From assembly GCA_023205875.1 (NCBI GenBank), contig CP060759.1, positions 930,001 to 994,000 on the forward strand: 64,000 bases of DNA, in the 5' to 3' direction. The notes under the pieces are model-generated. The model worked only from the letters and a program-made list of their open reading frames with translations, made no database searches and had not been told where the DNA came from. The position numbers and the translations under genes are program-made. The stretch is from Chloropicon primus. Lineage: Eukaryota. Below, in pieces: positions 1 through 64,000 of the stretch (positions within the stretch are counted from its first letter, which is position 1; each line of letters starts with the position of its first letter).

Positions 1-3000
1 AACCATGATCCAATGCATGCTGTGACAACAACAATGCTGTCTTCTGCTATCAGATATCCAAACCATACAAATTCAAACCAAAGGTTCTTGAATGTCCTTA
101 ACAACCAGTCCGAGCTTTGCGCAGTCACTCCACTTCAACGGTGGGACCGCATGGATTGGTATTCCTCACAGGGCTATGGGAACGACATCTATGTGCCCTT
201 TGGATACTGGCTTCCAGACCTCTGGACCTTCCAACCTGATGCACTAAGCATGACTTCCGCAGAATCCCTTTATGTGGACCCACAAGGAAGGAAGCTCCTG
301 GAGGTCACATGGGAGGCCATGTACAACACTCCTCTATCTTCAAACAAACATGCCAGAACAAATACAGGCGTTTATGTAGGATGTATGTACACAGAGTACC
401 CACATATCCTGAAGGGGGCAAACATGGCAAACAATGCTGGTACAGGTACTGGAAGCGGCATTAGCTTCCTTTGTGGTCGTGTTTCTTATGTGATGGGCTT
501 CAAAGGACCATGCATCAGCATAGATACTGCATGTTCCTCCTCCCTTGCAGCAACTCACTTGGGCAGGACAGCCATTATAGCACATGAATGTGATACAGCA
601 ACAATAGCAGGAACAAATATAATGATTGCACCACAAACAACCCAAGGTGTTTGCAATTTGCAAGCCCTTGCCGTGGATGGAAGATGCAAAACCCTTGATG
701 CAACTGCAAATGGATATGGCCGTGCCGAAGCTATTGCTGCCGTAATCATTGCAAATGCAAACGATACACACACGAACATGCTCAAAATGCCTGTCAACAT
801 CGTTGCATCTTTTGTGAACCAAGATGGAAGATCAAGCAGTCTGACTGCACCAAATGGGCCATCACAGTCAACACTCATCTCATCTGCTTTGAGGCAAGCA
901 AATCTGAAGCCAGAACAAATCAACCATGTTGTCATGCATGGAACAGGAACACCTCTGGGTGACCCAATTGAGGTTGGTGCCCTGGGACAAGCATTCCATT
1001 CAGATGACAAAGTTCATATGCTTGCACTTGCTGCAGTCAAGGTTGCTTTCGGACATACAGAAGGAGCAGCAGGACTCACGGGCCTACTTAGTGCAATGCA
1101 GTCGTGTAGCACGTTATGCATTCAACCGGTTACCGCATGCAGAAACATGAATGTTCATGTGCAGGGTGCAATCAAAGATCATAGAGATGGGCACAAAAGA
1201 GTCACTTCTGCAAGGATTCAACAAGGTCCTTGGTCATTCACTTGTGATGAAAACAATGACAAAGCAATCGCAGGGACAAGCTCGTTTGGCATGAGCGGAG
1301 TCAACAGTCACGGGGTTGTTGAAGCAAAACTTGCAGGCCATACTTACAATGCGCAGAGTATTGCATGGAACAACAAGCAAGTACTCTTCCCAATGGTTGG
1401 GTGTGCATTTGTGAAGGCTTCCTACAAAGCATCTACAAAACAACACCAAGTATTTGCGATTCAAATCAAGGACCACAACCTTCTGAGCTACATGGTCATG
1501 GGGAAATCCATTTTACCAGGTGCAGGATTCATGGAACTGTCATCAGCCTCTGCACGAGCTATGCTTAATCCAAACGTCTTACGTGATCTCAAACCAGTGC
1601 TTGCAAAGATATCAATTCCAGCCCCGATGCAGTTGGAACCAAACAAACATCAAATGATGCAATGTACGGTGGACACAGTGACCGGACAAGTAGGACTGAA
1701 AAGTCACAAAACCTGGAATCTCCAAGCCATATGGAAGAAACCAGTCAAACACTTGCCAGAGCGCCAAACCACACACCAAGATCAAAACGAGTGGAACAAA
1801 GGCATCATGGGTATAATGCACCACAATCAAGCTGCACACACAGCCAATGCAATTGCAACAGTCGCCAAAACATCAAATGACCTCTATGATTACACCGTCA
1901 ACCCAGCTGTGGGCGACGCAAATCTACAGCTTGGTGCCGTGGAAAGCGTGATTCGTTTGGCGAGCCAAGACAATGCTAGTCAAGAAACGCAAGTACCAAC
2001 GGGTTGCCATGCCTATTACATGGGCGACCAGTCAGATGCTCCAGCAGCATACACGGCAGTCTGTCAGAATGGCTCCCAAGCTGGCATCTCAAGCCATAGA
2101 CTAAAAAGTCTATGTGAAGAGATCAACTGTGCCTCAGTTCTCAATTTGCAAACCAAAGCAGCATTTAGATTGCAAAGTGCTTTGAATGCAGCCAACAGCC
2201 AACAGAAAGTGCAAGAAAAGGACATGCTCTTATCGGCTTTGGTGTGGTCAGCCTGCTATGCGACCCCTCTGGACTGCGCTGCTCATCAAAATGCAATAAT
2301 CGCAGGATCAAGGGACGCACAAGAGAATGTGCTTCTCGTGAAACTTGGAGACGCGCAATCCAATTTGGAGCATCCTCTCAAGATTGCATGCAGAAATGCA
2401 GGAGCTCTCTATTCATCATCTCATGTGGATAGTCCTGAAATGCAAGAGTACCTGACAAACACCTCAAAGTCGGTCCACGTTGTTTGCCTTGTCTCGCACC
2501 AGGCAAATGTTGCAAAGCAACTTGTAGGCCTTGCCAACCTTGTCAAAGCAGTGAACAAGTCAAACATGGAATCACCTAGTATCACTGTGGTTTTCTTGGA
2601 TTCACAAACGACCATGAACGTCCAACACAACACCTCAAAAGCATTGTGGGGAGCATGCAGGACGATGAGAATGGAGTACCCATCCTTGCAATTGACAACC
2701 ATTCAAATGGATGCACACATGGACAAGAGTCAGGCAGCTCTTTACCTCGTGTCAGAAATCCAAAACAAACATTCAACTGAAAAGGAAGTCATGTACAAGA
2801 ATGCGACACGATACATCAATACCATTGTGGAGAAGTATCCTTCTGCATCACAGCATCTCTCCCTCAATCCACATCTGGAAAAGCTCCAGAGAGGATCATA
2901 TGTTATCACAGGAGGTCTTGGAGGTCTGGGCCTTGTGACCGCGCAACTTCTTGCAGATATGGGAGCGACAAGCATATCTCTCCTCTCAAGAAGTGGCATC

Positions 3001-6000
3001 ATTCAGCGCACGGACCAAAACCTTAATGCCATTCTCGACAAAGTAAGAGAGAAAGCCAATGTGGAGGTTATCGCATGTGATGTGAGCAAAGAAGATCATG
3101 TGCGCAATCTCTACACAAAGCAAAACCATCCTTGTGTGGGAATTATACATGCTGCCGGTGTCTTACGAGATGGCCTTGCTGCAAATCTCAACCATACTCA
3201 GGTCCAACAGGTATTTGACCCAAAGATCAGTGGCGCTTTGCATTTGCATCACAACACACTCCTGCAGCCATTGCAGGTATGCATCATGTTCTCCTCCATA
3301 GCTTCACTCTATGGAAACATTGGTCAGACCTCCTACAGTGCAGCAAATACCTATCTTGATACTTTGGCTGCTCTAAGGCAAAACCAAGGCCTTCCTGCGG
3401 TCAGCATACAATGGCCAGCAATATCTGGCATTGGCATGTGGGAAGGTCTATCAAGTGTCCACAAGAAAACAACACCGTTCACGCTGTCTGTCGAGGGAGC
3501 TATCACATCTCTCAATAAGATTGTGAAGGACCTTTCATCCTTCACAATCACAACCGTGACGATTTTACCAAGGTGGATGATCTACGGAACCAGGGAAAAG
3601 AACAAAGCACACATGGCAGCAAAGGCGGATCCAAATGAAATCCAGCGGCAGCCAACAAGCGGAAGAAGCCAGAGCGTCAAATTCACATCTGTAGCTGTGT
3701 TGACTTCCCAAGTGCAAAATACAATTGAGCAAGCAGTCATAGATACTATTGGAGAAACCATTGACACGGAAAGTCCTCTCATGGAAGCAGGAGTCGACTC
3801 GCTTGCTTCATCAGAGCTTATCAACAAGATCAATGATGACATGGGAACCTCTTTGGGGCCCACAATCTTGTTCGACTATCCAACAATTCAGGATCTCACA
3901 CAGCACCTTGTGCAGACCCTCGAAGGACCTGACGCTACAGATCACGCCATTGAGGCTGTGGAGCGCATCCCAAACCATGATCCAATGCATGCTGTGACAA
4001 CAACAATGCTGTCTTCTGCTATCAGATATCCAAACCATACAAATTCAAACCAAAGGTTCTTGAATGTCCTTAACAACCAATCCGAGCTTTGCTCAGTCAC
4101 TCCACTTCAACGGTGGGACCGCATGGATTGGTATTCCTCACAGGGCTATGGGAACGACATCTATGTGCCCTTTGGATACTGGCTTCCAGACCTCTGGACA
4201 TTCCAACCTGATGCACTAAGCATGACTTCCGCAGAATCCCTTTATGTGGACCCACAAGGAAGGAAGCTCCTGGAGGTCACATGGGAGGCCATGTACAACA
4301 CTCCTCTATCTTCAAACAAACATGCCAGAACAAATACAGGTGTTTATGTAGGATGTTGTCAACAAGAATTTCAGCACATGCACTACTATCCTGAGAAAAA
4401 AGCACTCCTTACTGGATATAGCTTCCTTTGTGGTCGTGTTTCTTATGTGATGGGCTTCAAAGGACCATGCATCAGCATAGATACTGCATGTTCCTCCTCG
4501 CTTGCAGCAACTCACTTGGGCAGGACAGCCATTATAGCACATGAATGCGATACAGCAACAATAGCAGGAACAAATATAATGATTGCACCACAAACAACGC
4601 AAGCTATTTGCAATTTGCAAGCCCTTGCCGTGGATGGAAGATGCAAAACCCTTGATGCAACTGCAAATGGATATGGCCGTGCCGAAGCTATTGCTGCCGT
4701 AATCATTGCAAATGCAAACGATACACACACGAACATGCTCAAAATGCCTGTCAACATCGTTGCATCTTTTGTGAACCAAGATGGAAGATCAAGCAGTCTG
4801 ACTGCACCAAATGGGCCATCACAGTCAACACTCATCTCATCTGCTTTGAGGCAAGCAAATCTGAAGCCAGAACAAATCAACCATGTTGTCATGCATGGAA
4901 CAGGAACACCTCTGGGTGACCCAATTGAGGTTGGTGCCCTGGGACAAGCATTCCATTCAGATGACAAAGTTCATATGCTTGCACTTGCTGCAGTCAAGGT
5001 TGCTTTCGGACATACAGAAGGAGCAGCAGGACTCACGGGCCTACTTAGTGCAATGCAGTCGTGTAGCACGTTATGCATTCAACCGGTTACCGCATGCAGA
5101 AACATGAATGTTCATGTGCAGGGTGCAATCAAAGATCATAGAGATGGGCACAAAAGAGTCACTTCTGCAAGGATTCAACAAGGTCCTTGGTCATTCACTT
5201 GTGATGAAAACAATGACAAAGCAATCGCAGGGACAAGCTCGTTTGGCATGAGCGGAGTCAACAGTCACGGGGTTGTTGAAGCAAAACTTGCAGGTCATAC
5301 TTACAATGCGCAGAGTATTGCATGGAACAACAAGCAAGTACTCTTCCCAATGGTTGGGTGTGCATTTGTGAAGGCTTCCTACAAAGCATCTACAAAACAA
5401 CACCAAGTATTTGCGATTCAAATCAAGGACCACAACCTTCTGAGCTACATGGTCATGGGGAAATCCATTTTACCAGGTGCAGGATTCATGGAACTGTCAT
5501 CAGCCTCTGCACGAGCTATGCTCAATCCAAACGTCTTACGTGATCTCAAACCAGTGCTTGCAAAGATATCAATTCCAGCCCCGATGCAGTTGGAACCAAA
5601 CAAACATCAAATGATGCAATGTACGGTGGACACAGTGACCGGACAAGTAGGACTGAAAAGTCACAAAACCTGGAATCTCCAAGCCATATGGAAGAAACCA
5701 GTCAAACACTTGCCAGAGCGCCAAACCACACACCAAGATCAAAACGAGTGGAACAAAGGCATCATGGGTATAATGCACCACAATCAAGCTGCACACACAG
5801 CCAATGCAATTGCAACAGTCGCCAAAACATCAAATGACCTCTATGATTACACCGTCAACCCAGCTGTGGGCGACGCAAATCTACAGCTTGGTGCCGTGGA
5901 AAGCGTGATTCGTTTGGCGAGCCAAGACAATGCTAGTCAAGAAACGCAAGTACCAACGGGTTGCCATGCCTATTACATGGACGACCAGTCAGATGCTCCA

Positions 6001-9000
6001 GCAGCATACACGGCAGTCTGTCAGAATGGCTCCCAAGCTGGCATCTCAAGCCATAGACTAAAAAGTCTATGTGAAGAGATCAACTGTGCCTCAGTTCTCA
6101 ATTTGCAAACCAAAGCAGCATTTAGATCGCAAAGTGCTTTGAATGCAGCCAACAGCCAACAGAAAGTGCAAGAAAAGGACATGCTCTTATCGGCTTTGGT
6201 GTGGTCAGCCTGCTATGCGACCCCTCTGGACTGCGCTGCTCATCAAAATGCAATAATCGCAGGATCAAGGGACGCACAAGAGAATGTGCTTCTCGTGAAA
6301 CTTGGAGACGCGCAATCCAATTTGGAGCATCCTCTCAAGATTGCATGCAGAAATGCAGGAGCTCTCTATTCATCATCTCATGTGGATAGTCCTGAAATGC
6401 AAGAGTACCTGACAAACACCTCAAAGTCGGTCCACGTTGTTTGCCTTGTCTCGCACCAAGCAAATGTTGCAAAGCAACTTGTAGGCCTTGCCAACCTTGT
6501 CAAAGCGGTGAACAAGTCAAACATGGAATCACCTAGTATCACTGTGGTTTTCTTGGATTCACAAACGACCATGAACGTCCAACACAACACCTCAAAAGCA
6601 TTGTGGGGAGCATGCAGGACGATGAGAATGGAGTACCCATCCTTGCAATTGACAACCATTCAAATGGATGCACACATGGACAAGAGTCAGGCAGCTCTTT
6701 ACCTCGTGTCAGAAATCCAAAACAAACATTCAACTGAAAAGGAAGTCATGTACAAGAATGCGACACGATACATCAATACCATTGTGGAGAAGTATCCTTC
6801 TGCATCACAGCATCTCTCCCTCAATCCACATCTGGAAAAGCTCCAGAGAGGATCATATGTTATCACAGGAGGTCTTGGAGGTCTGGGCCTTGTGACCGCG
6901 CAACTTCTTGCAGATATGGGAGCGACAAGCATATCTCTCCTCTCAAGAAGTGGCATCATTCAGCGCACGGACCAAAACCTTAATGCCATTCTCGACAAAG
7001 TAAGAGAGAAAGCCAATGTGGAGGTTATCGCATGTGATGTGAGCAAAGAAGATCATGTGCGCAATCTCTACACAAAGCAAAACCATCCTTGTGTGGGAAT
7101 TATACATGCTGCCGGTGTCTTACGAGATGGCCTTGCTGCAAATCTCAACCATACTCAGGTCCAACAGGTATTTGACCCAAAGATCAGTGGCGCTTTGCAT
7201 TTGCATCACAACACACTCCTGCAGCCATTGCAGGTATGCATCATGTTCTCCTCCATAGCTTCACTCTATGGAAACATTGGTCAGACCTCCTACAGTGCAG
7301 CAAATACCTATCTTGATACATTGGCTGCTCTAAGGCAAAACCAAGGCCTTCCTGCGGTCAGCATACAATGGCCAGCAATATCTGGCATTGGCATGTGGGA
7401 AGGTCTATCAAGTGTCCACAAGAAAACAACACCGTTCACGCTGTCTATCGAGGGAGCTATCACATCTCTCAATAAGATTGTGAAGGACCTTTCATCCTTC
7501 ACAATCACAACCGTGACGATTTTACCAAGGTGGATGATCTACGGAACCAGGGAAAAGAACAAAGCACACATGGCAGCAAAGGCGGATCCAAATGAAATCC
7601 AGCGGCAGCCAACAAGCGGAAGAAGCCAGAGCGTCAAATTCACATCTGTAGCTGTGTTGACTTCCCAAGTGCAAAATACAATTGAGCAAGCAGTCATAGA
7701 TACTATTGGAGAAACCATTGACACGGAAAGTCCTCTCATGGAAGCAGGAGTCGACTCGCTTGCTTCATCAGAGCTTATCAACAAGATCAATGATGACATG
7801 GGAACCTCTTTGGCGCCCACAATCTTGTTCGACTATCCAACAATTCAGGATCTCACACAGCACCTTGTGCAGACCCTCAAAGGACCTGACGCTACAGATC
7901 ACGCCATTGAGGCTGTGGAGCGCATCCCAAACCATGATCCAATGCATGCTGTGACAACAACAATGCTGTCTTCTGCTATCAGATATCCAAACCATACAAA
8001 TTCAAACCAAAGGTTCTTGAATGTCCTTAACAACCAGTCCGAGCTTTGCTCAGTCACTCCACTTCAACGGTGGGACCGCATGGATTGGTATTCCTCACAG
8101 GGCTATGGGAACGACATCTATGTGCCCTTTGGATACTGGCTTCCAGACCTCTGGACCTTCCAACCTGATGCACTAAGCATGACTTCCGCAGAATCCCTTT
8201 ATGTGGACCCACAAGGAAGGAAGCTCCTGGAGGTCACATGGGAGGCCATGTACAACACTCCTCTATCTTCAAACAAACATGCCAGAACAAATACAGGTGT
8301 TTATGTAGGATGTTGTCAACAAGACTTTCAGCACATGCACTACTATCCTGAGAAAAAAGCACTCCTTACTGGATATAGCTTCCTTTGTGGTCGTGTTTCT
8401 TATGTGATGGGCTTCAAAGGACCATGCATCAGCATAGATACTGCATGTTCCTCCTCGCTTGCAGCAACTCACTTGGGCAGGACAGCCATTATAGCACATG
8501 AATGTGATACAGCAACAATAGCAGGAACAAATATAATGATTGCACCACAAACAACGCAAGCTATTTGCAATTTGCAAGCCCTTGCCGTGGATGGAAGATG
8601 CAAAACCCTTGATGCAACTGCAAATGGATATGGCCGTGCCGAAGCTATTGCTGCCGTAATCATTGCAAATGCAAACGATACACAAACGAACATGCTCAAA
8701 ATGCCTGTCAACATCGTTGCATCTTTTGTGAACCAAGATGGAAGATCAAGCAGTCTGACTGCACCAAATGGGCCATCACAGTCAACACTCATCTCATCTG
8801 CTTTGAGGCAAGCAAATCTGAAGCCAGAACAAATCAACCATGTTGTCATGCATGGAACAGGAACACCTCTGGGTGACCCAATTGAGGTTGGTGCCCTGGG
8901 ACAAGCATTCCATTCAGATGACAAAGTTCATATGCTTGCACTTGCTGCAGTCAAGGTTGCTTTTGGACATACAGAAGGAGCAGCAGGACTCACGGGCCTA

Positions 9001-12000
9001 CTTAGTGCAATGCAGTCGTGTAGCACGTTATGCATTCAACCGGTTACCGCATGCAGAAACATGAATGTTCATGTGCAGGGTGCAATCAAAGATCATAGAG
9101 ATGGGCACAAAAGAGTCACTTCTGCAAGGATTCAACAAGGTCCTTGGTCATTCACTTGTGATGAAAACAATGACAAAGCAATCGCAGGGACAAGCTCGTT
9201 TGGCATGAGCGGAGTCAACAGTCACGGGGTTGTTGAAGCAAAACTTGCAGGCCATACTTACAATGCGCAGAGTATTGCATGGAACAACAAGCAAGTACTC
9301 TTCCCAATGGTTGGGTGTGCATCTGTGAAGGCTTCCTACAAAGCACCTACAAAACAACACCAAGCATTTGCGATTCAAATCAAGGACCACAACCTGCTCG
9401 ACCACATGGTCATGGGGAAATCCATTTTACCAGGTGCAGGATTCATGGAACTGTCATCAGCCTCTGCACGAGCTATGCTTAATCCAAACGTCTTACGTGA
9501 TCTCAAACCAGTGCTTGCAAAGATATCAATTCCAGCCCCGATGCAGTTGGAACCAAACAAACATCAAATGATGCAATGTACGGTGGACACAGTGACCGGA
9601 CAAGTAGGACTGAAAAGTCACAAAACCTGGAATCTCCAAGCCATATGGAAGAAACCAGTCAAACACTTGCCAGAGCGCCAAACCACACACGAAGATCAAA
9701 ACGAGTGGAACAAAGGCATCATGGGTATAATGCACCACAATCAAGCTGCACACACAGCCAATGCAATTGCAACAGTCGCCAAAACATCAAATGACCTCTA
9801 TGATTACACCGTCAACCCAGCTGTGGGCGACGCAAATCTACAGCTTGGTGCCGTGGAAAGCGTGATTCGTTTGGCGAGCCAAGACAATGCTAGTCAAGAA
9901 ACGCAAGTACCAACGGGTTGCCATGCCTATTACATGGGCGACCAGTCAGATGCTCCAGCAGCATACACGGCAGTCTGTCAGAATGGCTCCCAAGCTGGCA
10001 TCTCAAGCCATAGACTAAAAAGTCTATGTGAAGAGATCAACTGTGCCTCAGTTCTCAATTTGCAAACCAAAGCAGCATTTAGATTGCAAAGTGCTTTGAA
10101 TGCAGCCAACAGCCAACAGAAAGTGCAAGAAAAGGACATGCTCTTATCGGCTTTGGTGTGGTCAGCCTGCTATGCGACCCCTCTGGACTGCGCTGCTCAT
10201 CAAAATGCAATAATCGCAGGATCAAGGGACGCACAAGAGAATGTGCTTCTCGTGAAACTTGGAGACGCGCAATCCAATTTGGAGCATCCTCTCAAGATTG
10301 CATGCAGAAATGCAGGAGCTCTCTATTCATCATCTCATGTGGATAGTCCTGAAATGCAAGAGTACCTGACAAACACCTCAAAGTCGGTCCACGTTGTTTG
10401 CCTTGTCTCGCACCAAGCAAATGTTGCAAAGCAACTTGTAGGCCTTGCCAACCTTGTCAAAGCGGTGAACAAGTCAAACATGGAATCACCTAGTATCACT
10501 GTGGTTTTCTTGGATTCACAAACGACCATGAACGTCCAACACAACACCTCAAAAGCATTGTGGGGAGCATGCAGGACGATGAGAATGGAGTACCCATCCT
10601 TGCAATTGACAACCATTCAAATGGATGCACACATGGACAAGAGTCAGGCAGCTCTTTACCTCGTGTCAGAAATCCAAAACAAACATTCAACTGAAAAGGA
10701 AGTCATGTACAAGAATGCGACACGATACATCAATACCATTGTGGAGAAGTATCCTTCTGCATCACAGCATCTCTCCCTCAATCCACATCTGGAAAAGCTC
10801 CAGAGAGGATCATATGTTATCACAGGAGGTCTTGGAGGTCTGGGTCTTGTGACCGCGCAACTTCTTGCAGATATGGGAGCGACAAGCATATCTCTCCTCT
10901 CAAGAAGTGGCATCATTCAGCGCACGGACCAAAACCTTAATGCCATTCTCGACAAAGTAAGAGAGAAAGCCAATGTGGAGGTTATCGCATGTGATGTGAG
11001 CAAAGAAGATCATGTGCGCAATCTCTACACAAAGCAAAACCATCCTTGTGTGGGAATTATACATGCTGCCGGTGTCTTACGAGATGGCCTTGCTGCAAAT
11101 CTCAACCATACTCAGGTCCAACAGGTATTTGACCCAAAGATCAGTGGCGCTTTGCATTTGCATCACAACACACTCCTGCAGCCATTGCAGGTATGCATCA
11201 TGTTCTCCTCCATAGCTTCACTCTATGGAAGCATTGGTCAGACCTCCTACAGTGCAGCAAATACCTATCTTGATACTTTGGCTGCTCTAAGGCAAAACCA
11301 AGGCCTTCCTGCGGTCAGCATACAATGGCCAGCAATATCTGGCATTGGCATGTGGGAAGGTCTATCAAGTGTCCACAAGAAAACAACACCGTTCACGCTG
11401 TCTGTCGAGGGAGCTATCACATCTCTCAATAAGATTCTGAAGGACCTTTCATCCTTCACAATCACAACCGTGACGATTTTACCAAGGTGGATGATCTACG
11501 GAACCAGGGAAAAGAACAAAGCACACATGGCAGCAAAGGCGGATCCAAATGAAATCCAGCGGCAGCCAACAAGCGGAAGAAGCCAGAGCGTCAAATTCAC
11601 ATCTGTAGCTGTGTTGACTTCCCAAGTGCAAAATACAATTGAGCAAGCAGTCATAGATACTATCGGAGAAACCATTGACACGGAAAGTCCTCTCATGGAA
11701 GCAGGAGTCGACTCGCTTGCTTCATCAGAGCTTATCAACAAGATCAATGATGACATGGGAACCTCTTTGGGGCCCACAATCTTGTTCGACTATCCAACAA
11801 TTCAGGATCTCACACAGCACCTTGTGCAGACCCTCAAAGGACCTGACGCTACAGATCACGCCATTGAGGCTGTGGAGCGCATCCCAAACCATGATCCAAT
11901 GCATGCTGTGACAACAACAATGCTGTCTTCTGCTATCAGATATCCAAACCATACAAATTCAAACCAAAGGTTCTTGAATGTCCTTAACAACCAATCCGAG

Positions 12001-15000
12001 CTTTGCGCAGTCACTCCACTTCAACGGTGGGACCGCATGGATTGGTATTCCTCACAGGGCTATGGGAACGACATCTATGTGCCCTTTGGATACTGGCTTC
12101 CAGACCTCTGGACATTCCAACCTGATGCACTAAGCATGACTTCCGCAGAATCCCTTTATGTGGACCCACAAGGAAGGAAGCTCCTGGAGGTCACATGGGA
12201 GGCCATGTACAACACTCCTCTATCTTCAAACAAACATGCCAGAACAAATACAGGTGTTTATGTAGGATGTATGTACACAGAGTATCCACATATCCTGAAG
12301 GGGGCAAATATGACAAACAATGCTGGTACAGGTACTGGAAGCGGCATTAGCTTCCTTTGTGGTCGTGTTTCTTATGTGATGGGCTTCAAAGGACCATGCA
12401 TCAGCATAGATACTGCATGTTCCTCCTCGCTTGCAGCAACTCACTTGGGCAGGACAGCCATTATAGCACATGAATGTGATACAGCAACAATAGCAGGAAC
12501 AAATATAATGATTGCACCACAAACAACGCAAGCTATTTGCAATTTGCAAGCCCTTGCCGTGGATGGAAGATGCAAAACCCTTGATGCAACTGCAAATGGA
12601 TATGGCCGTGCCGAAGCTATTGCTGCCGTAATCATTGCAAATGCAAACGATACATACACGAACATGCTCAAAATGCCTGTCAACATCGTTGCATCTTTTG
12701 TGAACCAAGATGGAAGATCAAGCAGTCTGACTGCACCAAATGGGCCATCACAGTCAACACTCATCTCATCTGCTTTGAGGCAAGCAAATCTGAAGCCAGA
12801 ACAAATCAACCATGTTGTCATGCATGGAACAGGAACACCTCTGGGTGACCCAATTGAGGTTGGTGCCCTGGGACAAGCATTCCATTCAGATGACAAAGTT
12901 CATATGCTTGCACTTGCTGCAGTCAAGGTTGCTTTCGGACATACAGAAGGAGCAGCAGGACTCACGGGCCTACTTAGTGCAATGCAGTCGTGTAGCACGT
13001 TATGCATTCAACCGGTTACCGCATGCAGAAACATGAATGTTCATGTGCAGGGTGCAATCAAAGATCATAGAGATGGGCACAAAAGAGTCACTTCTGCAAG
13101 GATTCAACAAGGTCCTTGGTCATTCACTTGTGATGAAAACAATGACAAAGCAATCGCAGGGACAAGCTCGTTTGGCATGAGCGGAGTCAACAGTCACGGG
13201 GTTGTTGAAGCAAAACTTGCAGGCCATACTTACAATGCGCAGAGTATTGCATGGAATAACAGGCAAGTACTCTTCCCAATGGTTGGGTGTGCATCTGTGA
13301 AGGCTTCCTACAAAGCACCTACAAAACAACACCAAGCATTTGCGATTCAAATCAAGGACCACAACCTGCTCGACCACATGGTCATGGGGAAATCCATTTT
13401 ACCAGGTGCAGGATTCATGGAACTGTCATCAGCCTCTGCACGAGCTATGCTTAATCCAAACGTCTTACGTGATCTCAAACCAGTGCTTGCAAAGATATCA
13501 ATTCCAGCCCCGATGCAGTTGGAACCAAACAAACATCAAATGATGCAATGTACGGTGGACACAGTGACCGGACAAGTAGGACTGAAAAGTCACAAAACCT
13601 GGAATCTCCAAGCCATATGGAAGAAACCAGTCAAACACTTGCCAGAGCGCCAAACCACACACGAAGATCAAAACGAGTGGAACAAAGGCATCATGGGTAT
13701 AATGCACCACAATCAAGCTGCACACACAGCCAATGCAATTGCAACAGTCGCCAAAACATCAAATGACCTCTATGATTACACCGTCAACCCAGCTGTGGGC
13801 GACGCAAATCTACAGCTTGGTGCCGTGGAAAGCGTGATTCGTTTGGCGAGCCAAGACAATGCTAGTCAAGAAACGCAAGTACCAACGGGTTGCCATGCCT
13901 ATTACATGGGCGACCAGTCAGATGCTCCAGCAGCATACACGGCAGTCTGTCAGAATGGCTCCCAAGCTGGCATCTCAAGCCATAGACTAAAAAGTCTATG
14001 TGAAGAGATCAACTGTGCCTCAGTTCTCAATTTGCAAACCAAAGCAGCATTTAGATTGCAAAGTGCTTTGAATGCAGCCAACAGCCAACAGAAAGTGCAA
14101 GAAAAGGACATGCTCTTATCGGCTTTGGTGTGGTCAGCCTGCTATGCGACCCCTCTGGACTGCGCTGCTCATCAAAATGCAATAATCGCAGGATCAAGGG
14201 ACGCACAAGAGAATGTGCTTCTCGTGAAACTTGGAGACGCGCAATCCAATTTGGAGCATCCTCTCAAGATTGCATGCAGAAATGCAGGAGCTCTCTATTC
14301 ATCATCTCATGTGGATAGTCCTGAAATGCAAGAGTACCTGACAAACACCTCAAAGTCGGTCCACGTTGTTTGCCTTGTCTCGCACCAAGCAAATGTTGCA
14401 AAGCAACTTGTAGGCCTTGCCAACCTTGTCAAAGCGGTGAACAAGTCAAACATGGAATCACCTAGTATCACTGTGGTTTTCTTGGATTCACAAACGACCA
14501 TGAACGTCCAACACAACACCTCAAAAGCATTGTGGGGAGCATGCAGGACGATGAGAATGGAGTACCCATCCTTGCAATTGACAACCATTCAAATGGATGC
14601 ACACATGGACAAGAGTCAGGCAGCTCTTTACCTCGTGTCAGAAATCCAAAACAAACATTCAACTGAAAAGGAAGTCATGTACAAGAATGCGACACGATAC
14701 ATCAATACCATTGTGGAGAAGTATCCTTCTGCATCACAGCATCTCTCCCTCAATCCACATCTGGAAAAGCTCCAGAGAGGATCATATGTTATCACAGGAG
14801 GTCTTGGAGGTCTGGGTCTTGTGACCGCGCAACTTCTTGCAGATATGGGAGCGACAAGCATATCTCTCCTCTCAAGAAGTGGCATCATTCAGCGCACGGA
14901 CCAAAACCTTAATGCCATTCTCGACAAAGTAAGAGAGAAAGCCAATGTGGAGGTTATCGCATGTGATGTGAGCAAAGAAGATCATGTGCGCAATCTCTAC

Positions 15001-18000
15001 ACAAAGCAAAACCATCCTTGTGTGGGAATTATACATGCTGCCGGTGTCTTACGAGATGGCCTTGCTGCAAATCTCAACCATACTCAGGTCCAACAGGTAT
15101 TTGACCCAAAGATCAGTGGCGCTTTGCATTTGCATCACAACACACTCCTGCAGCCATTGCAGGTATGCATCATGTTCTCCTCCATAGCTTCACTCTATGG
15201 AAGCATTGGTCAGACCTCCTACAGTGCAGCAAATACCTATCTTGATACATTGGCTGCTCTAAGGCAAAACCAAGGCCTTCCTGCGGTCAGCATACAATGG
15301 CCAGCAATATCTGGCATTGGCATGTGGGAAGGTCTATCAAGTGTCCACAAGAAAACAACACCATTTACTTTGGCAGTGACAGATGTTGTGAAGGTGATGA
15401 AACATCTTGTTTCAAGTGTCCCAATTCCTGCACCAAACATTGCTATGCTGCCACAAAGCCTCGTTCACGACGTAAATGTTGAGAGGAAGCAAAACGATAA
15501 AAACATGGACCCTGTTGTTGATACAAAGGATCCGTCTTGGTATGAATTGCCTTCTCAATGGAAGCAGTTGCAAGTGACTAAGCTCTCCAACAACTTCAGT
15601 GAAGCAACTTCGATGCAGCATCTCAACACATTAGATTGTGAAGAAAATGAAGTGGTAGTACGGGTCATCTATGCAGGAGTCAATGCTAGTGATGTCAACT
15701 TCAGTGCTGGAAAGTACCATGGAAGTGAAGCAGCAGCAACGAAAGCTCTCCCATTTGCAGCTGGACTTGAAGGTGTAGGTCTTGTGGTTAAGAAAGGAAG
15801 CAAAACAAAGATCTCTATTGGGAGTCCCGTGGCATGCATGGCACCTGGTTGTTATTCAGACTTCCTCACAATCAAGGAAAGCAGTCTACTTACTATCTCT
15901 GAGATACAAATTGAGACAGTTGCACTGCTAACATCTGGACTCACAGCAACGCTTGCGCTTTCTCAAGTCGGCCAAATGAAAAATGGTGGTGAAACCGTCC
16001 TAGTTACAGCAGCCGCTGGTGGCACCGGTCAATTTGCTGTTCAGCTTGCAAAACTGGCAGGTAACCGTGTTATAGCAACATGCAGCAACCCAAGAAAGAA
16101 AGATCTTCTTGAAGAACTCGGAGCAGAACGTGTCATCAACTACAAATTGGAAGATGTCCAAAAAGTTCTCAAAGAAGAATACCCACGTGGCATTTCCCTT
16201 GTATATGATGGAGTTGGAGGGAAATTGCTTCAAAACATTCTTCCAGCTGTGTCGCCACTGGGTAGAATTGTCACCATTGGCGCCGTGTCAACATACCAAG
16301 CAGATGAAGAATCTGCGTTGAAACAGGAGCACATGCAAAGTTTGTACCAACGTGGAGTGTCCATCTTGGGCTTTTACTTGCCCGCATACAAGAGTCAGTT
16401 CCAAAAGTACCTCAATCAACTCTGTGACCTTCATCGCACTAAGAAACTTAGGGTACACGTGGATGTCAAGAAACGATATTGCGGGGCTGAAATGGCCCCT
16501 GATGCTGTCAAAGATCTCCACTCTGGAAAGACTCAGGGGAAGGTTGTTGTGCAAATACCACAACATGTGCCAAAAACATTCAAAGACCTTTCTGCTCAGC
16601 TCAAAACTAATTACAGCCTGAACACGAATGCAGTACCAAAAAGCAAAGACAGCAACAAAATGCAAGTTGACGTTGTCTCCCTGACTTCCCAAGTGCAAAA
16701 AACAATTGAGCAAGCAGTCATAGATACTATTGGAGAAACCATTGACACGGAAAGTCCTCTCATGGAAGCAGGAGTCGACTCGCTTGCTTCATCAGAGCTT
16801 ATCAACAAGATCAATGATGACATGGGAACCTCTTTGGCGCCCACAATCTTGTTCGACTATCCAACAATTCAGGATCTCACACAGCACCTTGTGCAGACCC
16901 TCAAAGGACCTGACGCTACAGATCACGCCATTGAGGCTGTGGAGCGCATCCCAAACCATGATCCAATGCATGCTGTGACAACAACAATGCTGTCTTCTGC
17001 TATCAGATATCCAAACCATACAAATTCAAACCAAAGGTTCTTGAATGTCCTTAACAACCAATCCGAGCTTTGCGCAGTCACTCCACTTCAACGGTGGGAC
17101 CGCATGGATTGGTATTCCTCACAGGGCTATGGGAACGACATCTATGTGCCCTTTGGATACTGGCTTCCAGACCTCTGGACATTCCAACCTGATGCACTAA
17201 GCATGACTTCCGCAGAATCCCTTTATGTGGACCCACAAGGAAGGAAGCTCCTGGAGGTCACATGGGAGGCCATGTACAACACTCCTCTATCTTCAAACAA
17301 ACATGCCAGAACAAATACAGGTGTTTATGTAGGATGCATGTCCACAGAGTACCCACATATCCTGAAGGGGGCAAACATGGCAAACAATGCTGGTACAGGT
17401 ACTGGAAGCGGCATTAGCTTCCTTTGTGGTCGTGTTTCTTATGTGATGGGCTTCAAAGGACCATGCATCAGCATAGATACTGCATGTTCCTCCTCCCTTG
17501 CAGCAACTCACTTGGGCAGGACAGCCATTATAGCACATGAATGTGATACAGCAACAATAGCAGGAACAAATATAATGATTGCACCACAAACAACGCAAGC
17601 TATTTGCAATTTGCAAGCCCTTGCCGTGGATGGAAGATGCAAAACCCTTGATGCAACTGCAAATGGATATGGCCGTGCCGAAGCTATTGCTGCCGTAATC
17701 ATTGCAAATGCAAACGATACATACACGAACATGCTCAAAATGCCTGTCAACATCGCTGCATCTTTTGTGAACCAAGATGGAAGATCAAGCAGTCTGACTG
17801 CACCAAATGGGCCATCACAGTCAACACTCATCTCATCTGCTTTGAGGCAAGCAAATCTGAAGCCAGAACAAATCAACCATGTTGTCATGCATGGAACAGG
17901 AACACCTCTGGGTGACCCAATTGAGGTTGGTGCCCTGGGACAAGCATTCCATTCAGATGACAAAGTTCATATGCTTGCACTTGCTGCAGTCAAGGTTGCT

Positions 18001-21000
18001 TTTGGACATACAGAAGGAGCAGCAGGACTCACGGGCCTACTTAGTGCAATGCAGTCGTGTAGCACGTTATGCATTCAACCGGTTACCGCATGCAGAAACA
18101 TGAATGTTCATGTGCAGGGTGCAATCAAAGATCATAGAGATGGGCACAAAAGAGTCACTTCTGCAAGGATTCAACAAGGTCCTTGGTCATTCACTTGTGA
18201 TGAAAACAATGACAAAGCAATCGCAGGGACAAGCTCGTTTGGCATGAGCGGAGTCAACAGTCACGGGGTTGTTGAAGCAAAACTTGCAGGCCATACTTAC
18301 AATGCGCAGAGTATTGCATGGAACAACAAGCAAGTACTCTTCCCAATGGTTGGGTGTGCATTTGTGAAGGCTTCCTACAAAGCATCTACAAAACAACACC
18401 AAGTATTTGCGATTCAAATCAAGGACCACAACCTGCTCGACCACATGGTCATGGGGAAATCCATTTTACCAGGTGCAGGATTCATGGAACTGTCATCAGC
18501 CTCTGCACGAGCTATGCTCAATCCAAACGTCTTACGTGATCTCAAACCAGTGCTTGCAAAGATATCAATTCCAGCCCCGATGCAGTTGGAACCAAACAAA
18601 CATCAAATGATGCAATGTACGGTGGACACAGTGACCGGACAAGTAGGACTGAAAAGTCACAAAACCTGGAATCTCCAAGCCATATGGAAGAAACCAGTCA
18701 AACACTTGCCAGAGCGCCAAACCACACACGAAGATCAAAACGAGTGGAACAAAGGCATCATGGGTATAATGCACCACAATCAAGCTGCACACACAGCCAA
18801 TGCAATTGCAACAGTCGCCAAAACATCAAATGACCTCTATGATTACACCGTCAACCCAGCTGTGGGCGACGCAAATCTACAGCTTGGTGCCGTGGAAAGC
18901 GTGATTCGTTTGGCGAGCCAAGACAATGCTAGTCAAGAAACGCAAGTACCAACGGGTTGCCATGCCTATTACATGGGCGACCAGTCAGATGCTCCAGCAG
19001 CATACACGGCAGTCTGTCAGAATGGCTCCCAAGCTGGCATCTCAAGCCATAGACTAAAAAGTCTATGTGAAGAGATCAACTGTGCCTCAGTTCTCAATTT
19101 GCAAACCAAAGCAGCATTTAGATCGCAAAGTGCTTTGAATGCAGCCAACAGCCAACAGAAAGTGCAAGAAAAGGACATGCTCTTATCGGCTTTGGTGTGG
19201 TCAGCCTGCTATGCGACCCCTCTGGACTGCGCTGCTCATCAAAATGCAATAATCGCAGGATCAAGGGACGCACAAGAGAATGTGCTTCTCGTGAAACTTG
19301 GAGACGCGCAATCCAATTTGGAGCATCCTCTCAAGATTGCATGCAGAAATGCAGGAGCTCTCTATTCATCATCTCATGTGGATAGTCCTGAAATGCAAGA
19401 GTACCTGACAAACACCTCAAAGTCGGTCCACGTTGTTTGCCTTGTCTCGCACCAAGCAAATGTTGCAAAGCAACTTGTAGGCCTTGCCAACCTTGTCAAA
19501 GCGGTGAACAAGTCAAACATGGAATCACCTAGTATCACTGTGGTTTTCTTGGATTCACAAACGACCATGAACGTCCAACACAACACCTCAAAAGCATTGT
19601 GGGGAGCATGCAGGACGATGAGAATGGAGTACCCATCCTTGCAATTGACAACCATTCAAATGGATGCACACATGGACAAGAGTCAGGCAGCTCTTTACCT
19701 CGTGTCAGAAATCCAAAACAAACATTCAACTGAAAAGGAAGTCATGTACAAGAATGCGACACGATACATCAATACCATTGTGGAGAAGTATCCTTCTGCA
19801 TCACAGCATCTCTCCCTCAATCCACATCTGGAAAAGCTCCAGAGAGGATCATATGTTATCACAGGAGGTCTTGGAGGTCTGGGTCTTGTGACCGCGCAAC
19901 TTCTTGCAGATATGGGAGCGACAAGCATATCTCTCCTCTCAAGAAGTGGCATCATTCAGCGCACGGACCAAAACCTTAATGCCATTCTCGACAAAGTAAG
20001 AGAGAAAGCCAATGTGGAGGTTATCGCATGTGATGTGAGCAAAGAAGATCATGTGCGCAATCTCTACACAAAGCAAAACCATCCTTGTGTGGGAATTATA
20101 CATGCTGCCGGTGTCTTACGAGATGGCCTTGCTGCAAATCTCAACCATACTCAGGTCCAACAGGTATTTGACCCAAAGATCAGTGGCGCTTTGCATTTGC
20201 ATCACAACACACTCCTGCAGCCATTGCAGGTATGCATCATGTTCTCCTCCATAGCTTCACTCTATGGAAGCATTGGTCAGACCTCCTACAGTGCAGCAAA
20301 TACCTATCTTGATACTTTGGCTGCTCTAAGGCAAAACCAAGGCCTTCCTGCGGTCAGCATACAATGGCCAGCAATATCTGGCATTGGCATGTGGGAAGGT
20401 CTATCAAGTGTCCACAAGAAAACAACACCGTTCACGCTGTCTGTCGAGGGAGCTATCACATCTCTCAATAAGATTCTGAAGGACCTTTCATCCTTCACAA
20501 TCACAACCGTGACGATTTTACCAAGGTGGATGATCTACGGAACCAGGGAAAAGAACAAAGCACACATGGCAGCAAAGGCGGATCCAAATGAAATCCAGCG
20601 GCAGCCAACAAGCGGAAGAAGCCAGAGCGTCAAATTCACATCTGTAGCTGTGTTGACTTCCCAAGTGCAAAAAACAATTGAGCAAGCAGTCATAGATACT
20701 ATTGGAGAAACCATTGACACGGAAAGTCCTCTCATGGAAGCAGGAGTCGACTCGCTTGCTTCATCAGAGCTTATCAACAAGATCAATGATGACATGGGAA
20801 CCTCTTTGGGGCCCACAATCTTGTTCGACTATCCAACAATTCAGGATCTCACACAGCATCTTGTGCAGACCCTCAAAGGACCTGACGCTACAGATCACGC
20901 CATTGAGGCTGTGGAGCGCATCCCAAACCATGATCCAATGCATGCTGTGACAACAACAATGCTGTCTTCTGCTATCAGATATCCAAACCATACAAATTCA

Positions 21001-24000
21001 AACCAAAGGTTCTTGAATGTCCTTAACAACCAATCCGAGCTTTGCGCAGTCACTCCACTTCAACGGTGGGACCGCATGGATTGGTATTCCTCACAGGGCT
21101 ATGGGAACGACATCTATGTGCCCTTTGGATACTGGCTTCCAGACCTCTGGACATTCCAACCTGATGCACTAAGCATGACTTCCGCAGAATCCCTTTATGT
21201 GGACCCACAAGGAAGGAAGCTCCTGGAGGTCACATGGGAGGCCATGTACAACACTCCTCTATCTTCAAACAAACATGCCAGAACAAATACAGGTGTTTAT
21301 GTAGGATGCATGTCCACAGAGTACCCACATATCCTGAAGGGGGCAAACATGGCAAACAATGCTGGTACAGGTACTGGAAGCGGCATTAGCTTCCTTTGTG
21401 GTCGTGTTTCTTATGTGATGGGCTTCAAAGGACCATGCATCAGCATAGATACTGCATGTTCCTCCTCCCTTGCAGCAACTCACTTGGGCAGGACAGCCAT
21501 TATAGCACATGAATGTGATACAGCAACAATAGCAGGAACAAATATAATGATTGCACCACAAACAACGCAAGGTGTTTGCAATTTGCAAGCCCTTGCCGTG
21601 GATGGAAGATGCAAAACCCTTGATGCAACTGCAAATGGATATGGCCGTGCCGAAGCTATTGCTGCCGTAATCATTGCAAATGCAAACGATACACACACGA
21701 ACATGCTCAAAATGCCTGTCAACATCGTTGCATCTTTTGTGAACCAAGATGGAAGATCAAGCAGTCTGACTGCACCAAATGGGCCATCACAGTCAACACT
21801 CATCTCATCTGCTTTGAGGCAAGCAAATCTGAAGCCAGAACAAATCAACCATGTTGTCATGCATGGAACAGGAACACCTCTGGGTGACCCAATTGAGGTT
21901 GGTGCCCTGGGACAAGCATTCCATTCGGATGACAAAGTTCATATGCTTGCACTTGCTGCAGTCAAGGTTGCTTTCGGACATACAGAAGGAGCAGCAGGAC
22001 TCACGGGCCTACTTAGTGCAATGCAGTCGTGTAGCACGTTATGCATTCAACCGGTTACCGCATGCAGAAACATGAATGTTCATGTGCAGGGTGCAATCAA
22101 AGATCATAGAGATGGGCACAAAAGAGTCACTTCTGCAAGGATTCAACAAGGTCCTTGGTCATTCACTTGTGATGAAAACAATGACAAAGCAATCGCAGGG
22201 ACAAGCTCGTTTGGCATGAGCGGAGTCAACAGTCACGGGGTTGTTGAAGCAAAACTTGCAGGCCATACTTACAATGCGCAGAGTATTGCATGGAATAACA
22301 GGCAAGTACTCTTCCCAATGGTTGGGTGTGCATTTGTGAAGGCTTCCTACAAAGCATCTACAAAACAACACCAAGTATTTGCGATTCAAATCAAGGACCA
22401 CAACCTGCTCGACCACATGGTCATGGGGAAATCCATTTTACCAGGTGCAGGATTCATGGAACTGTCATCAGCCTCTGCACGAGCTATGCTCAATCCAAAC
22501 GTCTTACGTGATCTCAAACCAGTGCTTGCAAAGATATCAATTCCAGCCCCGATGCAGTTGGAACCAAACAAACATCAAATGATGCAATGTACGGTGGACA
22601 CAGTGACCGGACAAGTAGGACTGAAAAGTCACAAAACCTGGAATCTCCAAGCCATATGGAAGAAACCAGTCAAACACTTGCCAGAGCGCCAAACCACACA
22701 CGAAGATCAAAACGAGTGGAACAAAGGCATCATGGGTATAATGCACCACAATCAAGCTGCACACACAGCCAATGCAATTGCAACAGTCGCCAAAATATCA
22801 AATGACCTCTATGATTACACCGTCAACCCAGCTGTGGGCGACGCAAATCTACAGCTTGGTGCCGTGGAAAGCGTGATTCGTTTGGTGAGCCAAGACAATG
22901 CTAGTCAAGAAACGCAAGTACCAACGGGTTGCCATGCCTATTACATGGGCGACCAGTCAGATGCTCCAGCAGCATACACGGCAGTCTGTCAGAATGGCTC
23001 CCAAGCTGGCATCTCAAGCCATAGACTAAAAAGTCTATGTGAAGAGATCAACTGTGCCTCAGTTCTCAATTTGCAAACCAAAGCAGCATTTAGATCGCAA
23101 AGTGCTTTGAATGCAGCCAACAGCCAACAGAAAGTGCAAGAAAAGGACATGCTCTTATCGGCTTTGGTGTGGTCAGCCTGCTATGCGACCCCTCTGGACT
23201 GCGCTGCTCATCAAAATGCAATAATCGCAGGATCAAGGGACGCACAAGAGAATGTGCTTCTCGTGAAACTTGGAGACGCGCAATCCAATTTGGAGCATCC
23301 TCTCAAGATTGCATGCAGAAATGCAGGAGCTCTCTATTCATCATCTCATGTGGATAGTCCTGAAATGCAAGAGTACCTGACAAACACCTCAAAGTCGGTC
23401 CACGTTGTTTGCCTTGTCTCGCACCAAGCAAATGTTGCAAAGCAACTTGTAGGCCTTGCCAACCTTGTCAAAGCGGTGAACAAGTCAAACATGGAATCAC
23501 CTAGTATCACTGTGGTTTTCTTGGATTCACAAACGACCATGAACGTCCAACACAACACCTCAAAAGCATTGTGGGGAGCATGCAGGACGATGAGAATGGA
23601 GTACCCATCCTTGCAATTGACAACCATTCAAATGGATGCACACATGGACAAGAGTCAGGCAGCTCTTTACCTCGTGTCAGAAATCCAAAACAAACATTCA
23701 ACTGAAAAGGAAGTCATGTACAAGAATGCGACACGATACATCAATACCATTGTGGAGAAGTATCCTTCTGCATCACAGCATCTCTCCCTCAATCCACATC
23801 TGGAAAAGCTCCAGAGAGGATCATATGTTATCACAGGAGGTCTTGGAGGTCTGGGTCTTGTGACCGCGCAACTTCTTGCAGATATGGGAGCGACAAGCAT
23901 ATCTCTCCTCTCAAGAAGTGGCATCATTCAGCGCACGGACCAAAACCTTAATGCCATTCTCGACAAAGTAAGAGAGAAAGCCAATGTGGAGGTTATCGCA

Positions 24001-27000
24001 TGTGATGTGAGCAAAGAAGATCATGTGCGCAATCTCTACACAAAGCAAAACCATCCTTGTGTGGGAATTATACATGCTGCCGGTGTCTTACGAGATGGCC
24101 TTGCTGCAAATCTCAACCATACTCAGGTCCAACAGGTATTTGACCCAAAGATCAGTGGCGCTTTGCATTTGCATCACAACACACTCCTGCAGCCATTGCA
24201 GGTATGCATCATGTTCTCCTCCATAGCTTCACTCTATGGAAGCATTGGTCAGACCTCCTACAGTGCAGCAAATACCTATCTTGATACTTTGGCTGCTCTA
24301 AGGCAAAACCAAGGCCTTCCTGCGGTCAGCATACAATGGCCAGCAATATCTGGCATTGGCATGTGGGAAGGTCTATCAAGTGTCCACAAGAAAACAACAC
24401 CATTTACTTTGGCAGTGACAGATGTTGTGAAGGTGATGAAACATCTTGTTTCAAGTGTCCCAATTCCTGCACCAAACATTGCTATGCTGCCACAAAGCCT
24501 CGTTCACGACGTAAATGTTGAGAGGAAGCAAAACGATAAAAACATGGACCCTGTTGTTGATACAAAGGATCCGTCTTGGTATGAATTGCCTTCTCAATGG
24601 AAGCAGTTGCAAGTGACTAAGCTCTCCAACAACTTCAGTGAAGCAACTTCGATGCAGCATCTCAACACATTAGATTGTGAAGAAAATGAAGTGGTAGTAC
24701 GGGTCATCTATGCAGGAGTCAATGCTAGTGATGTCAACTTCAGTGCTGGAAAGTACCATGGAAGTGAAGCAGCAGCAACGAAAGCTCTCCCATTTGCAGC
24801 TGGACTTGAAGGTGTAGGTCTTGTGGTTAAGAAAGGAAGCAAAACAAAGATCTCTATTGGGAGTCCCGTGGCATGCATGGCACCTGGTTGTTATTCAGAC
24901 TTCCTCACAATCAAGGAAAGCAGTCTACTTACTATCTCTGAGATACAAATTGAGACAGTTGCACTGCTAACATCTGGACTCACAGCAACGCTTGCGCTTT
25001 CTCAAGTCGGCCAAATGAAAAATGGTGGTGAAACCGTCCTAGTTACAGCAGCCGCTGGTGGCACCGGTCAATTTGCTGTTCAGCTTGCAAAACTGGCAGG
25101 TAACCGTGTTATAGCAACATGCAGCAACCCAAGAAAGAAAGATCTTCTTGAAGAACTCGGAGCAGAACGTGTCATCAACTACAAATTGGAAGATGTCCAA
25201 AAGTTCTCAAAGAAGAATACCCACGTGGCATTTCCCTTGTATATGATGGAGTTGGAGGGAAATTGCTTCAAAACATTCTTCCAGCTGTGTCGCCACTGGG
25301 TAGAATTGTCACCATTGGCGCCGTGTCAACATACCAAGCAGATGAAGAATCTGCGTTGAAACAGGAGCACATGCAAAGTTTGTACCAACGTGGAGTGTCC
25401 ATCTTGGGCTTTTACTTGCCCGCATACAAGAGTCAGTTCCAAAAGTACCTCAATCAACTCTGTGACCTTCATCGCACTAAGAAACTTAGGGTACACGTGG
25501 ATGTCAAGAAACGATATTGCGGGGCTGAAATGGCCCCTGATGCTGTCAAAGATCTCCACTCTGGAAAGACTCAGGGGAAGGTTGTTGTGCAAATACCACA
25601 ACATGTGCCAAAAACATTCAAAGACCTTTCTGCTCAGCTCAAAACTAATTACAGCCTGAACACGAATGCAGTACCAAAAAGCAAAGACAGCAACAAAATG
25701 CAAGTTGACGTTGTCTCCCTGACTTCCCAAGTGCAAAAAACAATTGAGCAAGCAGTCATAGATACTATTGGAGAAACCATTGACACGGAAAGTCCTCTCA
25801 TGGAAGCAGGAGTCGACTCGCTTGCTTCATCAGAGCTTATCAACAAGATCAATGATGACATGGGAACCTCTTTGGCGCCCACAATCTTGTTCGACTATCC
25901 AACAATTCAGGATCTCACACAGCACCTTGTGCAGACCCTCAAAGGACCTGACGCTACAGATCACGCCATTGAGGCTGTGGAGCGCATCCCAAACCATGAT
26001 CCAATGCATGCTGTGACAACAACAATGCTGTCTTCTGCTATCAGATATCCAAACCATACAAATTCAAACCAAAGGTTCTTGAATGTCCTTAACAACCAAT
26101 CCGAGCTTTGCGCAGTCACTCCACTTCAACGGTGGGACCGCATGGATTGGTATTCCTCACAGGGCTATGGGAACGACATCTATGTGCCCTTTGGATACTG
26201 GCTTCCAGACCTCTGGACATTCCAACCTGATGCACTAAGCATGACTTCCGCAGAATCCCTTTATGTGGACCCACAAGGAAGGAAGCTCCTGGAGGTCACA
26301 TGGGAGGCCATGTACAACACTCCTCTATCTTCAAACAAACATGCCAGAACAAATACAGGTGTTTATGTAGGATGCATGTCCACAGAGTACCCACATATCC
26401 TGAAGGGGGCAAACATGGCAAACAATGCTGGTACAGGTACTGGAAGCGGCATTAGCTTCCTTTGTGGTCGTGTTTCTTATGTGATGGGCTTCAAAGGACC
26501 ATGCATCAGCATAGATACTGCATGTTCCTCCTCGCTTGCAGCAACTCACTTGGGCAGGACAGCCATTATAGCACATGAATGTGATACAGCAACAATAGCA
26601 GGAACAAATATAATGATTGCACCACAAACAACGCAAGGTGTTTGCAATTTGCAAGCCCTTGCCGTGGATGGAAGATGCAAAACCCTTGATGCAACTGCAA
26701 ATGGATATGGCCGTGCCGAAGCTATTGCTGCCGTAATCATTGCAAATGCAAACGATACATACACGAACATGCTCAAAATGCCTGTCAACATCGTTGCATC
26801 TTTTGTGAACCAAGATGGAAGATCAAGCAGTCTGACTGCACCAAATGGGCCATCACAGTCAACACTCATCTCATCTGCTTTGAGGCAAGCAAATCTGAAG
26901 CCAGAACAAATCAACCATGTTGTCATGCATGGAACAGGAACACCTCTGGGTGACCCAATTGAGGTTGGTGCCCTGGGACAAGCATTCCATTCAGATGACA

Positions 27001-30000
27001 AAGTTCATATGCTTGCACTTGCTGCAGTCAAGGTTGCTTTCGGACATACAGAAGGAGCAGCAGGACTCACGGGCCTACTTAGTGCAATGCAGTCGTGTAG
27101 CACGTTATGCATTCAACCGGTTACCGCATGCAGAAACATGAATGTTCATGTGCAGGGTGCAATCAAAGATCATAGAGATGGGCACAAAAGAGTCACTTCT
27201 GCAAGGATTCAACAAGGTCCTTGGTCATTCACTTGTGATGAAAACAATGACAAAGCAATCGCAGGGACAAGCTCGTTTGGCATGAGCGGAGTCAACAGTC
27301 ACGGGGTTGTTGAAGCAAAACTTGCAGGCCATACTTACAATGCGCAGAGTATTGCATGGAACAACAAGCAAGTACTCTTCCCAATGGTTGGGTGTGCATT
27401 TGTGAAGGCTTCCTACAAAGCATCTACAAAACAACACCAAGTATTTGCGATTCAAATCAAGGACCACAACCTGCTCGACCACATGGTCATGGGGAAATCC
27501 ATTTTACCAGGTGCAGGATTCATGGAACTGTCATCAGCCTCTGCACGAGCTATGCTCAATCCAAACGTCTTACGTGATCTCAAACCAGTGCTTGCAAAGA
27601 TATCAATTCCAGCCCCGATGCAGTTGGAACCAAACAAACATCAAATGATGCAATGTACGGTGGACACAGTGACCGGACAAGTAGGACTGAAAAGTCACAA
27701 AACCTGGAATCTCCAAGCCATATGGAAGAAACCAGTCAAACACTTGCCAGAGCGCCAAACCACACACGAAGATCAAAACGAGTGGAACAAAGGCATCATG
27801 GGTATAATGCACCACAATCAAGCTGCACACACAGCCAATGCAATTGCAACAGTCGCCAAAACATCAAATGACCTCTATGATTACACCGTCAACCCAGCTG
27901 TGGGCGACGCAAATCTACAGCTTGGTGCCGTGGAAAGCGTGATTCGTTTGGTGAGCCAAGACAATGCTAGTCAAGAAACGCAAGTACCAACGGGTTGCCA
28001 TGCCTATTACATGGGCGACCAGTCAGATGCTCCAGCAGCATACACGGCAGTCTGTCAGAATGGCTCCCAAGCTGGCATCTCAAGCCATAGACTAAAAAGT
28101 CTATGTGAAGAGATCAACTGTGCCTCAGTTCTCAATTTGCAAACCAAAGCAGCATTTAGATCGCAAAGTGCTTTGAATGCAGCCAACAGCCAACAGAAAG
28201 TGCAAGAAAAGGACATGCTCTTATCGGCTTTGGTGTGGTCAGCCTGCTATGCGACCCCTCTGGACTGCGCTGCTCATCAAAATGCAATAATCGCAGGATC
28301 AAGGGACGCACAAGAGAATGTGCTTCTCGTGAAACTTGGAGACGCGCAATCCAATTTGGAGCATCCTCTCAAGATTGCATGCAGAAATGCAGGAGCTCTC
28401 TATTCATCATCTCATGTGGATAGTCCTGAAATGCAAGAGTACCTGACAAACACCTCAAAGTCGGTCCACGTTGTTTGCCTTGTCTCGCACCAAGCAAATG
28501 TTGCAAAGCAACTTGTAGGCCTTGCCAACCTTGTCAAAGCGGTGAACAAGTCAAACATGGAATCACCTAGTATCACTGTGGTTTTCTTGGATTCACAAAC
28601 GACCATGAACGTCCAACACAACACCTCAAAAGCATTGTGGGGAGCATGCAGGACGATGAGAATGGAGTACCCATCCTTGCAATTGACAACCATTCAAATG
28701 GATGCACACATGGACAAGAGTCAGGCAGCTCTTTACCTCGTGTCAGAAATCCAAAACAAACATTCAACTGAAAAGGAAGTCATGTACAAGAATGCGACAC
28801 GATACATCAATACCATTGTGGAGAAGTATCCTTCTGCATCACAGCATCTCTCCCTCAATCCACATCTGGAAAAGCTCCAGAGAGGATCATATGTTATCAC
28901 AGGAGGTCTTGGAGGTCTGGGTCTTGTGACCGCGCAACTTCTTGCAGATATGGGAGCGACAAGCATATCTCTCCTCTCAAGAAGTGGCATCATTCAGCGC
29001 ACGGACCAAAACCTTAATGCCATTCTCGACAAAGTAAGAGAGAAAGCCAATGTGGAGGTTATCGCATGTGATGTGAGCAAAGAAGATCATGTGCGCAATC
29101 TCTACACAAAGCAAAACCATCCTTGTGTGGGAATTATACATGCTGCCGGTGTCTTACGAGATGGCCTTGCTGCAAATCTCAACCATACTCAGGTCCAACA
29201 GGTATTTGACCCAAAGATCAGTGGCGCTTTGCATTTGCATCACAACACACTCCTGCAGCCATTGCAGGTATGCATCATGTTCTCCTCCATAGCTTCACTC
29301 TATGGAAGCATTGGTCAGACCTCCTACAGTGCAGCAAATACCTATCTTGATACTTTGGCTGCTCTAAGGCAAAACCAAGGCCTTCCTGCGGTCAGCATAC
29401 AATGGCCAGCAATATCTGGCATTGGCATGTGGGAAGGTCTATCAAGTGTCCACAAGAAAACAACACCATTTACTTTGGCAGTGACAGATGTTGTGAAGGT
29501 GATGAAACATCTTGTTTCAAGTGTCCCAATTCCTGCACCAAACATTGCTATGCTGCCACAAAGCCTCGTTCACGACGTAAATGTTGAGAGGAAGCAAAAC
29601 GATAAAAACATGGACCCTGTTGTTGATACAAAGGATCCGTCTTGGTATGAATTGCCTTCTCAATGGAAGCAGTTGCAAGTGACTAAGCTCTCCAACAACT
29701 TCAGTGAAGCAACTTCGATGCAGCATCTCAACACATTAGATTGTGAAGAAAATGAAGTGGTAGTACGGGTCATCTATGCAGGAGTCAATGCTAGTGATGT
29801 CAACTTCAGTGCTGGAAAGTACCATGGAAGTGAAGCAGCAGCAACGAAAGCTCTCCCATTTGCAGCTGGACTTGAAGGTGTAGGTCTTGTGGTTAAGAAA
29901 GGAAGCAAAACAAAGATCTCTATTGGGAGTCCCGTGGCATGCATGGCACCTGGTTGTTATTCAGACTTCCTCACAATCAAGGAAAGCAGTCTACTTACTA

Positions 30001-31916
30001 TCTCTGAGATACAAATTGAGACAGTTGCACTGCTAACATCTGGACTCACAGCAACGCTTGCGCTTTCTCAAGTCGGCCAAATGAAAAATGGTGGTGAAAC
30101 CGTCCTAGTTACAGCAGCCGCTGGTGGCACCGGTCAATTTGCTGTTCAGCTTGCAAAACTGGCAGGTAACCGTGTTATAGCAACATGCAGCAACCCAAGA
30201 AAGAAAGATCTTCTTGAAGAACTCGGAGCAGAACGTGTCATCAACTACAAATTGGAAGATGTCCAAAAAGTTCTCAAAGAAGAATACCCACGTGGCATTT
30301 CCCTTGTATATGATGGAGTTGGAGGGAAATTGCTTCAAAACATTCTTCCAGCTGTGTCGCCACTGGGTAGAATTGTCACCATTGGCGCCGTGTCAACATA
30401 CCAAGCAGATGAAGAATCTGCGTTGAAACAGGAGCACATGCAAAGTTTGTACCAACGTGGAGTGTCCATCTTGGGCTTTTACTTGCCCGCATACAAGAGT
30501 CAGTTCCAAAAGTACCTCAATCAACTCTGTGACCTTCATCGCACTAAGAAACTTAGGGTACACGTGGATGTCAAGAAACGATATTGCGGGGCTGAAATGG
30601 CCCCTGATGCTGTCAAAGATCTCCACTCTGGAAAGACTCAGGGGAAGGTTGTTGTGCAAATACCACAACATGTGCCAAAAACATTCAAAGACCTTTCTGC
30701 TCAGCTCAAAACTAATTACAGCCTGAACACGAATGCAGTACCAAAAAGCAAAGACAGCAACAAAATGCAAGTTGACGTTGTCTCCCTGACTTCCCAAGTG
30801 CAAAAAACAATTGAGCAAGCAGTCATAGATACTATTGGAGAAACCATTGACACGGAAAGTCCTCTCATGGAAGCAGGAGTCGACTCGCTTGCTTCATCAG
30901 AGCTTATCAACAAGATCAATGATGACATGGGAACCTCTTTGGCGCCCACAATCTTGTTCGACTATCCAACAATTCAGGATCTCACACAGCACCTTGTGCA
31001 GACCCTACCTGACGCTACAGATCACGCCATTGAGGCTGTGGAGCGCATCCCAAACCATGATCCAATGCATGCTCCAGCAGGAGGAAAGCTTCACGCAACA
31101 ACAACTTCTTCTAGAGATAGACGTTGCTTGGTTCTTGTTGTACATGGTATCGGGAGCAGTGCTGAGTTTTTGGCTCGGGGCATTAGGACGTTTTTGCCAC
31201 CGTCGTTTGAGGTTGTCGGACTGGACCGTCCAGGTTTTGGCTCTTGGAGTTCGCTTGTTCCCTCGGAGTCGATGAAAGATGTTTTGGCTCATATGTGCGA
31301 CAACTTGCCTGTGATGAATAGGCCTGTTATCATCCTTGGATATAGTTACGGGTCTTTCATCGGCTACGAACTCGCGAAGGTTCTAAGCGCAAAGGGAGTA
31401 GTGGTGCGTGGCCTCATCGTTGCGGCACTTCCAAGTCGCCTGGCTCTCTCGAAGAGGACCCAGGCACGTCTCCACGAAATAAAAGCCCAAATTGAGGACG
31501 GATTTCTACCTATTGAAAACGTCAATGCCGAGATGGTAAAAAACCACCATCTGCGAGAGGCATTCGCGGCGGAGTTCGGTGGTTCAGACGAAGTTCTTCA
31601 TGGCGATGCTCAAGCTGTTACGGGAAGCCTAACGCTTACTCACTATGATGTTGCTGTGACAACTAAGTATCTTCTTGAGACGCCGAAGTCGACAACAGAC
31701 AAACTAAAAATACCTGCATTAGGGCTTTACAACCTTGAGGATGCATTCTGCTCAGAGGAAGAAATCAAAACTTGGTCGGAAATGATTGAGGTAGGGCAAA
31801 GCTTCAGGACAAATTGCACCGGAGAACGGGGCCATATGATGTTCGTAACAAAACCGGGACTTCTGAAGCTAGCAATGCAAATACAAGAATTTGCATTATT
31901 TCTTGACATACCCTGA
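1..31916 (+). CDS. Giant AT-less (trans-AT-type) modular type I polyketide synthase, 5'-partial; 7 modules + TE; 1-bp frameshift at ~25199-25202 splits it into ORFs 13..25359 and 25263..31916
   Basis: The frame is open from base 1 (AAC CAT GAT CCA ATG), so the gene starts upstream of the window. Each module has KS motifs DTACSSS, HGTGT and GHTE, DH motifs (H/Y)MVMGKSILP and DANLQ, KR motifs GGLGGLG, HAAGVLRD and YSAAN, and ACP motif GVDSL. No AT GHSxG motif was seen. Corrected for the frameshift, it gives about 10,630 codons in this window. Confidence 0.95.
13..3984 (+). repeat. PKS module 1 (3972 bp): KS-DH(inactive)-KR-ACP
   Basis: Starts MHAVTTT at 13. DH motif reads LLSYMVMG (His absent, 1486-1491). 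Long KS loop MYTEY. Confidence 0.9.
3985..7941 (+). repeat. PKS module 2 (3957 bp): KS(short loop)-DH(inactive)-KR-ACP
   Basis: KS loop CQQEFQHMHYYPEKKALLTGY is 15 bp shorter than in module 1. DH reads LLSY at 5443-5448. Confidence 0.9.
7942..11898 (+). repeat. PKS module 3 (3957 bp): KS(short loop)-DH-KR-ACP
   Basis: KS loop CQQDFQH. DH motif LLDHMVMGKSILP is intact (9400-9405). Confidence 0.9.
11899..16965 (+). repeat. PKS module 4 (5067 bp): KS-DH-KR-ER-ACP
   Basis: Intact DH. An extra MDR-type reductase block (~15363-16681) with TAAAGGTGQFAVQLAK lies between KR and ACP. Confidence 0.9.
16966..20937 (+). repeat. PKS module 5 (3972 bp): KS-DH-KR-ACP
   Basis: Intact DH, no ER block, KS loop MSTEY. 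Confidence 0.9.
20938..26003 (+). repeat. PKS module 6 (5066 bp): KS-DH-KR-ER-ACP with a 1-bp deletion in the ER
   Basis: One base shorter than module 4. Reads gtccAAAAgttctc at 25195-25208, versus gtccAAAAAgttctc in modules 4 and 7. Confidence 0.9.
26004..31064 (+). repeat. PKS module 7 (5061 bp): KS-DH-KR-ER-ACP
   Basis: Same as module 4 apart from substitutions and a 6-bp (Lys-Gly) deletion in the post-ACP linker (QTLPDATD). Confidence 0.9.
31074..31916 (+). other. C-terminal thioesterase (alpha/beta hydrolase) domain of the PKS
   Basis: VLVVHGIGSS, nucleophile elbow ILGYSYGSFIGYELA (GxSxG), C-terminal GERGHM. Non-repetitive sequence ending at TGA 31914-31916. Confidence 0.85.
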
Positions 31917-31945
31917 CTAAAACATTAAGAAATAGAAACAATCTT

Positions 31946-32245
31946 TTAACTCGCCTCTTCTATATCTGTATTCAGCCGTTTCCCGTCAAAGAACCAGGAG
32001 AACGCCGCCATGCCTGCGCAGCTCTGCAGAGCTGACATAGGACCGCCTGCACATGTTGCAAGGTTAGTGAGGGCGTCCATTACATATAGCCAAGAGATAC
32101 AAGCAGACAAGTAACGAAAGCGACTTACCTTCCCAACCAAGGGCAATGCCACTTGCGCAGCCTGCAATTGCCAAGTTGACAGCTACGAGTGGACATTAGA
32201 GGAGGGTCAGATCATACTCATGCTTGTACTCGATCGATGTCGTTC

Positions 32246-32314
<69 letters not shown>

Positions 32315-33006
32315 CATCGTCTTTTCCTCTTATCTTTCTTGAAGCGCAAGCCATGAAAGTGTACATTCCTCCCATCAGACCAAAAGTCTAGAGCAGTTGT
32401 TAGAATCGGCGTGAAACAGAACTCCTCCTTCTCCTTCTGTCCGAAGAGACACCACCACACAGTTACCTTTGAAGATGAGTTTGCTTTTTGGATGCTCGTT
32501 CGAAAGCGGCTTCCCTCCACCTTGAGGCGAATAATTCCGCTGCCTGTGAGCGTGTTGGGCAGTTGCAAGGTTTGGGTCAGAAACACGAAGAGGAATGCAG
32601 AGGAGCTCCGACGCCGCGAAAGGACACTTACCGAAGCCGATGACCCAACCAAGGATGCCGCTGCCCAACGAGGCTGCCACGCCATTCAGCTGCGCAAAGA
32701 AAGAGAGATGGACACACGACATCAGAGCCCGAACTTTGGGTGAAATCGAAGTCGTTCTGACCACCTTACCAGGCATAGCTCTTCCCCGACCGCTGTGCTC
32801 GCTCCGTTGCCCCGATCCCCTCCGGCCGTTGCCTTTCCCTGCTCGTCTCCCGCGGCCGCGAGGGCTCTCTCCGTCCTCCTCTGCTTTCTGCGGACAAGCT
32901 TCGCGAGATCAACCCTCGCGCAAACCCCGCCGACGCATGGACGGCGCCGCGCCCTTCGCGTCGTCGCCCCCGTCGTCTCCGTGCCCCTCTCGCCCTCGGT
33001 CCCCAT
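31946..33006 (-). CDS. Tim17/Tim22/Tim23-family preprotein translocase, HP20/HP22-like; 6 exons: 33006-32770, 32689-32632, 32543-32467, 32387-32315, 32182-32129, 32046-31946
   Basis: Spliced by hand; five GTAA..AG introns have compatible phases. The product reads ...LCLLNGVAASLGSGILGWVIGFGSGII...SSKTFGLMGGMYTFMACASRKIRGKDDAVNLAIAGCASGIALGWEGGPMSALQSCAGMAAFSWFFDG..., matching the Tim17/22 RGKDD-x-N-xx-IAGC-x-G signature. The start codon is less certain. Confidence 0.85.
32246..32309. repeat. Compound (CA)n(GA)n microsatellite inside intron 4 of the HP20-like gene
   Basis: Directly visible perfect dinucleotide runs. Confidence 0.95.
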
Positions 33007-33081
33007 CGTTCTCAAGCACTTTCGCTCTCTCCCTCCTCAATTTGAAATTTCGTTGCTCTACCAAAAAAAGTCTGCAAAGGG

Positions 33082-33089
33082 CTCTCTCT

Positions 33090-33127
<38 letters not shown>
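33082..33127. repeat. (CT)n(GT)n microsatellite, intergenic
   Basis: Directly visible. Confidence 0.95.
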
Positions 33128-33130
<3 letters not shown>

Positions 33131-33172
33131 AGCATCATCATCATCGTCATCAATCGTTTAGTCTTTAAAGAG

Positions 33173-34576
33173 TCAGAAGGAGAACCAGCCCTTCTCGCTA
33201 CTCTTCTTGCCCTTGTCGGTGAAGGTGTCCACGATGGCCTCGAGCTTCCTTCCGAGCAAGTCGAGGTCTTCCGCGGAGGGACTCTCGTCCAGCAAAATGA
33301 TGTCTTCCCTCGGAATCATGCCCTTGAGGGCCGCCGCTGTCAGCCCTGCCCCGACGGCCACCGCCTCGTCGGGGTTGACAAGGCCCTTCTTCGGCTCCTT
33401 GCCCACCCGCTCGACGATCAGCTTGGCGATGCACTTCATCTGAGTCGCACCCCCAACCAGCACCACTTCCAGGTCGTCTTCGTTCACCACGTCCCCCTCC
33501 GCGGTCTCCACCCCGTACAAAACTTCCCTCAGCGTGCGATCCATTTCATCGATCAGGCGCAGGGTGAGGTCTTCGAACACCTCCAGCGTGATGGTCTTTC
33601 GAATGCGAACGGTGCCGTCTAGCGAGACGTCGACCTCCGCCCGGTCGTCCGTGGACAGAGCAATTTTCGCGGCCTCGGCGGCCTCCTTGAGCTCGTGCAT
33701 CGCCAGCGGACTCCGAGAGATCTCCCGCAGAGTCTCTTCGTCCGTGCCCTCCAGCATCCAATCGAGGACGCACGCGTCGAAATCGTCCCCGCCCAAAAAG
33801 TTGTTGCCGGAAGACTTCAGCACCTCGAACACGTCGTCGCCGATCTGAAGGACGGAGACGTCAAAGGTCCCCCCCCCGAGATCGAACACGAGGAGAAACT
33901 CCTCGTTCTCTTTCCCGATTCCGTAGGCGACCGCAGCAGCTGCTGGCTCGTTGATCATCCTCAGAACGTGGAGCCCCGCCCCGGCTGCCGCCTCCCGGGT
34001 CGCTTCCCGCTCCTGCTCTCCGAAATACGCGGGGACGGAAACCACCGCGTCCCTCACCTCCTCTCCCAGGTACTCTTCCGCGCTCGATTTCAGGGACCTT
34101 AAGATCTCCGAGGAGACCTGCTCCGGCTTGAGGACGCAGCCCCTGCTCGGGCAATTGACCGCAGCAAAGTCAGAAGAGTCCGAGTCGCCCATGATGTAGT
34201 ACGGCAGCAGGGCGTACATCCGGCTGTCCAGCTCGCAGACCCTTCGCCCCATCAGCCTCTTGACGCTGGAAAATGTGCTGGCGCTCGTGATGAGGTCGAG
34301 ATCCCTCGCCGACTCCCCGACTGCCACCCCGCCGTCCTCCTTGTACGACACAACCGACCTGGTCACTTTCGTTTTGTCTGGGCCCGGCACAACAAACGTT
34401 TCCCCATCCTTCGTCACTGCCACCGCAGAGTTCGTCGTCCCCAGGTCGATTCCAATCGCCCTTCTCACCGACCAGTCCCCTCGGCGCCGCGACGCTCCGC
34501 CCCCACCAGCCCGCCAGCCCCCCCTCCCCCCTCCACAAGCCTGCAACCTCCTCCTGCAACCCCTCACGACGGTCAT
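33173..34576 (-). CDS. Hsp70/DnaK-family protein with the nucleotide-binding domain only, plus a probable organellar transit peptide
   Basis: Motifs GIDLGTTNS, VPAYF, INEPAAAA, VFDLGGGTFDVS, LGGDDFD and NPDEAVAVGA. Ends ~35 aa after the DIILLD linker. Arg/Gly-rich N-terminus. Confidence 0.88.
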   Translation of the reverse strand: MTVVRGCRRRLQACGGGRGGWRAGGGGASRRRGDWSVRRAIGIDLGTTNSAVAVTKDGETFVVPGPDKTKVTRSVVSYKEDGGVAVGESARDLDLITSASTFSSVKRLMGRRVCELDSRMYALLPYYIMGDSDSSDFAAVNCPSRGCVLKPEQVSSEILRSLKSSAEEYLGEEVRDAVVSVPAYFGEQEREATREAAAGAGLHVLRMINEPAAAAVAYGIGKENEEFLLVFDLGGGTFDVSVLQIGDDVFEVLKSSGNNFLGGDDFDACVLDWMLEGTDEETLREISRSPLAMHELKEAAEAAKIALSTDDRAEVDVSLDGTVRIRKTITLEVFEDLTLRLIDEMDRTLREVLYGVETAEGDVVNEDDLEVVLVGGATQMKCIAKLIVERVGKEPKKGLVNPDEAVAVGAGLTAAALKGMIPREDIILLDESPSAEDLDLLGRKLEAIVDTFTDKGKKSSEKGWFSF

Positions 34577-34625
34577 GTCAGAGTCCAGGTCCGTCAGTCA
34601 GCAGGGATGAAGGTTGAAGGGGACA

Positions 34626-34685
34626 CAACAACAACAACAACAACAACAAGGACGACGACAACAACGACGACGACGACGACGACGA
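34626..34685. repeat. (ACA)n/(ACG)n trinucleotide tract in the divergent Hsp70-REV3 intergenic region
   Basis: Directly visible. Confidence 0.9.
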
Positions 34686-35165
34686 GTGCAGCAGGCAGGT
34701 CACCACCTCCCGGCTTGGTCCAGTCTGACGACCCCTCGACCCTTTTTTCTGATCCAAAAAAAAATCAAACACGAAAACGCAGCAGCAGCAGAGAGAGAGA
34801 GAAGTTGTGGTTGTGGGTGTCGTCGCCTTTTCACCGAGGACTTCCGTTCCGCCCCCCCCTCCCCAGGGTGACGGCGCGAGGGGAAGAATGGCACCTCTCT
34901 GAGTTCTCGCGCTCTCCGGAGGAACGGAAGGCGACGGACGACGACAGACGACGACGACGGAACTCCACTCCAACTCCTCGATGAATGACGATGACGATGA
35001 TGACGATATCTTTTCGTGGGTTGTCGTTGCTGCTGGTGGTGGTCGGTTGCGGGTGGCCCACGCGGGACAAATCAATCTTGCCTCTAGGTCGTCGATAGCC
35101 TCGTCGAGCGCAAATATTACTGGCGACCGGACTGGATCTACCTTCTTCCTTGCAACGCACGCAGA

Positions 35166-38100
35166 ATGGACGAGAGACCGTGCTCGACAACGCCCACGCC
35201 GAAGCACGACTTCAGGGTGTCGATCAAGCAAATCGATTACTACACGACCAAGCCGGCCCCGGACCTTGACATCTGCTACTCGCCGTTCACGGGGCAAGAG
35301 GTCCGAGTCGCACCCGTGGTGAGAGTGTTTGGCTCCACTCCTGCCGGGCAGACGGTGTGCTTGCACTTGCACAAGATCCTCCCCTACCTGTACGTGAGTT
35401 ACAAGGCCAGCCCCACCACGAGCGCCTCGGAGCACGGCATTTACCTCCGGAAGCTGGCCCACTCCATCGACGCCGCGCTGCACTTGAGCCAGCACGCACA
35501 CAAGAAGGCGGACAGCGGCGCTTCGTCCCTCAAGGCTCGATTTGTCCACACGTGCACCCTAGTGAGGGCCTTGCCGTTCTACGGGTACCACCAGAACGAA
35601 GAGTTTTTCGCCAAGATATACGTGTACGATCCAAAGGACTTGGGCAAGGTCGCCAACGCCCTTCTCAGCGGCGCGGTCATGGGGCAAGCATTCCAGCCCT
35701 TTGAGGCCCACGTGCCCTACTTGCTCAAGTTCAAGACAGATTACAACTTGCACGGCATGGAATACATCAACCTTTCCGAGGTCCTCCTTCGCGAGCCTTT
35801 GCCTGAGGACGAGGGTGAGGGAGGTCGGCAGAGGTTTCCCTGTTCCGAGAGCCTTGTTGAGCCTTACCCCGTTTGGACTCGGGACAACGTCCCACGGCAA
35901 TGGCTTTGTCAGAAGGGGGGCAGCCTTGGAGCCAAGGAGGCGCACTGCGACATCGAAGCCGACGCTTTTGGAGACTACGTGCGAAACCCTCGCTCCGTGC
36001 CCGCGATAAGCTTGCAGGAAGCGGATTCGGACATCCAGATGGTCCCATCCTTGGCGCCGATCTGGGCGGAGGAGAGGCAAAGGAGCAGGAAAATGGGGGT
36101 GCCGTTCCCGCCCAAAGCAGCGGCGTCCCCAGCGAGGAACGAGGACTTTCTCCACCGCAAGTTCAGGCAGAAGTTCAGAGGCGCGGTGGAAGAGAATCTG
36201 AGCCAAAGGAAAGACTCGGCCCCGGGCGCTCAAGGCTCTCAGGATCCTGACGCGGAGCTTTCCCTCAAGCTGACCCAGGCCGCGAATGAGGTCAAGAGCC
36301 CGGACAGGGTGAGGTGGGAGGGCCTGTCCCCCACCTCGCAGAGTCATTTGACGACCCAAGACGCGGATGACGTGCTGCTGGAGACCTTGCATTGGATGCA
36401 AGAGAGCAACGATGCCAGGGCCATCGGCGGCGATGAGATTTGGAACGGGAACATCGGCGTCCACGAGCGACCTGAAGGAGACCTGGAGGAGTACATGAAC
36501 TCGTCTCAAAAGGAGTGTGATGACATTGTGCACAGCACACTTCAATCTGCGGAGGCCGCTGGTGCATCTTCACCCGGGGGCTGGCATGGCTTGGACGAGA
36601 ACTTTGCGTCGACGACTGGCACGAGGAGCGGGGCGGAGGCTCGGTCCGAGTCTGACGATTTCGAGCCCCTGCACCTGGAGCTGACGGTGGAGGGCAGCAG
36701 CAGGAGTGACTCGGACGAGAGGGTGGAGGACCGCCTCGAAGATGCCCTGGAGATGCAGGGGCGCGCGGCCTCGGAGGAAGAGCCATCGTCGTCACTGATG
36801 GCGTTTCGGCCTATCACTTCTGCTCCGTCCTACGCGGATGTCAAGTCGTCCATGCGTCGTCTGGAGCTTCCAGATGTCGTTTACACGGAACCCTTCTTCT
36901 CCGATTCGAGGGATGTGCCGAAAAGGCCGACTTGTTCTGCTGGCCTCGAATTTAAGCTGAAGTCGGCCTCCTCCCTGGATTTGCAGGGATTCTCGTGCAA
37001 CACCAGGAGCGGAAGCGAGTACCTGGAGATGCTCGCGCCGCGGGTCGGGGGCGAACGAGGTGGCGACAGGTTGTTTTTGCTTGCTTCCAAGAAGCTTCCT
37101 CCGAGCTGCGAGGAAGTGAATTCTTGGCTTGCGAAGCGGAAAGGTCGCGGCGGATCCAAAAACGTCCACTTGCCCGAAATGGATTTCAGAATGGATCCAA
37201 ACACGGGCCAGTTCATCGATAAGAACGACCAAGGGGAGTTGCATTCCTTGGAGAACACTCAAAGGCAGAGCGCAAGCTTTGTTGCGACGCCGTCAGACCA
37301 CTTGGAGGCCAGGCCTGCTTCGCCAAAGTACGATGAGCAGGTCCCCTTTCACTTGACCGGCAGCCATTTTTACGACGACGACGACGACGACGTAACCGCA
37401 GAAAACGTTGAAAGCAACACCCCTGGCAAGCAACGCGCAGAGTCGCTTGAGATGCAAGATTTGTCTTCGGGAATGGGGGATCAGAGCGGGGCGTATGGGC
37501 CCGTGGGGAGAAGCGCGAGGAGGGAGTCAGCCAGAAGCGACGCGACCGCGCCAGGAAACGGGGTCTCTCAGATCACGCCTCCTTCCCCATTCAAGGAGGA
37601 GGGCAAGGGAAATACGCCATCCAGTCAGGCGGGCTACACTTTCAAGCACCTGGATGAAACGGAGACGCTGCACGCGTGTCCCAAGGTCCTGTCCATTGAA
37701 ATCTTTGCGGAAAACCGAGGCACCAAGCTGCCCGACCCCAAGTACGACGCTGTGAAAGCCATCGCGTTGGTCTACGAAAAACAGAAGAGCTGCAGCGGTT
37801 CCGGGGCCGGCAACGTGCTCAACCTGCTTGTCAGCGCGGAAGCGTCCCTGAAGACCTTCTTGTGCTCCATGAAGAGGAAGCATGCCCTCTCCGAGGATAC
37901 GGAATATTTCGTGGTCGAAAGTGAGGTTGACCTCATCAAGATGGCCGCGGGCAAGATTGTTCGGGCTGATCCTGACATAGTCATGGGCTACGAGATCCAG
38001 TCAGAGAGTGTGGGGTATTTGTGCGACAGGCTGTCCCTGCTGCAGCCCGGGGAATCATTCCTGCGTTTGATCTCCAGGTCCCCAAGCATCCCGAGTAACA

Positions 38101-41100
38101 GCGAATTGCTCAGCGATGAATATGGGCAGTTGCATGCCTCGGGCCTCCACAGCGCGGGGAGGATCGTGTTGAACCTCTGGAGAATTCTTCGGTCCGAGCT
38201 GAAGCTGAGCATATACTCTTTTCACAATTGCGTCCACGCCCTGACTCGGAGAAGGGTTCCTCACTTTTTGCCGGCCCAGTTGACGACTTGGTACCAGAGG
38301 GAATCCTCAAGACACCGGTGCCTTGAGCATCTCGTGCTGAGATCGGTGCTGAACTTGGAGATGATCGAGTGCCTGGACCTTGTGAGCCGAACTTGCGAGC
38401 TCGCAAAGGTGTATGGCATCGATTTCTTCTCGGTGCTCACCCGAGGAAGTCAGTACAGGGTGGAGTCGCTGCTTCTGAGGCTGGCCCACACGCAGAACTA
38501 CATCTTGATCTCTCCCTCGAAATCTCAAGTGGCGAACCAATCTGCGATGGAGTGCCTGCCCCTTGTCATGGAGCCTGAAAGCAGGTTCTACACCTCCCCC
38601 GTGCTTGTGCTTGACTTCCAGTCGCTTTACCCTTCGATGGTCATGGCATACAACCTTTGCTACAGCACGCTGGCCGGACACGTAGAATCGTCCGACCTCG
38701 CGCAGTCTCTGGGGATTCTTTCAAGGTACAGCTCGAGCGCTCTGCTGGAGGGGGACGTGCCTGTCGACGAGCTGATCTTTTCTCCAAACGGCTCTCTTTT
38801 CGCTTCTGCCAATGTGAGGAAAGGCGTCCTGCCCAGGATGCTGCAGGAAATTTTGGATACTCGCCAGATGCTGAAGAAAACCATGAAGGGGCTGAGTTCC
38901 CGCCAGAAGGCCTTGTACAGGCTTTTGAACTCCCGCCAGTTCGCTCTCAAGCTCCTGGCCAACGTAACGTACGGCTACACGGCAGCGGGATTCTCTGGGC
39001 GAATGCCCTGTTCCCAGCTCGCTGACGCCATTGTTCAATTCGGAAGGGTCACGATGGAGAATGCGATCAAAGTCGTGGAAAGCAACCCAAAGTGGCAGGC
39101 CAAAGTCGTCTACGGAGACAGTGTATCGGGCCGCACGCCTTTACTTTTGAAACATGATGGTAACATCGTCGTGAAAAGGATCTGTGATCTGAAGTTGGAT
39201 GCTCATGTGCCGACGTATACATGGACTGAACGTGGTTGGACAAAGATTGAGAATATTGTTTGTCACCGTCTTCGTCCTGACAAGCAGATGCTTCGTATCT
39301 TCACGCACACAGGGATGGTCGATTGCACGAGCGATCATTCTTTAGTGCATGCTGATGGCCATGCTATGTTTCCATCAACTATTGTATGTGGGGAGACTCC
39401 TCTTATGCAATCCTTTCCGAACGAGTGGTCGTCTAAGCATCAGGTTGTGGACGTAACATGCATCCGTGAGTTCGTGTGCAATGGTAAGACATATTCATCT
39501 GGAGTGGAATGTGCAAAATGTTTGGGATTGCCTCGGCAGCCTTCTGGTGCGTGGACGATGAAGACAAAGAAATGTGTCGTCACGGCAGACTTTGCACGCC
39601 TTATGGGGTTCTTTATGGGTGCTGGATCCTGTGGATCGTGTGGTGTCAGATCTACATGGCAGTTAAACAATGCCAACTACACAACGCTCCTTGATTATCA
39701 ATCTATTTTGGAAAAAATATTTCCAGAATTTGGGTGGACTATCATCGATACAATGGCGAGTTCTTCCGTGTACAAACTGGTTCCTTATAAGTCGCAGTAT
39801 GGTTCGGTTGTCCATTTTATAAGCGCATGGAGGAAGTTGGCTTACTGTGAAAAGAACAAGGTTGTTCCTTCTGTCATCCTCAATTCTCCACAAGAGGTGA
39901 GAAGCTCTTTTCTTCGGGGTCTTCACGATGCAGACGGAACAAAGAGATCAAAGTTACCCGAGGTTAGTCAGAAGAGTCAAATTGCTGCGCATTCCATATG
40001 TACTTTGATGAGGTCGTTGGGATACACCGTAGTTGTTGACGGCAGAAAAGATAAGCCGAATGTGTTCAGGCTAAGGTGCCGAACTAAAATTCGAAAACAA
40101 CTGAACATCGTGAAGAGAGTCATTGAACTCCCCCACGAGGAATACGTCTATGACCTCACAACTGAGAACCATCACTTCCATGCGGGCATCGGTAATATTG
40201 TTGTTCACAACACGGATTCCATTTTCGTGCACCTTCCTGGAAGATCAAGGGAGGAGGCGTTTCGCATCGGGGACGAGATCGCGACGGCGGTCACCTCCGT
40301 CAACCCAAGCCCAGTCTTCCTGAAGTTTGAGAAAGTCTACCACCCCTGCGTCCTGGTGACGAAGAAGAGGTACGTGGGCTACGCCTACGAAAGCCGTGAC
40401 CAAAGCAAGCCTGTCTTTGATGCCAAGGGAATCGAAACCATCAGACGAGATTCGTGCCCGGCTGTGGCCAAGCTGTTGGAGAGGTCGCTGCGGACCCTCT
40501 TTGAGACGGCTGACTTGTCGCTCGTCAAGAAGTACCTGCTGAAGCAATGGGAGAAAATTTTCAAGAGCCGAGTGAGCGTCCAAGACTTTGTCTTTGCAAA
40601 GGAAGTCCGCCTAGGAACGTACAGCGCAAAGGCATCGGTCGTGCCCCCCGCCGCGATTGTTGCCGCCAAGGCCATGGCGCTGGACCCAAGGGCGGAGCCC
40701 AAATACGCCGAGCGGATCCCATACGTTGTTGTCCACGGGGAGCCGGGCGCTAGGCTGGTTGACATGGTCGTGTCACCGGGAACCCTGGTGGGGAGCAGTG
40801 CCGCGCTGCGTCTGCACGAGACGTATTACATCACAAAGCAGATCCTACCGGCGCTGGAAAGGTGCTTCTCTCTCCTCGGGGCTGACGTGAAGGCCTGGTT
40901 TGCCCAGATGCCCAAACCGAATCGTTGGCAGCCCACGAAGCGGCCCATCTCGGCGTTGGGGCTGTCTGGCTTCAGCAACGAGTCCCTCGGGTACAGCCAC
41001 GAGGCGGGCACCCGGAGGACGATCGACCACTTCTACTTGTCCAAGCACTGCGCGGTTTGTGACGAAATGACCGCCACGGACCAGCCCATCTGCGACAAGT

Positions 41101-41330
41101 GCTGCGGTTCTCCTCAGGCCACGGCTCTGGCCCTGCAGGCCAGGTCCGCAACCCTTGAGAGGCACTTGATGAGGCTGAACTCGATATGCTCTCACTGCGG
41201 CGGGGGGGATCTCCGCGGGGCCATTGCTTGCTCTTCCTTGGCTTGCGGGGTCTACTATCTGAGGCAGAAAAACGCGTCCCAGCACAGCGCGTCCGTGATC
41301 CTGATGCTGTCGTCGGACGAGTTCTTCTGA
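35166..41330 (+). CDS. REV3: DNA polymerase zeta catalytic subunit (B-family), intein-containing precursor, 2054 aa
   Basis: REV3-type N-terminus (RVFGSTPAGQTVCLHLH, PFYGYH, FEAHVPY), TRGSQYRVES, VLDFQSLYPS, KLLANVTYGY, split YGD/TDS, DAKGIETIRRD, and C-terminal CysA/CysB (CAVC..CDKC; CSHC..CSSLAC). Confidence 0.96.
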   Translation: MDERPCSTTPTPKHDFRVSIKQIDYYTTKPAPDLDICYSPFTGQEVRVAPVVRVFGSTPAGQTVCLHLHKILPYLYVSYKASPTTSASEHGIYLRKLAHSIDAALHLSQHAHKKADSGASSLKARFVHTCTLVRALPFYGYHQNEEFFAKIYVYDPKDLGKVANALLSGAVMGQAFQPFEAHVPYLLKFKTDYNLHGMEYINLSEVLLREPLPEDEGEGGRQRFPCSESLVEPYPVWTRDNVPRQWLCQKGGSLGAKEAHCDIEADAFGDYVRNPRSVPAISLQEADSDIQMVPSLAPIWAEERQRSRKMGVPFPPKAAASPARNEDFLHRKFRQKFRGAVEENLSQRKDSAPGAQGSQDPDAELSLKLTQAANEVKSPDRVRWEGLSPTSQSHLTTQDADDVLLETLHWMQESNDARAIGGDEIWNGNIGVHERPEGDLEEYMNSSQKECDDIVHSTLQSAEAAGASSPGGWHGLDENFASTTGTRSGAEARSESDDFEPLHLELTVEGSSRSDSDERVEDRLEDALEMQGRAASEEEPSSSLMAFRPITSAPSYADVKSSMRRLELPDVVYTEPFFSDSRDVPKRPTCSAGLEFKLKSASSLDLQGFSCNTRSGSEYLEMLAPRVGGERGGDRLFLLASKKLPPSCEEVNSWLAKRKGRGGSKNVHLPEMDFRMDPNTGQFIDKNDQGELHSLENTQRQSASFVATPSDHLEARPASPKYDEQVPFHLTGSHFYDDDDDDVTAENVESNTPGKQRAESLEMQDLSSGMGDQSGAYGPVGRSARRESARSDATAPGNGVSQITPPSPFKEEGKGNTPSSQAGYTFKHLDETETLHACPKVLSIEIFAENRGTKLPDPKYDAVKAIALVYEKQKSCSGSGAGNVLNLLVSAEASLKTFLCSMKRKHALSEDTEYFVVESEVDLIKMAAGKIVRADPDIVMGYEIQSESVGYLCDRLSLLQPGESFLRLISRSPSIPSNSELLSDEYGQLHASGLHSAGRIVLNLWRILRSELKLSIYSFHNCVHALTRRRVPHFLPAQLTTWYQRESSRHRCLEHLVLRSVLNLEMIECLDLVSRTCELAKVYGIDFFSVLTRGSQYRVESLLLRLAHTQNYILISPSKSQVANQSAMECLPLVMEPESRFYTSPVLVLDFQSLYPSMVMAYNLCYSTLAGHVESSDLAQSLGILSRYSSSALLEGDVPVDELIFSPNGSLFASANVRKGVLPRMLQEILDTRQMLKKTMKGLSSRQKALYRLLNSRQFALKLLANVTYGYTAAGFSGRMPCSQLADAIVQFGRVTMENAIKVVESNPKWQAKVVYGDSVSGRTPLLLKHDGNIVVKRICDLKLDAHVPTYTWTERGWTKIENIVCHRLRPDKQMLRIFTHTGMVDCTSDHSLVHADGHAMFPSTIVCGETPLMQSFPNEWSSKHQVVDVTCIREFVCNGKTYSSGVECAKCLGLPRQPSGAWTMKTKKCVVTADFARLMGFFMGAGSCGSCGVRSTWQLNNANYTTLLDYQSILEKIFPEFGWTIIDTMASSSVYKLVPYKSQYGSVVHFISAWRKLAYCEKNKVVPSVILNSPQEVRSSFLRGLHDADGTKRSKLPEVSQKSQIAAHSICTLMRSLGYTVVVDGRKDKPNVFRLRCRTKIRKQLNIVKRVIELPHEEYVYDLTTENHHFHAGIGNIVVHNTDSIFVHLPGRSREEAFRIGDEIATAVTSVNPSPVFLKFEKVYHPCVLVTKKRYVGYAYESRDQSKPVFDAKGIETIRRDSCPAVAKLLERSLRTLFETADLSLVKKYLLKQWEKIFKSRVSVQDFVFAKEVRLGTYSAKASVVPPAAIVAAKAMALDPRAEPKYAERIPYVVVHGEPGARLVDMVVSPGTLVGSSAALRLHETYYITKQILPALERCFSLLGADVKAWFAQMPKPNRWQPTKRPISALGLSGFSNESLGYSHEAGTRRTIDHFYLSKHCAVCDEMTATDQPICDKCCGSPQATALALQARSATLERHLMRLNSICSHCGGGDLRGAIACSSLACGVYYLRQKNASQHSASVILMLSSDEFF
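39120..40211 (+). mobile_element. Intein (364 aa) with a LAGLIDADG homing-endonuclease region, inserted in REV3 at YGD|TDS
   Basis: Begins Ser (SVSGRTPLLL, block A). Block B is DCTSDHSL, block C-like LMGFFMGAG, block E FLRGLHDADG, block F YVYDLTTENHHF. Ends VVHN with a +1 Thr. Removing it restores YGDTDSIFV exactly. Confidence 0.95.
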
Positions 41331-41475
41331 GAGGAGAGGCATCTTGTACATTACCACCGCGTCTGGTGCGTGTATACTAGCAGGACTGCATTGACGTGGC
41401 CCTGCAATGTGTAACTGTATATAAAGCACTGTGTTATTATCACAATTCGTTCTTCTACAACTACTACTTCTACTA

Positions 41476-42156
41476 CTACTTGATGTCTTCCATCAGCTTG
41501 CGGCGAAGCGTCGTCACGACGCCGCAATAATAGTCTTCCCCGCCGCCGAGGAACTCGTCCATCCTCCACCTTTTCAGAATGTGCGTGTAGGAGGCCCTGG
41601 GAAAGTTGAGCTGAAGGTCGCTCGTGCCGAGCGCGTACCTGCCCTTGAACTCCTCGAAGTCTATCAGGAAAAGTAGGCCCACGTCCCTCGCCTTCGCCGC
41701 CGCGAGCTCGCTCGAGTACGTGCCCAAGTACAGACGCTCCGTCTGCTGCTCCACGCCAAAGCCGAAGCTCCACGAGAGCTCCGATTCCCAGAGCCCCGTC
41801 CACGGGTAGTAGGTCGCACCCCTGTACTCCGTGCTCTCGTAACACGGCAGCACCTGCACGTTCCCCCGGCCTTGGAACCCCGTCGTCGCGACCGGAGGAG
41901 GAGGAGGAGGAAGCTCAGGCGGTGGTCCGTATCCCGCCAGGGGGAGGGGAGGGGCGTAGACGTGGTCCGGACCCGCCTGCGTCGCGCCCGACCAGACGCT
42001 CTCGAAGTTCTCCCCGTTCGATCTCGCCAAGCACGAGTCGAAATCCATTGCCACGCCCTCACCATGAACCAAGCCTGGATCAAAGGTGTCCGACTCTAAC
42101 AGAAAGGTAAAGAAGTCATCTTTCGAGGCAAAGTTCGAAACGTTCGACAAGTCCAT
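41476..42156 (-). CDS. AP2/ERF-domain transcription factor (single divergent AP2 domain)
   Basis: YRGATYYPWTGLWESEL...RLYLGTYSSELAAAKARD...LNFPRASY; acidic/Pro-rich N-terminus. Confidence 0.82.
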   Translation of the reverse strand: MDLSNVSNFASKDDFFTFLLESDTFDPGLVHGEGVAMDFDSCLARSNGENFESVWSGATQAGPDHVYAPPLPLAGYGPPPELPPPPPPVATTGFQGRGNVQVLPCYESTEYRGATYYPWTGLWESELSWSFGFGVEQQTERLYLGTYSSELAAAKARDVGLLFLIDFEEFKGRYALGTSDLQLNFPRASYTHILKRWRMDEFLGGGEDYYCGVVTTLRRKLMEDIK

Positions 42157-42320
42157 AAGGCACGACTGAATATGAATCGCCCCTCTCCGTCCGCAAAGGT
42201 TCGGAGAGGGGCTCTTTCCCTCGAGCGTCGCTTCATCTTCATCTTCTCGTCCCCGTTTTCCAGATCAGCAAGGCAAGAGGCAAGAGGAGATCGATCGTGG
42301 TGGTGGCCGTGGGGGAGGAG

Positions 42321-45300
42321 ATGAAGGAAGCTCGTGGTGGCGAGGTGGTGGACATGTTCAACGAGGAGGTGGACTATGAGCCGGACGAGAGCGAGGACGA
42401 GGACGAATCGAGGGTCGCAGCGAAGGGGGACGAGGCCCGGACGAGAGCCAGCCAAGGGAAAGGAACGCCAGAAGAGTATCCGAGCAATATGCTCATGCTC
42501 GTGGGTCTCCCTCGCAGCATTGGGGGGGAGGTACGCGACTTGGTTTTCGTCGATGTTGGGCTCGCCATCACGTGACTGACGCACCTAAACCTCTCCTCTC
42601 TCTCTCTCTCTCTCTCTCTTCGGGACTTCCCTGCTGCTGGACGACGAACGCAGGAGGTGAAAACGCTGTTTCGACGGGGGGGTCTGAAGCAGGACTTTGG
42701 CTTCGTCTCCGCGGAGCTTTACGAAACGGGTAAGACGACGACGATTCTTCTTTGTGGGTGTGGGGAGCGCGTGCGCTGCGCCGTGCCGTGGTCCTGACTT
42801 TGATTTTTCCTTGTCTTGCCGTCGGGCCAGGGACGGAGGGAAACTGCGCTGTCGTGACTCTTGCTGATCCGAACAAGGTGCTGAAAGCCATGCTGGAGCT
42901 CAGAGGGAGCTCCTTCCCCGGGACGACTTTCAAGGTTGACTTCGTCGAATACGACAAGGCGTTCCACCTGACCCTCGTGGCAGCGGCGCAATACGCCGGC
43001 AAGAAGGAGGGGGGGAACACCGCGTTGGCCTCAACTGCCGCCAAGCTCGCGCAACTGGACAAGCTCAAGGTCTCTGATCTGAAAGCAGAACTCTCGAGGA
43101 GGGGACACAGCACCAACGGGATTAAGAAGAACCTCTTGAGCAAGCTGAAAAAGCTGGTCGCCATAGAGGAAGCGGCGATTCACAATTTGCCTCCGCCGGT
43201 GGTTGAGAAGATCGCGGAGCCCAACACCAAGAAAGCTGCCAGGGTCGGGGCCGGGATGACGAGCGTGTCCTTCGCGGTGGGGGAATCCGTCGAGACGAGG
43301 AAGAAGAGAAAGGTGTCGCTGGAGTGCCCTTACGATATTTTGGAGCTCGTGGCTGGGAAAAGGGAAGCCAAGTTGAGGAACGTCGAGAGAGAGTCGGGTG
43401 TCAGAATACGGGTGGACAGGAAGTTTGACCCCTGCTTGATTGAGATCAGTGGCTTCGATGAGCCTTTGGCTCACGCGAGCGGGGTCATAGGGGAGCTGAT
43501 CGAGGCCAGCCGGGCGACTGGCTTGAGGCCCTTCAGCGAGGACTTGGATGCGCACAGGATTTCGAGCATCGATCGCCCAACGACGTCTTCGGAAACGAAG
43601 CAGACAATCAAGTGCCAGACCGAGCTTCTCCCCCTCGTTCTGGGGAAAAGGCCTCAGCTGAAAAACAAGAGGGACATCGAGCGGAGGAGTGGGACAAGCA
43701 TCTACGTTTTCACGAAGCAGAACCCTTGTCTGATAGATGTCACGGGGAGCCACGGGGGGGTAGCTGATGCAATTGCAGCGTTGAAGCTGCTCATCAAGGA
43801 GAGTCGAGCCCGCTTTGCTGAGGAGACTATTCGCTGCCCTCGGTTTGCCGTCCGCTTTGTCATTGGCGTCCGTGGTTCTGTAGTAAGCGAGATCCAGGAC
43901 ACCGCGAACGTGACGATAGACATCGATCAGAGTTACGATCCGTGTAACGTCCGCATCACTGGTGACAAGGAATGTGTGGCAAAGGCCCTCAACATCGTGA
44001 GGGGCATCATCAAGGAGCGTGGAGACCCCGAGGCCATCGAGGTTGTCATGTGCCCCTTTGATCTCCTGCCTCTCGTCGTTGGGGTCGACTTTGGCTTGAT
44101 TCACAAGATCGAAAAGGAGACTGGGGCAGCAATCGCTGTGGACAAGAAGTTCGATCCTTGCGCGTTGCACGTCCGTGGAAGCCGGGAAAGCGTGGATCGT
44201 GCGAGCGCGGCCATCAAGAGATCTGTGAAGGACAACGAATCTCTCCTCGTGTCGAAGGTCATAGATTGCCCCAAAGCCGTTGTGGCCTACGTCATAGGCA
44301 AGAATGGTGTGACCGTGAGCAAAGTAGAGAGAGACACGGGTGCAAAGATCGAAATTGATGAGAGGGTGGCACCGTGCAAGATCAGCATCACGGGACTCGA
44401 GGAGAACGTGACCAAAGCGGTAGAGTGGATGGGGACTTTAATCAAGGAAGCTCCAGACTTCAGGGAGACGATCGAATGCCCCTACAATATTTACATGGTC
44501 ATTGTTGGCCCCCAGCACGCCACGATGCGCGACATTGAGAGGGAGACCAATACCAGAATAAGAGCAGACAGCAATTACGACCCGTGCTTGTTTCATATCG
44601 AAGGGAAGAAGGAGAAGGTGATACGTGCATGCGAGCTAGTGGGCAAGCTCGTTGAGGAACACAAGATGTCGTTTGCTCGCGAGACCGTCGAGTGCGGGCT
44701 GCCTGCTATTGGGCCCCTCCTTGGTGAAGGAGGCTCAAACCTAACGAAGATTAGGAAGGAAACTCAGACGTTCATGCATGTGGACAATGACGTTGAACCG
44801 TGCAAGATTAATATTTCTGGCACCAAGGACCACGTTGCCCACGCCATGAGGATTGTGAAGGAAATCATCGACAGAAACACTGACATCGATACGATCGAGT
44901 GCCCCAAGGAACTCATTCACGTTGTGGTTGGTATCCAGAAAGACAAAAAGTTCTCAAACATCATAAATATTCAAGAGGCGTGTGGCATCAGGGTGCATGT
45001 GGCAACGGATCCCGATCCGTGTGTCATCGATCTTCTTGGTTGTGAGAAGGGTGTGGCCCAAGGCAGGCAGATGGTCATGCGTTTGATAAACGAGTGCAAA
45101 GCTGGATTCGTTGAAGATACTTTGGATTGCCCCAAGTCCATTGTTGGCTACATCATAGGATCAAGGGGGACAAACGTGCAAAAGGTCGAGGATGGATCGG
45201 GCGCAAAGGTTCAGATCCGCCAGGACTGTGACCCTTGCCGAATTCGCGTCTCTGGAGACAGGGAGAGCGTGGACAAGGCACTGGAATTGGTGAAGAAACT

Positions 45301-48097
45301 CATGCTGCAGAGTGGTGGCCCTCGAACCGAAACTTCGGTGGAGTGTCCTTTCGACATTCTGCGGCTTGTTGCGGGCATTGAAGGACAGAACCTGCGCACA
45401 ATCGAGAGGGAGACGCACACGAGGATTGATGTCGACAACAAGTATGACCCTTGCGTGATCCACATTCGAGGGAATGACGCCAAGGTGGCTGACGCTACGG
45501 ACAGGATCCAGCGCCTAATGGAAGAGCACAGCGCTTCCCTCGCGGAAGAGACTTTGGATTGCCCCAGGCATACGGTGGGCATCATCATTGGCAAGGGAGG
45601 TACGACCGTGCGCAAGATCGAGAAGGACACGGGTGCGAGGGTCGATATCCGCCAGGACTGTGACCCTTGCCAAGTTCACATCTCTGGAGACAGGGAGAGC
45701 GTGGACAAGGCGCTCGAGGCTGTGAAGAAACTGTTGATCTCCGACGCTCCTGAGGTTAGAAAATCAGTGGAGTGTCCTTTCGACATTCTGCGGCTTGTTG
45801 CGGGCATTGAAGGACAGAACCTGCGCACAATCGAGAGGGAGACGCACACGAGGATTGATGTCGACAACAAGTATGACCCTTGCGTGATCCACATTCGAGG
45901 GAATGACGCCAAGGTGGCTGACGCTACGGACAGGATCCAGCGCCTAATGGAAGAGCACAGCGCTTCCCTCGCGGAAGAGACTTTGGATTGCCCCAGGCAT
46001 ACGGTGGGCATCATCATTGGCAAGGGAGGTACGACCGTGCGCAAGATCGAGAAGGACACGGGTGCGAGGGTCGACATCCGCCAGGACTGTGACCCTTGCC
46101 AAGTTCACATCTCTGGAGACAGGGAGAGCGTGGACAAGGCGCTCGAGGCTGTGAAGAAACTGTTGATCTCCGACGCTCCTGAGGTTAGAAAATCAGTGGA
46201 GTGTCCTTTCGACATTCTGCGGCTTGTTGCGGGCATTGAAGGACAGAACCTGCGCACAATCGAGAGGGAGACGCACACGAGGATTGATGTCGACAACAAG
46301 TATGACCCTTGCGTGATCCACATTCGAGGGAATGACGCCAAGGTGGCTGACGCTACGGACAGGATCCAGCGCCTAATGGAAGAGCACAGCGCTTCCCTCG
46401 CGGAAGAGACTTTGGATTGCCCCAGGCATACGGTGGGCATCATCATTGGCAAGGGAGGTACGACCGTGCGCAAGATCGAGAAGGACACGGGTGCGAGGGT
46501 CGATATCCGCCAGGACTGTGACCCTTGCCAAGTTCACATCTCTGGAGACAGGGAGAGCGTGGACAAGGCGCTCGAGGCTGTGAAGAAACTGTTGATCTCC
46601 GACGCTCCTGAGGTTAGAAAATCAGTGGAGTGTCCTTTCGACATTCTGCGGCTTGTTGCGGGCATTGAAGGACAGAACCTGCGCACAATCGAGAGGGAGA
46701 CGCACACGAGGATTGATGTCGACAACAAGTATGACCCTTGCGTGATCCACATTCGAGGGAATGACGCCAAGGTGGCTGACGCTACGGACAGGATCCAGCG
46801 CCTAATGGAAGAGCACAGCGCTTCCCTCGCGGAAGAGACTTTGGATTGCCCCAGGCATACGGTGGGCATCATCATTGGCAAGGGAGGTACGACCGTGCGC
46901 AAGATCGAGAAGGACACGGGTGCGAGGGTCGACATCCGCCAGGACTGTGACCCTTGCCAAGTTCACATCTCTGGAGACAGGGAGAGCGTGGACAAGGCGC
47001 TCGAGGCTGTGAAGAAACTGTTGATCTCCGACGCTCCTGAGGTTAGAAAATCAGTGGAGTGTCCTTTCGACATTCTGCGGCTTGTTGCGGGCATTGAAGG
47101 ACAGAACCTGCGCACAATCGAGAGGGAGACGCACACGAGGATTGATGTCGACAACAAGTATGACCCTTGCGTGATCCACATTCGAGGGAATGACGCCAAG
47201 GTGGCTGACGCTACGGACAGGATCCAGCGCCTAGTGGAAGAGCACAGCGCTTCCCTCGCGGAAGAGACTTTGGATTGCCCCAGGCATACGGTGGGCATCA
47301 TCATTGGCAAGGGAGGTACGACCGTGCGCAAGATCGAGAAGGACACGGGTGCGAGGGTCGACATCCGCCAGGACTGTGACCCTTGCCAAGTTCACATCTC
47401 TGGAGACAGGGAGAGCGTGGACAAGGCGCTCGAGGCTGTGAAGGACCTCCGACGTCGCGCGAAGGACGGTGAGGATGCGGAGGATGCGGAGGATGTCGTT
47501 GAGACTTTGGATTGCCCCAGGCATTGCGTGGGTGCGATCATAGGCAAGGGAGGTACGACCGTGCGCAAGATCGAGAAGGACACGGGTGCGAGGGTCGACA
47601 TCCGCCAGGACTGTGACCCTTGCCAAGTTCACATCTCTGGAGACAGGGAGAGCGTGGACAAGGCGCTCGAGGCTGTGAAGGACCTCCGACGTCGCGCGAA
47701 GGACGGTGAGGATGCGGAGGATGCGGAGGATGTCGTTGAGACTTTGGATTGTCCCAGGCATTGCGTGGGTGCGATCATAGGCAAGGGAGGTACGACCGTG
47801 CGCAAGATCGTTAAAAGCACGGGTGCAAAAATTAAGATCCGCCAGGATTGCGACCCTTGCGTAGCTGTTGTCCGTGGACCTCGTGAGAGTGTGGACAAGG
47901 CGCTCGAGGTGGTGAAGGGGATGATGGAGGAGATACCTGCTCCTGATCTCAGGACCGATCTTGGGACCGGTCCCGGGGCAGACCTAAGGAAGTCTCTCGA
48001 AAGTAAAAAGAGCTCTCCAGATACCAAGAGGAAGAGCCAGGGCACGGGCTCGGCATCCGCGGAGAAGAAGTCCAAGAGAATGAAACGTCTCACGTAA
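42321..48097 (+). CDS. Multi-KH RNA-binding protein: RRM-like + SAP + ~21 KH domains; exons ~42321-42530, 42654-42729, 42831-48097
   Basis: Two phase-compatible GT-AG introns rebuild an RRM-like segment (MLMLVGLPRSIGGEEVKTLF...NCAVVTLA...FKVDF). SAP is LKVSDLKAELSRRGHSTNGIKKNLLSKL. Repeated KH units with IIGKGG-type GxxG loops follow. Confidence 0.85.
45338..47440 (+). repeat. Near-identical 429-bp tandem repeat (~5 copies), each encoding two KH domains
   Basis: GAGTGTCCTTTCGACATT recurs at 45341, 45770, 46199, 46628 and 47057. Confidence 0.93.
47264..47810 (+). repeat. 237-bp tandem repeat encoding single KH domains
   Basis: GAGACTTTGGATTG recurs at 47264, 47501 and 47738. Confidence 0.9.
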
Positions 48098-48362
48098 ACT
48101 ACCAACCAGAGAATGAAACGTTTCACGTCGTCGTCCACCACAAACACAAAACCAAAACCAAATTCGGTCTTGGGGGAACTTGTGGCTGTCCGTTCGTCCG
48201 TCCCAAATTGTCCCAAATTGTGGTTGACAGATGGCGCGCCAGGCAAGGAGGGAAGGGGAGGAGGGGAGAACTACCCGACAATCTCGGCGACGAGTTTGAC
48301 GACGGTGACGAGGCACCCGTTTGCGTGGCCCGCGTTATTCCTCCTCGCTCTTGTGGGACGCC

Positions 48363-49979
48363 ATGACGAAGATGGCGAACGGGAACGGACTCAAGTCCTC
48401 GAGCAAGAGGCTGGTTCTGTGGTTCAGGAACGATTTGCGCCTGCACGACAACGCGATCGTCGACAAGGCGAAGCGGTCTGTGGCATCCGGGGACTGCAAG
48501 GAGGTCCTTCCCCTGTATTGCTTCGATCCTCGGGTGTTCCAGCGGTCAGAATACGGCTCGCCCAAGACAGGCGTGCACCGCGCCAAGTTTCTGGTGGAAT
48601 CTGTGATGGACCTCCGCGAGCGACTTCGAAGCGTGGGGAGCGACCTCCTGATCGCCGTGAACAAGCCCGAGAACGTCATCGCGGACCTGGTTGGCGACAA
48701 CGGCACGTCCGTCTTCGCTCAGAGGGAGGTGACGCACGAGGAGCGGGTGACGGAGTCCCTGGTCGAGGGAATCCTGGCCGGCAGCGAGAGGGCGCGCCTG
48801 GAGCTCTTTTGGGGGGCCACGCTCTACCACAGGGGCGACCTGCCCTTCAAGTCGAACTTGAGGGACCTTCCTGACGTTTTCACGCCGTTCAGGAACAAGG
48901 TGGAGAAGCAGTGTAGCGTCCGCTCGCTCCTGTCCGAGCCACGGGCCGGGGACTTGCCCCTGGGCGATGCGGCGAACCTGCCTCTGGTGAAGAAGATGAC
49001 GAACTACGAGCCGTCGCTGAAGGACATCCTTCCTGGCGTCGACGTCCCGGACCAGGACGAGCGATCCAGCTTGAGCTTTCGAGGGGGGGAGGCCGCGGCC
49101 CTGGAGCGACTCAGGTACTACCTGTGGGACAGCGACCTTCTCTCGACGTACTTTGAGACCAGGAACGGCATGGTTGGCGGCGACTACAGCACGAAGTTCT
49201 CGCCGTGGCTCGCGAACGGCTGCTTGTCCCCAAGAAAGATTTACCACGAGATCAGCGAGTACGAGCGCGAGAGAGTGGCGAACAAGTCCACGTATTGGGT
49301 GGTCTTCGAACTGATTTGGAGGGATTTCTTCCACTTCTATTGCGAGAAGCATGGCAACAGCGTGTTCTACCCGGGCGGGCCCGCGGGCAGGCGCACCGAC
49401 TGGAACAACGACTGGGATGCCCTGAGGAGGTGGAAGGAGGGGCGGACTGGCGTCCCCTTGGTCGACGCGAACATGAGAGAGTTGCTCCACACCGGATTCA
49501 TGTCGAACCGAGGGAGGCAGAACGTGGCCAGCTTCCTCGCCCTGGACCTCAAGGGGGACTGGCGGGTCGGGGCCGACCACTTCGAGAGCTTGCTGCTGGA
49601 TTACGACGTGTGCTCGAACTGGGGGAACTGGGTCTCGGCCGCGGGCCTGACCGGCGGGAGGGTGAACCGCTTCAACATCGTGAAGCAGTCCAAGGACTAC
49701 GACAAGGCCGGGGAGTACATCAAGCTGTGGATTCCTGAGCTCAGGAAGGTGCCCACGCAGTACATTCACAAGCCTTGGGAGATGCCACGGAGCGTCCAGG
49801 AGTCCAGCGGGTGCTTCATTGGGCAGGACTACCCAAATCCAGTCGCCACGTCAAAGGCTTGGGAAACGTACAATAAAGGCGGAAAGAAGAGCGAGAAGAG
49901 CAAGCCGTACAGGGGCTACTACGAGAAGAGAAGCGTCAGAAAGGAGAAGAAGAAGAGCAATTTTGAGATGTACGGCTGA
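48363..49979 (+). CDS. CRY-DASH: Cryptochrome DASH
   Basis: WFRNDLRLHDN, PDVFTPFR, YFETRNGMVGGDYSTKFSPWLANGCLSPR, MSNRGRQNVASFL and DYDVCSNWGNW. First ATG at 48363. Confidence 0.92.
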   Translation: MTKMANGNGLKSSSKRLVLWFRNDLRLHDNAIVDKAKRSVASGDCKEVLPLYCFDPRVFQRSEYGSPKTGVHRAKFLVESVMDLRERLRSVGSDLLIAVNKPENVIADLVGDNGTSVFAQREVTHEERVTESLVEGILAGSERARLELFWGATLYHRGDLPFKSNLRDLPDVFTPFRNKVEKQCSVRSLLSEPRAGDLPLGDAANLPLVKKMTNYEPSLKDILPGVDVPDQDERSSLSFRGGEAAALERLRYYLWDSDLLSTYFETRNGMVGGDYSTKFSPWLANGCLSPRKIYHEISEYERERVANKSTYWVVFELIWRDFFHFYCEKHGNSVFYPGGPAGRRTDWNNDWDALRRWKEGRTGVPLVDANMRELLHTGFMSNRGRQNVASFLALDLKGDWRVGADHFESLLLDYDVCSNWGNWVSAAGLTGGRVNRFNIVKQSKDYDKAGEYIKLWIPELRKVPTQYIHKPWEMPRSVQESSGCFIGQDYPNPVATSKAWETYNKGGKKSEKSKPYRGYYEKRSVRKEKKKSNFEMYG

Positions 49980-50399
49980 GCAGCCAGCCGAGTAATGATG
50001 TAGTGCAGAGTGAATCATTGGGGACATCTCACATCGAAGCGAACCACCATCGAGTGACTCTTCTTCCCGCAGTCGCTACCCCCACCCCTTTCCACAATGG
50101 CCTGGCGCGATCGTCTGTAACGTTTTGAAGAGAGCCAGGCGACAAAAGGGGTCATCCACCTCAAGGGAGAGGAACCAGAGAGACCAGAGAGAAGAGGAAG
50201 GACACATCACAAAACAGGACACAAAAAGAAAAACAAAAAGAAAAACAATGCATTAACCTGCCTTTGGTGGTAGGTTGATTGGTCGAGGATCTGGTGCTGC
50301 TATGAATTCTTCTCGCTCCACTTCCAAGGGTTGGTGCGAAAGGCAATGCAAGTGATGAAGTGCCTTGGCGAGGAATCGCATTCACATCGCGTCCTTGTA

Positions 50400-50575
50400 T
50401 TAACTCCAGGAATCACTGTCGTCTTCGTCCTCGTCTGATCATCGGTTTTCTCGATCCAGTCGACCATGTCATCGTGCTCGTTCGCCATACGTTTGCATAT
50501 CTCGGGGATCCAATCACAAGGCGGATCCTGGCTTCGAGCCCACTGCAGAACTTCAAGGTGACCTCCTGCAGCTAT
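50400..50575 (-). pseudogene. Remnant of an ankyrin-repeat protein C-terminus
   Basis: The minus strand reads IAAGGHLEVLQWARSQDPPCDWIPEICKRMANEHDDMVDWIEK. An in-frame TGA lies directly upstream, and an acidic tail DEDEDDSDSWS* lies in another frame. Confidence 0.6.
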
Positions 50576-50724
50576 TCAGAATAGGACAATATATCTTTTC
50601 GGAAGACTCCCTGGCTTCGGCTTTTTCTTGCAGATTTTTGTCCTCCTCTCGGCGTGGGCTGACAGCCATTGAGAGCCATTGAAAAGTTATCATCATGGTG
50701 GTGGCGACGAGTCGCCTGACTCCC

Positions 50725-52454
50725 ATGGGGGTGAGAGGGACGGGTGTTGCGGGGGGTCGAGCGAGGTCGGTGGCCGGACCCAAAGCCAGCAAGCAGGTAA
50801 GACGAACTCCCTCCACCGGAGCCGAAGGGGGCCTTTGAAGGAAGAAGGAAGAAATCCCTTTGGGGGGGGTGGGCCAAGTCAGAGGGGAGGGCCGGTTCTC
50901 GCGCTTGGTCTCTCTCTCTCTCTTGGAACGACGCAGTCTGACTCTTTCTCTCTGCCTTTGGGACAGTCGAAAGCGGTCGCGAGGAATGCGAGGGAGGCCG
51001 CCTTCTTCGGGAGCGAGGTCGCGTGCGCCTCACGTGCGAGCCCGCGCCTCGGGTCCAGGGCCGGGAGGAGGCCGATGCTCAAGCCAGTGGCAGTGATCGA
51101 GAGGCCGACGGTGGACCCGGAGTCCCTCAAGGCATCGACGCGCTCCGTCCTTGCGATCATCCTCGGCGGGGGGGCCGGCACGAGGCTCTACCCCCTAACG
51201 AAGCAGAGGGCGAAGCCGGCCGTGCCCATAGGCGGGGCGTACCGCCTGATCGACGTCCCCATGAGCAACTGCATCAACAGCGGGATCAGCAAGATCTACA
51301 TCTTGACCCAGTTCAACTCGACGAGTCTGAACAGGCACTTGACGAGGGCGTACAACTTTGGCAACGGAATCAGGTTCGGGGGTGACGGCTTTGTTGAGAT
51401 TCTCGCCGCGACCCAGACTCCCACGCCGGGGGGGAAGGACTGGTTCCAGGGGACCGCAGACGCTGTTCGGAGGTACGCGTGGCTCCTCGAGTCCGTGAAG
51501 ATCAGGCAGGTCGAGGACATCGTGATACTGAGCGGCGACCACCTTTACAGGATGGACTACATGAAGTTTGTCCAGAGGCACAGGGAGACGAACGCGGACA
51601 TCACGGTCGCCGCGATACCTTGCGACGAGAAGAGGGCCTCGGACTTTGGGCTGATGAAGATCGACAAGACGGGGAGGATCAACGATTTCGCGGAGAAGCC
51701 AAAGGGAGCGGCGCTGGAGGAGATGAAGGTGGACACCACGATTCTCGGCCTCACGCCGGGCGAGGCCTCCGAGAAGCCCTACATCGCCAGCATGGGCATC
51801 TACGTGTTCAAGAAGGAGGTCCTCATTGACCTGCTGAACGAGAAGATGCCGACGGCGAACGACTTTGGCTCCGAGATCATCCCGGAGGCCGCGGAGGACA
51901 TGAGGGTCCAAGCCTACCTCTTCAACGACTACTGGGAGGACATCGGGACCATGAAGAGCTTCTTCGAAGCGAACCTGGCCCTGGCCCAGCACCCCCCCAG
52001 GTTCGAGTTCTACGACGCACTGAACCCGATCTTCACCTCCCCCCGCTTCCTGCCTCCGGCCAAGGTGTACAACTGCCAGGTCTCGGACGCGATCATCTCC
52101 CACGGCGCCTGCCTCGAGGACTGCGAGGTGGACAACGCCATCATCGGCCTCAGGAGCAGGGTCGGCAAGGGCGTCAAGATCCAGGACGCCATGCTGATGG
52201 GCGCGGACTACTACGAGAGCGAGGACCTCAGGTCGAAGCTCCTGGCGGAGGGCAAGGTCCCCATCGGCATTGGGGACGGCAGCCTGATCCAGAACACCAT
52301 CGTCGACAAGAATGCTAGGGTGGGGAAGAACTGCGTCCTCGTCAACAAGGCCGGGGTGGAGGAGGCGAACTTGGAGGAGGACGGCCTTTACATTCGCTCG
52401 GGGATCGTCACCGTCCTCCACGACGCGACCATCCCAGACGGGTTCACCATCTGA
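50725..52454 (+). CDS. ADP-glucose pyrophosphorylase large subunit, plastid; exons 50725-50796 and 50967-52454
   Basis: [42 protein letters not shown] (large-subunit-type), [18 protein letters not shown] and YWEDIGT. A phase-0 GTAAG..CAG intron lies in the transit-peptide region. Confidence 0.92.
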
Positions 52455-52967
52455 AATCTGAGGAGCAGAGGCAGGGGGGGACACGGAGGGAGCAATAATA
52501 ATCGGGGGGCGTTGCCGCGAGACGAGAGACATCCATTGTAACTACAATCAATCAATCAATTCGGCTATTACCTTTAGGTTTTAACTAGAGTTATATTCGA
52601 AAACTGCGGTGTATCTACACCAGCCACGAAGTGCAAAAGACCGCCACATGATAGAATCATAAGACTACGCAACAGTCTTATCATATCCAGGGGTAGCACC
52701 CGACCGCTTCTCCAGCCACGGCCAAGACGACGACGAGTGTAATCGCTTTCCCATTTACACGATTACGACAATCTACACCTTTTGACATTTTGCATTCGAA
52801 GTATCGAAATTCGAATGTGGAAATGTCTTCGCCCCCTTTGATTTCACGTCTTGGTCTCGTCTGGAAATGTTTGGGTCCCGCTGGCGGCGGCGAGGCGGCT
52901 GAAAGAGCCCAAAGGCCGGAGGGCAATCAGTCAGTCCCCAGTTGCTGCGAACGATAGACAAGACACC

Positions 52968-53137
52968 ATGGTAAGGCGACGACCGAGCGAGACGAAGACG
53001 ACGAAGACGAGAGGAGGGGGACGGGACGAGCGCGAGGGAGAGACCGGACGAGGAGGACGGACGATCTCCGCTCGCGTCGCGGCCTCGACTTCACCCCGGC
53101 ACCACGAGTGATGGGGAGAGTCCGTGCTTGTTCGTGT

Positions 53138-53173
<36 letters not shown>

Positions 53174-54278
53174 TGTGCGTCGAGAAACGAGGAAGAGTTC
53201 GTGTGCGAGAGAGCGGGAGGAGGACGAGTCGGGGGCAAGCCGCGCCGTTCCTTGGGTCGAGGCTTTGTGCGGGACGAGTGGATGGCGTTTTGCTTTCCTG
53301 TTCGTTCTTCGACGGAGGTCGATTGACTGCACTGGGACGTGTGCGGAGCGTGGCGACGACGCGAGGAAGGGCGCGGAGTGCGGACCGACTGAGCGAGTGG
53401 GCTTGGCGAAGACGCGCGCCGCGTGGTGGATCTCGTGACGCGTTTTGAAAGTTTTGAAGAGGAAGAGACCTTCTGACCTCTTGTTCTCTGTTTCGATCTT
53501 TTTCTTTCTTTCTTTCTCGCAGGCACCAAAGAAGAAGGTACCAGCTGCTCCAATCTCCTCGAAGAAGTCTTCGGGAGTGAAGAAGAACTCCAACCCTCTT
53601 TTCGAGACCCGCGCTAAGGCTTTCGGAATCGGAGGAGCCCTTCCAGTCAAGAAGGACTTGACCAGATATGTCAAGTGGCCAAAGTATGTCTTGCTCCAGA
53701 GGCAGAGGCGCGTGTTGTGCAAGCGTCTCAAGGTCCCTCCTAGCGTGAACCAGTTCACCAAGACCTTGGACAGGAACGTAGCTGAGTCCGTGCTCAAGCT
53801 TGCCCTCAAGTACAGGCCAGAGGACAAGGCCGCCAAGAAGGAGAGGCTCTTGAAGGAGGCCGAGGCCGCCAAGAGCGGAGGATCCGTCGACAAGAAGAAG
53901 CCAGTCGTCGTCAAGTACGGAATCAACCACATCACCTCCCTCGTGGAGCAGAAGAAGGCCAAGCTCGTGGTCATCGCCCACGACGTCGACCCTCTTGAGC
54001 TCGTCGTCTGGCTCCCTGCCCTTTGCAAGAAGATGGACGTCCCATACTGCATCGTTAAGGGTAAGGCCAGGTTGGGAGCTGTGGTCCACAAGAAGACCGC
54101 AACTGCTTTGTGCTTCACTGAGGTGAACAACGAGGATTCTAGGGAGTTCTCCAAGATCGCCGAGAGCTGCCACGGCATGTATAACGAGGCTCAGAGAATC
54201 TCTTGGGGAGGTGGTATCATGGGCGCCAAGTCCCAGGCCATGATGAAGAAGAGAGCCAAGAGAATGGGAACCAAGTAA
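52968..54278 (+). CDS. RPL7A: 60S ribosomal protein L7a (eL8); exon 1 = ATG only (52968-52970), exon 2 = 53523-54278
   Basis: [54 protein letters not shown] and [19 protein letters not shown] donor and polypyrimidine-CAG acceptor. Confidence 0.95.
53138..53177. repeat. (TG)n microsatellite in the RPL7A intron
   Basis: Directly visible, with one interruption. Confidence 0.9.
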
Positions 54279-56142
54279 GCATCGTGAACTACTACTAAAA
54301 TAACCACCATTTACTATATGAATAGTTTCTAGCACATGCACTCGCGCACAACACAACACAACACACTTTTGTTTGGTCTCCCTGGGTCGAGTCCGGGATT
54401 GATGATAAAGCATTCTAGGCTTTGGGGGTGTTGAGGAACACCGGAGAAGGAGAAGGAAGGAAGGGAACCGTAAACTCGATCATCTCTTTCGTACACAAGG
54501 CGAGCGCTCTCTCTTGGCAAGATTCGACGCAAGAAAAACGCGCGCTTGTTGTTGTGGGGAAGGAGGTGGATTTCTCTCTCACGAGGGGCAAGTTCAAGTT
54601 GGTTGCTGGCCTTCATTTCTTGGCTCTGGGGGCAAGTGAAGGTTCTCTGAAGGTACATCGCGGTCCTCTCCTGTGGTCTGCGGCATGCTGATAGATGGCC
54701 TAGCTCCAAAGCTTTGGTGCTGTTCCGTGGTCCGATTTAACAACAGCGTACGGCGGTGAAGTGCATTCCTCGCTTCGGCGCCCCCGCTGCGAGCGTGCAC
54801 AGCGGCGCAAAAAACGATTGATGCCCTTGCTTGAGGACCAGAAAGGGCAGGAAGAGCAGCGAATGTCGCACACCTTTCCGAGATGGAGTGGGGACGCTTC
54901 CTTCGTTGGACGCCGTTTCCCGTTTTTCTCCCAAGCACTTTCGCTTTGCCACCCCCGGTTCGGGGGAGGTCCTGGCCCGCAGAGGGGGGCAGCGCTCCCC
55001 GCTGGAGACGCAAGAGCAGCGCGCAGACGCAGCAGCCTCCAGCGGAGTCGGGTCGAAACCACACGCACAGTCCCGCCGCCAAGCCTCCTCGGAACCGGAT
55101 GGGCAAGAAAATATTCTAGAGGCGCCAACCTCGTGCTTTGCTTTCGGAGACACTGGAGGCGGAGCCCTCCAGAGACTTGGGCGTTCCTTCGCCGCATTCG
55201 AGCAAAAAATCATTCCTTCAACCCGCTTTCGCTTCTCTTTCCTTCTCTTTCCTTCCAGGTGTCGTGCTCTCGAAGATCGCCGAGGCGCTACCACAGACAC
55301 TGTGGAGGAGTGTGTGTGTGTGTGGGGGGGTGCGTCCTCCTCCACTTCTCCCGTGTGCCTGGCTCGCCCCGGGAGGGTTTGCCGGTGCCTCGTTGAACTC
55401 CCGCATCGGGTTCGACTGGACTTGGCCCCTCCGCCTTTACCCTATCCTACTGTGAACAAGTAGCTCACCTCGCACGCAAGAAGGCTTCGATGTGGCACAA
55501 GCAGAGAGGAAGCGACGTGTTGCACGTTCCTGGCAAGGCGCGCTCCACCACGACCACGTAACGAGGCAGGAACGCTTGCCAGTGGTGTCGGGCAGTCGGG
55601 TCGGTAGAGACCAATCACGCAGACCCTTGGCGAACAACAGAAAGACATCCTCAGAGGTGCTTCAAAGCCTGAACGCGTACGCGTCGTCTTCCGCGCGCTC
55701 GAGTCCTCGGTCGGTCGGTCGGTACCCTGCTGCTGCCAGAGCGATACGCAAGGGCGAGTTCGAGTTGTGTACGTGTGTGTGTGTGTTGACCTCCTCTGCG
55801 AGGGGAAGCGCAAAAAGAGTTGTGTTGGATGATGATGAGACAAAAAAAAAGTTCGTTTTCGTTTCGCCCCGCGCTCCTCCTAGTCCTCGACAGGACGACA
55901 GCAGGGCTCTGCCGTCCGCGTCTCACGCACGCCTACGGGTACCACCGGGCAAGCGACAGCGACAGCGACAGCGACCGGAGAACAACTTCTTTTGAGGGTG
56001 CCGCGTCAGCCCGAGCACGTGCTCGCAAAAAAGTGAACCCCGCCAGAGGGAGAGGGAGAGGAGGAGGAGGAGCGAACAAAATGCATGTAAAGGTGGGAAA
56101 TATATATTAGCTGAGTGTTGTTGAGCGCTTCTTTGCTTGGTC

Positions 56143-58164
56143 TCACTTGTTGTCGAGGCCGGCGTAGAGGGCCGCGATGGCGCTCTCGAACTTGGCCTTG
56201 AGCTGAGGCCTCTTGAGCTTCATGGTGGGGGTGAGCAATCCGTCCTCGATGGTGAAGGCGTCTGGGGTCAAGTAGATGGCCTTGACCTGCTCGAAGCCGT
56301 GGAGCTTGGCGCTCCTTCCCTGCTCCTGGATGCTCCTGAGGACGGACAGCATGACGCCGTTGTCCTGGCACAGGGCGGCCATGTCCTGGGGGAGTCCCCT
56401 CTCCTTGGCCCACTGGAGGATGTAGTCCGGGTCCGGGGACACCACGGCCACGAGGTCGCTCCTGAGGGAGTCGCCGTACACGAAGATCTGGAAGACGAAC
56501 GGGGACCTCTCGCAGATCTGCTCGATCTTCTCGGGGGCGACGTACTCTCCCTGGGCGAGCTTGAACAGGTTCTTCTTCCTGTCGATGATCTTCAGCTTCC
56601 CTCCTGGGATCCAGCACCCGACGTCTCCGGTGTGGAACCACCCGTCCTCGTCCAGCACCTCCTTGGTCTTCGCCTCGTCGTTGAAGTACCCCTGGAACAC
56701 CGTGGGACCCCTGATGCAAATCTCTCCCCTTGGGTACGGCTGGTCCGAGTGCAGGTAGGACATGTCCGGGATGTCCTCCAGCTTGATCTCCACGCAGGCG
56801 AGCGGGGGGCCGACGTGGCCCACGCTTGGGTCGTCGAAGCCGCTGACGGTGACGATTCCGACCTCCGACAAACCGTAGCCCTCCACGACGTTCGCGAAGC
56901 AGACTCTGAGGAAGCTCATGACGTCCGGCGAGATCGGGGACGCGCCGGAGACCATGAACTGGACGTTGCCGCCGAGCTTCGCCCTCAGCTTGCTGAAGAC
57001 GACCCAGTCCCAGAACTTGCCCCACCTTCCGCCGCTCTTGTCCCCCTTCTCCAAGGCCTCCTTCTTGGAAGAGTAGGCCGCGTTGAACATGGCTCTGGTC
57101 AGCATGCCGCTCTCCTTGATCCCGGCGTTGATCTTGTCGTAGATCCTGTTCCACAACCGAGGGACGCTGACGAAGACGGTCGGCTTGAGCTCCGTGATGT
57201 CGTCGAGGAGGCTGAGGACGTCCCCGCTGAAGAAACCGATGCTCACCCCGTGGTGGGTCAAGAAGTTGAAGAGGGTGTGCTCGTAAATGTGAGCCAAGGG
57301 CAGGTAAGAGATGTGGACGTCCCCCTGCTTGACTGGGACGACCTCAGCCCCCGCAATGTTGGCGAGGATGTTGCTGTGAGTGATCATCACGCCCTTGGGG
57401 ACGCCAGTCGTGCCAGAAGTGTAGCAGATCTTGCAGAGCTGGGACGGCCTCGGAGGGACGTGAGACTTGGGGTTCGCCTGCCCCAGCTTGAGGAGGTCCT
57501 GGAACTTGATCACCTCGCACCCGAAGCTCCCGGCGTTCGCGGGCAGGGCCTGGCCCTGGGCCAAGCCGAAGACCACGACGAGCTTCACGTTCTTCGCGTC
57601 CCTCGCGGAGGACAGCAAGTTGTCCAAGACCTTGTGGCTGCAGAACACGGTCTCCACGTTCGCGTGCGAGCAGATGTACTGCACGGAGTCCGGCCCCAAG
57701 GTGTCGTAAAGGGGGACGGGGACCATGGAGTACGCGTGGCAGGCGTGGTCCGTAATGGACCACTCGACGCAGTTCACGCTGTAGATTCCAACGTGGCTGC
57801 CGGGCTGCACCCCGAGGTGGATCAGCCCCGATCCTATCGCCGTCCTCGCCTCGCCCACCTGAGAGAACGTGAGCCACGAGTACTTTCCGAGGTTGCCCTT
57901 CGCGTCCTCAACCCTCTGGCCGAGGTACGGCAGGTCCGCGAACCTCGTCAGGCTCGACTCGAGGAGGTCGTACAGCGTCCTCACGTGAGCGAACGGCGGC
58001 GCGAGGCCCTCCACCAGCCTGTGGGGGCTGTGGATCGACCTCCTCACCCTGAACTCGTGGTCCGTCTCCACGTTCTCCGGCAACGCCACCGAGTACGTGT
58101 CCACAATGTCCGTCACCGCGAACTGCTTCTTCAGCTGCTCCACCCTCTTCGTCGCGGCTTCCAT
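56143..58164 (-). CDS. LACS: Long-chain acyl-CoA synthetase, probably peroxisomal (LACS6/7-like)
   Basis: YTSGTTGVPKG, SYLPLAHIYE, EGYGLSE, GWFHTGDVG and IIDRKKNLFKLAQGEYVAPEKIE. N-terminal RVEQLKKQF fits the PTS2 consensus. Confidence 0.93.
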   Translation of the reverse strand: MEAATKRVEQLKKQFAVTDIVDTYSVALPENVETDHEFRVRRSIHSPHRLVEGLAPPFAHVRTLYDLLESSLTRFADLPYLGQRVEDAKGNLGKYSWLTFSQVGEARTAIGSGLIHLGVQPGSHVGIYSVNCVEWSITDHACHAYSMVPVPLYDTLGPDSVQYICSHANVETVFCSHKVLDNLLSSARDAKNVKLVVVFGLAQGQALPANAGSFGCEVIKFQDLLKLGQANPKSHVPPRPSQLCKICYTSGTTGVPKGVMITHSNILANIAGAEVVPVKQGDVHISYLPLAHIYEHTLFNFLTHHGVSIGFFSGDVLSLLDDITELKPTVFVSVPRLWNRIYDKINAGIKESGMLTRAMFNAAYSSKKEALEKGDKSGGRWGKFWDWVVFSKLRAKLGGNVQFMVSGASPISPDVMSFLRVCFANVVEGYGLSEVGIVTVSGFDDPSVGHVGPPLACVEIKLEDIPDMSYLHSDQPYPRGEICIRGPTVFQGYFNDEAKTKEVLDEDGWFHTGDVGCWIPGGKLKIIDRKKNLFKLAQGEYVAPEKIEQICERSPFVFQIFVYGDSLRSDLVAVVSPDPDYILQWAKERGLPQDMAALCQDNGVMLSVLRSIQEQGRSAKLHGFEQVKAIYLTPDAFTIEDGLLTPTMKLKRPQLKAKFESAIAALYAGLDNK

Positions 58165-58726
58165 CTTGCACAAACTCCACGCAACTTACGACGCCAACCA
58201 AGTGTCTTCTCGTCTTCGCAAACAAATGATACCTCCAACGCGTACCGCTCAAAGCTCCGCACCGCACCGCACCGCCAACCGTGTGGTGAAAGTTCTTCCT
58301 CCCCCAGCGCTGACCTGTCCCCCCTCACTCCTCTCGCCGGAAAAAAATCTCATAAATCTCCTCCCTCGTAACGGCGGGTGCGTGCGAGGCGACGGACGAG
58401 GTGAGTGCTTTGGACGAGGGAGAGAGGGGGCAGAGGGGGGGGGAGGGGGGGAGAGAGGGGAGGTTTTAGGCAACGCAACGCGTTCTTCTCCTCCTCGCCT
58501 TGGTCTCTCGAAAGAGCCTCGCCCTCGCTCGAAAAGAACATAAAAAAAATAACGCGCTCCACGGGGAGGAAGCTCGGGCCTGAGGAGCTGACTCGTTCGT
58601 GTGCGCGCGTGTGTGTGTGTTTGCTTCCCTCGTTTGACCGAAACCGCCCCCGTGAAGCGGCAGAGAGAGAAGGTCTCGCGGCGGAGAGGGGACCTGAGAG
58701 CTCGCGAAGCACTGGCACTTTCAAGC

Positions 58727-59990
58727 ATGGGGGCCTGTCTGGGAAGGGGGGCCGGGTCCTTCAAGGAGGTGGGAGAGATGGGGCTGCCCAGCGAGAGGTT
58801 CACGGTGCTGAAGAAGCTCGGGAGCGGGGCGGAGGGGGAGCTGTACCTCATGAAGGACAAGACGAGGGACAAGGGCGACCAGCTGGTGGCCCTGAAAATG
58901 ATTCTCCGGGGGTCCCTCGTGGACGAGGTGCGCATGCTGAGGGAGATCACGCTGCAGAGCACCCTCAACCACATTCACGTCATTAAGTTATACCAGATTC
59001 TTCTCACAGGTGAGTCTTGACAGGAGGGCTCGTCCCTTCGTTTGGGCCCTGACACCAAGCACGCCCCCGACGCCTCGCCTGACGACCGTTGCTCCAGACT
59101 CCCACTTTTGCATCCTCATGGAGTACGCCCCCGGTGGGGACCTCTTCAAGTACATCACCAAGAAGGTCAAGCCGGTGAGCAAGTACCAGGCCATGTCGGA
59201 GGAAGAGGCGAGGTACGTCTTCAAGCAGGTGCTGTCCGCGGTGGACTACTGCCACAAGCGCCACATCGCGCACAGGGACTTGAAGCTGGCGAACATTCTT
59301 TTGGACGACAGCTGGCCTCCGCGCGTGAAAATCTGCGACTTTGGCCTGAGCCGGTCCTACGACTACGAGCACGAGAACTGCTACACGATCGTGGGCACCC
59401 CCGCCTACATGTCGCCCGAGGTCCTGGATCCGAAGCACAACCCCGACGGGTACGACCCGGTCAAGGCAGACATCTGGAGCGCCGGAGTGATTCTGTACGC
59501 GATGCTGCGCGGCAGGTTCCCTTTTGACACGCACGAGGGCAACTTGAAGGCTGTGCTGAGGAACATAAAGGCGGCGCACCAGGGTGACCCTCAGCACCTC
59601 TGGGCCCCCGCTTGGGGCAATGCCAAGCTCTCCGACGAGGTGAAGGACCTCCTGGATAGGATGCTGGACCTCGACGCGGAGCGCAGAATCAATATCTCGG
59701 AAATCCTTGAGCACCCCTGGATGAGCAAAGACCTGAGCCCAAGCGACACCTTTACGAAAGCCCAGGTGTTTGCGGAGGAGGCCCAGGAGAAGTGGAACAA
59801 GGTTTCTGACGTCATGGATCAAACCAAGCAGGACAGGCTTAGGAAACTGGTCCACGAGGCCCTGATCGAGCACGGGCACCCGGGCGAGATACTGGAGTGG
59901 CACCCGCCCACAAGCTTGAGGGTTCGGACGGCCTTTTCCCACGCGAACCTTTCCTCCCTGCTTGACCACCACGAAGAAAATTCTGTGTGA
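58727..59990 (+). CDS. Ser/Thr protein kinase, SnRK2-like, with an N-terminal MGAC acylation motif; exons 58727-59009 and 59098-59990
   Basis: LGSGAEG, VALK, HRDLKLANILL, PRVKICDFGLS, VGTPAYMSPEVL and ADIWSAGVILY. Phase-1 GTGAG..CAG intron. Confidence 0.88.
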
Positions 59991-60118
59991 AAGCAATACT
60001 GTTCTTTTTGGCAAAACTTGTGATTGGTAATAACACGCTGTTGAACCCGTTATATTGTGATACTTTGGCCTTTCCAAAACCTTACGCAACATGGACCAAA
60101 AGGAAAGGATGTTGTTTC

Positions 60119-60925
60119 TCATCCTCGCTCCTCGCCCTCGTCGTCAGACGCACACCGCTTCCCTGGCACCCAACCAGGGATCAGGAGGGGGGTGGTCTCC
60201 TTGTACTCCAGGTAGGAGTCGAGATGTCCCCACTTTTTCTGCGCGCTCCTCTCCAGGAGCGGGATGCCTGACACGCAGGAGATCAAGACGGAGACGAAAA
60301 CGGGGGACACGGCGGCAAGATGCTCCGCGCCGCTTAGACTGGGCAAGCACACCAGATAGACGCCCAGCCAGACTATCATTTCCCCAAAGTAGTTCGGGTG
60401 GCGAGAATATCTCCACAGACCGCTAGAGATGAACCCCCCCTGGCCGTCCATCTTGAACTTGAACTTCTGCAGGTCCGCGATGCTTTCGGTGAGAAATCCG
60501 AGCGCGAACAAGCTCAGGCCGATGGAGTCCACCACACCAAATCCTCCGGCCGCGCTCGAACTCATGGCGAAGAGAAATGGAAGGAGGGTCACGTAGACCC
60601 AAAGGCCTTGGAGAAGCCAGTACACGGCATACGCGCCGGGCCTCCCCTTGACCTTGTCGAACCTCTGGTCCCCCCCGGTCTTGTGGACTCGGACCACCAA
60701 GAAGCTACCGAGGCGCAGGGCCCACAGCAACACGATTGCGCAAAGGACCACGTGCTTGGCCGACAGGGTTCCGCTGAGGAGGGACGCTATCGCGATGGCT
60801 ATGAACGTCAAGCTGCCGCACATGTCGTAGTACTTCTCCGTGGACAGCGCGCAAGACAACGCCCAACCTACCACCTGGATCCCCACGTCAATCAACGCAG
60901 CGGTCCCGAACAGACTGCTGTACAT
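60119..60925 (-). CDS. DUF1295 / steroid 5-alpha-reductase-like membrane protein
   Basis: TEKYYDMCGS, WALRLGSFL..R, GGDQRFD, ESIADLQKFKFK, GLWRYSRHPNYFGE and SGIPLLE. Start placed at MYSSLFG. Confidence 0.88.
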   Translation of the reverse strand: MYSSLFGTAALIDVGIQVVGWALSCALSTEKYYDMCGSLTFIAIAIASLLSGTLSAKHVVLCAIVLLWALRLGSFLVVRVHKTGGDQRFDKVKGRPGAYAVYWLLQGLWVYVTLLPFLFAMSSSAAGGFGVVDSIGLSLFALGFLTESIADLQKFKFKMDGQGGFISSGLWRYSRHPNYFGEMIVWLGVYLVCLPSLSGAEHLAAVSPVFVSVLISCVSGIPLLERSAQKKWGHLDSYLEYKETTPLLIPGWVPGKRCASDDEGEERG

Positions 60926-61382
60926 CCTTACTTCTCGGCGTCGTCCTCGCGCCCTTGAGCTGCCCAAGGACAGGTCCTTCCCCGTCGTCGTGTGCCTGCC
61001 GGTTCGCCTTCTCCCCCTCGTGACCTGAAAGGACGCCCTCGCGCTCGCACCTCTCACACGCACCGATGCCCTCGCTCCCCCCGCTCCTCCTCCTCCCCCT
61101 CCCTCTCTCCGCCTCTGCCGCTCTCCCCCCTCGCGATCCCGGAAACGTAATCGCAACAACCGAAGCAGGCACCTTCTCATCGAGCGCTCCAACCTTACTG
61201 CTTCACGTCGCTCTCCCCGAAGCAAAGCGAAGCGAAGCGAGCAAGAGCGAGTCAGGTCCTTCCACCTCGCGCGCGCTCCCGTCCCCTCGATCGCACGTGA
61301 GGAAAGCGTGGGGGAGGAGCGAGGAGTCCGATCGAGTCGCGATCGATCGTGAGGGGGGACGGAACCCATATCAAGGAGGAGG

Positions 61383-63780
61383 ATGGACGTGGGGAGGATG
61401 AAGGTGAACGAGCTGAGGGCGGAGCTCTCGAGGAGGGGTCTGGACACGAGCGGTCTGAAGGCCGGGCTGCAGGAGAGGCTTCGGGGCGCTCTGGAGGCGG
61501 AGGAGTCCAGGGAGGAGAGCCGAGGCAAGGACAGAGGGGAGGGGAGCGGTGATCCGCCACCACCAGCGCAGGGGCGGAGGGAGCAGCGCGGTGCGACGGG
61601 CGGCGGGCAGGCGAGCGGCAGTCGCACGGCGTACGCGGAGGCTGGTCCGAACACTCTGCGGATCCTCGTGGCGACGGACAACCACTTGGGGTACAAGGAG
61701 GACGATCTGGTCAGGAAGGACGACTCTTTCGACGCTTTCGAGGAGGTGTTCCGGATCGCCGTGGAGCGTAAAGCTGACCTCGTGATGCTGGGCGGCGACA
61801 TCTTTCACCACAACAAGCCCAGCAAGCGGACGATCTGCAAGACGATCGAGATACTGAGGAAGCACTGTCTGGACCAGGAGAGGAAGGTCCATTTCGAGGT
61901 GCTCAACGCCAAGGAGGAGGGCGTCTTCTCGAACAAGTTCGGCAGCACCGACTGCGACGACCCCAACTTTCAAGTCGGCCTTCCCACCTTCACCATTCAC
62001 GGCAACCACGACGACCCCGCGGGGGTCGATCAAGTGTCGCCCCTGGACATCCTGTCGTCCAGTAACTTGATCCACTACTACGGGAAGTCCGGCATCGAGG
62101 GGGAGGGCATGGGCCGCGTCACGATCAAGCCGGTGCTCCTGGGGAAGGGGAGCACGAAAGTTGCGCTGTACGGCTTGGGGTGGATCAAAGACGAGAGGCT
62201 CGCCAAGCTCTTCAGCACCCCGGACGGGGTGAAGTGGCAGACGCCCGAGGAGAACGGGAAGGAAAAGTGGTTCAACATCTTCACCGTGCACCAGAACAGG
62301 GTTCACCACAGCCCTAAGATGTGCATCAAGGAGCACCTGTTTTGGGACGGCCTGGACTTGGTGATTTGGGGTCACGAGCACGAGTCCATTCCCACGCCGG
62401 TCCAGGGGGAGAGGGACACGAACTACATGATCAGCCAGCTCGGGAGCACGGTGCACACCTCCCTGACGGAGGGGGAGGCGAAGCAGAAGCACTGCCTGCT
62501 GATCAACGTGGAGGGGGACCGCTGGAAGTCTGAGCCGATCCCGCTCAGGGCAGTGAGGCCTTTCATATTCGACAAGATTCTGCTCAGCCAGGAGCTGCCT
62601 TTGGGGAACCGCGACGAAGACTTTGACCTCGCTTCGGACGTGGAAGTCAGGTCCAGGGAGATCGAGAAGGTCATCGAGGAAAAGGTCGAGAGCTTGCTCA
62701 CTTGCTTGGCGCAAGACGGGGACGAGTCGCTCAAGGAAAAGCTGCCGCTCGTCAGGCTCAAGGTCGATTACTCGGGGTTCACGACGATAAACACGCAGAG
62801 GTTTGGGCAAAAATTCGTGGGGAGGGTCGCGAATCCAAACGACATCGTCACTTTTGTCAAGAAGAACAAGGACGCCAGGGAGGATCCCGGGGCTAAGCTC
62901 AACCAAAGCTCGGGCAGAGGGAAGTTCATCCCGGATGCCCAGGAGCAGGACTGCATCGACCAGCTCATTGCGGACAACTTGAGCTCTGATCTGGAATTCC
63001 TCAAAGTCAAGGACCTGAACCAGGCTCTGCACGAGTTTGTCGAGAAGGACGAAGCCAAGGCTTTCCACGAGTGCATCGAGAAGGCGGTGGACGATGCGAC
63101 GGTGAAGGGGGCCAACGGCACCACGAGCGCCCAGCACAATGACCTGGTCGACGATCTCCTGGGAGACTTCGCGGTGGACATGGATGACGAGGAGGAGGAC
63201 GAGGGCAAGAAGAAGGCAGCGAAAAAGGGCAAGGGGAAAAAGAAAACGACTTGGGACAGCGACAGCGACGAGGAATGGACCCAGAGAAAGCCTGCAAAAA
63301 AGGCTGCGGCTGCAAGGAAACCAAAGCTGGGTGGAAGTGCCACCAAGAGGCAGAAGACCATGCAAGACTTCACTCAGGGTTCTCAACAGCCGGGGAGGAA
63401 GTCCCAGCGGTCTCTCCCCCTGAGCTTATCCCAGAGGAGTAATGCTGCCTCCCAGCGGAGCAGCAGATCTGCAAAGAAGCAAAAAACTCAGGAGGAGGAC
63501 CCCGTGGACTCCCAGGACTCTCAGGTAATCCGGACACAAGTTTCATCATCATCCGCATCCGTTTCCATTCGACTGACTTCTCTCGCGCGTGTCTGCGGGC
63601 GTTGCGGCATCGGCTTGATTGCAGGACTCACTGGACTTCTTGACCCCCGCCGGGGGAGGGGAAGTTTCAAAGAACATCACCAGGGGCGGGAACTTCTTCC
63701 AGCGGTCCAGGTCCAAACAGAATCAAGGCACCCAAGGACGCACCAGGTCCTTGCCCAGATCGTGGGGCAAGGCCCTGTAA
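61383..63780 (+). CDS. MRE11: Double-strand break repair nuclease MRE11 with an N-terminal SAP domain; exons 61383-63524 and 63625-63780
   Basis: Phosphoesterase motifs ATDNHLG, GGDIFH, IHGNHDD, VHQNR and WGHEH, plus [12 protein letters not shown] and [13 protein letters not shown]. Phase-0 GT..AG intron near the 3' end. Confidence 0.93.
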
Positions 63781-64000
63781 ATTTTTTTTCTGCAATGTAT
63801 CTCAAAGGAGAGAAGCAAGTGCCAAGCAAAATGACGTGACAAGGCAAACTGGTCATGCCATGCAATCACCCAGCATCTCTTCCACCTCCTCCCTCCCTCT
63901 CTTCTCCCTCTCTCTCCCTCAAATCTTAAGGCTCCTGTTTAGTTGGGTTGGGATCGGGTGAGAAAAATCCTCCGAGGAGAGGGCGATGGCGACGACCACC

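Follow-up and report, generated by a model that had tools for sequence, protein, structure and literature searches.

Chloropicon primus carries a giant gene built from nearly identical tandem modules, and the question it raises is what such an assembly line can encode and whether its modules are as alike in function as they are in sequence. The window analyzed (64,000 nucleotides) opens inside this gene, a polyketide synthase (PKS). From its sequence features, we read it, with a probability of about 0.6, as the 3' part of a Chloropicon modular type I PKS without integrated acyltransferase (AT), which is likely expressed, probably receives its malonyl units from a separate acyltransferase, and is predicted to make a linear hydroxy-unsaturated fatty acid released by a thioesterase (TE).

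The gene order PKS, TIM22, Hsp70, REV3, cryptochrome, glgC, and Mre11 matches C. primus 06p45120-45250 (chromosome 6), which places the gene in the nuclear genome of a green alga, a tiny marine species. Three genes for free-standing, fabD-like malonyl transferases (01p05310, 05p37740, and 09p54370) are annotated at other C. primus loci. A whole-protein search returned green-algal PKSs among the best matches (31-39%), protein searches (lengths 4648-14791 and 1051-3000) found no intact or upstream protein above 44% identity, and metagenome scans found no related loci.

The layout of the gene is given in Table 1. Module periods of 3972, 3957, 3957, 5067, 3972, 5066, and 5061 bp were reproduced from the KS starts, with which the listed modules begin. 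The near nucleotide identity proposed in an earlier, sequence-only reading also held, at 97.9-99.8% across the module core and 99.4-99.8% when two small patches are left out. Short-read contigs from four runs collapse the array into a single looped module, which independently supports both the near-identity and the tandem order. As proposed, no AT was found: the AT Pfam had no match in the three module stretches scanned (modules 1, 4, and 7), and GHSxG is absent from either frame. A motif scan showed intact KS (Cys-His-His), KR, and ACP (Ser) motifs in all seven modules; the Pfam score of the DH is weak (22-30 bits). The seven modules are not fully alike in function, as the DH His is present in only five and an ER in three.

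Table 1. Features of the PKS gene in the assembled window.
Feature	Position	Strand	Basis
Module 1: KS (CMYT loop)-DH without catalytic His-KR-ACP; 5' side of gene open	1..3972	+	
DH patch, module 1: 5 changes within 8 nt, Asp-His to Ser-Tyr	1482..1489	+	alignment
Module 2: KS (CCQQ loop)-DH without His-KR-ACP	3973..7929	+	
Alternative KS gatekeeping loop, KS2; 5 aa shorter, ~10-13% aa identity to other type	4356..4418	+	
DH patch, module 2: change identical to module 1	5439..5446	+	alignment
Module 3: KS (CCQQ loop)-DH-KR-ACP	7930..11886	+	
Alternative KS gatekeeping loop, KS3	8313..8375	+	
Module 4: KS (CMYT)-DH-KR-PTGR3-type ER-ACP	11887..16953	+	
Further ER copies (modules 4 and 6)	~15535-16575; ~24574-25613	+	
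Module 5: KS (CMST)-DH-KR-ACP	16954..20925	+	
Module 6: KS (CMST)-DH-KR-ER-ACP; frame break inside	20926..25991	+	
A-run short by one A	25198..25198	+	run contigs
Module 7: KS (CMST)-DH-KR-ER-ACP	25992..31052	+	
PTGR3-type MDR reductase between KR and ACP, module 7	29640..30680	+	sequence search, tree
Residual ACP-KS linker, thioesterase (GYSYG at 31338), stop	31053..31916	+	

Differences between the modules are concentrated in the two patches. The 3476-nt core has 89 variable columns, 53 of them in a 78-nt KS patch and five in the 8-nt DH patch; clustering as tight as that of the DH patch occurred in 0 of 20,000 permutations. The residue lost in modules 1 and 2 is the DH catalytic His, aligned with the DH His of AmbC. 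The Ser-Tyr allele was seen as a variant in no run contig. A low-depth contig of run X7 stops at 22406, one base short of the DH patch, and is the sole outside hint of this allele.

The KS loop exchange is confined to KS2 and KS3, exactly the KSs downstream of the two dead DHs. The KS patch starts at the alignment columns occupied by VMYH or TNGQ in KSs of bacteria, which are tested gatekeeping positions (Ray, Saif, Keatinge-Clay 2024, PMC11321453). Among homologous KSs, whose upstream modules were classed by a crude pattern match, Met at position 2 is common downstream of DH-only modules (148 of 169 cis-AT KSs, 37 of 51 AT-less KSs) and less so downstream of KR-only modules (cis-AT, 20 of 102; AT-less, 13 of 53). 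The position-2 Met is absent from both KSs after the DH-dead modules and present in the other five. CCQQ itself is no known hydroxyl motif, because Gln at position 4 is rare after KR-only modules (2/53 AT-less KSs). A GV/AI variant in the KS does not follow the chemistry of the upstream module.

The reductase is, on sequence comparison, a PTGR3/At1g49670-type enzyme and not a PKS ER. It matches human PTGR3 with an E value of 1e-62 and the CurK ER with 6e-20, its best matches are plant and algal At1g49670-type proteins (41-48%), and in a quick tree it is nested among 38 PTGR3-like sequences, separate from 24 PKS ERs (SH-aLRT 100). The canonical PKS ER lies between the DH and the catalytic KR, whereas the ER here follows the KR; of 89 homologous ERs, 87 precede the KR, two are at the protein end, and none follows the KR. 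A joint derivation of KR and ER from an SDR-MDR donor was rejected, since the SDR half and the PKS KR do not match significantly. A thin open-access literature search (titles and abstract starts) found no report of a PTGR-type ER inside a PKS.

The array had been described as recently amplified or continually homogenized, and continual homogenization fits better than a single recent amplification because old, deeply diverged patches survive inside modules that are ~99.5% identical, and because a fragment of the ACP-KS linker was copied ahead of the TE and is missing at that place in a relative. Gene conversion may maintain the likeness of the modules while selection holds the two small patches apart, with the KS loop matched to the chemistry of the upstream module. 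GC skew is 0.00 to -0.08 and TA skew -0.09 to -0.19 (2-kb bins); repeats of strong GC and TA skew are the mark of GRINS-driven PKS gene conversion.

We give an even chance to a second origin of the PKS ER, in which the MDR half of a PTGR3-type housekeeping enzyme became fused behind the KR in Chloropicon and came to act on ACP-bound chains, and gene conversion then erased nearly all other module differences, leaving minimal switches (DH His, one KS loop, and ER cassette) that reprogram module chemistry. An in-line function of the borrowed reductase would mean that PKS modules can accept a foreign ER at a new position, a point relevant to module architecture and engineering. The domain could instead act on the released product or another enone, or be a passenger; the ER modules would then hand on enoyl chains, giving a more unsaturated product. 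PTGR3 acts on free enones, which counts for this alternative, as does the position after the KR. KSs downstream of ER modules also retain the enoyl-type Met at position 2, as do just 2 of 66 homologous KSs after ER modules, and this fits both a recent ER recruitment and a reductase inactive on the tethered chain; KS6, after a non-ER module, has the CMST loop too. This alternative is nonetheless unlikely: in several modules the domain lies beside the ACP, the NADPH loop and a Tyr shared with PTGR3 are conserved in it, copies per module would be needless for a passenger or trans-acting enzyme, and the metagenomic relative P0509 retains the ER-ACP-TE order, with the ER its best conserved part (identity 80%, vs 74% for the ACP and 42% for the TE).

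The sequence-only reading had also described a single ORF of more than 10,600 codons, open at the 5' edge. The open 5' side stands, but the assembled frame is broken, 8452 codons (1-25359) being followed by 2254 codons in a different frame (25152-31916), because of the single A missing at 25198. This A is present at full depth in contigs of runs X1, X4, and X5, the only three that cover the site, and the break is therefore likely an assembly error. Contigs of X4 and X5 contain spliced introns in neighboring genes and also span the PKS, which is likely expressed; both are probable RNA runs judged from spliced joints alone, neither being recorded as RNA. In the published C. primus annotation the locus is split in two, a PKS and an 'alcohol dehydrogenase', at low RNA depth (4.59 and 5.21), and this division and the interrupted frame would suit a frameshifted pseudogene in decay. 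Such decay is very improbable given the intact A-run, 31.9 kb without a further stop, intact catalytic motifs, and coverage by probable RNA contigs. The gene model should be corrected to one frame without a separate 'alcohol dehydrogenase', its module count being uncertain.

Contig depth relative to the unique TE contig does not bear out the count of seven modules. The KS-DH half stands at 3.8 copies (4.7 with maximal GC correction), with 6.0-6.2 expected for seven modules and 3.5-3.6 for a four-module set; the alternative KS loop stands at 1.0-1.2 (~1.7 expected for seven, by hand estimate), the core at 4.2 (X1), and the non-ER linker at 2.1-2.2. The TE baseline alone discriminates seven from four modules; ratios among module variants cannot. 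Contig depth points to about four to five repeats and at least one further module upstream, outside the window. It is rather probable that two haplotypes were stacked, or the repeat looped, in assembly, so that the repeated modules of the true gene number about four to five and their order in the window is partly artificial. Contig letters at module columns 2168, 2749, and 3302-3 are found in none of the seven modules, and the published C. primus assembly, if it is the source of the window, had a subread N50 of 4.89 kb (about one module) and retained long alleles. Against over-assembly, contig depth is not copy number (the tool's own caution), X1 and X2 are the same sample, TE depth is itself just 0.4-0.6 of the flank, ER depth after GC correction (3.2-3.6) is consistent with three copies, and any two modules are told apart by 6-19 sites beyond the patches. 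Among the chromosome-6 indels tabulated in the C. primus paper (18 rows), none is of module size. Over-assembly, if true, would alter the product and leave the module types as they are.

With modules that differ mainly in a DH residue, a KS loop, and the presence of the extra reductase, the likely product is an unsaturated fatty acid that carries hydroxyl groups. DH-dead modules would leave a hydroxyl, DH-only modules would produce a trans double bond, the borrowed reductase would saturate the chain, and the thioesterase would release a linear product. The assembled order predicts a 13,15-dihydroxy-6,10-dienoic acid tail, with an extra C16 double bond if the KS1 loop is taken as enoyl-accepting, while the depth-compatible four-module reading (modules 1, 3, 4, and 7) predicts a 9-hydroxy-6,10-dienoic acid tail. 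The readable module code names a lipid to seek in an abundant oceanic picoalga, from a group of algae whose known PKS products are few.

A trans-AT modular PKS with homogenized modules and an undescribed product, as first proposed, is supported, and is a published type for green algae. Chlorophyte trans-AT PKSs (OluPKS3, OtaPKS1, MicPKS2, and Chlamydomonas PKS1; PMC4661987) likewise lack an AT, have several KS-DH-KR-(ER)-ACP modules with near-identical duplicates, and have no known product; modules of Ostreococcus OluPKS3 are 89-98% similar, with KS and ACP at 98-100% (Shelest et al. 2015, PMC4661987), so the headline of the earlier reading was already known. Unusual beside them, and overlooked in the earlier reading as was the frame break, are the PTGR3-type ER after the KR, where mapped algal-type homologs have a PKS-type ER before it, and the DH and KS patches, with near-identity extending over modules of three chemistries. 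PTGR3/ZADH2 and the SDR-MDR protein At1g49670 share 41-48% identity across the MDR half, the NADPH loop, and the Tyr with the Chloropicon domain, but are free enzymes, whereas in the PKS the MDR half alone is inserted, with the KR on one side and the ACP on the other. PKZILLA-1/-2 of Prymnesium (10.1101/2024.01.29.577497) are also giant, repetitive, trans-AT algal PKSs in which long reads fixed repeat mis-assembly, but are haptophyte and intron-containing, with 56 modules and a known polyether product. In the mycolactone PKS MlsA1/A2/B, the excerpted account (PMC2569948) gives like domains >98.5% nucleotide identity, invokes ongoing recombination, and describes active/inactive DH differences; that system is bacterial, cis-AT, and plasmid-borne, and its 15 KSs are there said to differ at nine residues only, with no swapped loop reported in that excerpt. 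The gatekeeping motifs of actinomycete cis-AT PKSs (PMC11321453) share their columns with the loop and behave alike at position 2, Met following DH-only modules and being lost after hydroxyl-leaving ones, but in Chloropicon an entire loop of 21-26 residues is exchanged between otherwise 99% identical KSs, so a loop swap would directly test its share in gatekeeping in a eukaryotic trans-AT system. An equal loop-swap pattern occurs in one of 239 multi-KS proteins, the bacterial homolog P0110 of Nocardia brasiliensis.

The PKS region has a GC content of 46-47% vs 51-62% downstream, and a 21-nt anchor recurs in it at periods of 3972, 3957, 3957, 5067, 3972, 5066 and 5061, reproducing the seven values of a sequence-only reading. 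Pfam scans of three module stretches matched ketosynthase (KS), weak DH, KR and ACP domains, together with an MDR-family reductase domain in modules M4 and M7 and a thioesterase (TE) at the PKS terminus. No AT domain was matched in these stretches and the GHSxG motif is absent, both in agreement with the earlier claim of AT-less modules. Intact KS Cys-His-His, KR and ACP motifs are present in all seven assembled modules (M1-M7). The giant single open reading frame also proposed is split in the assembly into 8452 codons followed by 2254 codons in a different frame. The source of the break is a single A missing at 25198, which is present at full depth in the contigs of the three of four sequencing runs covering the site (X1, X4 and X5), and we read its absence as an assembly error. 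At third codon positions, GC ranges from 0.69 to 0.86 in six genes nearby but reaches only 0.58 in the TE and 0.39-0.45 across the modules; the low PKS values may stem from a foreign origin or from conversion with an AT bias.

Run contigs fold the array into one looped module, which is independent proof of near-identical tandem modules. Relative to the unique TE contig, contig depth (a rough measure, X1 and X2 being one sample) was 4.2 for the core in X1, 3.8 for the KS-DH half and 5.3 for the DH-KR half in X2, 2.3-2.4 for the ER, 2.1-2.2 for the non-ER linker and 1.0-1.1 for the alternative KS loop. For the KS-DH half, the expected depth is 6.0-6.2 with seven modules and 3.5-3.6 with four, compared with the observed 3.8, which maximal GC correction raises to 4.7. 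TE depth is itself 0.4-0.6 of the flank (X1, X2), which may reflect GC bias or a second haplotype differing at 31044-32027, where 32027 is the end of the TE contig in both X1 and X2, and a loose end of X5 lies before 31971. At module position 1646, X4 and X5 have a loose end and X2 a contig break at the matching point, which argues for at least one further module with a different front half, outside the window; the contigs also hold letters that occur in none of the seven modules. Judged by contig depth, four to five repeats are likelier than seven, so the tandem repeat is real but the earlier count is probably too high.

Variation between modules is concentrated in two patches. The 3476-nt shared core has 89 variable columns, 53 in a 78-nt KS patch, five in an 8-nt DH patch and 31 scattered (15 synonymous, 16 nonsynonymous); without the patches, modules are 99.4-99.8% identical, and clustering of five sites within 8 nt arose in 0 of 20000 permutations. 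The DH patch of M1 and M2 changes Asp-His to Ser-Tyr, and the lost His aligns with the His of established catalytic role in the HxxxGxxxxP motif of the AmbC DH structure. The KSs right after these two modules, KS2 and KS3, carry a patch beginning CCQQ, the remaining KSs CMYT or CMST, and 10-13% of residues are common to both loop types. Across 806 aligned homologous KSs, the first four patch columns are the VMYH/TNGQ columns, reported from mutagenesis to gatekeep enoyl over hydroxy chains (PMC11321453). Under a crude class assignment, Met occupies loop position 2 in 185/220 KSs after DH-only modules, 33/155 after KR-only modules and 2/66 after ER modules. The hydroxyl vs non-hydroxyl split thus agrees with all six visible junctions; the CMYT/CMST split agrees with five, M5 to KS6 being the exception, and Met in KSs after ER modules is atypical here relative to homologs.

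A 1.3-kb cassette holding the MDR takes the place of the last KR helix and linker in M4, M6 and M7. Among solved structures it comes closest to human PTGR3 (E 1e-62), with the CurK ER far behind (6e-20); the top database matches are At1g49670-type SDR-MDR proteins of plants and algae, to which it aligns in the MDR half only. A quick tree of 65 rows placed it inside 38 PTGR3-like proteins, with all 24 PKS ERs falling elsewhere, and in 240 homologous PKSs none of the 89 ERs follows a KR; the borrowed ER thus differs from canonical PKS ERs in both position and grouping and is PTGR3-type in sequence. The best 150 matches from 1.84 billion representatives include one protein longer than 1400 aa (29% identity). 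The metagenomic relative P0509 (ENA protein) has the same ER-ACP-TE order (identity ER 80%, ACP 74%, TE 42%), so the fusion is no assembly artefact and is older than the split from P0509, and the reductase is conserved. No report of a PTGR3-type ER fused into a PKS was found by title or abstract start in an open-access literature search. Old patches in young-looking repeats and an ACP-KS linker remnant ahead of the TE, which P0509 is without, suggest homogenisation of the modules by gene conversion.

Applied to the observed domain content, motifs, two patches, and ER ancestry and position, PKS rules suggest that malonyl units would be loaded in trans; three fabD-like genes are annotated in Chloropicon primus. 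By their LRD motif the KRs would be B-type and yield D-hydroxyls and trans alkenes, the DH-dead modules (M1, M2) would retain hydroxyls, the borrowed ER would saturate the chain and the TE would release it by hydrolysis. For the assembled module order the predicted tail is 13,15-dihydroxy-6,10-dienoic acid. The alternative M1-M3-M4-M7, where every junction agrees with the loop code, would give 9-hydroxy-6,10-dienoic acid. By analogy with Chlamydomonas PKS1 (PMC6912462), we would guess at a wall or stress lipid. The PKS is likely expressed; the probable RNA runs X4 and X5 cover it and splice four neighbouring-gene introns that DNA runs do not, and the published RNA depth is 4.6-5.2 (PMC6731263 supplements).

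The gene order Hsp70, REV3, KH protein, cryptochrome, glgC and Mre11 is that of C. primus 06p45120-06p45250 (PMC6731263 supplements). In the published annotation the PKS is followed by an 'alcohol dehydrogenase' that has only weak PKS matches, so the tail was split off the PKS; low-GC PKS regions are named in that paper on chromosomes 3, 5 and 8, chromosome 6 not being among these. The REV3 intein (nuclear DNA polymerase zeta) interrupts the conserved YGD|TDS site, runs from Ser to His-Asn|Thr, contains a LAGLIDADG-like motif, exceeds the cut-off of an intein C-terminal model, and is passed through unspliced by probable RNA contigs; a literature search by title or abstract start found no paper on an algal REV3 intein. 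The KH protein, which also carries a 237-bp array, lies 11 kb from the PKS and adds a second case of a homogenised repeat in coding sequence.

Features of the PKS region and its neighbours
Feature	Position	Strand	Remarks
Assembled PKS, modules M1-M7 and TE	1-31916		
Small gene matching TIM22-like 06p45140	32045-32770	-	Four CT..AC introns, spliced in X4 and X5
REV3 ORF	35088-41330		
Intein in REV3	39120-40211	+	364 aa, inside the REV3 ORF
19-KH-domain protein	42734-48097	+	Internal 429-bp array, 5.2 copies, 98% identity

A search of the Chloropicon PKS literature returned the genome paper and an unrelated preprint, and nothing further. By its sequence the gene belongs with the chlorophyte trans-AT PKSs; the AT-less tandem-module synthase proposed earlier is real, though probably over-counted, but its kind is already known, as AT-less PKSs with near-identical modules have been reported from green algae (PMC4661987), extreme homogenisation from the mycolactone PKS (PMC2569948) and repeat mis-assembly from PKZILLA (bioRxiv 2024.01.29.577497). 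The new, testable parts are the loop-and-His code of the modules and the independent recruitment of the ER. Of 239 multi-KS homologs, 9 contain a KS pair with 95% or more identity outside the loop, and a swapped loop occurs solely in P0110, a Nocardia brasiliensis cis-AT PKS whose KSs are 96-98% identical outside the gatekeeping loop and 11.5% inside, a bacterial parallel.

Follow-up and report, generated by a model that had tools for sequence, protein, structure and literature searches.

Results

The window analysed here is a stretch of 64,000 nucleotides of Chloropicon primus (contig CP060759.1, positions 930,001 to 994,000 of the forward strand), and an AT-less modular PKS fills it from position 1 to 31916. 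A first ORF on the forward strand (1..25359) is open at its 5' end and encodes modules 1-5 and most of module 6. The continuation (25263..31916, forward strand) holds the end of ER6, ACP6, module 7 (KS-DH-KR-ER-ACP) and a terminal thioesterase region (31053..31916, forward strand), with which the line closes in the repeated KS-(DH)-KR-(ER)-ACP order of a modular type I PKS. The seven modules start at 1, 3973, 7930, 11887, 16954, 20926 and 25992. Modules 1, 2, 3 and 5 are built as KS-DH-KR-ACP, and modules 4, 6 and 7 have an ER added after the KR. The ER block of module 4 (15363..16700, forward strand) shows no differences from that of module 7 (29468-30805), while the ER block of module 6 (24402-25738) differs by one base from both. 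An A run in ER6 (25199..25203, forward strand) lacks one base, which splits the PKS ORF and is probably an assembly error. We found no AT Pfam match in the five PKS stretches scanned and no GHSxG motif in either ORF, and a separate AT was not seen among 15 other ORFs scanned in the window. All module KRs contain LRD, keeping the third residue (Asp) of the LDD motif, which suggests from sequence that all are B-type; for KRs associated with a DH this prediction has only moderate reliability (PMC11228615).

Over its last 1372 amino acids the PKS matches a protein annotated as Chloropicon primus at all but 2 residues. The genes neighbouring the PKS are eukaryotic. According to the accessible part of the genome paper, type I PKS genes form a family of 12 in C. 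primus, and PKS genes are named there as low-GC regions (PMC6731263). The nearest relatives are fragments with 45-63% identity. Sequencing runs hold module types that the window lacks: a DH with a different N-half, whose loose end lies at 1646/5603, a Val allele of the KR at 7259-7260 and, from 3472 on, a third version of the KR C-terminal block. The PKS gene therefore probably extends upstream.

In their KS-DH-KR core the seven modules are mutually 99.5-99.6% identical, apart from one patch in the DH. Modules 1-2 read LLSY at the place where modules 3-7 read LLDH. The DH1 island (1482..1489, forward strand) and the DH2 island (5439..5446, forward strand) have the same sequence and change His to Tyr and Asp to Ser, with two further synonymous changes. 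The string CTTCTGAGCTAC occurs in the window only at 1480 and 5437, in modules 1-2, and CTGCTCGACCAC is found in modules 3-7, in DH3 at 9394..9405 (forward strand) and in further copies at 13366, 18433, 22405 and 27471. In module positions the five differences lie at 1482 and 1485 (both synonymous), 1486, 1487 and 1489. The original prediction had described these five substitutions, two of them synonymous, and the LLSY/LLDH split correctly; the span is 8 bp, not 10. Its near-invariant flanks were also found: in the 10 SY x LDH module pairs identity outside the island is 99.47-99.63%, and identical runs extend for 30-712 bp to the left and 76-287 bp to the right. When the aligned modules are compared, the shared core of 3013 bp contains 32 variable sites, 5 of them inside the 8-bp island, and only 1 of 100,000 uniform placements in a shuffle test brought 5 sites within 8 bp. 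The proposed clustering of divergence above background is thus borne out.

The exchanged His can be assigned to the catalytic position of the DH, as had been proposed. In an alignment with AmbC, LLDHMV falls on VLDHVV (E 0.0011). When 150 homologous DH domains were aligned to a profile, 128 carried His in this column, 4 carried Tyr and 9 had a gap; the column before it was Asp in 115 of the 150. A model of the module 3 DH, built from 36 sequences (pLDDT 75.6; 32 for the single-sequence model), matches the curacin and other PKS DHs, best the CurF DH (E 6.5e-11, TM 0.60). The HxxxGxxxxP/Asp dyad of the DH is described in the available portion of an earlier report (PMC4551226), and the LLDH and NPAVGD motifs of this dyad are both seen here. 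Two PDB titles call His-to-Phe mutants of CurK/CurJ inactive. In the DHs of modules 1-2 the catalytic His is replaced by Tyr, the sequence mark of a DH0 domain, while the catalytic Asp motif and the remainder of the SY domain are intact. Our search of openly available papers found no precedent for a His-to-Tyr exchange in a DH. From these sequences we infer that the SY DHs of modules 1-2 are inactive.

A second patch lies in the KS of the module that follows each SY module. The gatekeeper-loop islands of KS2 (4357..4418, forward strand), after SY module 1, and of KS3 (8314..8375, forward strand), after SY module 2, have 62 bp in place of 77 bp. They start at residue 2 of the four residues after TGVYVG, and their flanks are near-identical. 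The loop of KS2-3 is 5 residues shorter in KSs that are otherwise about 99% identical, and the island is too diverged for one point event. The four gatekeeper residues are CMYT or CMST in KS1 and KS4-7 and CCQQ in KS2-3. In bacterial matches the same four positions read VMYH or TNGQ. KS1 and KS4-7 have the Met at position 2 that marks the VMYH type, with Thr instead of His at position 4. KS2-3 lack the Asn-2 of TNGQ and share only Gln-4 with it; the CCQQ KSs may nevertheless work like TNGQ-type KSs. Met-2 of VMYH helps PikKS3 to pick dehydrated over D-beta-hydroxy chains (PMC11321453).

We tallied Met-2 in the internal KSs of fetched homologues with the upstream module in the same protein, leaving out the window's own proteins. 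It was present in 23 of 45 KSs after an intact DH without ER and in none of 67 after KR-only or dead-DH modules. After DH plus ER it was absent (0/9), and after modules without a detected KR it occurred in 3 of 20. In AT-less proteins alone the counts were 11 of 29 after an intact DH versus 0 of 18 after KR-only or dead-DH modules. Since the homologues are related and were chosen by similarity, the Fisher values of this tally are only indicative. On these counts Met-2 marks an active upstream DH with high specificity but modest sensitivity. The loss of Met-2 exactly one module downstream of each SY module is independent support for the reading that the DH is off, and it strengthens the proposal, supported in its core, that modules 1-2 would leave beta-hydroxyls. 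The absence of Met is no proof of hydroxyl acceptance, because among the 29 AT-less KSs that follow an intact DH, 18 have no Met either. The position-3 Y/S and GV/AI variants of the KS, considered as markers of upstream ER status, did not track it.

Two further sites, THQDQ/THEDQ in the DH linker (1777, copy at 5734, forward strand) and GNIGQ/GSIGQ in the KR (3317, copy at 7274, forward strand), separate modules 1-2 from modules 3-7, as does the synonymous site 2931. The described co-segregation of these two sites with the island holds within the window only, and a functional link to the switch finds little backing. The KR Asn is present in 35 of 178 homologous KRs and in P0123, a 50% identical relative whose KR precedes an ER-type linker, and on these grounds we rejected KR N/S as a marker of the DH-off state. 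The Gln of the DH site maps, by a row in the accessible part of the published variant table, to a module preceding a module-1-type (Met) KS. On these comparisons KR N/S and DH Q/E are probably not functional markers, and likely represent ancestral states outside the switch.

The history of the modules is not tree-like. Of 231 pairs of informative sites 101 fail the four-gamete test, and six informative sites are incompatible with the island split, the nearest of them (1566) 77 bp away. When same-split sites within 50 bp are merged, 17 events remain. Of the 945 trees scored, the best explains them in 30 steps; the 13 extra steps compare with 0.1-0.35 recurrences expected without recombination. 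Outside the island, 16 of 3396 sites distinguish module 1 from module 2, and 12 distinguish module 2 from module 5 or 7. Modules 1-2 are hence not sisters, and the pattern is a poor match for one mutated module having been duplicated recently. The synonymous background is 0.9%, so that chance differences at both of two specified synonymous sites have a probability of about 8e-5, and the two silent changes of the island are unlikely to be independent point mutations. Incompatible site patterns among paralogues, as expected under concerted evolution, are present, although assembly mixing may contribute and the mosaic could be inflated by diploidy or repeat mis-polishing. That divergence peaks form at selected sites under conversion is established theory, as set out in the accessible text of PMC3924837. 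The non-tree-like history of the modules fits conversion plus selection. Of the suggestion that an old allele has been kept by selection amid conversion, the conversion part agrees with this mosaic, and persistence of the allele is the best reading of the sequences. Two JGI metagenome scans and homologue searches found no diverged SY relative, and the age of the allele thus rests on indirect grounds.

We looked for both patches in independent records of the locus. Neither SY nor CCQQ was seen directly in any of them. Logan contigs across the island in runs X2, X3, X5 and X7 read LDH, and such contigs lose minority alleles. They also collapse the repeat and mix alleles (X1 LDH+Q+N, X2 LDH+E+N, X5 LDH+Q+S), and their depths are not additive, for which reason we did not use them for copy number or for the absence of SY. 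In run X6, which may not be independent, 9 of the 14 ends of seven depth-2 contigs adjoin known variable sites, one of them at 1481/1482, which is a weak hint of the SY allele. In the part of the published variant table that could be consulted, 10 of 12 rows for A3770_06p45120/45130 match sites that vary between modules, with the same bases (PMC6731263). The mapping used an offset fitted from site spacing, and the table has a minimum frequency of 20% (PMC6731263 Supplementary Data 7). Neither island is found in that part of the table at this 20% minimum frequency (PMC6731263). The published assembly at the locus appears much shorter and split by an indel; either the repeat was collapsed in it, or the number of modules varies between strains.

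Discussion

Here, we describe two short patches, set one module apart, in an otherwise homogenised PKS. The patches are real, and they, their positions, the one-module offset and the non-tree-like mosaic are direct observations; judged from sequence, the patches are probably functional. The explanation that we favour, at a probability of roughly 0.65, is that conversion homogenises the modules while selection keeps the patches that set the DH state and the KS gating. Repeated gene conversion would keep the seven modules nearly identical. The 8-bp SY patch removes the catalytic His in modules 1-2, which would leave beta-hydroxyls, and the matching loop patch in the next KS would admit the hydroxylated chains. 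Conversion tracts that overwrite the His/Tyr codon or the KS loop would be purged by selection, and nearby synonymous differences would survive as a divergence peak. Observations that speak against this explanation include the confinement of the island's synonymous differences to one flank of the His codon and the retention of Met in KS5 and KS7 after ER modules, against 0 of 9 homologues. A bolder proposal, to which we give somewhat less than an even chance, is that micro-islands programme a eukaryotic assembly line: the 8-bp patch would switch the DH off, the 62/77-bp loop alone, in a KS that is otherwise identical, would suffice to change gating from enoyl to hydroxyacyl chains, and selection would keep the two patches in register across the module boundary as conversion shuffles the sequence between them.

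Among the alternatives, we consider it unlikely that one recent complex mutation, either multi-nucleotide or a compensated -1/+1 frameshift, killed one DH and was copied by duplication, with no long-term selection. The island can indeed be parsed into 2 substitutions and two indels that compensate each other, changes also lie close together at 647/649 and at 1371/1376, and modules 1-2 have three further sites in common. An equally short indel reading is, however, possible for 10.7% of random 5-in-8 changes, and no template-switch donor of more than 6 bp exists locally; a special frameshift origin and a template-switch donor for the island were both tested and are unsupported. Moreover, modules 1 and 2 are no closer to each other than to the LDH modules, and such a mutation does not account for the KS island of the following module, which is far more diverged.

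It also seems quite improbable that the two patches are recent imports, brought in on short conversion tracts whose donor is a divergent module or paralogue outside the window. In favour of this stand the 12 type I PKS genes of C. primus given in the accessible part of PMC6731263 and the divergent blocks that the runs show joined to common sequence and that the window lacks (DH N-half, KR Val, KR C-terminal). Against this, two independent imports would be needed, both in register, and the window contains no further SY 12-mer within 1 mismatch, the one match with 2 mismatches being unrelated. The functional outcome of an import would be the same as under homogenisation with selected patches.

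The near-perfect tandem repeat in a diploid raises the concern that the patches or the mosaic are artefacts of assembly or haplotype. The one-base loss in ER6 hints at residual error, the published locus appears much shorter and split by an indel, and SY was not seen in the run contigs. Yet both patches are in frame, occur twice each, sit at functional residues and are paired; the published variant rows largely agree with the between-module sites (10 of 12), and the contig ends of run X6 adjoin variable sites, one at 1481/1482, a weak point. We regard an artefact as improbable. A further reading, in which the SY domain is more than a dead DH or its loss is bypassed (by a structural role, other chemistry or dehydration in the next module), leaving no hydroxyl, is very improbable: its intact Asp motif and remainder, and the inactivity of some motif-intact DHs reported in the available text of PMC4551226, would allow it, but intactness is expected from conversion alone and Met-2 is lost in step in the downstream KS.

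Several known systems share features with homogenisation combined with selected patches, mycolactone synthase being the closest. In the accessible part of its description, mycolactone synthase (Mls) of Mycobacterium ulcerans is similar in that its domains are 98.7-100% identical, active and inactive DHs coexist and conversion is invoked (PMC2569948); unlike the PKS described here it is bacterial and cis-AT, with whole-domain swaps. Most Mls KSs have an aromatic residue at position 2 and are thought to be non-specific (PMC11321453), whereas here the KS island is matched to the upstream DH. VMYH/TNGQ gatekeeping and the updated module boundary are alike in using the same four positions after TGVxxG, in Met-2 after an active DH and in a KS that tracks upstream processing domains. 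However, VMYH and TNGQ come from actinomycete cis-AT KSs that differ throughout, while CMYT/CMST and CCQQ stand here in KSs that are about 99% identical. The multimodular chlorophyte trans-AT PKSs with duplicated modules (for example OluPKS3) are likewise AT-less and giant, with modules 89-98% similar; the portion of that paper available to us invokes duplication, without mention of 'gene conversion' or description of specificity islands (PMC4661987).

Gene conversion is widespread in PKSs, as the accessible parts of three reports indicate (PMC8256042; PMC12391348; PMC13500794). GRINS, as defined in the available text, are duplicated regions of more than 500 bp and more than 80% identity in one PKS, as here (PMC8256042). 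The PKS of the window is not a GRINS, its mean absolute GC skew of 0.095 being below the threshold of 0.15 and the skews uncorrelated (test values 0.095 and 0.159, r 0.14). Exon 5 of the red/green opsins, in the accessible part of PMC3924837, also has a narrow divergence peak at functional residues in homogenised paralogues; the peak described here differs in spanning 8 bp, in lying between modules of one gene and in being paired with a partner-domain peak. Our literature search, which covered openly available papers and a minority of their supplements, found no paper describing these islands. Each ingredient is thus known, and their pairing as sub-domain islands in a homogenised eukaryotic PKS appears to be new.

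Engineers of assembly lines still ask which residues of a KS are enough to determine its gatekeeping. A four-residue swap in PikKS3 shifted selectivity only partly (ratio 148 to 3; PMC11321453). The C. primus PKS offers a natural minimal pair for gatekeeping, with KSs that are about 99% identical, differ by one loop and stand behind dead or live DHs. The locus would likewise illustrate very sharply how selection against conversion forms divergence peaks. If the patches are sufficient and are kept in register, the product could be reprogrammed from one strain to another by short conversion tracts. On the assumption of malonyl extenders and an intact ER6, the product released by the thioesterase is predicted to end in OH, OH, ene, saturated, ene, saturated, saturated, which yields a structure prediction for the product of an abundant marine picoalga.

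Variation within the polyketide synthase

The PKS region (window 1-31916) has a GC content of 46%, compared with 51-62% in the remaining window, and a positive AT skew. PMC6731263 also notes PKS regions of low GC. Smaller clusters, each of variable sites that divide the modules alike, lie at module positions 384/389, 423/427, 647/649, 1371/1376 and 1409-1451. They often combine a replacement with an adjoining synonymous change, and several fall in KS tunnel regions. Across the seven modules, these clusters did not track upstream ER status.

The sequencing runs X2, X3 and X5 contain loose ends and alternative letters at 1646/5603, 7259-7260 and 3472-3540. In these runs we found a divergent DH N-half and, for the KR, a Val allele and a third C-terminal block, all without counterpart in the window. 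Their joins to the common sequence are sharp, as elsewhere, and the extra blocks likely derive from upstream modules.

The three ER blocks (15363-16700, 24402-25738 and 29468-30805) are each placed 3' of the KR, not within it, and no substitution separates them from one another. A one-base loss in an A run (25199-25203) inside the ER of module 6 splits the PKS; if real, the assembly line would end before ACP6. The public record QDZ21995.1 (window 27697-31916), annotated as 'alcohol dehydrogenase', covers the last DH-half-KR-ER-ACP-TE part of the PKS. Just upstream of this region an insertion is called at 94.6%, which suggests a frameshift error there in the public assembly.

A candidate intein in REV3

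On the + strand, the ORF of DNA polymerase zeta (REV3; 35166-41330) carries an intein-like insert of 364 aa (39120-40211) that interrupts the polymerase at YGD/TDS. The insert begins with Ser, ends with His-Asn and contains LAGLIDADG-like motifs, recognised by eye. It matches Pfam Intein_splicing (E 2e-4), and its TIGR01443 score exceeds the model cut-off. The word 'intein' does not occur in the eight papers listed by our literature search. The insert may be a nuclear REV3 intein, and as such may merit separate study.

Follow-up and report, generated by a model that had tools for sequence, protein, structure and literature searches.

A ketosynthase loop that tracks upstream dehydratase state in a giant AT-less polyketide synthase, probably from a green alga

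Why do two of seven nearly identical ketosynthase (KS) domains in a single polyketide synthase (PKS) gene carry a loop of different sequence and length? The window, i.e., the whole 64,000 nt stretch of DNA analysed, has seven KSs, which were compared by translation and codon alignment; all coordinates refer to its plus strand. With the loop removed, the seven domains are 99.2–99.8% identical over 1257 nt and show 0–4 amino acid differences in 419. KS2 (positions 3997–5310) and KS3 have a divergent island at 4354–4419 and 8311–8376, respectively, the first four residues of which are CCQQ (4354–4365 in KS2). Within it, the 63 nt short loop is CQQEFQHMHYYPEKKALLTGY in KS2 (4357–4419) and CQQDFQHMHYYPEKKALLTGY in KS3 (8314–8376), with an E/D difference between the two. 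Both domains also read ELCS, with the Ser (A41S) at 4093–4095 and 8050–8052; apart from A41S and the loop itself, no KS character distinguishes KS2 and KS3 from all others in the window. The sequence-only reading of this locus had reported a 21 aa short loop co-segregating with ELCS, which translation and codon alignment bear out. Its divergent segment also stands, but the functional motif begins one codon earlier, at the Cys at 4354, and the states to be compared are CCQQ and CM[Y/S]T.

The other five KSs have a 78 nt loop, M[Y/S]TEYPHILKGANM[A/T]NNAGTGTGSGI. It begins as CMYT in KS1 (382–462), where the preceding module lies outside the window, and in KS4 (12268–12348), and as CMST in KS5 (17335–17415), KS6 (21307–21387) and KS7 (26373–26453). 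Short and long loops are codon-aligned at E/D-F/Y and at H, with synonymous differences. Sequence comparison excludes an origin of the short loop from the long one by frameshift or inversion, and the short loop has no other 13-mer match anywhere in the window. A non-elongating KS0 identity was also rejected; Cys-His-His is intact in all KSs examined. The AlphaFold2 model of KS2 has a KS fold (pLDDT 91). In the structural models, a check that the sequence-only reading had suggested, the long loop forms two helices at high confidence (pLDDT 93–95). The short loop lacks one of them, with a pLDDT of 63 at residues 131–140.

The KSs belong to a modular PKS whose open reading frame (1–25359, open at the 5' end) encodes modules M1–M6 (KS-DH-KR-[ER]-ACP), as determined by domain searches and translation. 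It continues at 25263–31916 with the rest of the M6 ER-ACP, M7 (KS-DH-KR-ER-ACP) and a terminal thioesterase or alpha-beta hydrolase (31128–31781). The interruption is an A-run at 25199–25202 that is one base short relative to M4 and M7, a frameshift that is probably an assembly error. This 1 nt loss splits the PKS reading frame, a correction to the sequence-only reading. The ER of M4 (15541–16560) is of PTGR3/ZADH2 type and is located after the KR; further copies are in M6 (approximately 24580–25598) and M7 (approximately 29646–30665). No match to the AT family is present in the window pieces or in P0121, a sequence that probably represents the 5' end of this gene. Repeated KS-DH-KR-(ER)-ACP modules with a terminal release domain are found in chlorophyte-type trans-AT modular PKSs. 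Those described in passages of Shelest 2015 (PMC4661987) are likewise of MDa size, AT-less and built of near-identical modules, with an algal-type KS grouping; these passages do not discuss substrate-linked KS loops, and the ER here is PTGR3/ZADH2-like and follows the KR. The nearest KSs, with the loop removed, include named chlorophytes (FastTree clade support 94), and the flanking genes (REV3, MRE11 and AGPase) provide a eukaryotic context. The host is a eukaryote, probably a green alga.

The distribution of the two loops matches the state of the preceding dehydratase. The DH motif HxxxGxxxxP carries the catalytic His. LLDH is present in DH3 to DH7 and LLSY in DH1 and DH2, i.e., Asp-His is changed to Ser-Tyr and the His is lost at 1486–1491 (DH1, upstream of KS2) and 5443–5448 (DH2, upstream of KS3); the intact Asp-His of DH3, upstream of KS4, is at 9400–9405. 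KS2 and KS3 are exactly the window KSs that follow His-less DHs. The order claimed by the sequence-only reading, short loop after dead DH, is therefore confirmed, with 'dead' deduced from the absent His only. The KRs before CCQQ KSs have the catalytic Tyr and an LRD motif, and by rule LRD denotes a B-type KR. From these domains the window modules are predicted to add OH, OH, alkene, CH2, alkene, CH2 and CH2 before release.

P0121 extends the comparison upstream. It has a third CCQQ loop, CQQDFQKNIHHMTDPGKQILASI, with ELCS, following a DH whose N-terminal half is a different His-less sequence. Its KS3, with the long loop and ELCA, follows an intact DH. Both junctions agree with the proposal that loop type would follow DH state in upstream modules. 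The intact-DH module of P0121 has the Q593/N1106 background of M1 and M2, which argues that the loop follows DH state and not background. For the six window junctions alone the chance of a perfect match is 1/15; with the two of P0121 the match is 8/8 and the chance 1/56, or about 1/21 if the window pair is counted once, these eight being the junctions seen in P0121 and the window. No close relative besides P0121 is among the matches listed (120 per homolog search and 150 in a further search).

The divergent segment corresponds to a loop known from bacteria. In cis-AT PKSs a dimer-interface loop with VMYH or TNGQ at positions 1–4 has been defined and already swapped experimentally; a β-hydroxyl clashes with the Met-2 of VMYH, a residue that favours enoyl chains (PMC11321453). 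The algal loop occupies the same columns, with Met-2 after an active DH and a non-Met residue plus Gln-4 after a KR without a working DH. It differs in that the PKS is eukaryotic and AT-less, that the motifs are CM[Y/S]T and CCQQ, that the whole loop of 21–26 aa and its length vary on a 99% identical body, and that Met-2 is kept after ER modules. This homology supports the placement of the loop along the substrate tunnel. The claim of a newly isolated determinant falls, because positions 1–4 were already defined and swapped in the cis-AT enzymes (PMC11321453).

How general is the position 2 rule? The same profile columns yield VMYH (13) and TNGQ (32) in cis-AT matches, where Met-2 occurs in 83/99 KSs that follow DH+KR vs 2/128 that follow KR only. 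In 56 hand-picked eukaryote-type AT-less proteins the counts are 40/67 vs 3/28, and in new proteins 34/44 vs 1/65 with an AT upstream and 56/104 vs 5/100 with no AT. All six long-loop KSs (KS1, 4, 5, 6, 7 and P0121 KS3) have Met-2; Tyr-3 is present in three and His-4 in none, so the full VMYH is absent. KS4, KS6 and P0121 KS3 directly follow DH+KR without ER. All three CCQQ KSs follow a KR module without a working DH, as predicted from the loss of His; they have neither TNGQ nor Asn-2, and Gln-4 alone is in common. A CCQQ start is found in no other KS among 975 listed, and the CCQQ loops lack a Gly, present in 1149 of 1490 other KSs, nine residues before a conserved Arg. KS5 and KS7 follow ER modules and retain Met-2, a state found in 0/35 other eukaryote-type post-ER KSs. 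Tracking is thus limited to OH vs non-OH: as a determinant for β-hydroxy against dehydrated or reduced chains the loop holds at 8/8 junctions, but enoyl and reduced chains are not told apart.

When the loop is left out of the comparison, Met-2 is found in each of the 12 nearest KSs among 40 listed, and the domains group with Met-2, post-DH algal KSs, which marks CCQQ as a derived or imported state. Met-2 in algae is largely a trait of one clade, and a test on phylogenetically independent pairs of algal KSs was not significant (median p = 1 on nine pairs). Within that clade P0027_3, P0164_3 and P0066_5 are scored after a His-less or absent DH, yet keep Met-2; at least two of these may be annotation errors. 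Of the near-identical foreign KS pairs, 17 differ in upstream class, and six of these keep similar or identical loops; three pairs with the same upstream class have divergent loops.

The KS bodies are about 99% identical, as expected of the natural near-isogenic experiment that had been proposed, but KS2 and KS3 are partly one haplotype and similar bacterial pairs exist. Actinomycete cis-AT pairs (P0018, LMYH/TNGQ; P0100 and P0107, VITQ/VMYD; P0088) also differ in the loop with upstream chemistry, with bodies 90–98% and loops 33–52% identical. The algal pairs are more extreme (99.0–99.5% and 15–26%). Passages on the mycolactone PKS describe KSs about 99% identical at the DNA level, gene conversion, mosaic domain replacement, and active and inactive DH copies (PMC2569948). 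The algal PKS shares the near-identical KSs, the mosaicism and the mixed DHs; KS differences in the mycolactone PKS are described as small and without substrate correlation, unlike the strongly divergent, correlated algal island. Variation unrelated to substrate, as in permissive homogenised KSs of the mycolactone type, is not what is seen at the eight co-segregating junctions. GRINS, described in passages of PMC8256042 as long duplicated PKS regions of > 80% identity with TA skew, were defined here by > 500 bp duplicated at > 80% identity and mean absolute GC and TA skews both > 0.15. The PKS has such duplications, but GRINS identity was rejected with a GC skew of 0.094 (TA skew 0.159; positions 1–31000).

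The match between loop and DH could also arise if the unit DH-dead-KR-ACP-KS(CCQQ) were a single co-copied recombination block and the loop a neutral leftover of an older KS. KSs do move together with upstream domains in PKS evolution, near-identical KSs can ignore substrate, as in the mycolactone PKS, and no part of the KS varies more than this loop (lengths 17–51 among 1490 KSs). The KS2 and KS3 units share eight codons with the upstream DH-KR, five non-synonymous and three synonymous, that are found in no other units; given this linkage, the number of independent CCQQ events may be no more than two, and n is small. Such a block is nevertheless unlikely. Approximately 2.9 kb of homogenised, mosaic sequence separates DH from loop, and a neutral island of 63–69 nt within 99% identity should be converted away. 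P0121 joins a different CCQQ loop to a different DH lesion, and the same background alleles to an intact DH and a long loop. A fresh tandem duplication is rejected, since the two DH-dead units differ at nine synonymous codons, as many as other unit pairs (3–11).

It is still less probable that the loop reads a non-β feature such as chain length, distal hydroxyls, ACP docking or kinetics, CCQQ KSs being merely the early, 5' ones. All three belong to the gene's 5' half, the loss of the Gly before the conserved Arg fits such a reading, and the loops of P0121 and KS2/KS3 diverge after six residues, which suggests tuning to short chains in the former and longer ones in the latter. However, long-loop P0121 KS3 and window KS1 are interleaved with them, and position 2 is experimentally tied to β-chemistry. 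Modules or loop variants mis-ordered or invented by assembly of a collapsed repeat are very improbable, even in an array of 4–5 kb units at 99% identity with two sequencing-type 1 nt losses (25199–25202 and the end of P0121). Against an artefact, the loop keeps the reading frame, is codon-aligned and is present twice with the E/D difference, and P0121 has a related one. Contigs from short reads break off at the loop edges (4355 and 4420) in three runs (X2, X4 and X5), and those of X2, X3 and X4 contain the junction to the divergent DH half of P0121 (loose end 5603, matched by eye). Logan contigs of eight runs show neither the short loop nor LLSY, but only their long-loop and intact-DH counterparts; contigs drop minor variants, so the two are neither confirmed nor denied. 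A metagenome scan with a 23 nt KS pattern gave 0 matches.

The preferred reading, with a probability of about 0.7, identifies the divergent segment with the gatekeeper loop at the KS dimer interface, held by selection while the remainder was homogenised by gene conversion. Gene conversion would account for the near-identity of the remaining module sequence, and selection would have retained non-Met loops where predicted β-hydroxyacyl chains arrive. Met-2 would exclude such a chain and CCQQ KSs, lacking it, would admit it. The CM[Y/S]T loops may accept enoyl or saturated chains, and the CCQQ loops, shorter and with one helix fewer in the model, may give access to the tunnel to D-β-hydroxy chains, presumably supplied by B-type KR modules with a dead DH. 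The algal case is probably a natural extreme of substrate gatekeeping by a loop already known and mutated in bacterial enzymes. The surprise is moderate because the principle is known and comparable, less extreme bacterial pairs exist. No account of substrate-linked KS loops in algal PKSs was found in the literature covered, which includes few subscription journals, and passages of the PKZILLA preprint have nothing on the loop.

A further proposal is more tentative: that a loop of 21–26 residues, aided by no more than one other residue, suffices as a portable β-hydroxy/enoyl switch when the KS scaffold is left unchanged. A green alga would have reinvented it in a new form, CCQQ, and preserved it against gene conversion. 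PKS engineering is limited by KS gatekeeping. The four-residue swap in PikKS3 lowered selectivity from 148 to 3 without inversion; if the proposal is true, a whole-loop switch would bring about what the exchange of four residues (VMYH to TNGQ) did not, as the latter only relaxed selectivity. Natural KS pairs that differ only in the loop and one residue make whole-loop sufficiency directly testable. The position 2 Met rule is extended to eukaryotic algal PKSs, which aids the prediction of their products.

Positions 1–31916 of the window encode the 3' portion of a giant modular PKS, with seven near-identical KS-DH-KR-ACP modules (M1–M7) and a terminal thioesterase. No AT domain was found in this 1–31916 segment. 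The GC content of the PKS is 46–47% compared with 51–62% in the flank, where the genes are eukaryotic (REV3, MRE11, AGPase, photolyase family). The closest named KS relatives among the matches listed are chlorophytes, which together with the flanking genes points to a green algal host. Low-GC PKS regions are reported in one picoplanktonic chlorophyte with a 57.5% GC genome (PMC6731263). The SAP-domain protein at positions 42890–48097 has 19 KH-domain matches, some of them near-exact tandem repeats. The ORF of REV3 (DNA polymerase zeta, positions 35166–41330) has a 364-aa intein-like insert at 39120–40211, directly after YGD. It begins with Ser and ends with His-Asn, followed by Thr. Its match to Pfam Intein_splicing (E 2e-4) is below the family cut-off, and none of the papers listed by a literature search around the insert mentions polymerase zeta.

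The seven KSs are 99.2–99.8% identical in DNA sequence outside one loop. As the sequence-only reading described, KS2 and KS3 have a loop of 63 nt (positions 4357–4419 and 8314–8376), compared with 78 nt in the other five, and Ser replaces Ala at residue 41 (ELCS for ELCA). Both are downstream of the two DHs where Asp-His is changed to Ser-Tyr. Sequence comparison rules out a frameshifted or inverted long loop as the source of the short one. Cys-His-His is kept in all KSs. AlphaFold monomer models without substrate have pLDDT values of 91.0 (KS2) and 92.6 (KS4), and KS2 matches solved KSs. The long loop is modeled as two helices; the short loop is without the second helix (pLDDT 63) and has lost a Gly that 1149 of 1490 other KSs carry. 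The two DH-dead units differ at 9 synonymous codons (range 3–11 among 15 pairs) but have 8 diagnostic codons in common, which speaks against both a recent duplication and full independence.

A homolog search gave P0121, a protein of 3391 aa at 97% identity. It probably represents the 5' end of the window PKS gene; a close strain or a paralogue is a less likely source. The order is GNAT-ACP-KS, a DH with a divergent N-half that has no His, KR, ACP, KS, an intact DH, KR, ACP and KS. At its end a one-base loss breaks the PKS frame, and the module sequence continues in a different frame; an A-run at 25199–25202 of the window, also one base short, splits the frame there. Both are probably sequencing errors that fragment the annotated gene. 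In P0121, the His-less DH is followed by a KS with ELCS and a third type of loop, which starts with CCQQDFQ; the KS downstream of the intact DH carries ELCA together with the long loop. The expectation that upstream modules follow the same loop rule is thus borne out at both P0121 junctions, with no reversed pairing among them. DH state matches the next KS loop at 8/8 junctions of the window and P0121, with a chance probability of 1/56, or 1/21 when KS2 and KS3 are counted as one. Q593 and N1106 are common to M1, M2 and the intact-DH module of P0121; these two sites are therefore background, and the loop goes with the DH. The P0121 alleles K723 and L917 (window 6125 and 6706) are absent from all seven window modules, and short-read contigs have the 6706 allele in 4/4 runs and the 6125 allele in 2/4, which suggests further upstream modules or a strain difference. 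P0047, a named C. primus PKS, contains four KSs that are nearly identical and share an IEHM loop; all three junctions seen come after DHs with His changed to Tyr, which parallels the window DH lesion.

KS gatekeeping by loop positions is already published and has been probed by mutagenesis (Ray et al. 2024, PMC11321453; also bioRxiv 2025.09.26.678738). Ray et al. located positions 1–4 on the KS dimer-interface loop. VMYH KSs take enoyl chains, with a modeled clash of Met-2 with the β-hydroxyl, and TNGQ KSs take D-β-hydroxy chains; in PikKS3 the product ratio, 148 with VMYH, fell to 3 when the motif was changed to TNGQ (PMC11321453). In profiles built from homolog matches, we read positions 1–4 as the tetrapeptide that follows the GVYVG strand. 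The window motifs are CM[Y/S]T and CCQQ; cis-AT KSs have VMYH 13 times and TNGQ 32 times. Met-2 is present in 83/99 cis-AT KSs after DH+KR, 2/128 after KR-only and 6/26 after ER (290/291 classified). The values are 40/67, 3/28 and 0/35 for eukaryote-type AT-less KSs (56 hand-picked proteins, 161/230 KSs classifiable). The difference between DH+KR and KR-only recurs in a second batch of new proteins, with Met-2 in 34/44 versus 1/65 where an AT is upstream and in 56/104 versus 5/100 where there is no AT. All of these counts are non-independent: Met-2 is mostly confined to one clade in the eukaryote-type set, and an independent-pairs test gives a median p of 1 (9 pairs).

A FastTree tree made without the loop places all window KSs in one clade of 77 rows (support 94, unstarred). 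Counted on this tree, the foreign KSs in the clade have Met-2 in 35/35 cases after DH+KR and in 3/3 scored KR-only cases, and Ile in 4/4 after ER. The nearest 12 of 40 listed loop-less KSs all have Met-2, and two carry CMYTE itself. The KS scaffold therefore derives from a Met-2 lineage. By sequence, the CCQQ loop may be either derived in place or a remnant of an older KS with an overwritten body.

The ERs (positions 15541–16560, about 24580–25598 and about 29646–30665) are 3' of the KR in M4, M6 and M7, an order found at 3/94 junctions. They are PTGR3/ZADH2-like (E 3e-62 to stand-alone PTGR3/ZADH2 versus 6e-20 to the CurK ER) and only 26–37% identical to other PKS ERs. Each apparently goes back to a housekeeping alkenal reductase that was taken up by a PKS module. 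This recruitment may be late, which could account for Met-2 in KS5 and KS7. The Tyr-3 to Ser change in KS5–7 may represent relaxation, and one long loop would take both enoyl and saturated chains.

The sequences establish that the modules are near-identical and that a loop island sits at this position and co-segregates with DH state. The loop feature is real, and its gatekeeping interpretation is likely correct. The modules were probably homogenised through recurrent gene conversion. If a conversion put a Met-2 loop downstream of a dead DH, the assembly line would stall, and non-Met loops would thus be retained there. KSs of the mycolactone PKS are homogenised too, but the differences there are unrelated to substrate, and duplicated modules are already known in algal PKSs (PMC2569948 and PMC4661987). 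A literature search without most subscription journals found no description of a substrate-linked KS loop pattern in algae.

Of 2820 within-protein KS pairs compared, 58 foreign pairs reach a body identity of 90% or more. Seventeen of these have known and different upstream classes; the loop is less than 60% identical in 11/17 and not in 6/17, and three near-identical pairs of the same upstream class also have divergent loops. The cis-AT bacterial proteins P0018, P0088, P0100, P0106, P0107, P0217 and P0230 contain near-identical KS pairs with loops that vary according to the chemistry of the upstream module. The pattern is therefore present in bacteria; the window locus is the most extreme of the compared set, with bodies 99.0–99.5% and loops 15–26% identical. 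The bacterial pairs represent a ready-made natural swap set, and the window KSs are useful as a clean loop-swap experiment.

Follow-up and report, generated by a model that had tools for sequence, protein, structure and literature searches.

A PTGR3/NQR-type reductase domain behind the KR of an AT-less polyketide synthase in Chloropicon primus: a candidate cis-acting enoylreductase

The enoylreductases (ERs) integrated in polyketide synthases (PKSs) and FASs are as a rule regarded as a single lineage whose place is before the catalytic KR. One question then is what to make of a PKS in Chloropicon primus, in which a reductase domain of apparently different descent stands behind the KR: to which family does this domain belong, from where was it recruited, and does it serve the module in which it resides? 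The locus opens a stretch of 64,000 nucleotides (contig CP060759.1, positions 930,001 to 994,000, forward strand), referred to below, at its full length, as the window. An original prediction, made from the sequence without database searches, had described the domain as a PTGR3/ZADH2-like enoylreductase; here we examine its setting, family, origin and probable function.

The polyketide synthase and its cassette

Motif and Pfam scans resolve the PKS into seven KS-DH-KR-(ER)-ACP modules and a terminal thioesterase (TE). It is intronless, its modules are 98.0-99.75% identical in DNA, and on the + strand it is read as a 5'-open ORF of 8452 aa (1-25359) and a second frame of 2254 aa (25152-31916). 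The features relevant to the argument, in which the domain under study is termed the cassette ER, are as follows.

1..31916, + strand: AT-less (trans-AT-type) modular type I PKS, 5' end upstream of the window, ~46% GC
1456..1530, + strand: DH of module 1, catalytic His replaced by Tyr (the same in module 2 at 5413)
14779..15360, + strand: catalytic KR of module 4 (TGGLGG, YSAAN, GVLRDG)
15369..16681, + strand: cassette, module 4 copy (module-versus-module BLAST)
15369..15540, + strand: 5' part of this cassette, a probable diverged KR C-terminal tail and the KR-ER linker (alignment, model)
15541..16560, + strand: PTGR3/NQR-type MDR domain (the cassette ER) of module 4, 340 aa, complete, no stop codons
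16561..16681, + strand: linker between cassette ER and ACP, 3' part of the cassette
16696..16905, + strand: ACP of module 4 (GVDSL at 16771)
24408..25719, + strand: cassette, module 6 copy, frame shifted in the assembly, one A missing behind 25198
29474..30786, + strand: cassette, module 7 copy, followed by ACP and TE
31125..31913, + strand: thioesterase (GYSYG at 31338)

No AT motif of the GHSxG or YASH type was found in the PKS by motif scan, and none of the six PKS pieces scanned with Pfam matched Acyl_transf_1. The locus thus displays the several KS-(DH)-KR-ACP modules without AT by which algal trans-AT PKSs are recognised, and this AT-less multi-module layout agrees with the description of algal PKSs in passages of PMC4661987. 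The motifs DTACSS, HGTGT, GHTEG and GVDSL occur in all seven modules, with the KS Cys-His-His and the ACP serine intact, and the KR and TE motifs are intact as well; the DH has kept its catalytic His in modules 3-7 and has Tyr instead in modules 1 and 2. A motif scan of the window found no canonical ER, and no ER remnant occupies the canonical site, the structural-KR motif being followed after 89 residues by the Rossmann motif of the KR in six of the six modules of the first ORF. The final 1372 residues differ at two positions from P0002, entered at NCBI as 'alcohol dehydrogenase' of Chloropicon primus. The Chloropicon genome paper (PMC6731263) reports 12 PKS genes and several PKS regions of low GC, and domain architectures are not given in its passages on these genes or in the PKS table of its Supplementary Data 3.

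The rest of the window, downstream of the PKS, has a GC content of 51-62% as against ~46% in the PKS, and holds two further genes of separate interest. The gene for REV3 (DNA polymerase zeta; ORF 35088-41327) contains a 364-aa intein-like insert (39120-40211, + strand; 45% GC), lying between YGD and TDS of a polymerase motif, beginning with Ser, ending with His-Asn and carrying a LAGLIDADG-like motif; its Pfam intein match is weak (E 2e-4, below cut-off), and none of the papers listed by a literature search mentions an intein. A vigilin-like multi-KH protein with a Pfam match to the SAP domain is encoded at 42734-48097 (+ strand).

When the modules are compared with one another by BLAST, 1313 bp in modules 4, 6 and 7 stand for 218 bp of modules 1, 2, 3 and 5, and the Pfam order around this cassette is KR, then ADH_N/ADH_zinc_N, then PP-binding. 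The predicted ~1.3-kb cassette and the order DH-KR-ER-ACP are thereby confirmed, and the motifs quoted for it lie in frame in the 8452-aa ORF. The accompanying claim, that the cassette replaces the KR C-terminus and linker, holds in that the cassette stands for those 218 bp, but not in full, since its first ~32 residues are probably a diverged KR tail. In shuffle tests their alignment with the replaced tail (p 0.001) and with that of the relative P0334 (p 0.0085) is better than chance, and AlphaFold, with low pLDDT in the KR part, models them as a helix after the KR; alignment and modelled helix together suggest that the cassette probably brings its own KR end. Profiles of the NQR linker and of generic KR tails both failed to score the cassette tail above shuffles. 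Entry by SDR/KR recombination with an NQR gene, the NQR linker being kept, was also considered, and the profiles gave it no support.

The three copies are identical save for the A missing behind 25198 in module 6. Since all four sequencing runs compared with module 6 carry this A at full depth, albeit in contigs that collapse the repeats, the frameshift is probably an assembly error. As annotated, the single-base slip in the A run splits the PKS, and the NCBI gene calls start either after the slip (P0390) or in the middle of a DH (P0002).

With modules 98-99.7% identical and at least one probable indel error in the assembly, one might suspect that the fusion itself is an artefact in which a PKS rich in repeats was wrongly joined to an NQR gene. 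This suspicion is largely refuted and deserves almost no credence: assembled contigs run across both ends of the cassette, X6 record 21 on the KR side and X6 record 23 and X7 record 11 on the ACP side, and the same fusion occurs in P0002, which is another record, and in the diverged relatives P0334 and P0388. As evidence of transcription the runs are weak: the library type of X1, X5 and X6 is a guess, and X17 has two short contigs on the domain. The number and order of the modules may nonetheless be misassembled among repeats that are 99% identical. The third-position GC of the domain (0.39) is like that of the PKS (0.43) and unlike that of two neighbouring genes (0.69-0.70), which suggests that the cassette is an old resident of the PKS.

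Family, domain order and distribution of the reductase

Searched against the PDB by sequence, the domain matches human PTGR3/ZADH2 best (E 2.7e-62), the next family following at 1.6e-28 and the best PKS ER, that of CurK, at 5.7e-20. Likewise, Foldseek with the AlphaFold model, in which pLDDT is mostly above 90 over the domain and low in the KR part, places PTGR3 first (E 1.9e-34, rmsd 2.5 A) and gives CurK 6.4e-24. The GVNASD-type and TAAAGG motifs recur in 114 and 117, respectively, of 119 NQR/PTGR3-like proteins and in none of 249 other PKS ERs, whereas the LNFxD-type and HAAxGG-type motifs, present in 200 and 222 of 250 PKS ERs, are absent from the cassette ER. No NCBIfam model scored above cut-off for the domain, and its ESM Atlas matches were generic MDR clusters only. 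In the survey behind these counts (250 ER domains from 252 PKS proteins, mostly bacterial and chosen by similarity rather than at random), identity to the cassette ER reached 33% at most, 238 ERs precede the KR, and both the order KR-ER-ACP and the PTGR3-type motifs are confined to the record of the locus itself.

The phylogeny points in the same direction. A tree of 53 MDR rows (LG+G4; hand-chosen subsets of 12 green NQR, 6 mite/oomycete, 13 bacterial PTGR3-like, 5 plasmid MDR and 15 PKS ER rows and 2 rows from the locus, built without human PTGR3 and without the host's own NQR) puts the cassette ER within the PTGR3-like group (100/98) and the PKS ERs in a separate group (100/99), and a constraint uniting it with the 15 PKS ERs is rejected (AU p 0.0005). 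Position before the catalytic KR, the LNFxD and HAAxGG motifs and common descent, the marks of a canonical ER, are all lacking. Membership of the PTGR3/ZADH2/NQR subfamily rather than of the canonical PKS ERs is therefore supported. On this point the original prediction, which named the PTGR3/ZADH2 type from motifs and proposed an MDR phylogeny as a check, is upheld by PDB search, Foldseek, motifs and tree alike, the domain not nesting among PKS ERs. Its second check, a survey of algal PKSs for the order KR-ER, also came out in its favour: the table of algal and related PKSs in the supplement of PMC4661987, as far as that table extends, lists ER-KR 71 times and KR-ER not once.

Order is nevertheless not where the novelty lies. 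NspD is described in print as KS-AT-KR-ER-ACP-TE, other KR-ER strings in the printed passages being generic or loose notations or KR-ER-KR calls. Among 20 cyanobacterial genomes, 4 of the 11 ER domains examined (of 12 matches in long ORFs) stand after a KR and before an ACP; one locus (L118:352-7068) has tandem KS-AT-KR-DH-ER-ACP modules, of which one was scanned, and L120 and L121 show the same spacing. These four ERs carry canonical motifs and are 25-29% identical to the cassette ER, so that the order by itself is not new: ER placement after the KR has precedent, and it is the lineage that is unusual. The suggestion of an undescribed architecture accordingly survives for the type of ER, for which word-limited searches found no second PKS, and fails for the order KR-then-ER, given the cyanobacteria and NspD.

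Two other arrangements met in the survey may be recorded here. The proteins P0135, P0136, P0149, P0292 and P0341 have the order ACP-ER-KS, and their ERs branch off as a group of their own inside the PKS ERs; P0216, a candidate for KR-ER, proved to have the order KR-ACP-ER.

Outside this strain the same arrangement is seen in two metagenome proteins. P0388 consists of cassette ER, ACP and TE and is 80% identical to the locus in the domain half, 74% in the ACP, 42% in the TE and 33% in the linker; in P0334, a fragment of DH and KR with 54% identity, the KR runs into the first residues of the domain. Word-limited searches found no further PTGR3-like domain in a PKS among proteins of 4648-14791 aa (50 matches of 1628 candidates) or of 1657-5273 aa (69 of 6428), the best PKS matches in these length-limited sets scoring 114 and 107 bits. 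Pattern scans of metagenome contigs returned 87 and 227 matches, none confirmed as a relative. The long fusions P0172, P0173 and P0175, tried as PKSs, carry unrelated domains (peptidase, kinases). A search of representatives with a KR-ER-ACP query, of which the best 150 of 70,591 were considered, was dominated by multi-KR PKSs, among which other fusions may be hidden. No description of a PTGR3/NQR-PKS fusion was found in the literature searched, which mostly excluded subscription journals, and among the matches listed 'prostaglandin reductase' is not mentioned beside 'polyketide synthase'. The fusion is real and conserved, and as a variant apparently undescribed.

Donor and origin of the domain

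Among 120 listed of 537 matches (596-2000 aa), the majority are plant and algal SDR-MDR (NQR/ARP) proteins, 44-47% identical to the domain over its full length, and its closest relatives appear to be the MDR halves of such green two-domain proteins rather than stand-alone genes. A further indication comes from the loop after GVNASD, which has 23 residues in the cassette ER and 20-24 in 112 of 114 green NQR proteins. It is shorter in those oomycete and mite rows that were scored (16-18 residues) and in the 31 of 80 bacterial rows that were scored (18); this insertion points to a green-lineage NQR donor. Union with green NQR is not rejected in constraint tests (AU p 0.355), whereas union with the bacterial homologues is (0.028); in the free tree the cassette ER is basal in the PTGR3-like group and does not join green NQR. 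The donor was likely a green-lineage two-domain NQR (SDR-MDR) protein. No PTGR3/NQR label for the host was found in 13 of the 20 supplementary files of the Chloropicon genome paper. Tandem pairs of PTGR3-like domains were observed in proteins of oomycetes and mites (P0005-P0007, P0295).

The low GC of the PKS raises the alternative that it was acquired horizontally from a bacterium in which a PTGR3-like ER was already in place, so that the recruitment did not occur in algae. PTGR3-like genes do exist in bacteria, with 35-43% identity to the domain, the GC content of the PKS (46%) is below the 51-62% found elsewhere in the window, and the placement in the free tree leaves room for such a source. 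This origin seems very improbable, since the 80 best bacterial loci with PTGR3-like genes have ORFs of at most 698 aa and no KS, KR or ACP match, no PKS of 1657-14791 aa with such an ER emerged from the word-limited searches, the bacterial clade is disfavoured by the constraint test and the loop is of green type; moreover, low GC is reported in passages of PMC6731263 for several Chloropicon PKS regions. Independent recruitment of a PTGR3/NQR-type reductase as a cis ER remains the best reading, as originally predicted, with the amendment that the source was probably half of an SDR-MDR (NQR) protein and not the stand-alone gene then envisaged. On this model, the MDR half of a green-lineage NQR gene would have entered a single module, behind its KR, at an early date, and module duplication or gene conversion would then have spread the cassette, whose ends fall at the same KR and ACP positions each time.

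Proposed function and comparison with known systems

We consider it probable that the cassette ER is the module's own cis enoylreductase acting on enoyl-ACP: with NADPH it would saturate the double bond left by the dehydratase on the ACP-bound chain. The glycine-rich motif is kept, as is a Tyr that all 13 aligned rows share and that we take to be the active-site Tyr of double-bond reductases. The cassette occurs in three of the five modules with an intact DH and in neither of the two with a dead DH, a co-occurrence that fits an enoylreductase and has a chance probability of 10/35 = 0.29, that is, not significant. The better conservation of the domain half than of ACP or TE in P0388 is likewise a function-like sign.

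The KS domains bear on the same issue, KS type being known to track upstream chemistry. In KS2 and KS3, which follow the DH-dead modules 1 and 2, a segment of 25 residues is distinct, as expected for module-by-module programming; no residue set was found that separates KS5 and KS7, which follow cassette-bearing modules, from KS6, which follows a module without the cassette, and this comparison lends the proposed function no support. Modules 1-3 (277-8200) are in themselves a case of KS specificity following upstream chemistry among modules 98-99% identical. If assembly order and colinearity hold, modules 1-7 would give hydroxyl, hydroxyl, alkene, saturated, alkene, saturated and saturated, with release by the TE of an acid with a 6- and a 10-ene and a 13,15-diol; because module number and order may be misassembled, this product pattern is soft.

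What is reported of related enzymes leaves some latitude. PTGR3 is described as a 15-oxoprostaglandin Delta13-reductase acting on an enone (PMC8919083), related MDRs pass hydride from NADPH to the beta-carbon (PMC8670242), NQR is a putative quinone reductase described as functionally uncharacterised (PMC10288848), and reduction of CoA thioesters by related plant double-bond reductases is disputed (PMC13249509; PMC11907408 offers general background only), in each case according to passages of these papers. An active cassette ER might thus work on the intermediate of a neighbouring module or on a released enone or enoyl by-product, in an NQR-like detoxifying role while tethered. In its favour, a passage of PMC9899208 describes enoylreduction across modules in azalomycin, passages of PMC8919083 and PMC10288848 give free enones and quinones as the reported substrates of the family, and the KSs downstream of cassette-bearing modules are not distinct. 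We nevertheless hold this to be unlikely: the domain directly precedes the ACP in some modules only and swaps as a precise cassette, which fits module-specific programming, and passages of PMC10921412 report that the gladiolin module-1 ER, which stands next to its ACP, acted on this ACP but did not reduce that of module 5. Less likely again is a mainly structural or dimerising role, enoyl reduction being left to a trans-acting enzyme encoded elsewhere. Passages on MDR double-bond reductases as homodimers (PMC8670242) and on trans-acting FabK-like ERs serving bacterial trans-AT PKSs (PMC10921412) make it conceivable; the intact nucleotide-binding motif and conserved Tyr, the conservation of the domain half in P0388 above ACP or TE, and the four modules that lack the domain altogether speak against it.

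Returning to enoyl reduction in cis, we favour, with moderate confidence, the wider reading that the Chloropicon lineage invented a second cis PKS ER by placing the MDR half of a peroxisomal NQR/PTGR3 protein behind the KR and switching it in and out of near-identical modules as a plug-in cassette by which saturation is programmed. If this is true, a reductase of general metabolism can be captured by an assembly line and become a fixed cis-acting part of it, and the cassette would be a naturally occurring, portable ER module from a lineage unreported in any PKS searched. Since sister modules 99% identical exist with and without the cassette, they offer natural boundaries for adding or removing the ER step in engineering, as well as a direct comparison. 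The domain also bears on the question of enoyl-thioester reduction by the poorly characterised NQR/PTGR3 family, and its architecture is easily missed because databases label the gene piece 'alcohol dehydrogenase'.

Comparison with known systems delimits what is particular to this locus. With human PTGR3/ZADH2 (MGC45594; PDB 2C0C, 2X7H, 2WEK) the cassette ER shares GVNASD, TAAAGGTGQFA and EYPxG and, in structural alignment, 37-38% identity; the human enzyme is stand-alone and targeted to peroxisomes, according to passages of PMC8919083, whereas the cassette ER is an internal PKS domain with a loop five residues longer. Green NQR/ARP proteins (At1g49670-like) share with it the loop length, LLTSGLTA and HSGK, and likewise have an SDR-fold domain followed by the MDR. 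The place of their N-terminal SDR is, however, taken by a PKS KR 98-99% identical to the KRs of the other modules, the linker gave no sign of homology to NQR, and the C-terminal (peroxisomal) targeting signal is missing, an ACP following instead.

Among PKSs, gladiolin module 1 (ACP-ER) and the trans-acting FabK-like GbnE resemble the present case as instances of non-canonical ER placement or recruitment in AT-less systems (passages of PMC10921412); the ACP-ER domains included in the tree fall among the canonical PKS ERs, unlike the cassette ER, and GbnE is a separate flavoprotein. In the cyanobacterial L118, L120 and L121 modules and in NspD the ER stands after the KR and immediately precedes the ACP, as in the modules described here. 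The cyanobacterial ones differ in being cis-AT, in the ~340 residues between KR and ER (a DH in the one scanned) and in the canonical ERs of L118, L120 and L121. Finally, the canonical cis ERs, including those of green-algal KS-DH-ER-KR-ACP modules (CrePKS1; C. eustigma P0134), share with the cassette ER the MDR fold in an AT-less, DH-bearing module and, presumably, the reaction, but belong to another MDR lineage with other motifs and stand before, not after, the catalytic KR.

Follow-up and report, generated by a model that had tools for sequence, protein, structure and literature searches.

A pol-c-type intein in the nuclear DNA polymerase zeta gene of Chloropicon primus, likely acquired recently from a mirusvirus-type virus

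The closest described systems to the insertion analyzed here are the pol-c inteins of Mimivirus, CroV and archaeal PolB (Ogata et al. 2005, PMC549080), which share with it the YGD/TDS site, Ser1, the TxxH block, an Asn end, a +1 Thr and LAGLIDADG motifs. In the part of that paper drawn on here, direct homing between polymerases so distant was deemed implausible. Later work (Green et al. 2018, PMC5784728; Gallot-Lavallee et al. 2023, PMC10710043) described, in the sections covered, clusters of viral and nuclear inteins, with Nucleocytoviricota proposed as vectors. Within the covered text of PMC5784728, DNA polymerase inteins are listed for viruses only and no virus is reported to share an intein with its host.

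For Chloropicon primus itself, one bracketed sentence among the covered passages of PMC10710043 names inteins in Pol delta (QDZ18123.1) and Pol zeta (QDZ21998). The Pol zeta intein as such is therefore already in print and not new, and the impression of the first-pass annotation that REV3, the Pol zeta catalytic subunit, was not an established intein host has to be given up. QDZ21998, likewise an intein in a green-algal nuclear Pol zeta, is probably the protein described here or a close orthologue. The covered passages give its accession alone, without site, donor or endonuclease state, and two supplements of the same paper returned no match when searched for the alga. The covered parts of PMC10827195 and PMC12198294 hold nothing on a Chloropicon Pol zeta intein, and we found no report in the open-access literature of a probable mirusvirus source, a very recent transfer, a damaged nuclease or a repeated invasion of REV3.

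Our analysis indicates that a pol-c-type intein, predicted to splice by the class 1 route, sits in the active-site motif of nuclear Pol zeta and was likely acquired recently by homing from a PolB gene, the donor being a mirusvirus-type virus with the alga as its likely host. Compared with the pol-c inteins covered from PMC549080, this one lies in a cellular REV3, is 30% identical to the CroV intein, carries a linker insertion and has lost the Asp of motif 1. Against the view of direct homing taken there, the two inteins compared here are 88% identical while their exteins are 27% identical. The cases described in the covered parts of PMC5784728 and PMC10710043 are network clusters with NCLDV, whereas the present one is a near-sister pair involving a mirusvirus-type virus (Duplodnaviria).

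The window (the whole stretch of 64,000 nt analyzed) contains the host gene with the following features.

35166..41330, + strand: REV3 (Pol zeta catalytic subunit) ORF, 2054 aa with the intein and a predicted 1690 aa after splicing, from a presumed start Met; groups in the REV3 clade (100/100)
35211..35372, + strand: REV3_N domain (residues 16-69), E 2.4e-11, which identifies the host as Pol zeta
39111..39119, + strand: YGD, the N-side half of polymerase motif C (pol-c intein site, so named in the part of PMC549080 covered)
41049..41264, + strand: C4 zinc fingers at the C-terminus, a usual feature of cellular Pol zeta/delta that is missing in the donor-type PolB

Pfam domains of the 2054-aa ORF are REV3_N, POL3_N, exonuclease, DNA_pol_B and zf-C4pol, so that REV3_N, the PolB core and the C-terminal C4 zinc fingers are all present alongside the REV3 grouping in the tree. 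Surrounding genes in the window encode PKS, Hsp70, AP2, KH, photolyase-family, GlgC-type, AMP-binding and Mre11 proteins. Together, the domains and these ordinary cellular neighbors identify the host as nuclear Pol zeta rather than a polymerase of an endogenous virus, which bears out the assignment to nuclear REV3 made in the first-pass annotation. The REV3 core is most similar to an empty REV3 (66%) and then to chlorophyte REV3 proteins such as that of [Myrmecia] bisecta (65%), and the complete protein corresponds to an annotated public protein (NCBI, UniRef, nr, EukProt).

Two neighboring loci are repetitive in their own right. The giant multi-module PKS at window positions 1-31916 (GC 46%) contains module repeats of up to 12.8 kb that are 98-99.7% identical, with one frame change near 25150-25360, either from recent duplication or as an assembly effect. 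A SAP-domain protein with 19 KH_1 matches (42737-48097) includes a near-identical tandem unit of ~429 bp at 45113-47443.

The insertion and its parts are laid out as follows.

39120..40211, + strand: intein, 364 aa, with a Hint splicing domain (~1-98 and ~329-364), a linker insertion and a LAGLIDADG domain (~155-328)
39120..39122, + strand: Ser1 nucleophile (block A); Ser in 133/133 extracted inteins, by an extraction pattern that itself demanded Ser
39327..39338, + strand: block B, T70-S-D-H73, its T and H found in 59/59 relatives
39414..39581, + strand: linker insertion (~residues 99-154), a beta-hairpin and helix, also in mirusvirus-type inteins; contains the unconserved C131xxC134
39600..39626, + strand: LAGLIDADG motif 1, LMGFFMGAG; codon 39621-39623 encodes Ala168 in place of the catalytic Asp, and residues 156-168 form a helix in the model
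39912..39938, + strand: LAGLIDADG motif 2, LRGLHDADG, with Asp272 intact
40206..40211, + strand: terminal His363-Asn364 (block G), from the translation and the alignment of relatives
40212..40229, + strand: +1 Thr in TDSIFV, with Ile at +4 as in the donor clade

Excision of the stop-free insert (1092 bp, beginning SVSG and ending VVHN, in frame between YGD and TDS) restores the conserved host motif YGDTDS, as in a class 1 intein. The class 1 splicing residues are complete (S1, T70, H73, D345 of block F, H363, N364 and T+1), and these positions are matched in 58-59 of the 59 aligned relatives. Pfam intein and LAGLIDADG matches are weak and stay under the curated cut-offs (27.1 vs 35.8 bits). 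Despite that score, a Hint fold is indicated by the structure model built from a 60-row alignment (pLDDT 95.7, against 36.7 for a single-sequence fold) and by its top PDB matches, all of them intein homing endonucleases (best E 1.1e-16). PDB 2cw7, TliVMA 7qsu, PI-PfuI 1dq3 and PI-SceI 1vde likewise combine Hint with a two-motif LAGLIDADG domain; identity to them is 12-19%, and while those proteins are described as homing endonucleases, the window copy is short of one catalytic Asp. The linker insertion (~99-154) presumably resembles NUMOD1/IENR1 DNA-binding repeats. Judged from its sequence, 39120-40211 is thus a real intein of ordinary chemistry at a known site, with splicing predicted, and the first-pass description of an in-frame element with Ser1, TxxH, His-Asn, +1 Thr and LAGLIDADG-like blocks at YGD/TDS of REV3 stands.

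In the window protein, a Ser1 acyl shift, transfer to Thr+1 and cyclization of Asn364 would restore YGDTDS and release a 1690-aa Pol zeta, so that, by intein chemistry, Pol zeta activity would depend on splicing. Since the active site of the unspliced protein is disrupted, selection for splicing would persist as long as Pol zeta matters.

The source of the element was sought through its closest relatives. Among longer proteins (best 120 of 245 matches) the leading hits to the intein were P0011 (88%) and P0012 (74%), and the eight near-length matches included P0003 at 70% and the CroV intein at 30%; when representatives clustered at 50% identity were searched exhaustively, none of the 150 matches listed exceeded 55%. 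Over 370 columns the window intein and that of P0011 share 87.8% identity, whereas their polymerase cores share 26.7%; the viral relatives of P0011 are more distant from it (74%, 71%) than the window intein is. An intein tree of 38 rows, picked from a 106-row FastTree, places the window intein and P0011 as sisters (100/99), nested with P0012 and P0003 (100/100). The extein tree (39 rows) sets the same pair apart: the host falls in REV3 (100/100) and P0011 in a separate clade of 17 rows (99/99) together with the IMG/VR contigs G001, G002 and G004. Both trees were computed under LG+G4, without a mixture model, and labelled mirusvirus, herpesvirus and eukaryotic Pol delta references are absent from them. 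The donor PolB clade, which lacks C4 fingers, stands apart from REV3 and from other viral PolBs (99/99, in a tree with no labelled mirusvirus reference), and P0011 and P0012 are themselves without zf-C4pol, POL3_N and REV3_N.

Searches for donor DNA were less productive. Query P0001 against viral contigs returned three loci at 31-36%, P0012 and alignment A1 as queries returned zero, and a metagenome scan gave two loci, of which only the 3-kb L004 belongs to the donor subclade, that of P0011 itself; an Erv1/Alr gene lies 100 bp downstream in it.

Related inteins (27-33%) also occur in topoisomerase II-type and PF03159/PF17846 proteins (P0101, P0106, P0112, P0114-P0118, P0124 and P0126). In P0099, P0312, P0345 and P0400 a pol-c intein sits in a PolB that does have C4 zinc fingers; these proteins may be viral, or divergent forms of Pol delta.

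Gene content was surveyed on G001 (227 kb), where 138 of the 140 ORFs of at least 170 aa were scanned over ~223 kb. It carries Terminase_6N (E 2.6e-8, with a T4 gp17 match), TBP, an M16 peptidase, heliorhodopsin, two C1 peptidases and Ras, in addition to topoisomerase II, PCNA, ribonucleotide reductase and RPB1. Genes of this kind are counted among the mirusvirus core or enriched genes in the covered part of PMC10132985, which gives frequencies in mirusviruses versus Nucleocytoviricota of 59% vs 0% for TBP, 60% vs 2% for the M16 peptidase and 64% vs 5% for heliorhodopsin. All three are on G001, and heliorhodopsin is found in two of four records. The Duplodnaviria terminase is present on G001 only, a relative of P0011 and not its own contig, and was not found in the three other fragments. 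No match to Capsid_NCLDV or Pox_A32 at E<=1e-5 was found among the 138 ORFs of G001, which is 29% complete; PF04451 and PF04665 searches across genomes failed to pick up even the positive control G005 and carry no weight. Because the P0011 PolB groups (99/99) with a contig bearing a terminase, TBP, an M16 peptidase and heliorhodopsin, we regard it as mirusvirus-type and not Mimivirus-like. The P0011 polymerase thus likely belongs to a mirusvirus, on the basis of its tree position and the gene content of a relative. The first-pass annotation had proposed a virus-to-host jump, to be checked by comparison with viral PolB inteins; a recent transfer of this sort does fit the trees, but the source named there, Mimivirus or algal NCLDV, does not, the nearest inteins being in the mirusvirus-type PolB clade and the CroV intein only 30% identical.

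A host link and the place of replication are both touched on in the parts of the mirusvirus literature drawn on here: mirusvirus subclade M1 is predicted from co-occurrence to be linked with Chloropicales (preprint 10.1101/2021.12.27.474232), and polymerase-encoding mirusviruses are suggested to replicate partly or wholly in the cytoplasm (PMC12768974), which bears on how donor DNA would reach the nucleus. As a separate observation, two ORFs adjoining a mirusvirus-type PolB on L006 (13573-17994 and 19019-21154) end in LKF.

The endonuclease domain of the host copy appears damaged. Two LAGLIDADG helices are predicted in the model (156-168 and 258-272), and the acidic metal-binding residue expected at the end of each is found only in the second: Asp272 is kept, and Ala168, which the first-pass annotation did not remark on, stands where 49 of 59 relatives have Asp. 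A pattern could read this position in 89 of 108 long inteins: 85 have Asp, and Ala occurs in the window copy only; the viral sister intein (P0011) retains the residue. Both LAGLIDADG acidic residues are required for cleavage. Owing to this D168A replacement at the first catalytic Asp, the host copy is probably immobile. Changes derived in the window copy number 14, of which the nuclease has ten, the linker three and the Hint domain one (binomial p 0.029), a bias that would fit the decay phase of the homing cycle. The signal is modest: 22 of the 45 differences are unpolarized, and the contrast between window and viral branches is not significant (Fisher p 0.089).

The route that we propose begins with a non-lethal infection in which the viral LAGLIDADG nuclease would have cut the near-matching YGD/TDS DNA of host REV3. 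Repair would then have copied the intein from viral DNA, perhaps with about six downstream codons, after which the endonuclease would have decayed while the splicing domain stayed intact, leaving a splicing-competent and probably immobile passenger. The Ile at +4, present in P0011, P0012 and P0017 and in none of 113 empty REV3 (a sample of mostly land plants), may mark a short co-converted tract. Over 18 nt around the host site, 14 are identical to the empty sites of the viral clade (in both loci available). We had tried this similarity as a pointer to mirusviruses and rejected it, given that matches range from 12 to 17 over all ten viral loci and that an unrelated virus scored 17, which makes 14/18 unexceptional.

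Empty sites next to introns were also encountered. A viral PolB on G001 (L007:12293-12365), whose core is 93% like that of the intein-bearing P0030, has an empty site followed 3 nt later by a 73-nt intron of spliceosomal type (GTACGT...CTAAC...TTACAG), removal of which gives YGDTDS; according to the part of PMC10710043 covered, Anaeramoeba polymerases have an intron at the same offset. In run X8, record 15 is a REV3 relative ~81% alike over window positions 38916-39120 that diverges at the insertion site and continues as Thr and then a GTGAGT-like donor (only ten loose letters, in one low-depth contig). It may represent an empty allele in which an intron follows 4 nt after the site. For a relative ~80% alike in run X7, none of the contigs listed spans the site.

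Other origins for the element have to be weighed against transfer from a mirusvirus-type virus. A nucleocytovirus could have been the donor, with the mirusvirus-type PolB gaining this intein in parallel, in a host common to both viruses. Inteins of the pol-c type are widely distributed among NCLDV PolB, as reported in the covered parts of PMC549080 and PMC5784728, and P0003 (70% intein identity), P0013 and P0022 combine inteins of the same 11-row intein clade with exteins that fall outside the mirusvirus-type clade, indicating that such inteins also move among other large-virus polymerases and that an unsampled donor is possible. Yet the sister of the window intein is P0011 (88%, 100/99), the best intein outside that clade reaches 70% and CroV 30%, and we consider a nucleocytovirus donor unlikely. 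Distinctly unlikely, in our judgment, is that the virus took the intein from the algal gene or that both received it from another cellular gene such as algal Pol delta. That C. primus is reported with inteins in both Pol delta and Pol zeta, and that spread between paralogues is described in Anaeramoeba (both in the covered text of PMC10710043), would suit this reading, but no zinc-finger PolB appears among the close intein matches listed, the best being P0099 at 31%. It is also opposed by the nesting of the host intein among viral inteins, by the catalytic Asp that the viral sister keeps and the host has lost, and by the closest REV3 cluster found, which is empty in all 12 members read that cover the site (P0136 and 11 others).

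Composition agrees with the first-pass remark that the insert is more AT-rich than its surroundings: GC is 0.454 in the intein against 0.58-0.60 in the exteins, and GC3 is 0.47, whereas extein segments of 364 codons all lie at 0.69-0.79. We dropped GC3 as proof of foreign origin, since the PKS gene of the same window is equally low (GC3 0.43); composition by itself is consistent with such an origin but does not show it. We give very little credence to reading the insert as an intron or as a chimera with viral DNA created during assembly. Sliding by one base does make the insert start with GT, yet none of the four equivalent junction registers ends in AG, so there is no GT..AG, and the intact reading frame and splicing residues speak against both readings. 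Single contigs from two further samples of two studies bridge both junctions: the X4 contig covers the whole gene with one difference and the X5 contig covers 38373-41500 with zero, with no joint listed at the insert ends of either. The RNA status of these two runs is a guess, a point that leaves some room for an intron. The first-pass annotation further suggested that a Cys-rich intein might render splicing stress- or redox-conditional, and domestication as a switch gating translesion synthesis was accordingly considered. The richness is real (14 Cys in 364 residues against 34/1690 in the exteins, second highest of 108 inteins), and conditional splicing has been proposed for other inteins in the covered part of PMC10710043. 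But neither splice junction has a Cys, Ser1 and Thr+1 both being hydroxyl nucleophiles; the Cys count of the viral sister is also 14; and the CxxC pair is unconserved, C131 being common to 3/24 relatives and C134 to 1/23, while the only widely shared Cys are C171 (53/59) and C69 (31/59). With a recent arrival and empty relatives also speaking against an old regulatory role, redox-conditional splicing finds no support, and we hold such a switch to be very unlikely.

REV3 seems to have been reached by inteins more than once. In the other REV3 clusters, a sample of mostly land plants, 113 of the 117 listed are empty at the site and four have an intein there: P0134 (EukProt, Caulerpa lentillifera) and the metagenomic P0131, P0132 and P0133. 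The five REV3 inteins are mutually 24-40% identical, and four of them have closer partners in non-REV3 polymerases (88%, 53%, 59% and 48%). The fifth, that of Caulerpa (333 aa at YGD/TDS), is degenerate, with unrecognizable endonuclease motifs and no close partner; no report of an intein in Caulerpa was found by title or abstract in the open-access literature. Starred branches of the intein tree force at least three origins of REV3 inteins, and a single clade of them was rejected (AU p=0.00016, under LG+G4 and with P0134 as a long branch). P0131 (ENA, 12 cluster members) is peculiar in another respect, being a 3432-aa ORF that fuses a REV1-like Y-family polymerase to REV3, possibly a natural REV1-REV3 fusion; its REV3 intein is 53% like a mirusvirus-type intein.

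We speculate, at about even chances, on a broader scenario. A mirusvirus of Chloropicales would have homed its PolB intein directly into host Pol zeta, the two genes being 27% alike, and REV3 would be a place where inteins land repeatedly: at least three eukaryotic lineages, and probably five, would have acquired one independently, with different viral clades as sources. REV3 inteins would then serve as fossil tags for the hosts of uncultured large viruses, and spliceosomal introns 3-4 nt past the site would shield viral and host alleles.

As for transfer from a mirusvirus-type virus, the virus-host pair at 88% would be an unusually recent trace of intein movement from a virus to a nuclear gene, and it concerns mirusviruses, a virus group without an intein link in the open-access papers found. 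The pair also gives genetic support to the predicted association between mirusviruses and Chloropicales, hitherto a matter of co-occurrence only. It names a testable combination, the intact viral nuclease and the empty target site of the host, and would represent homing across polymerase paralogues that have only a short DNA motif in common.
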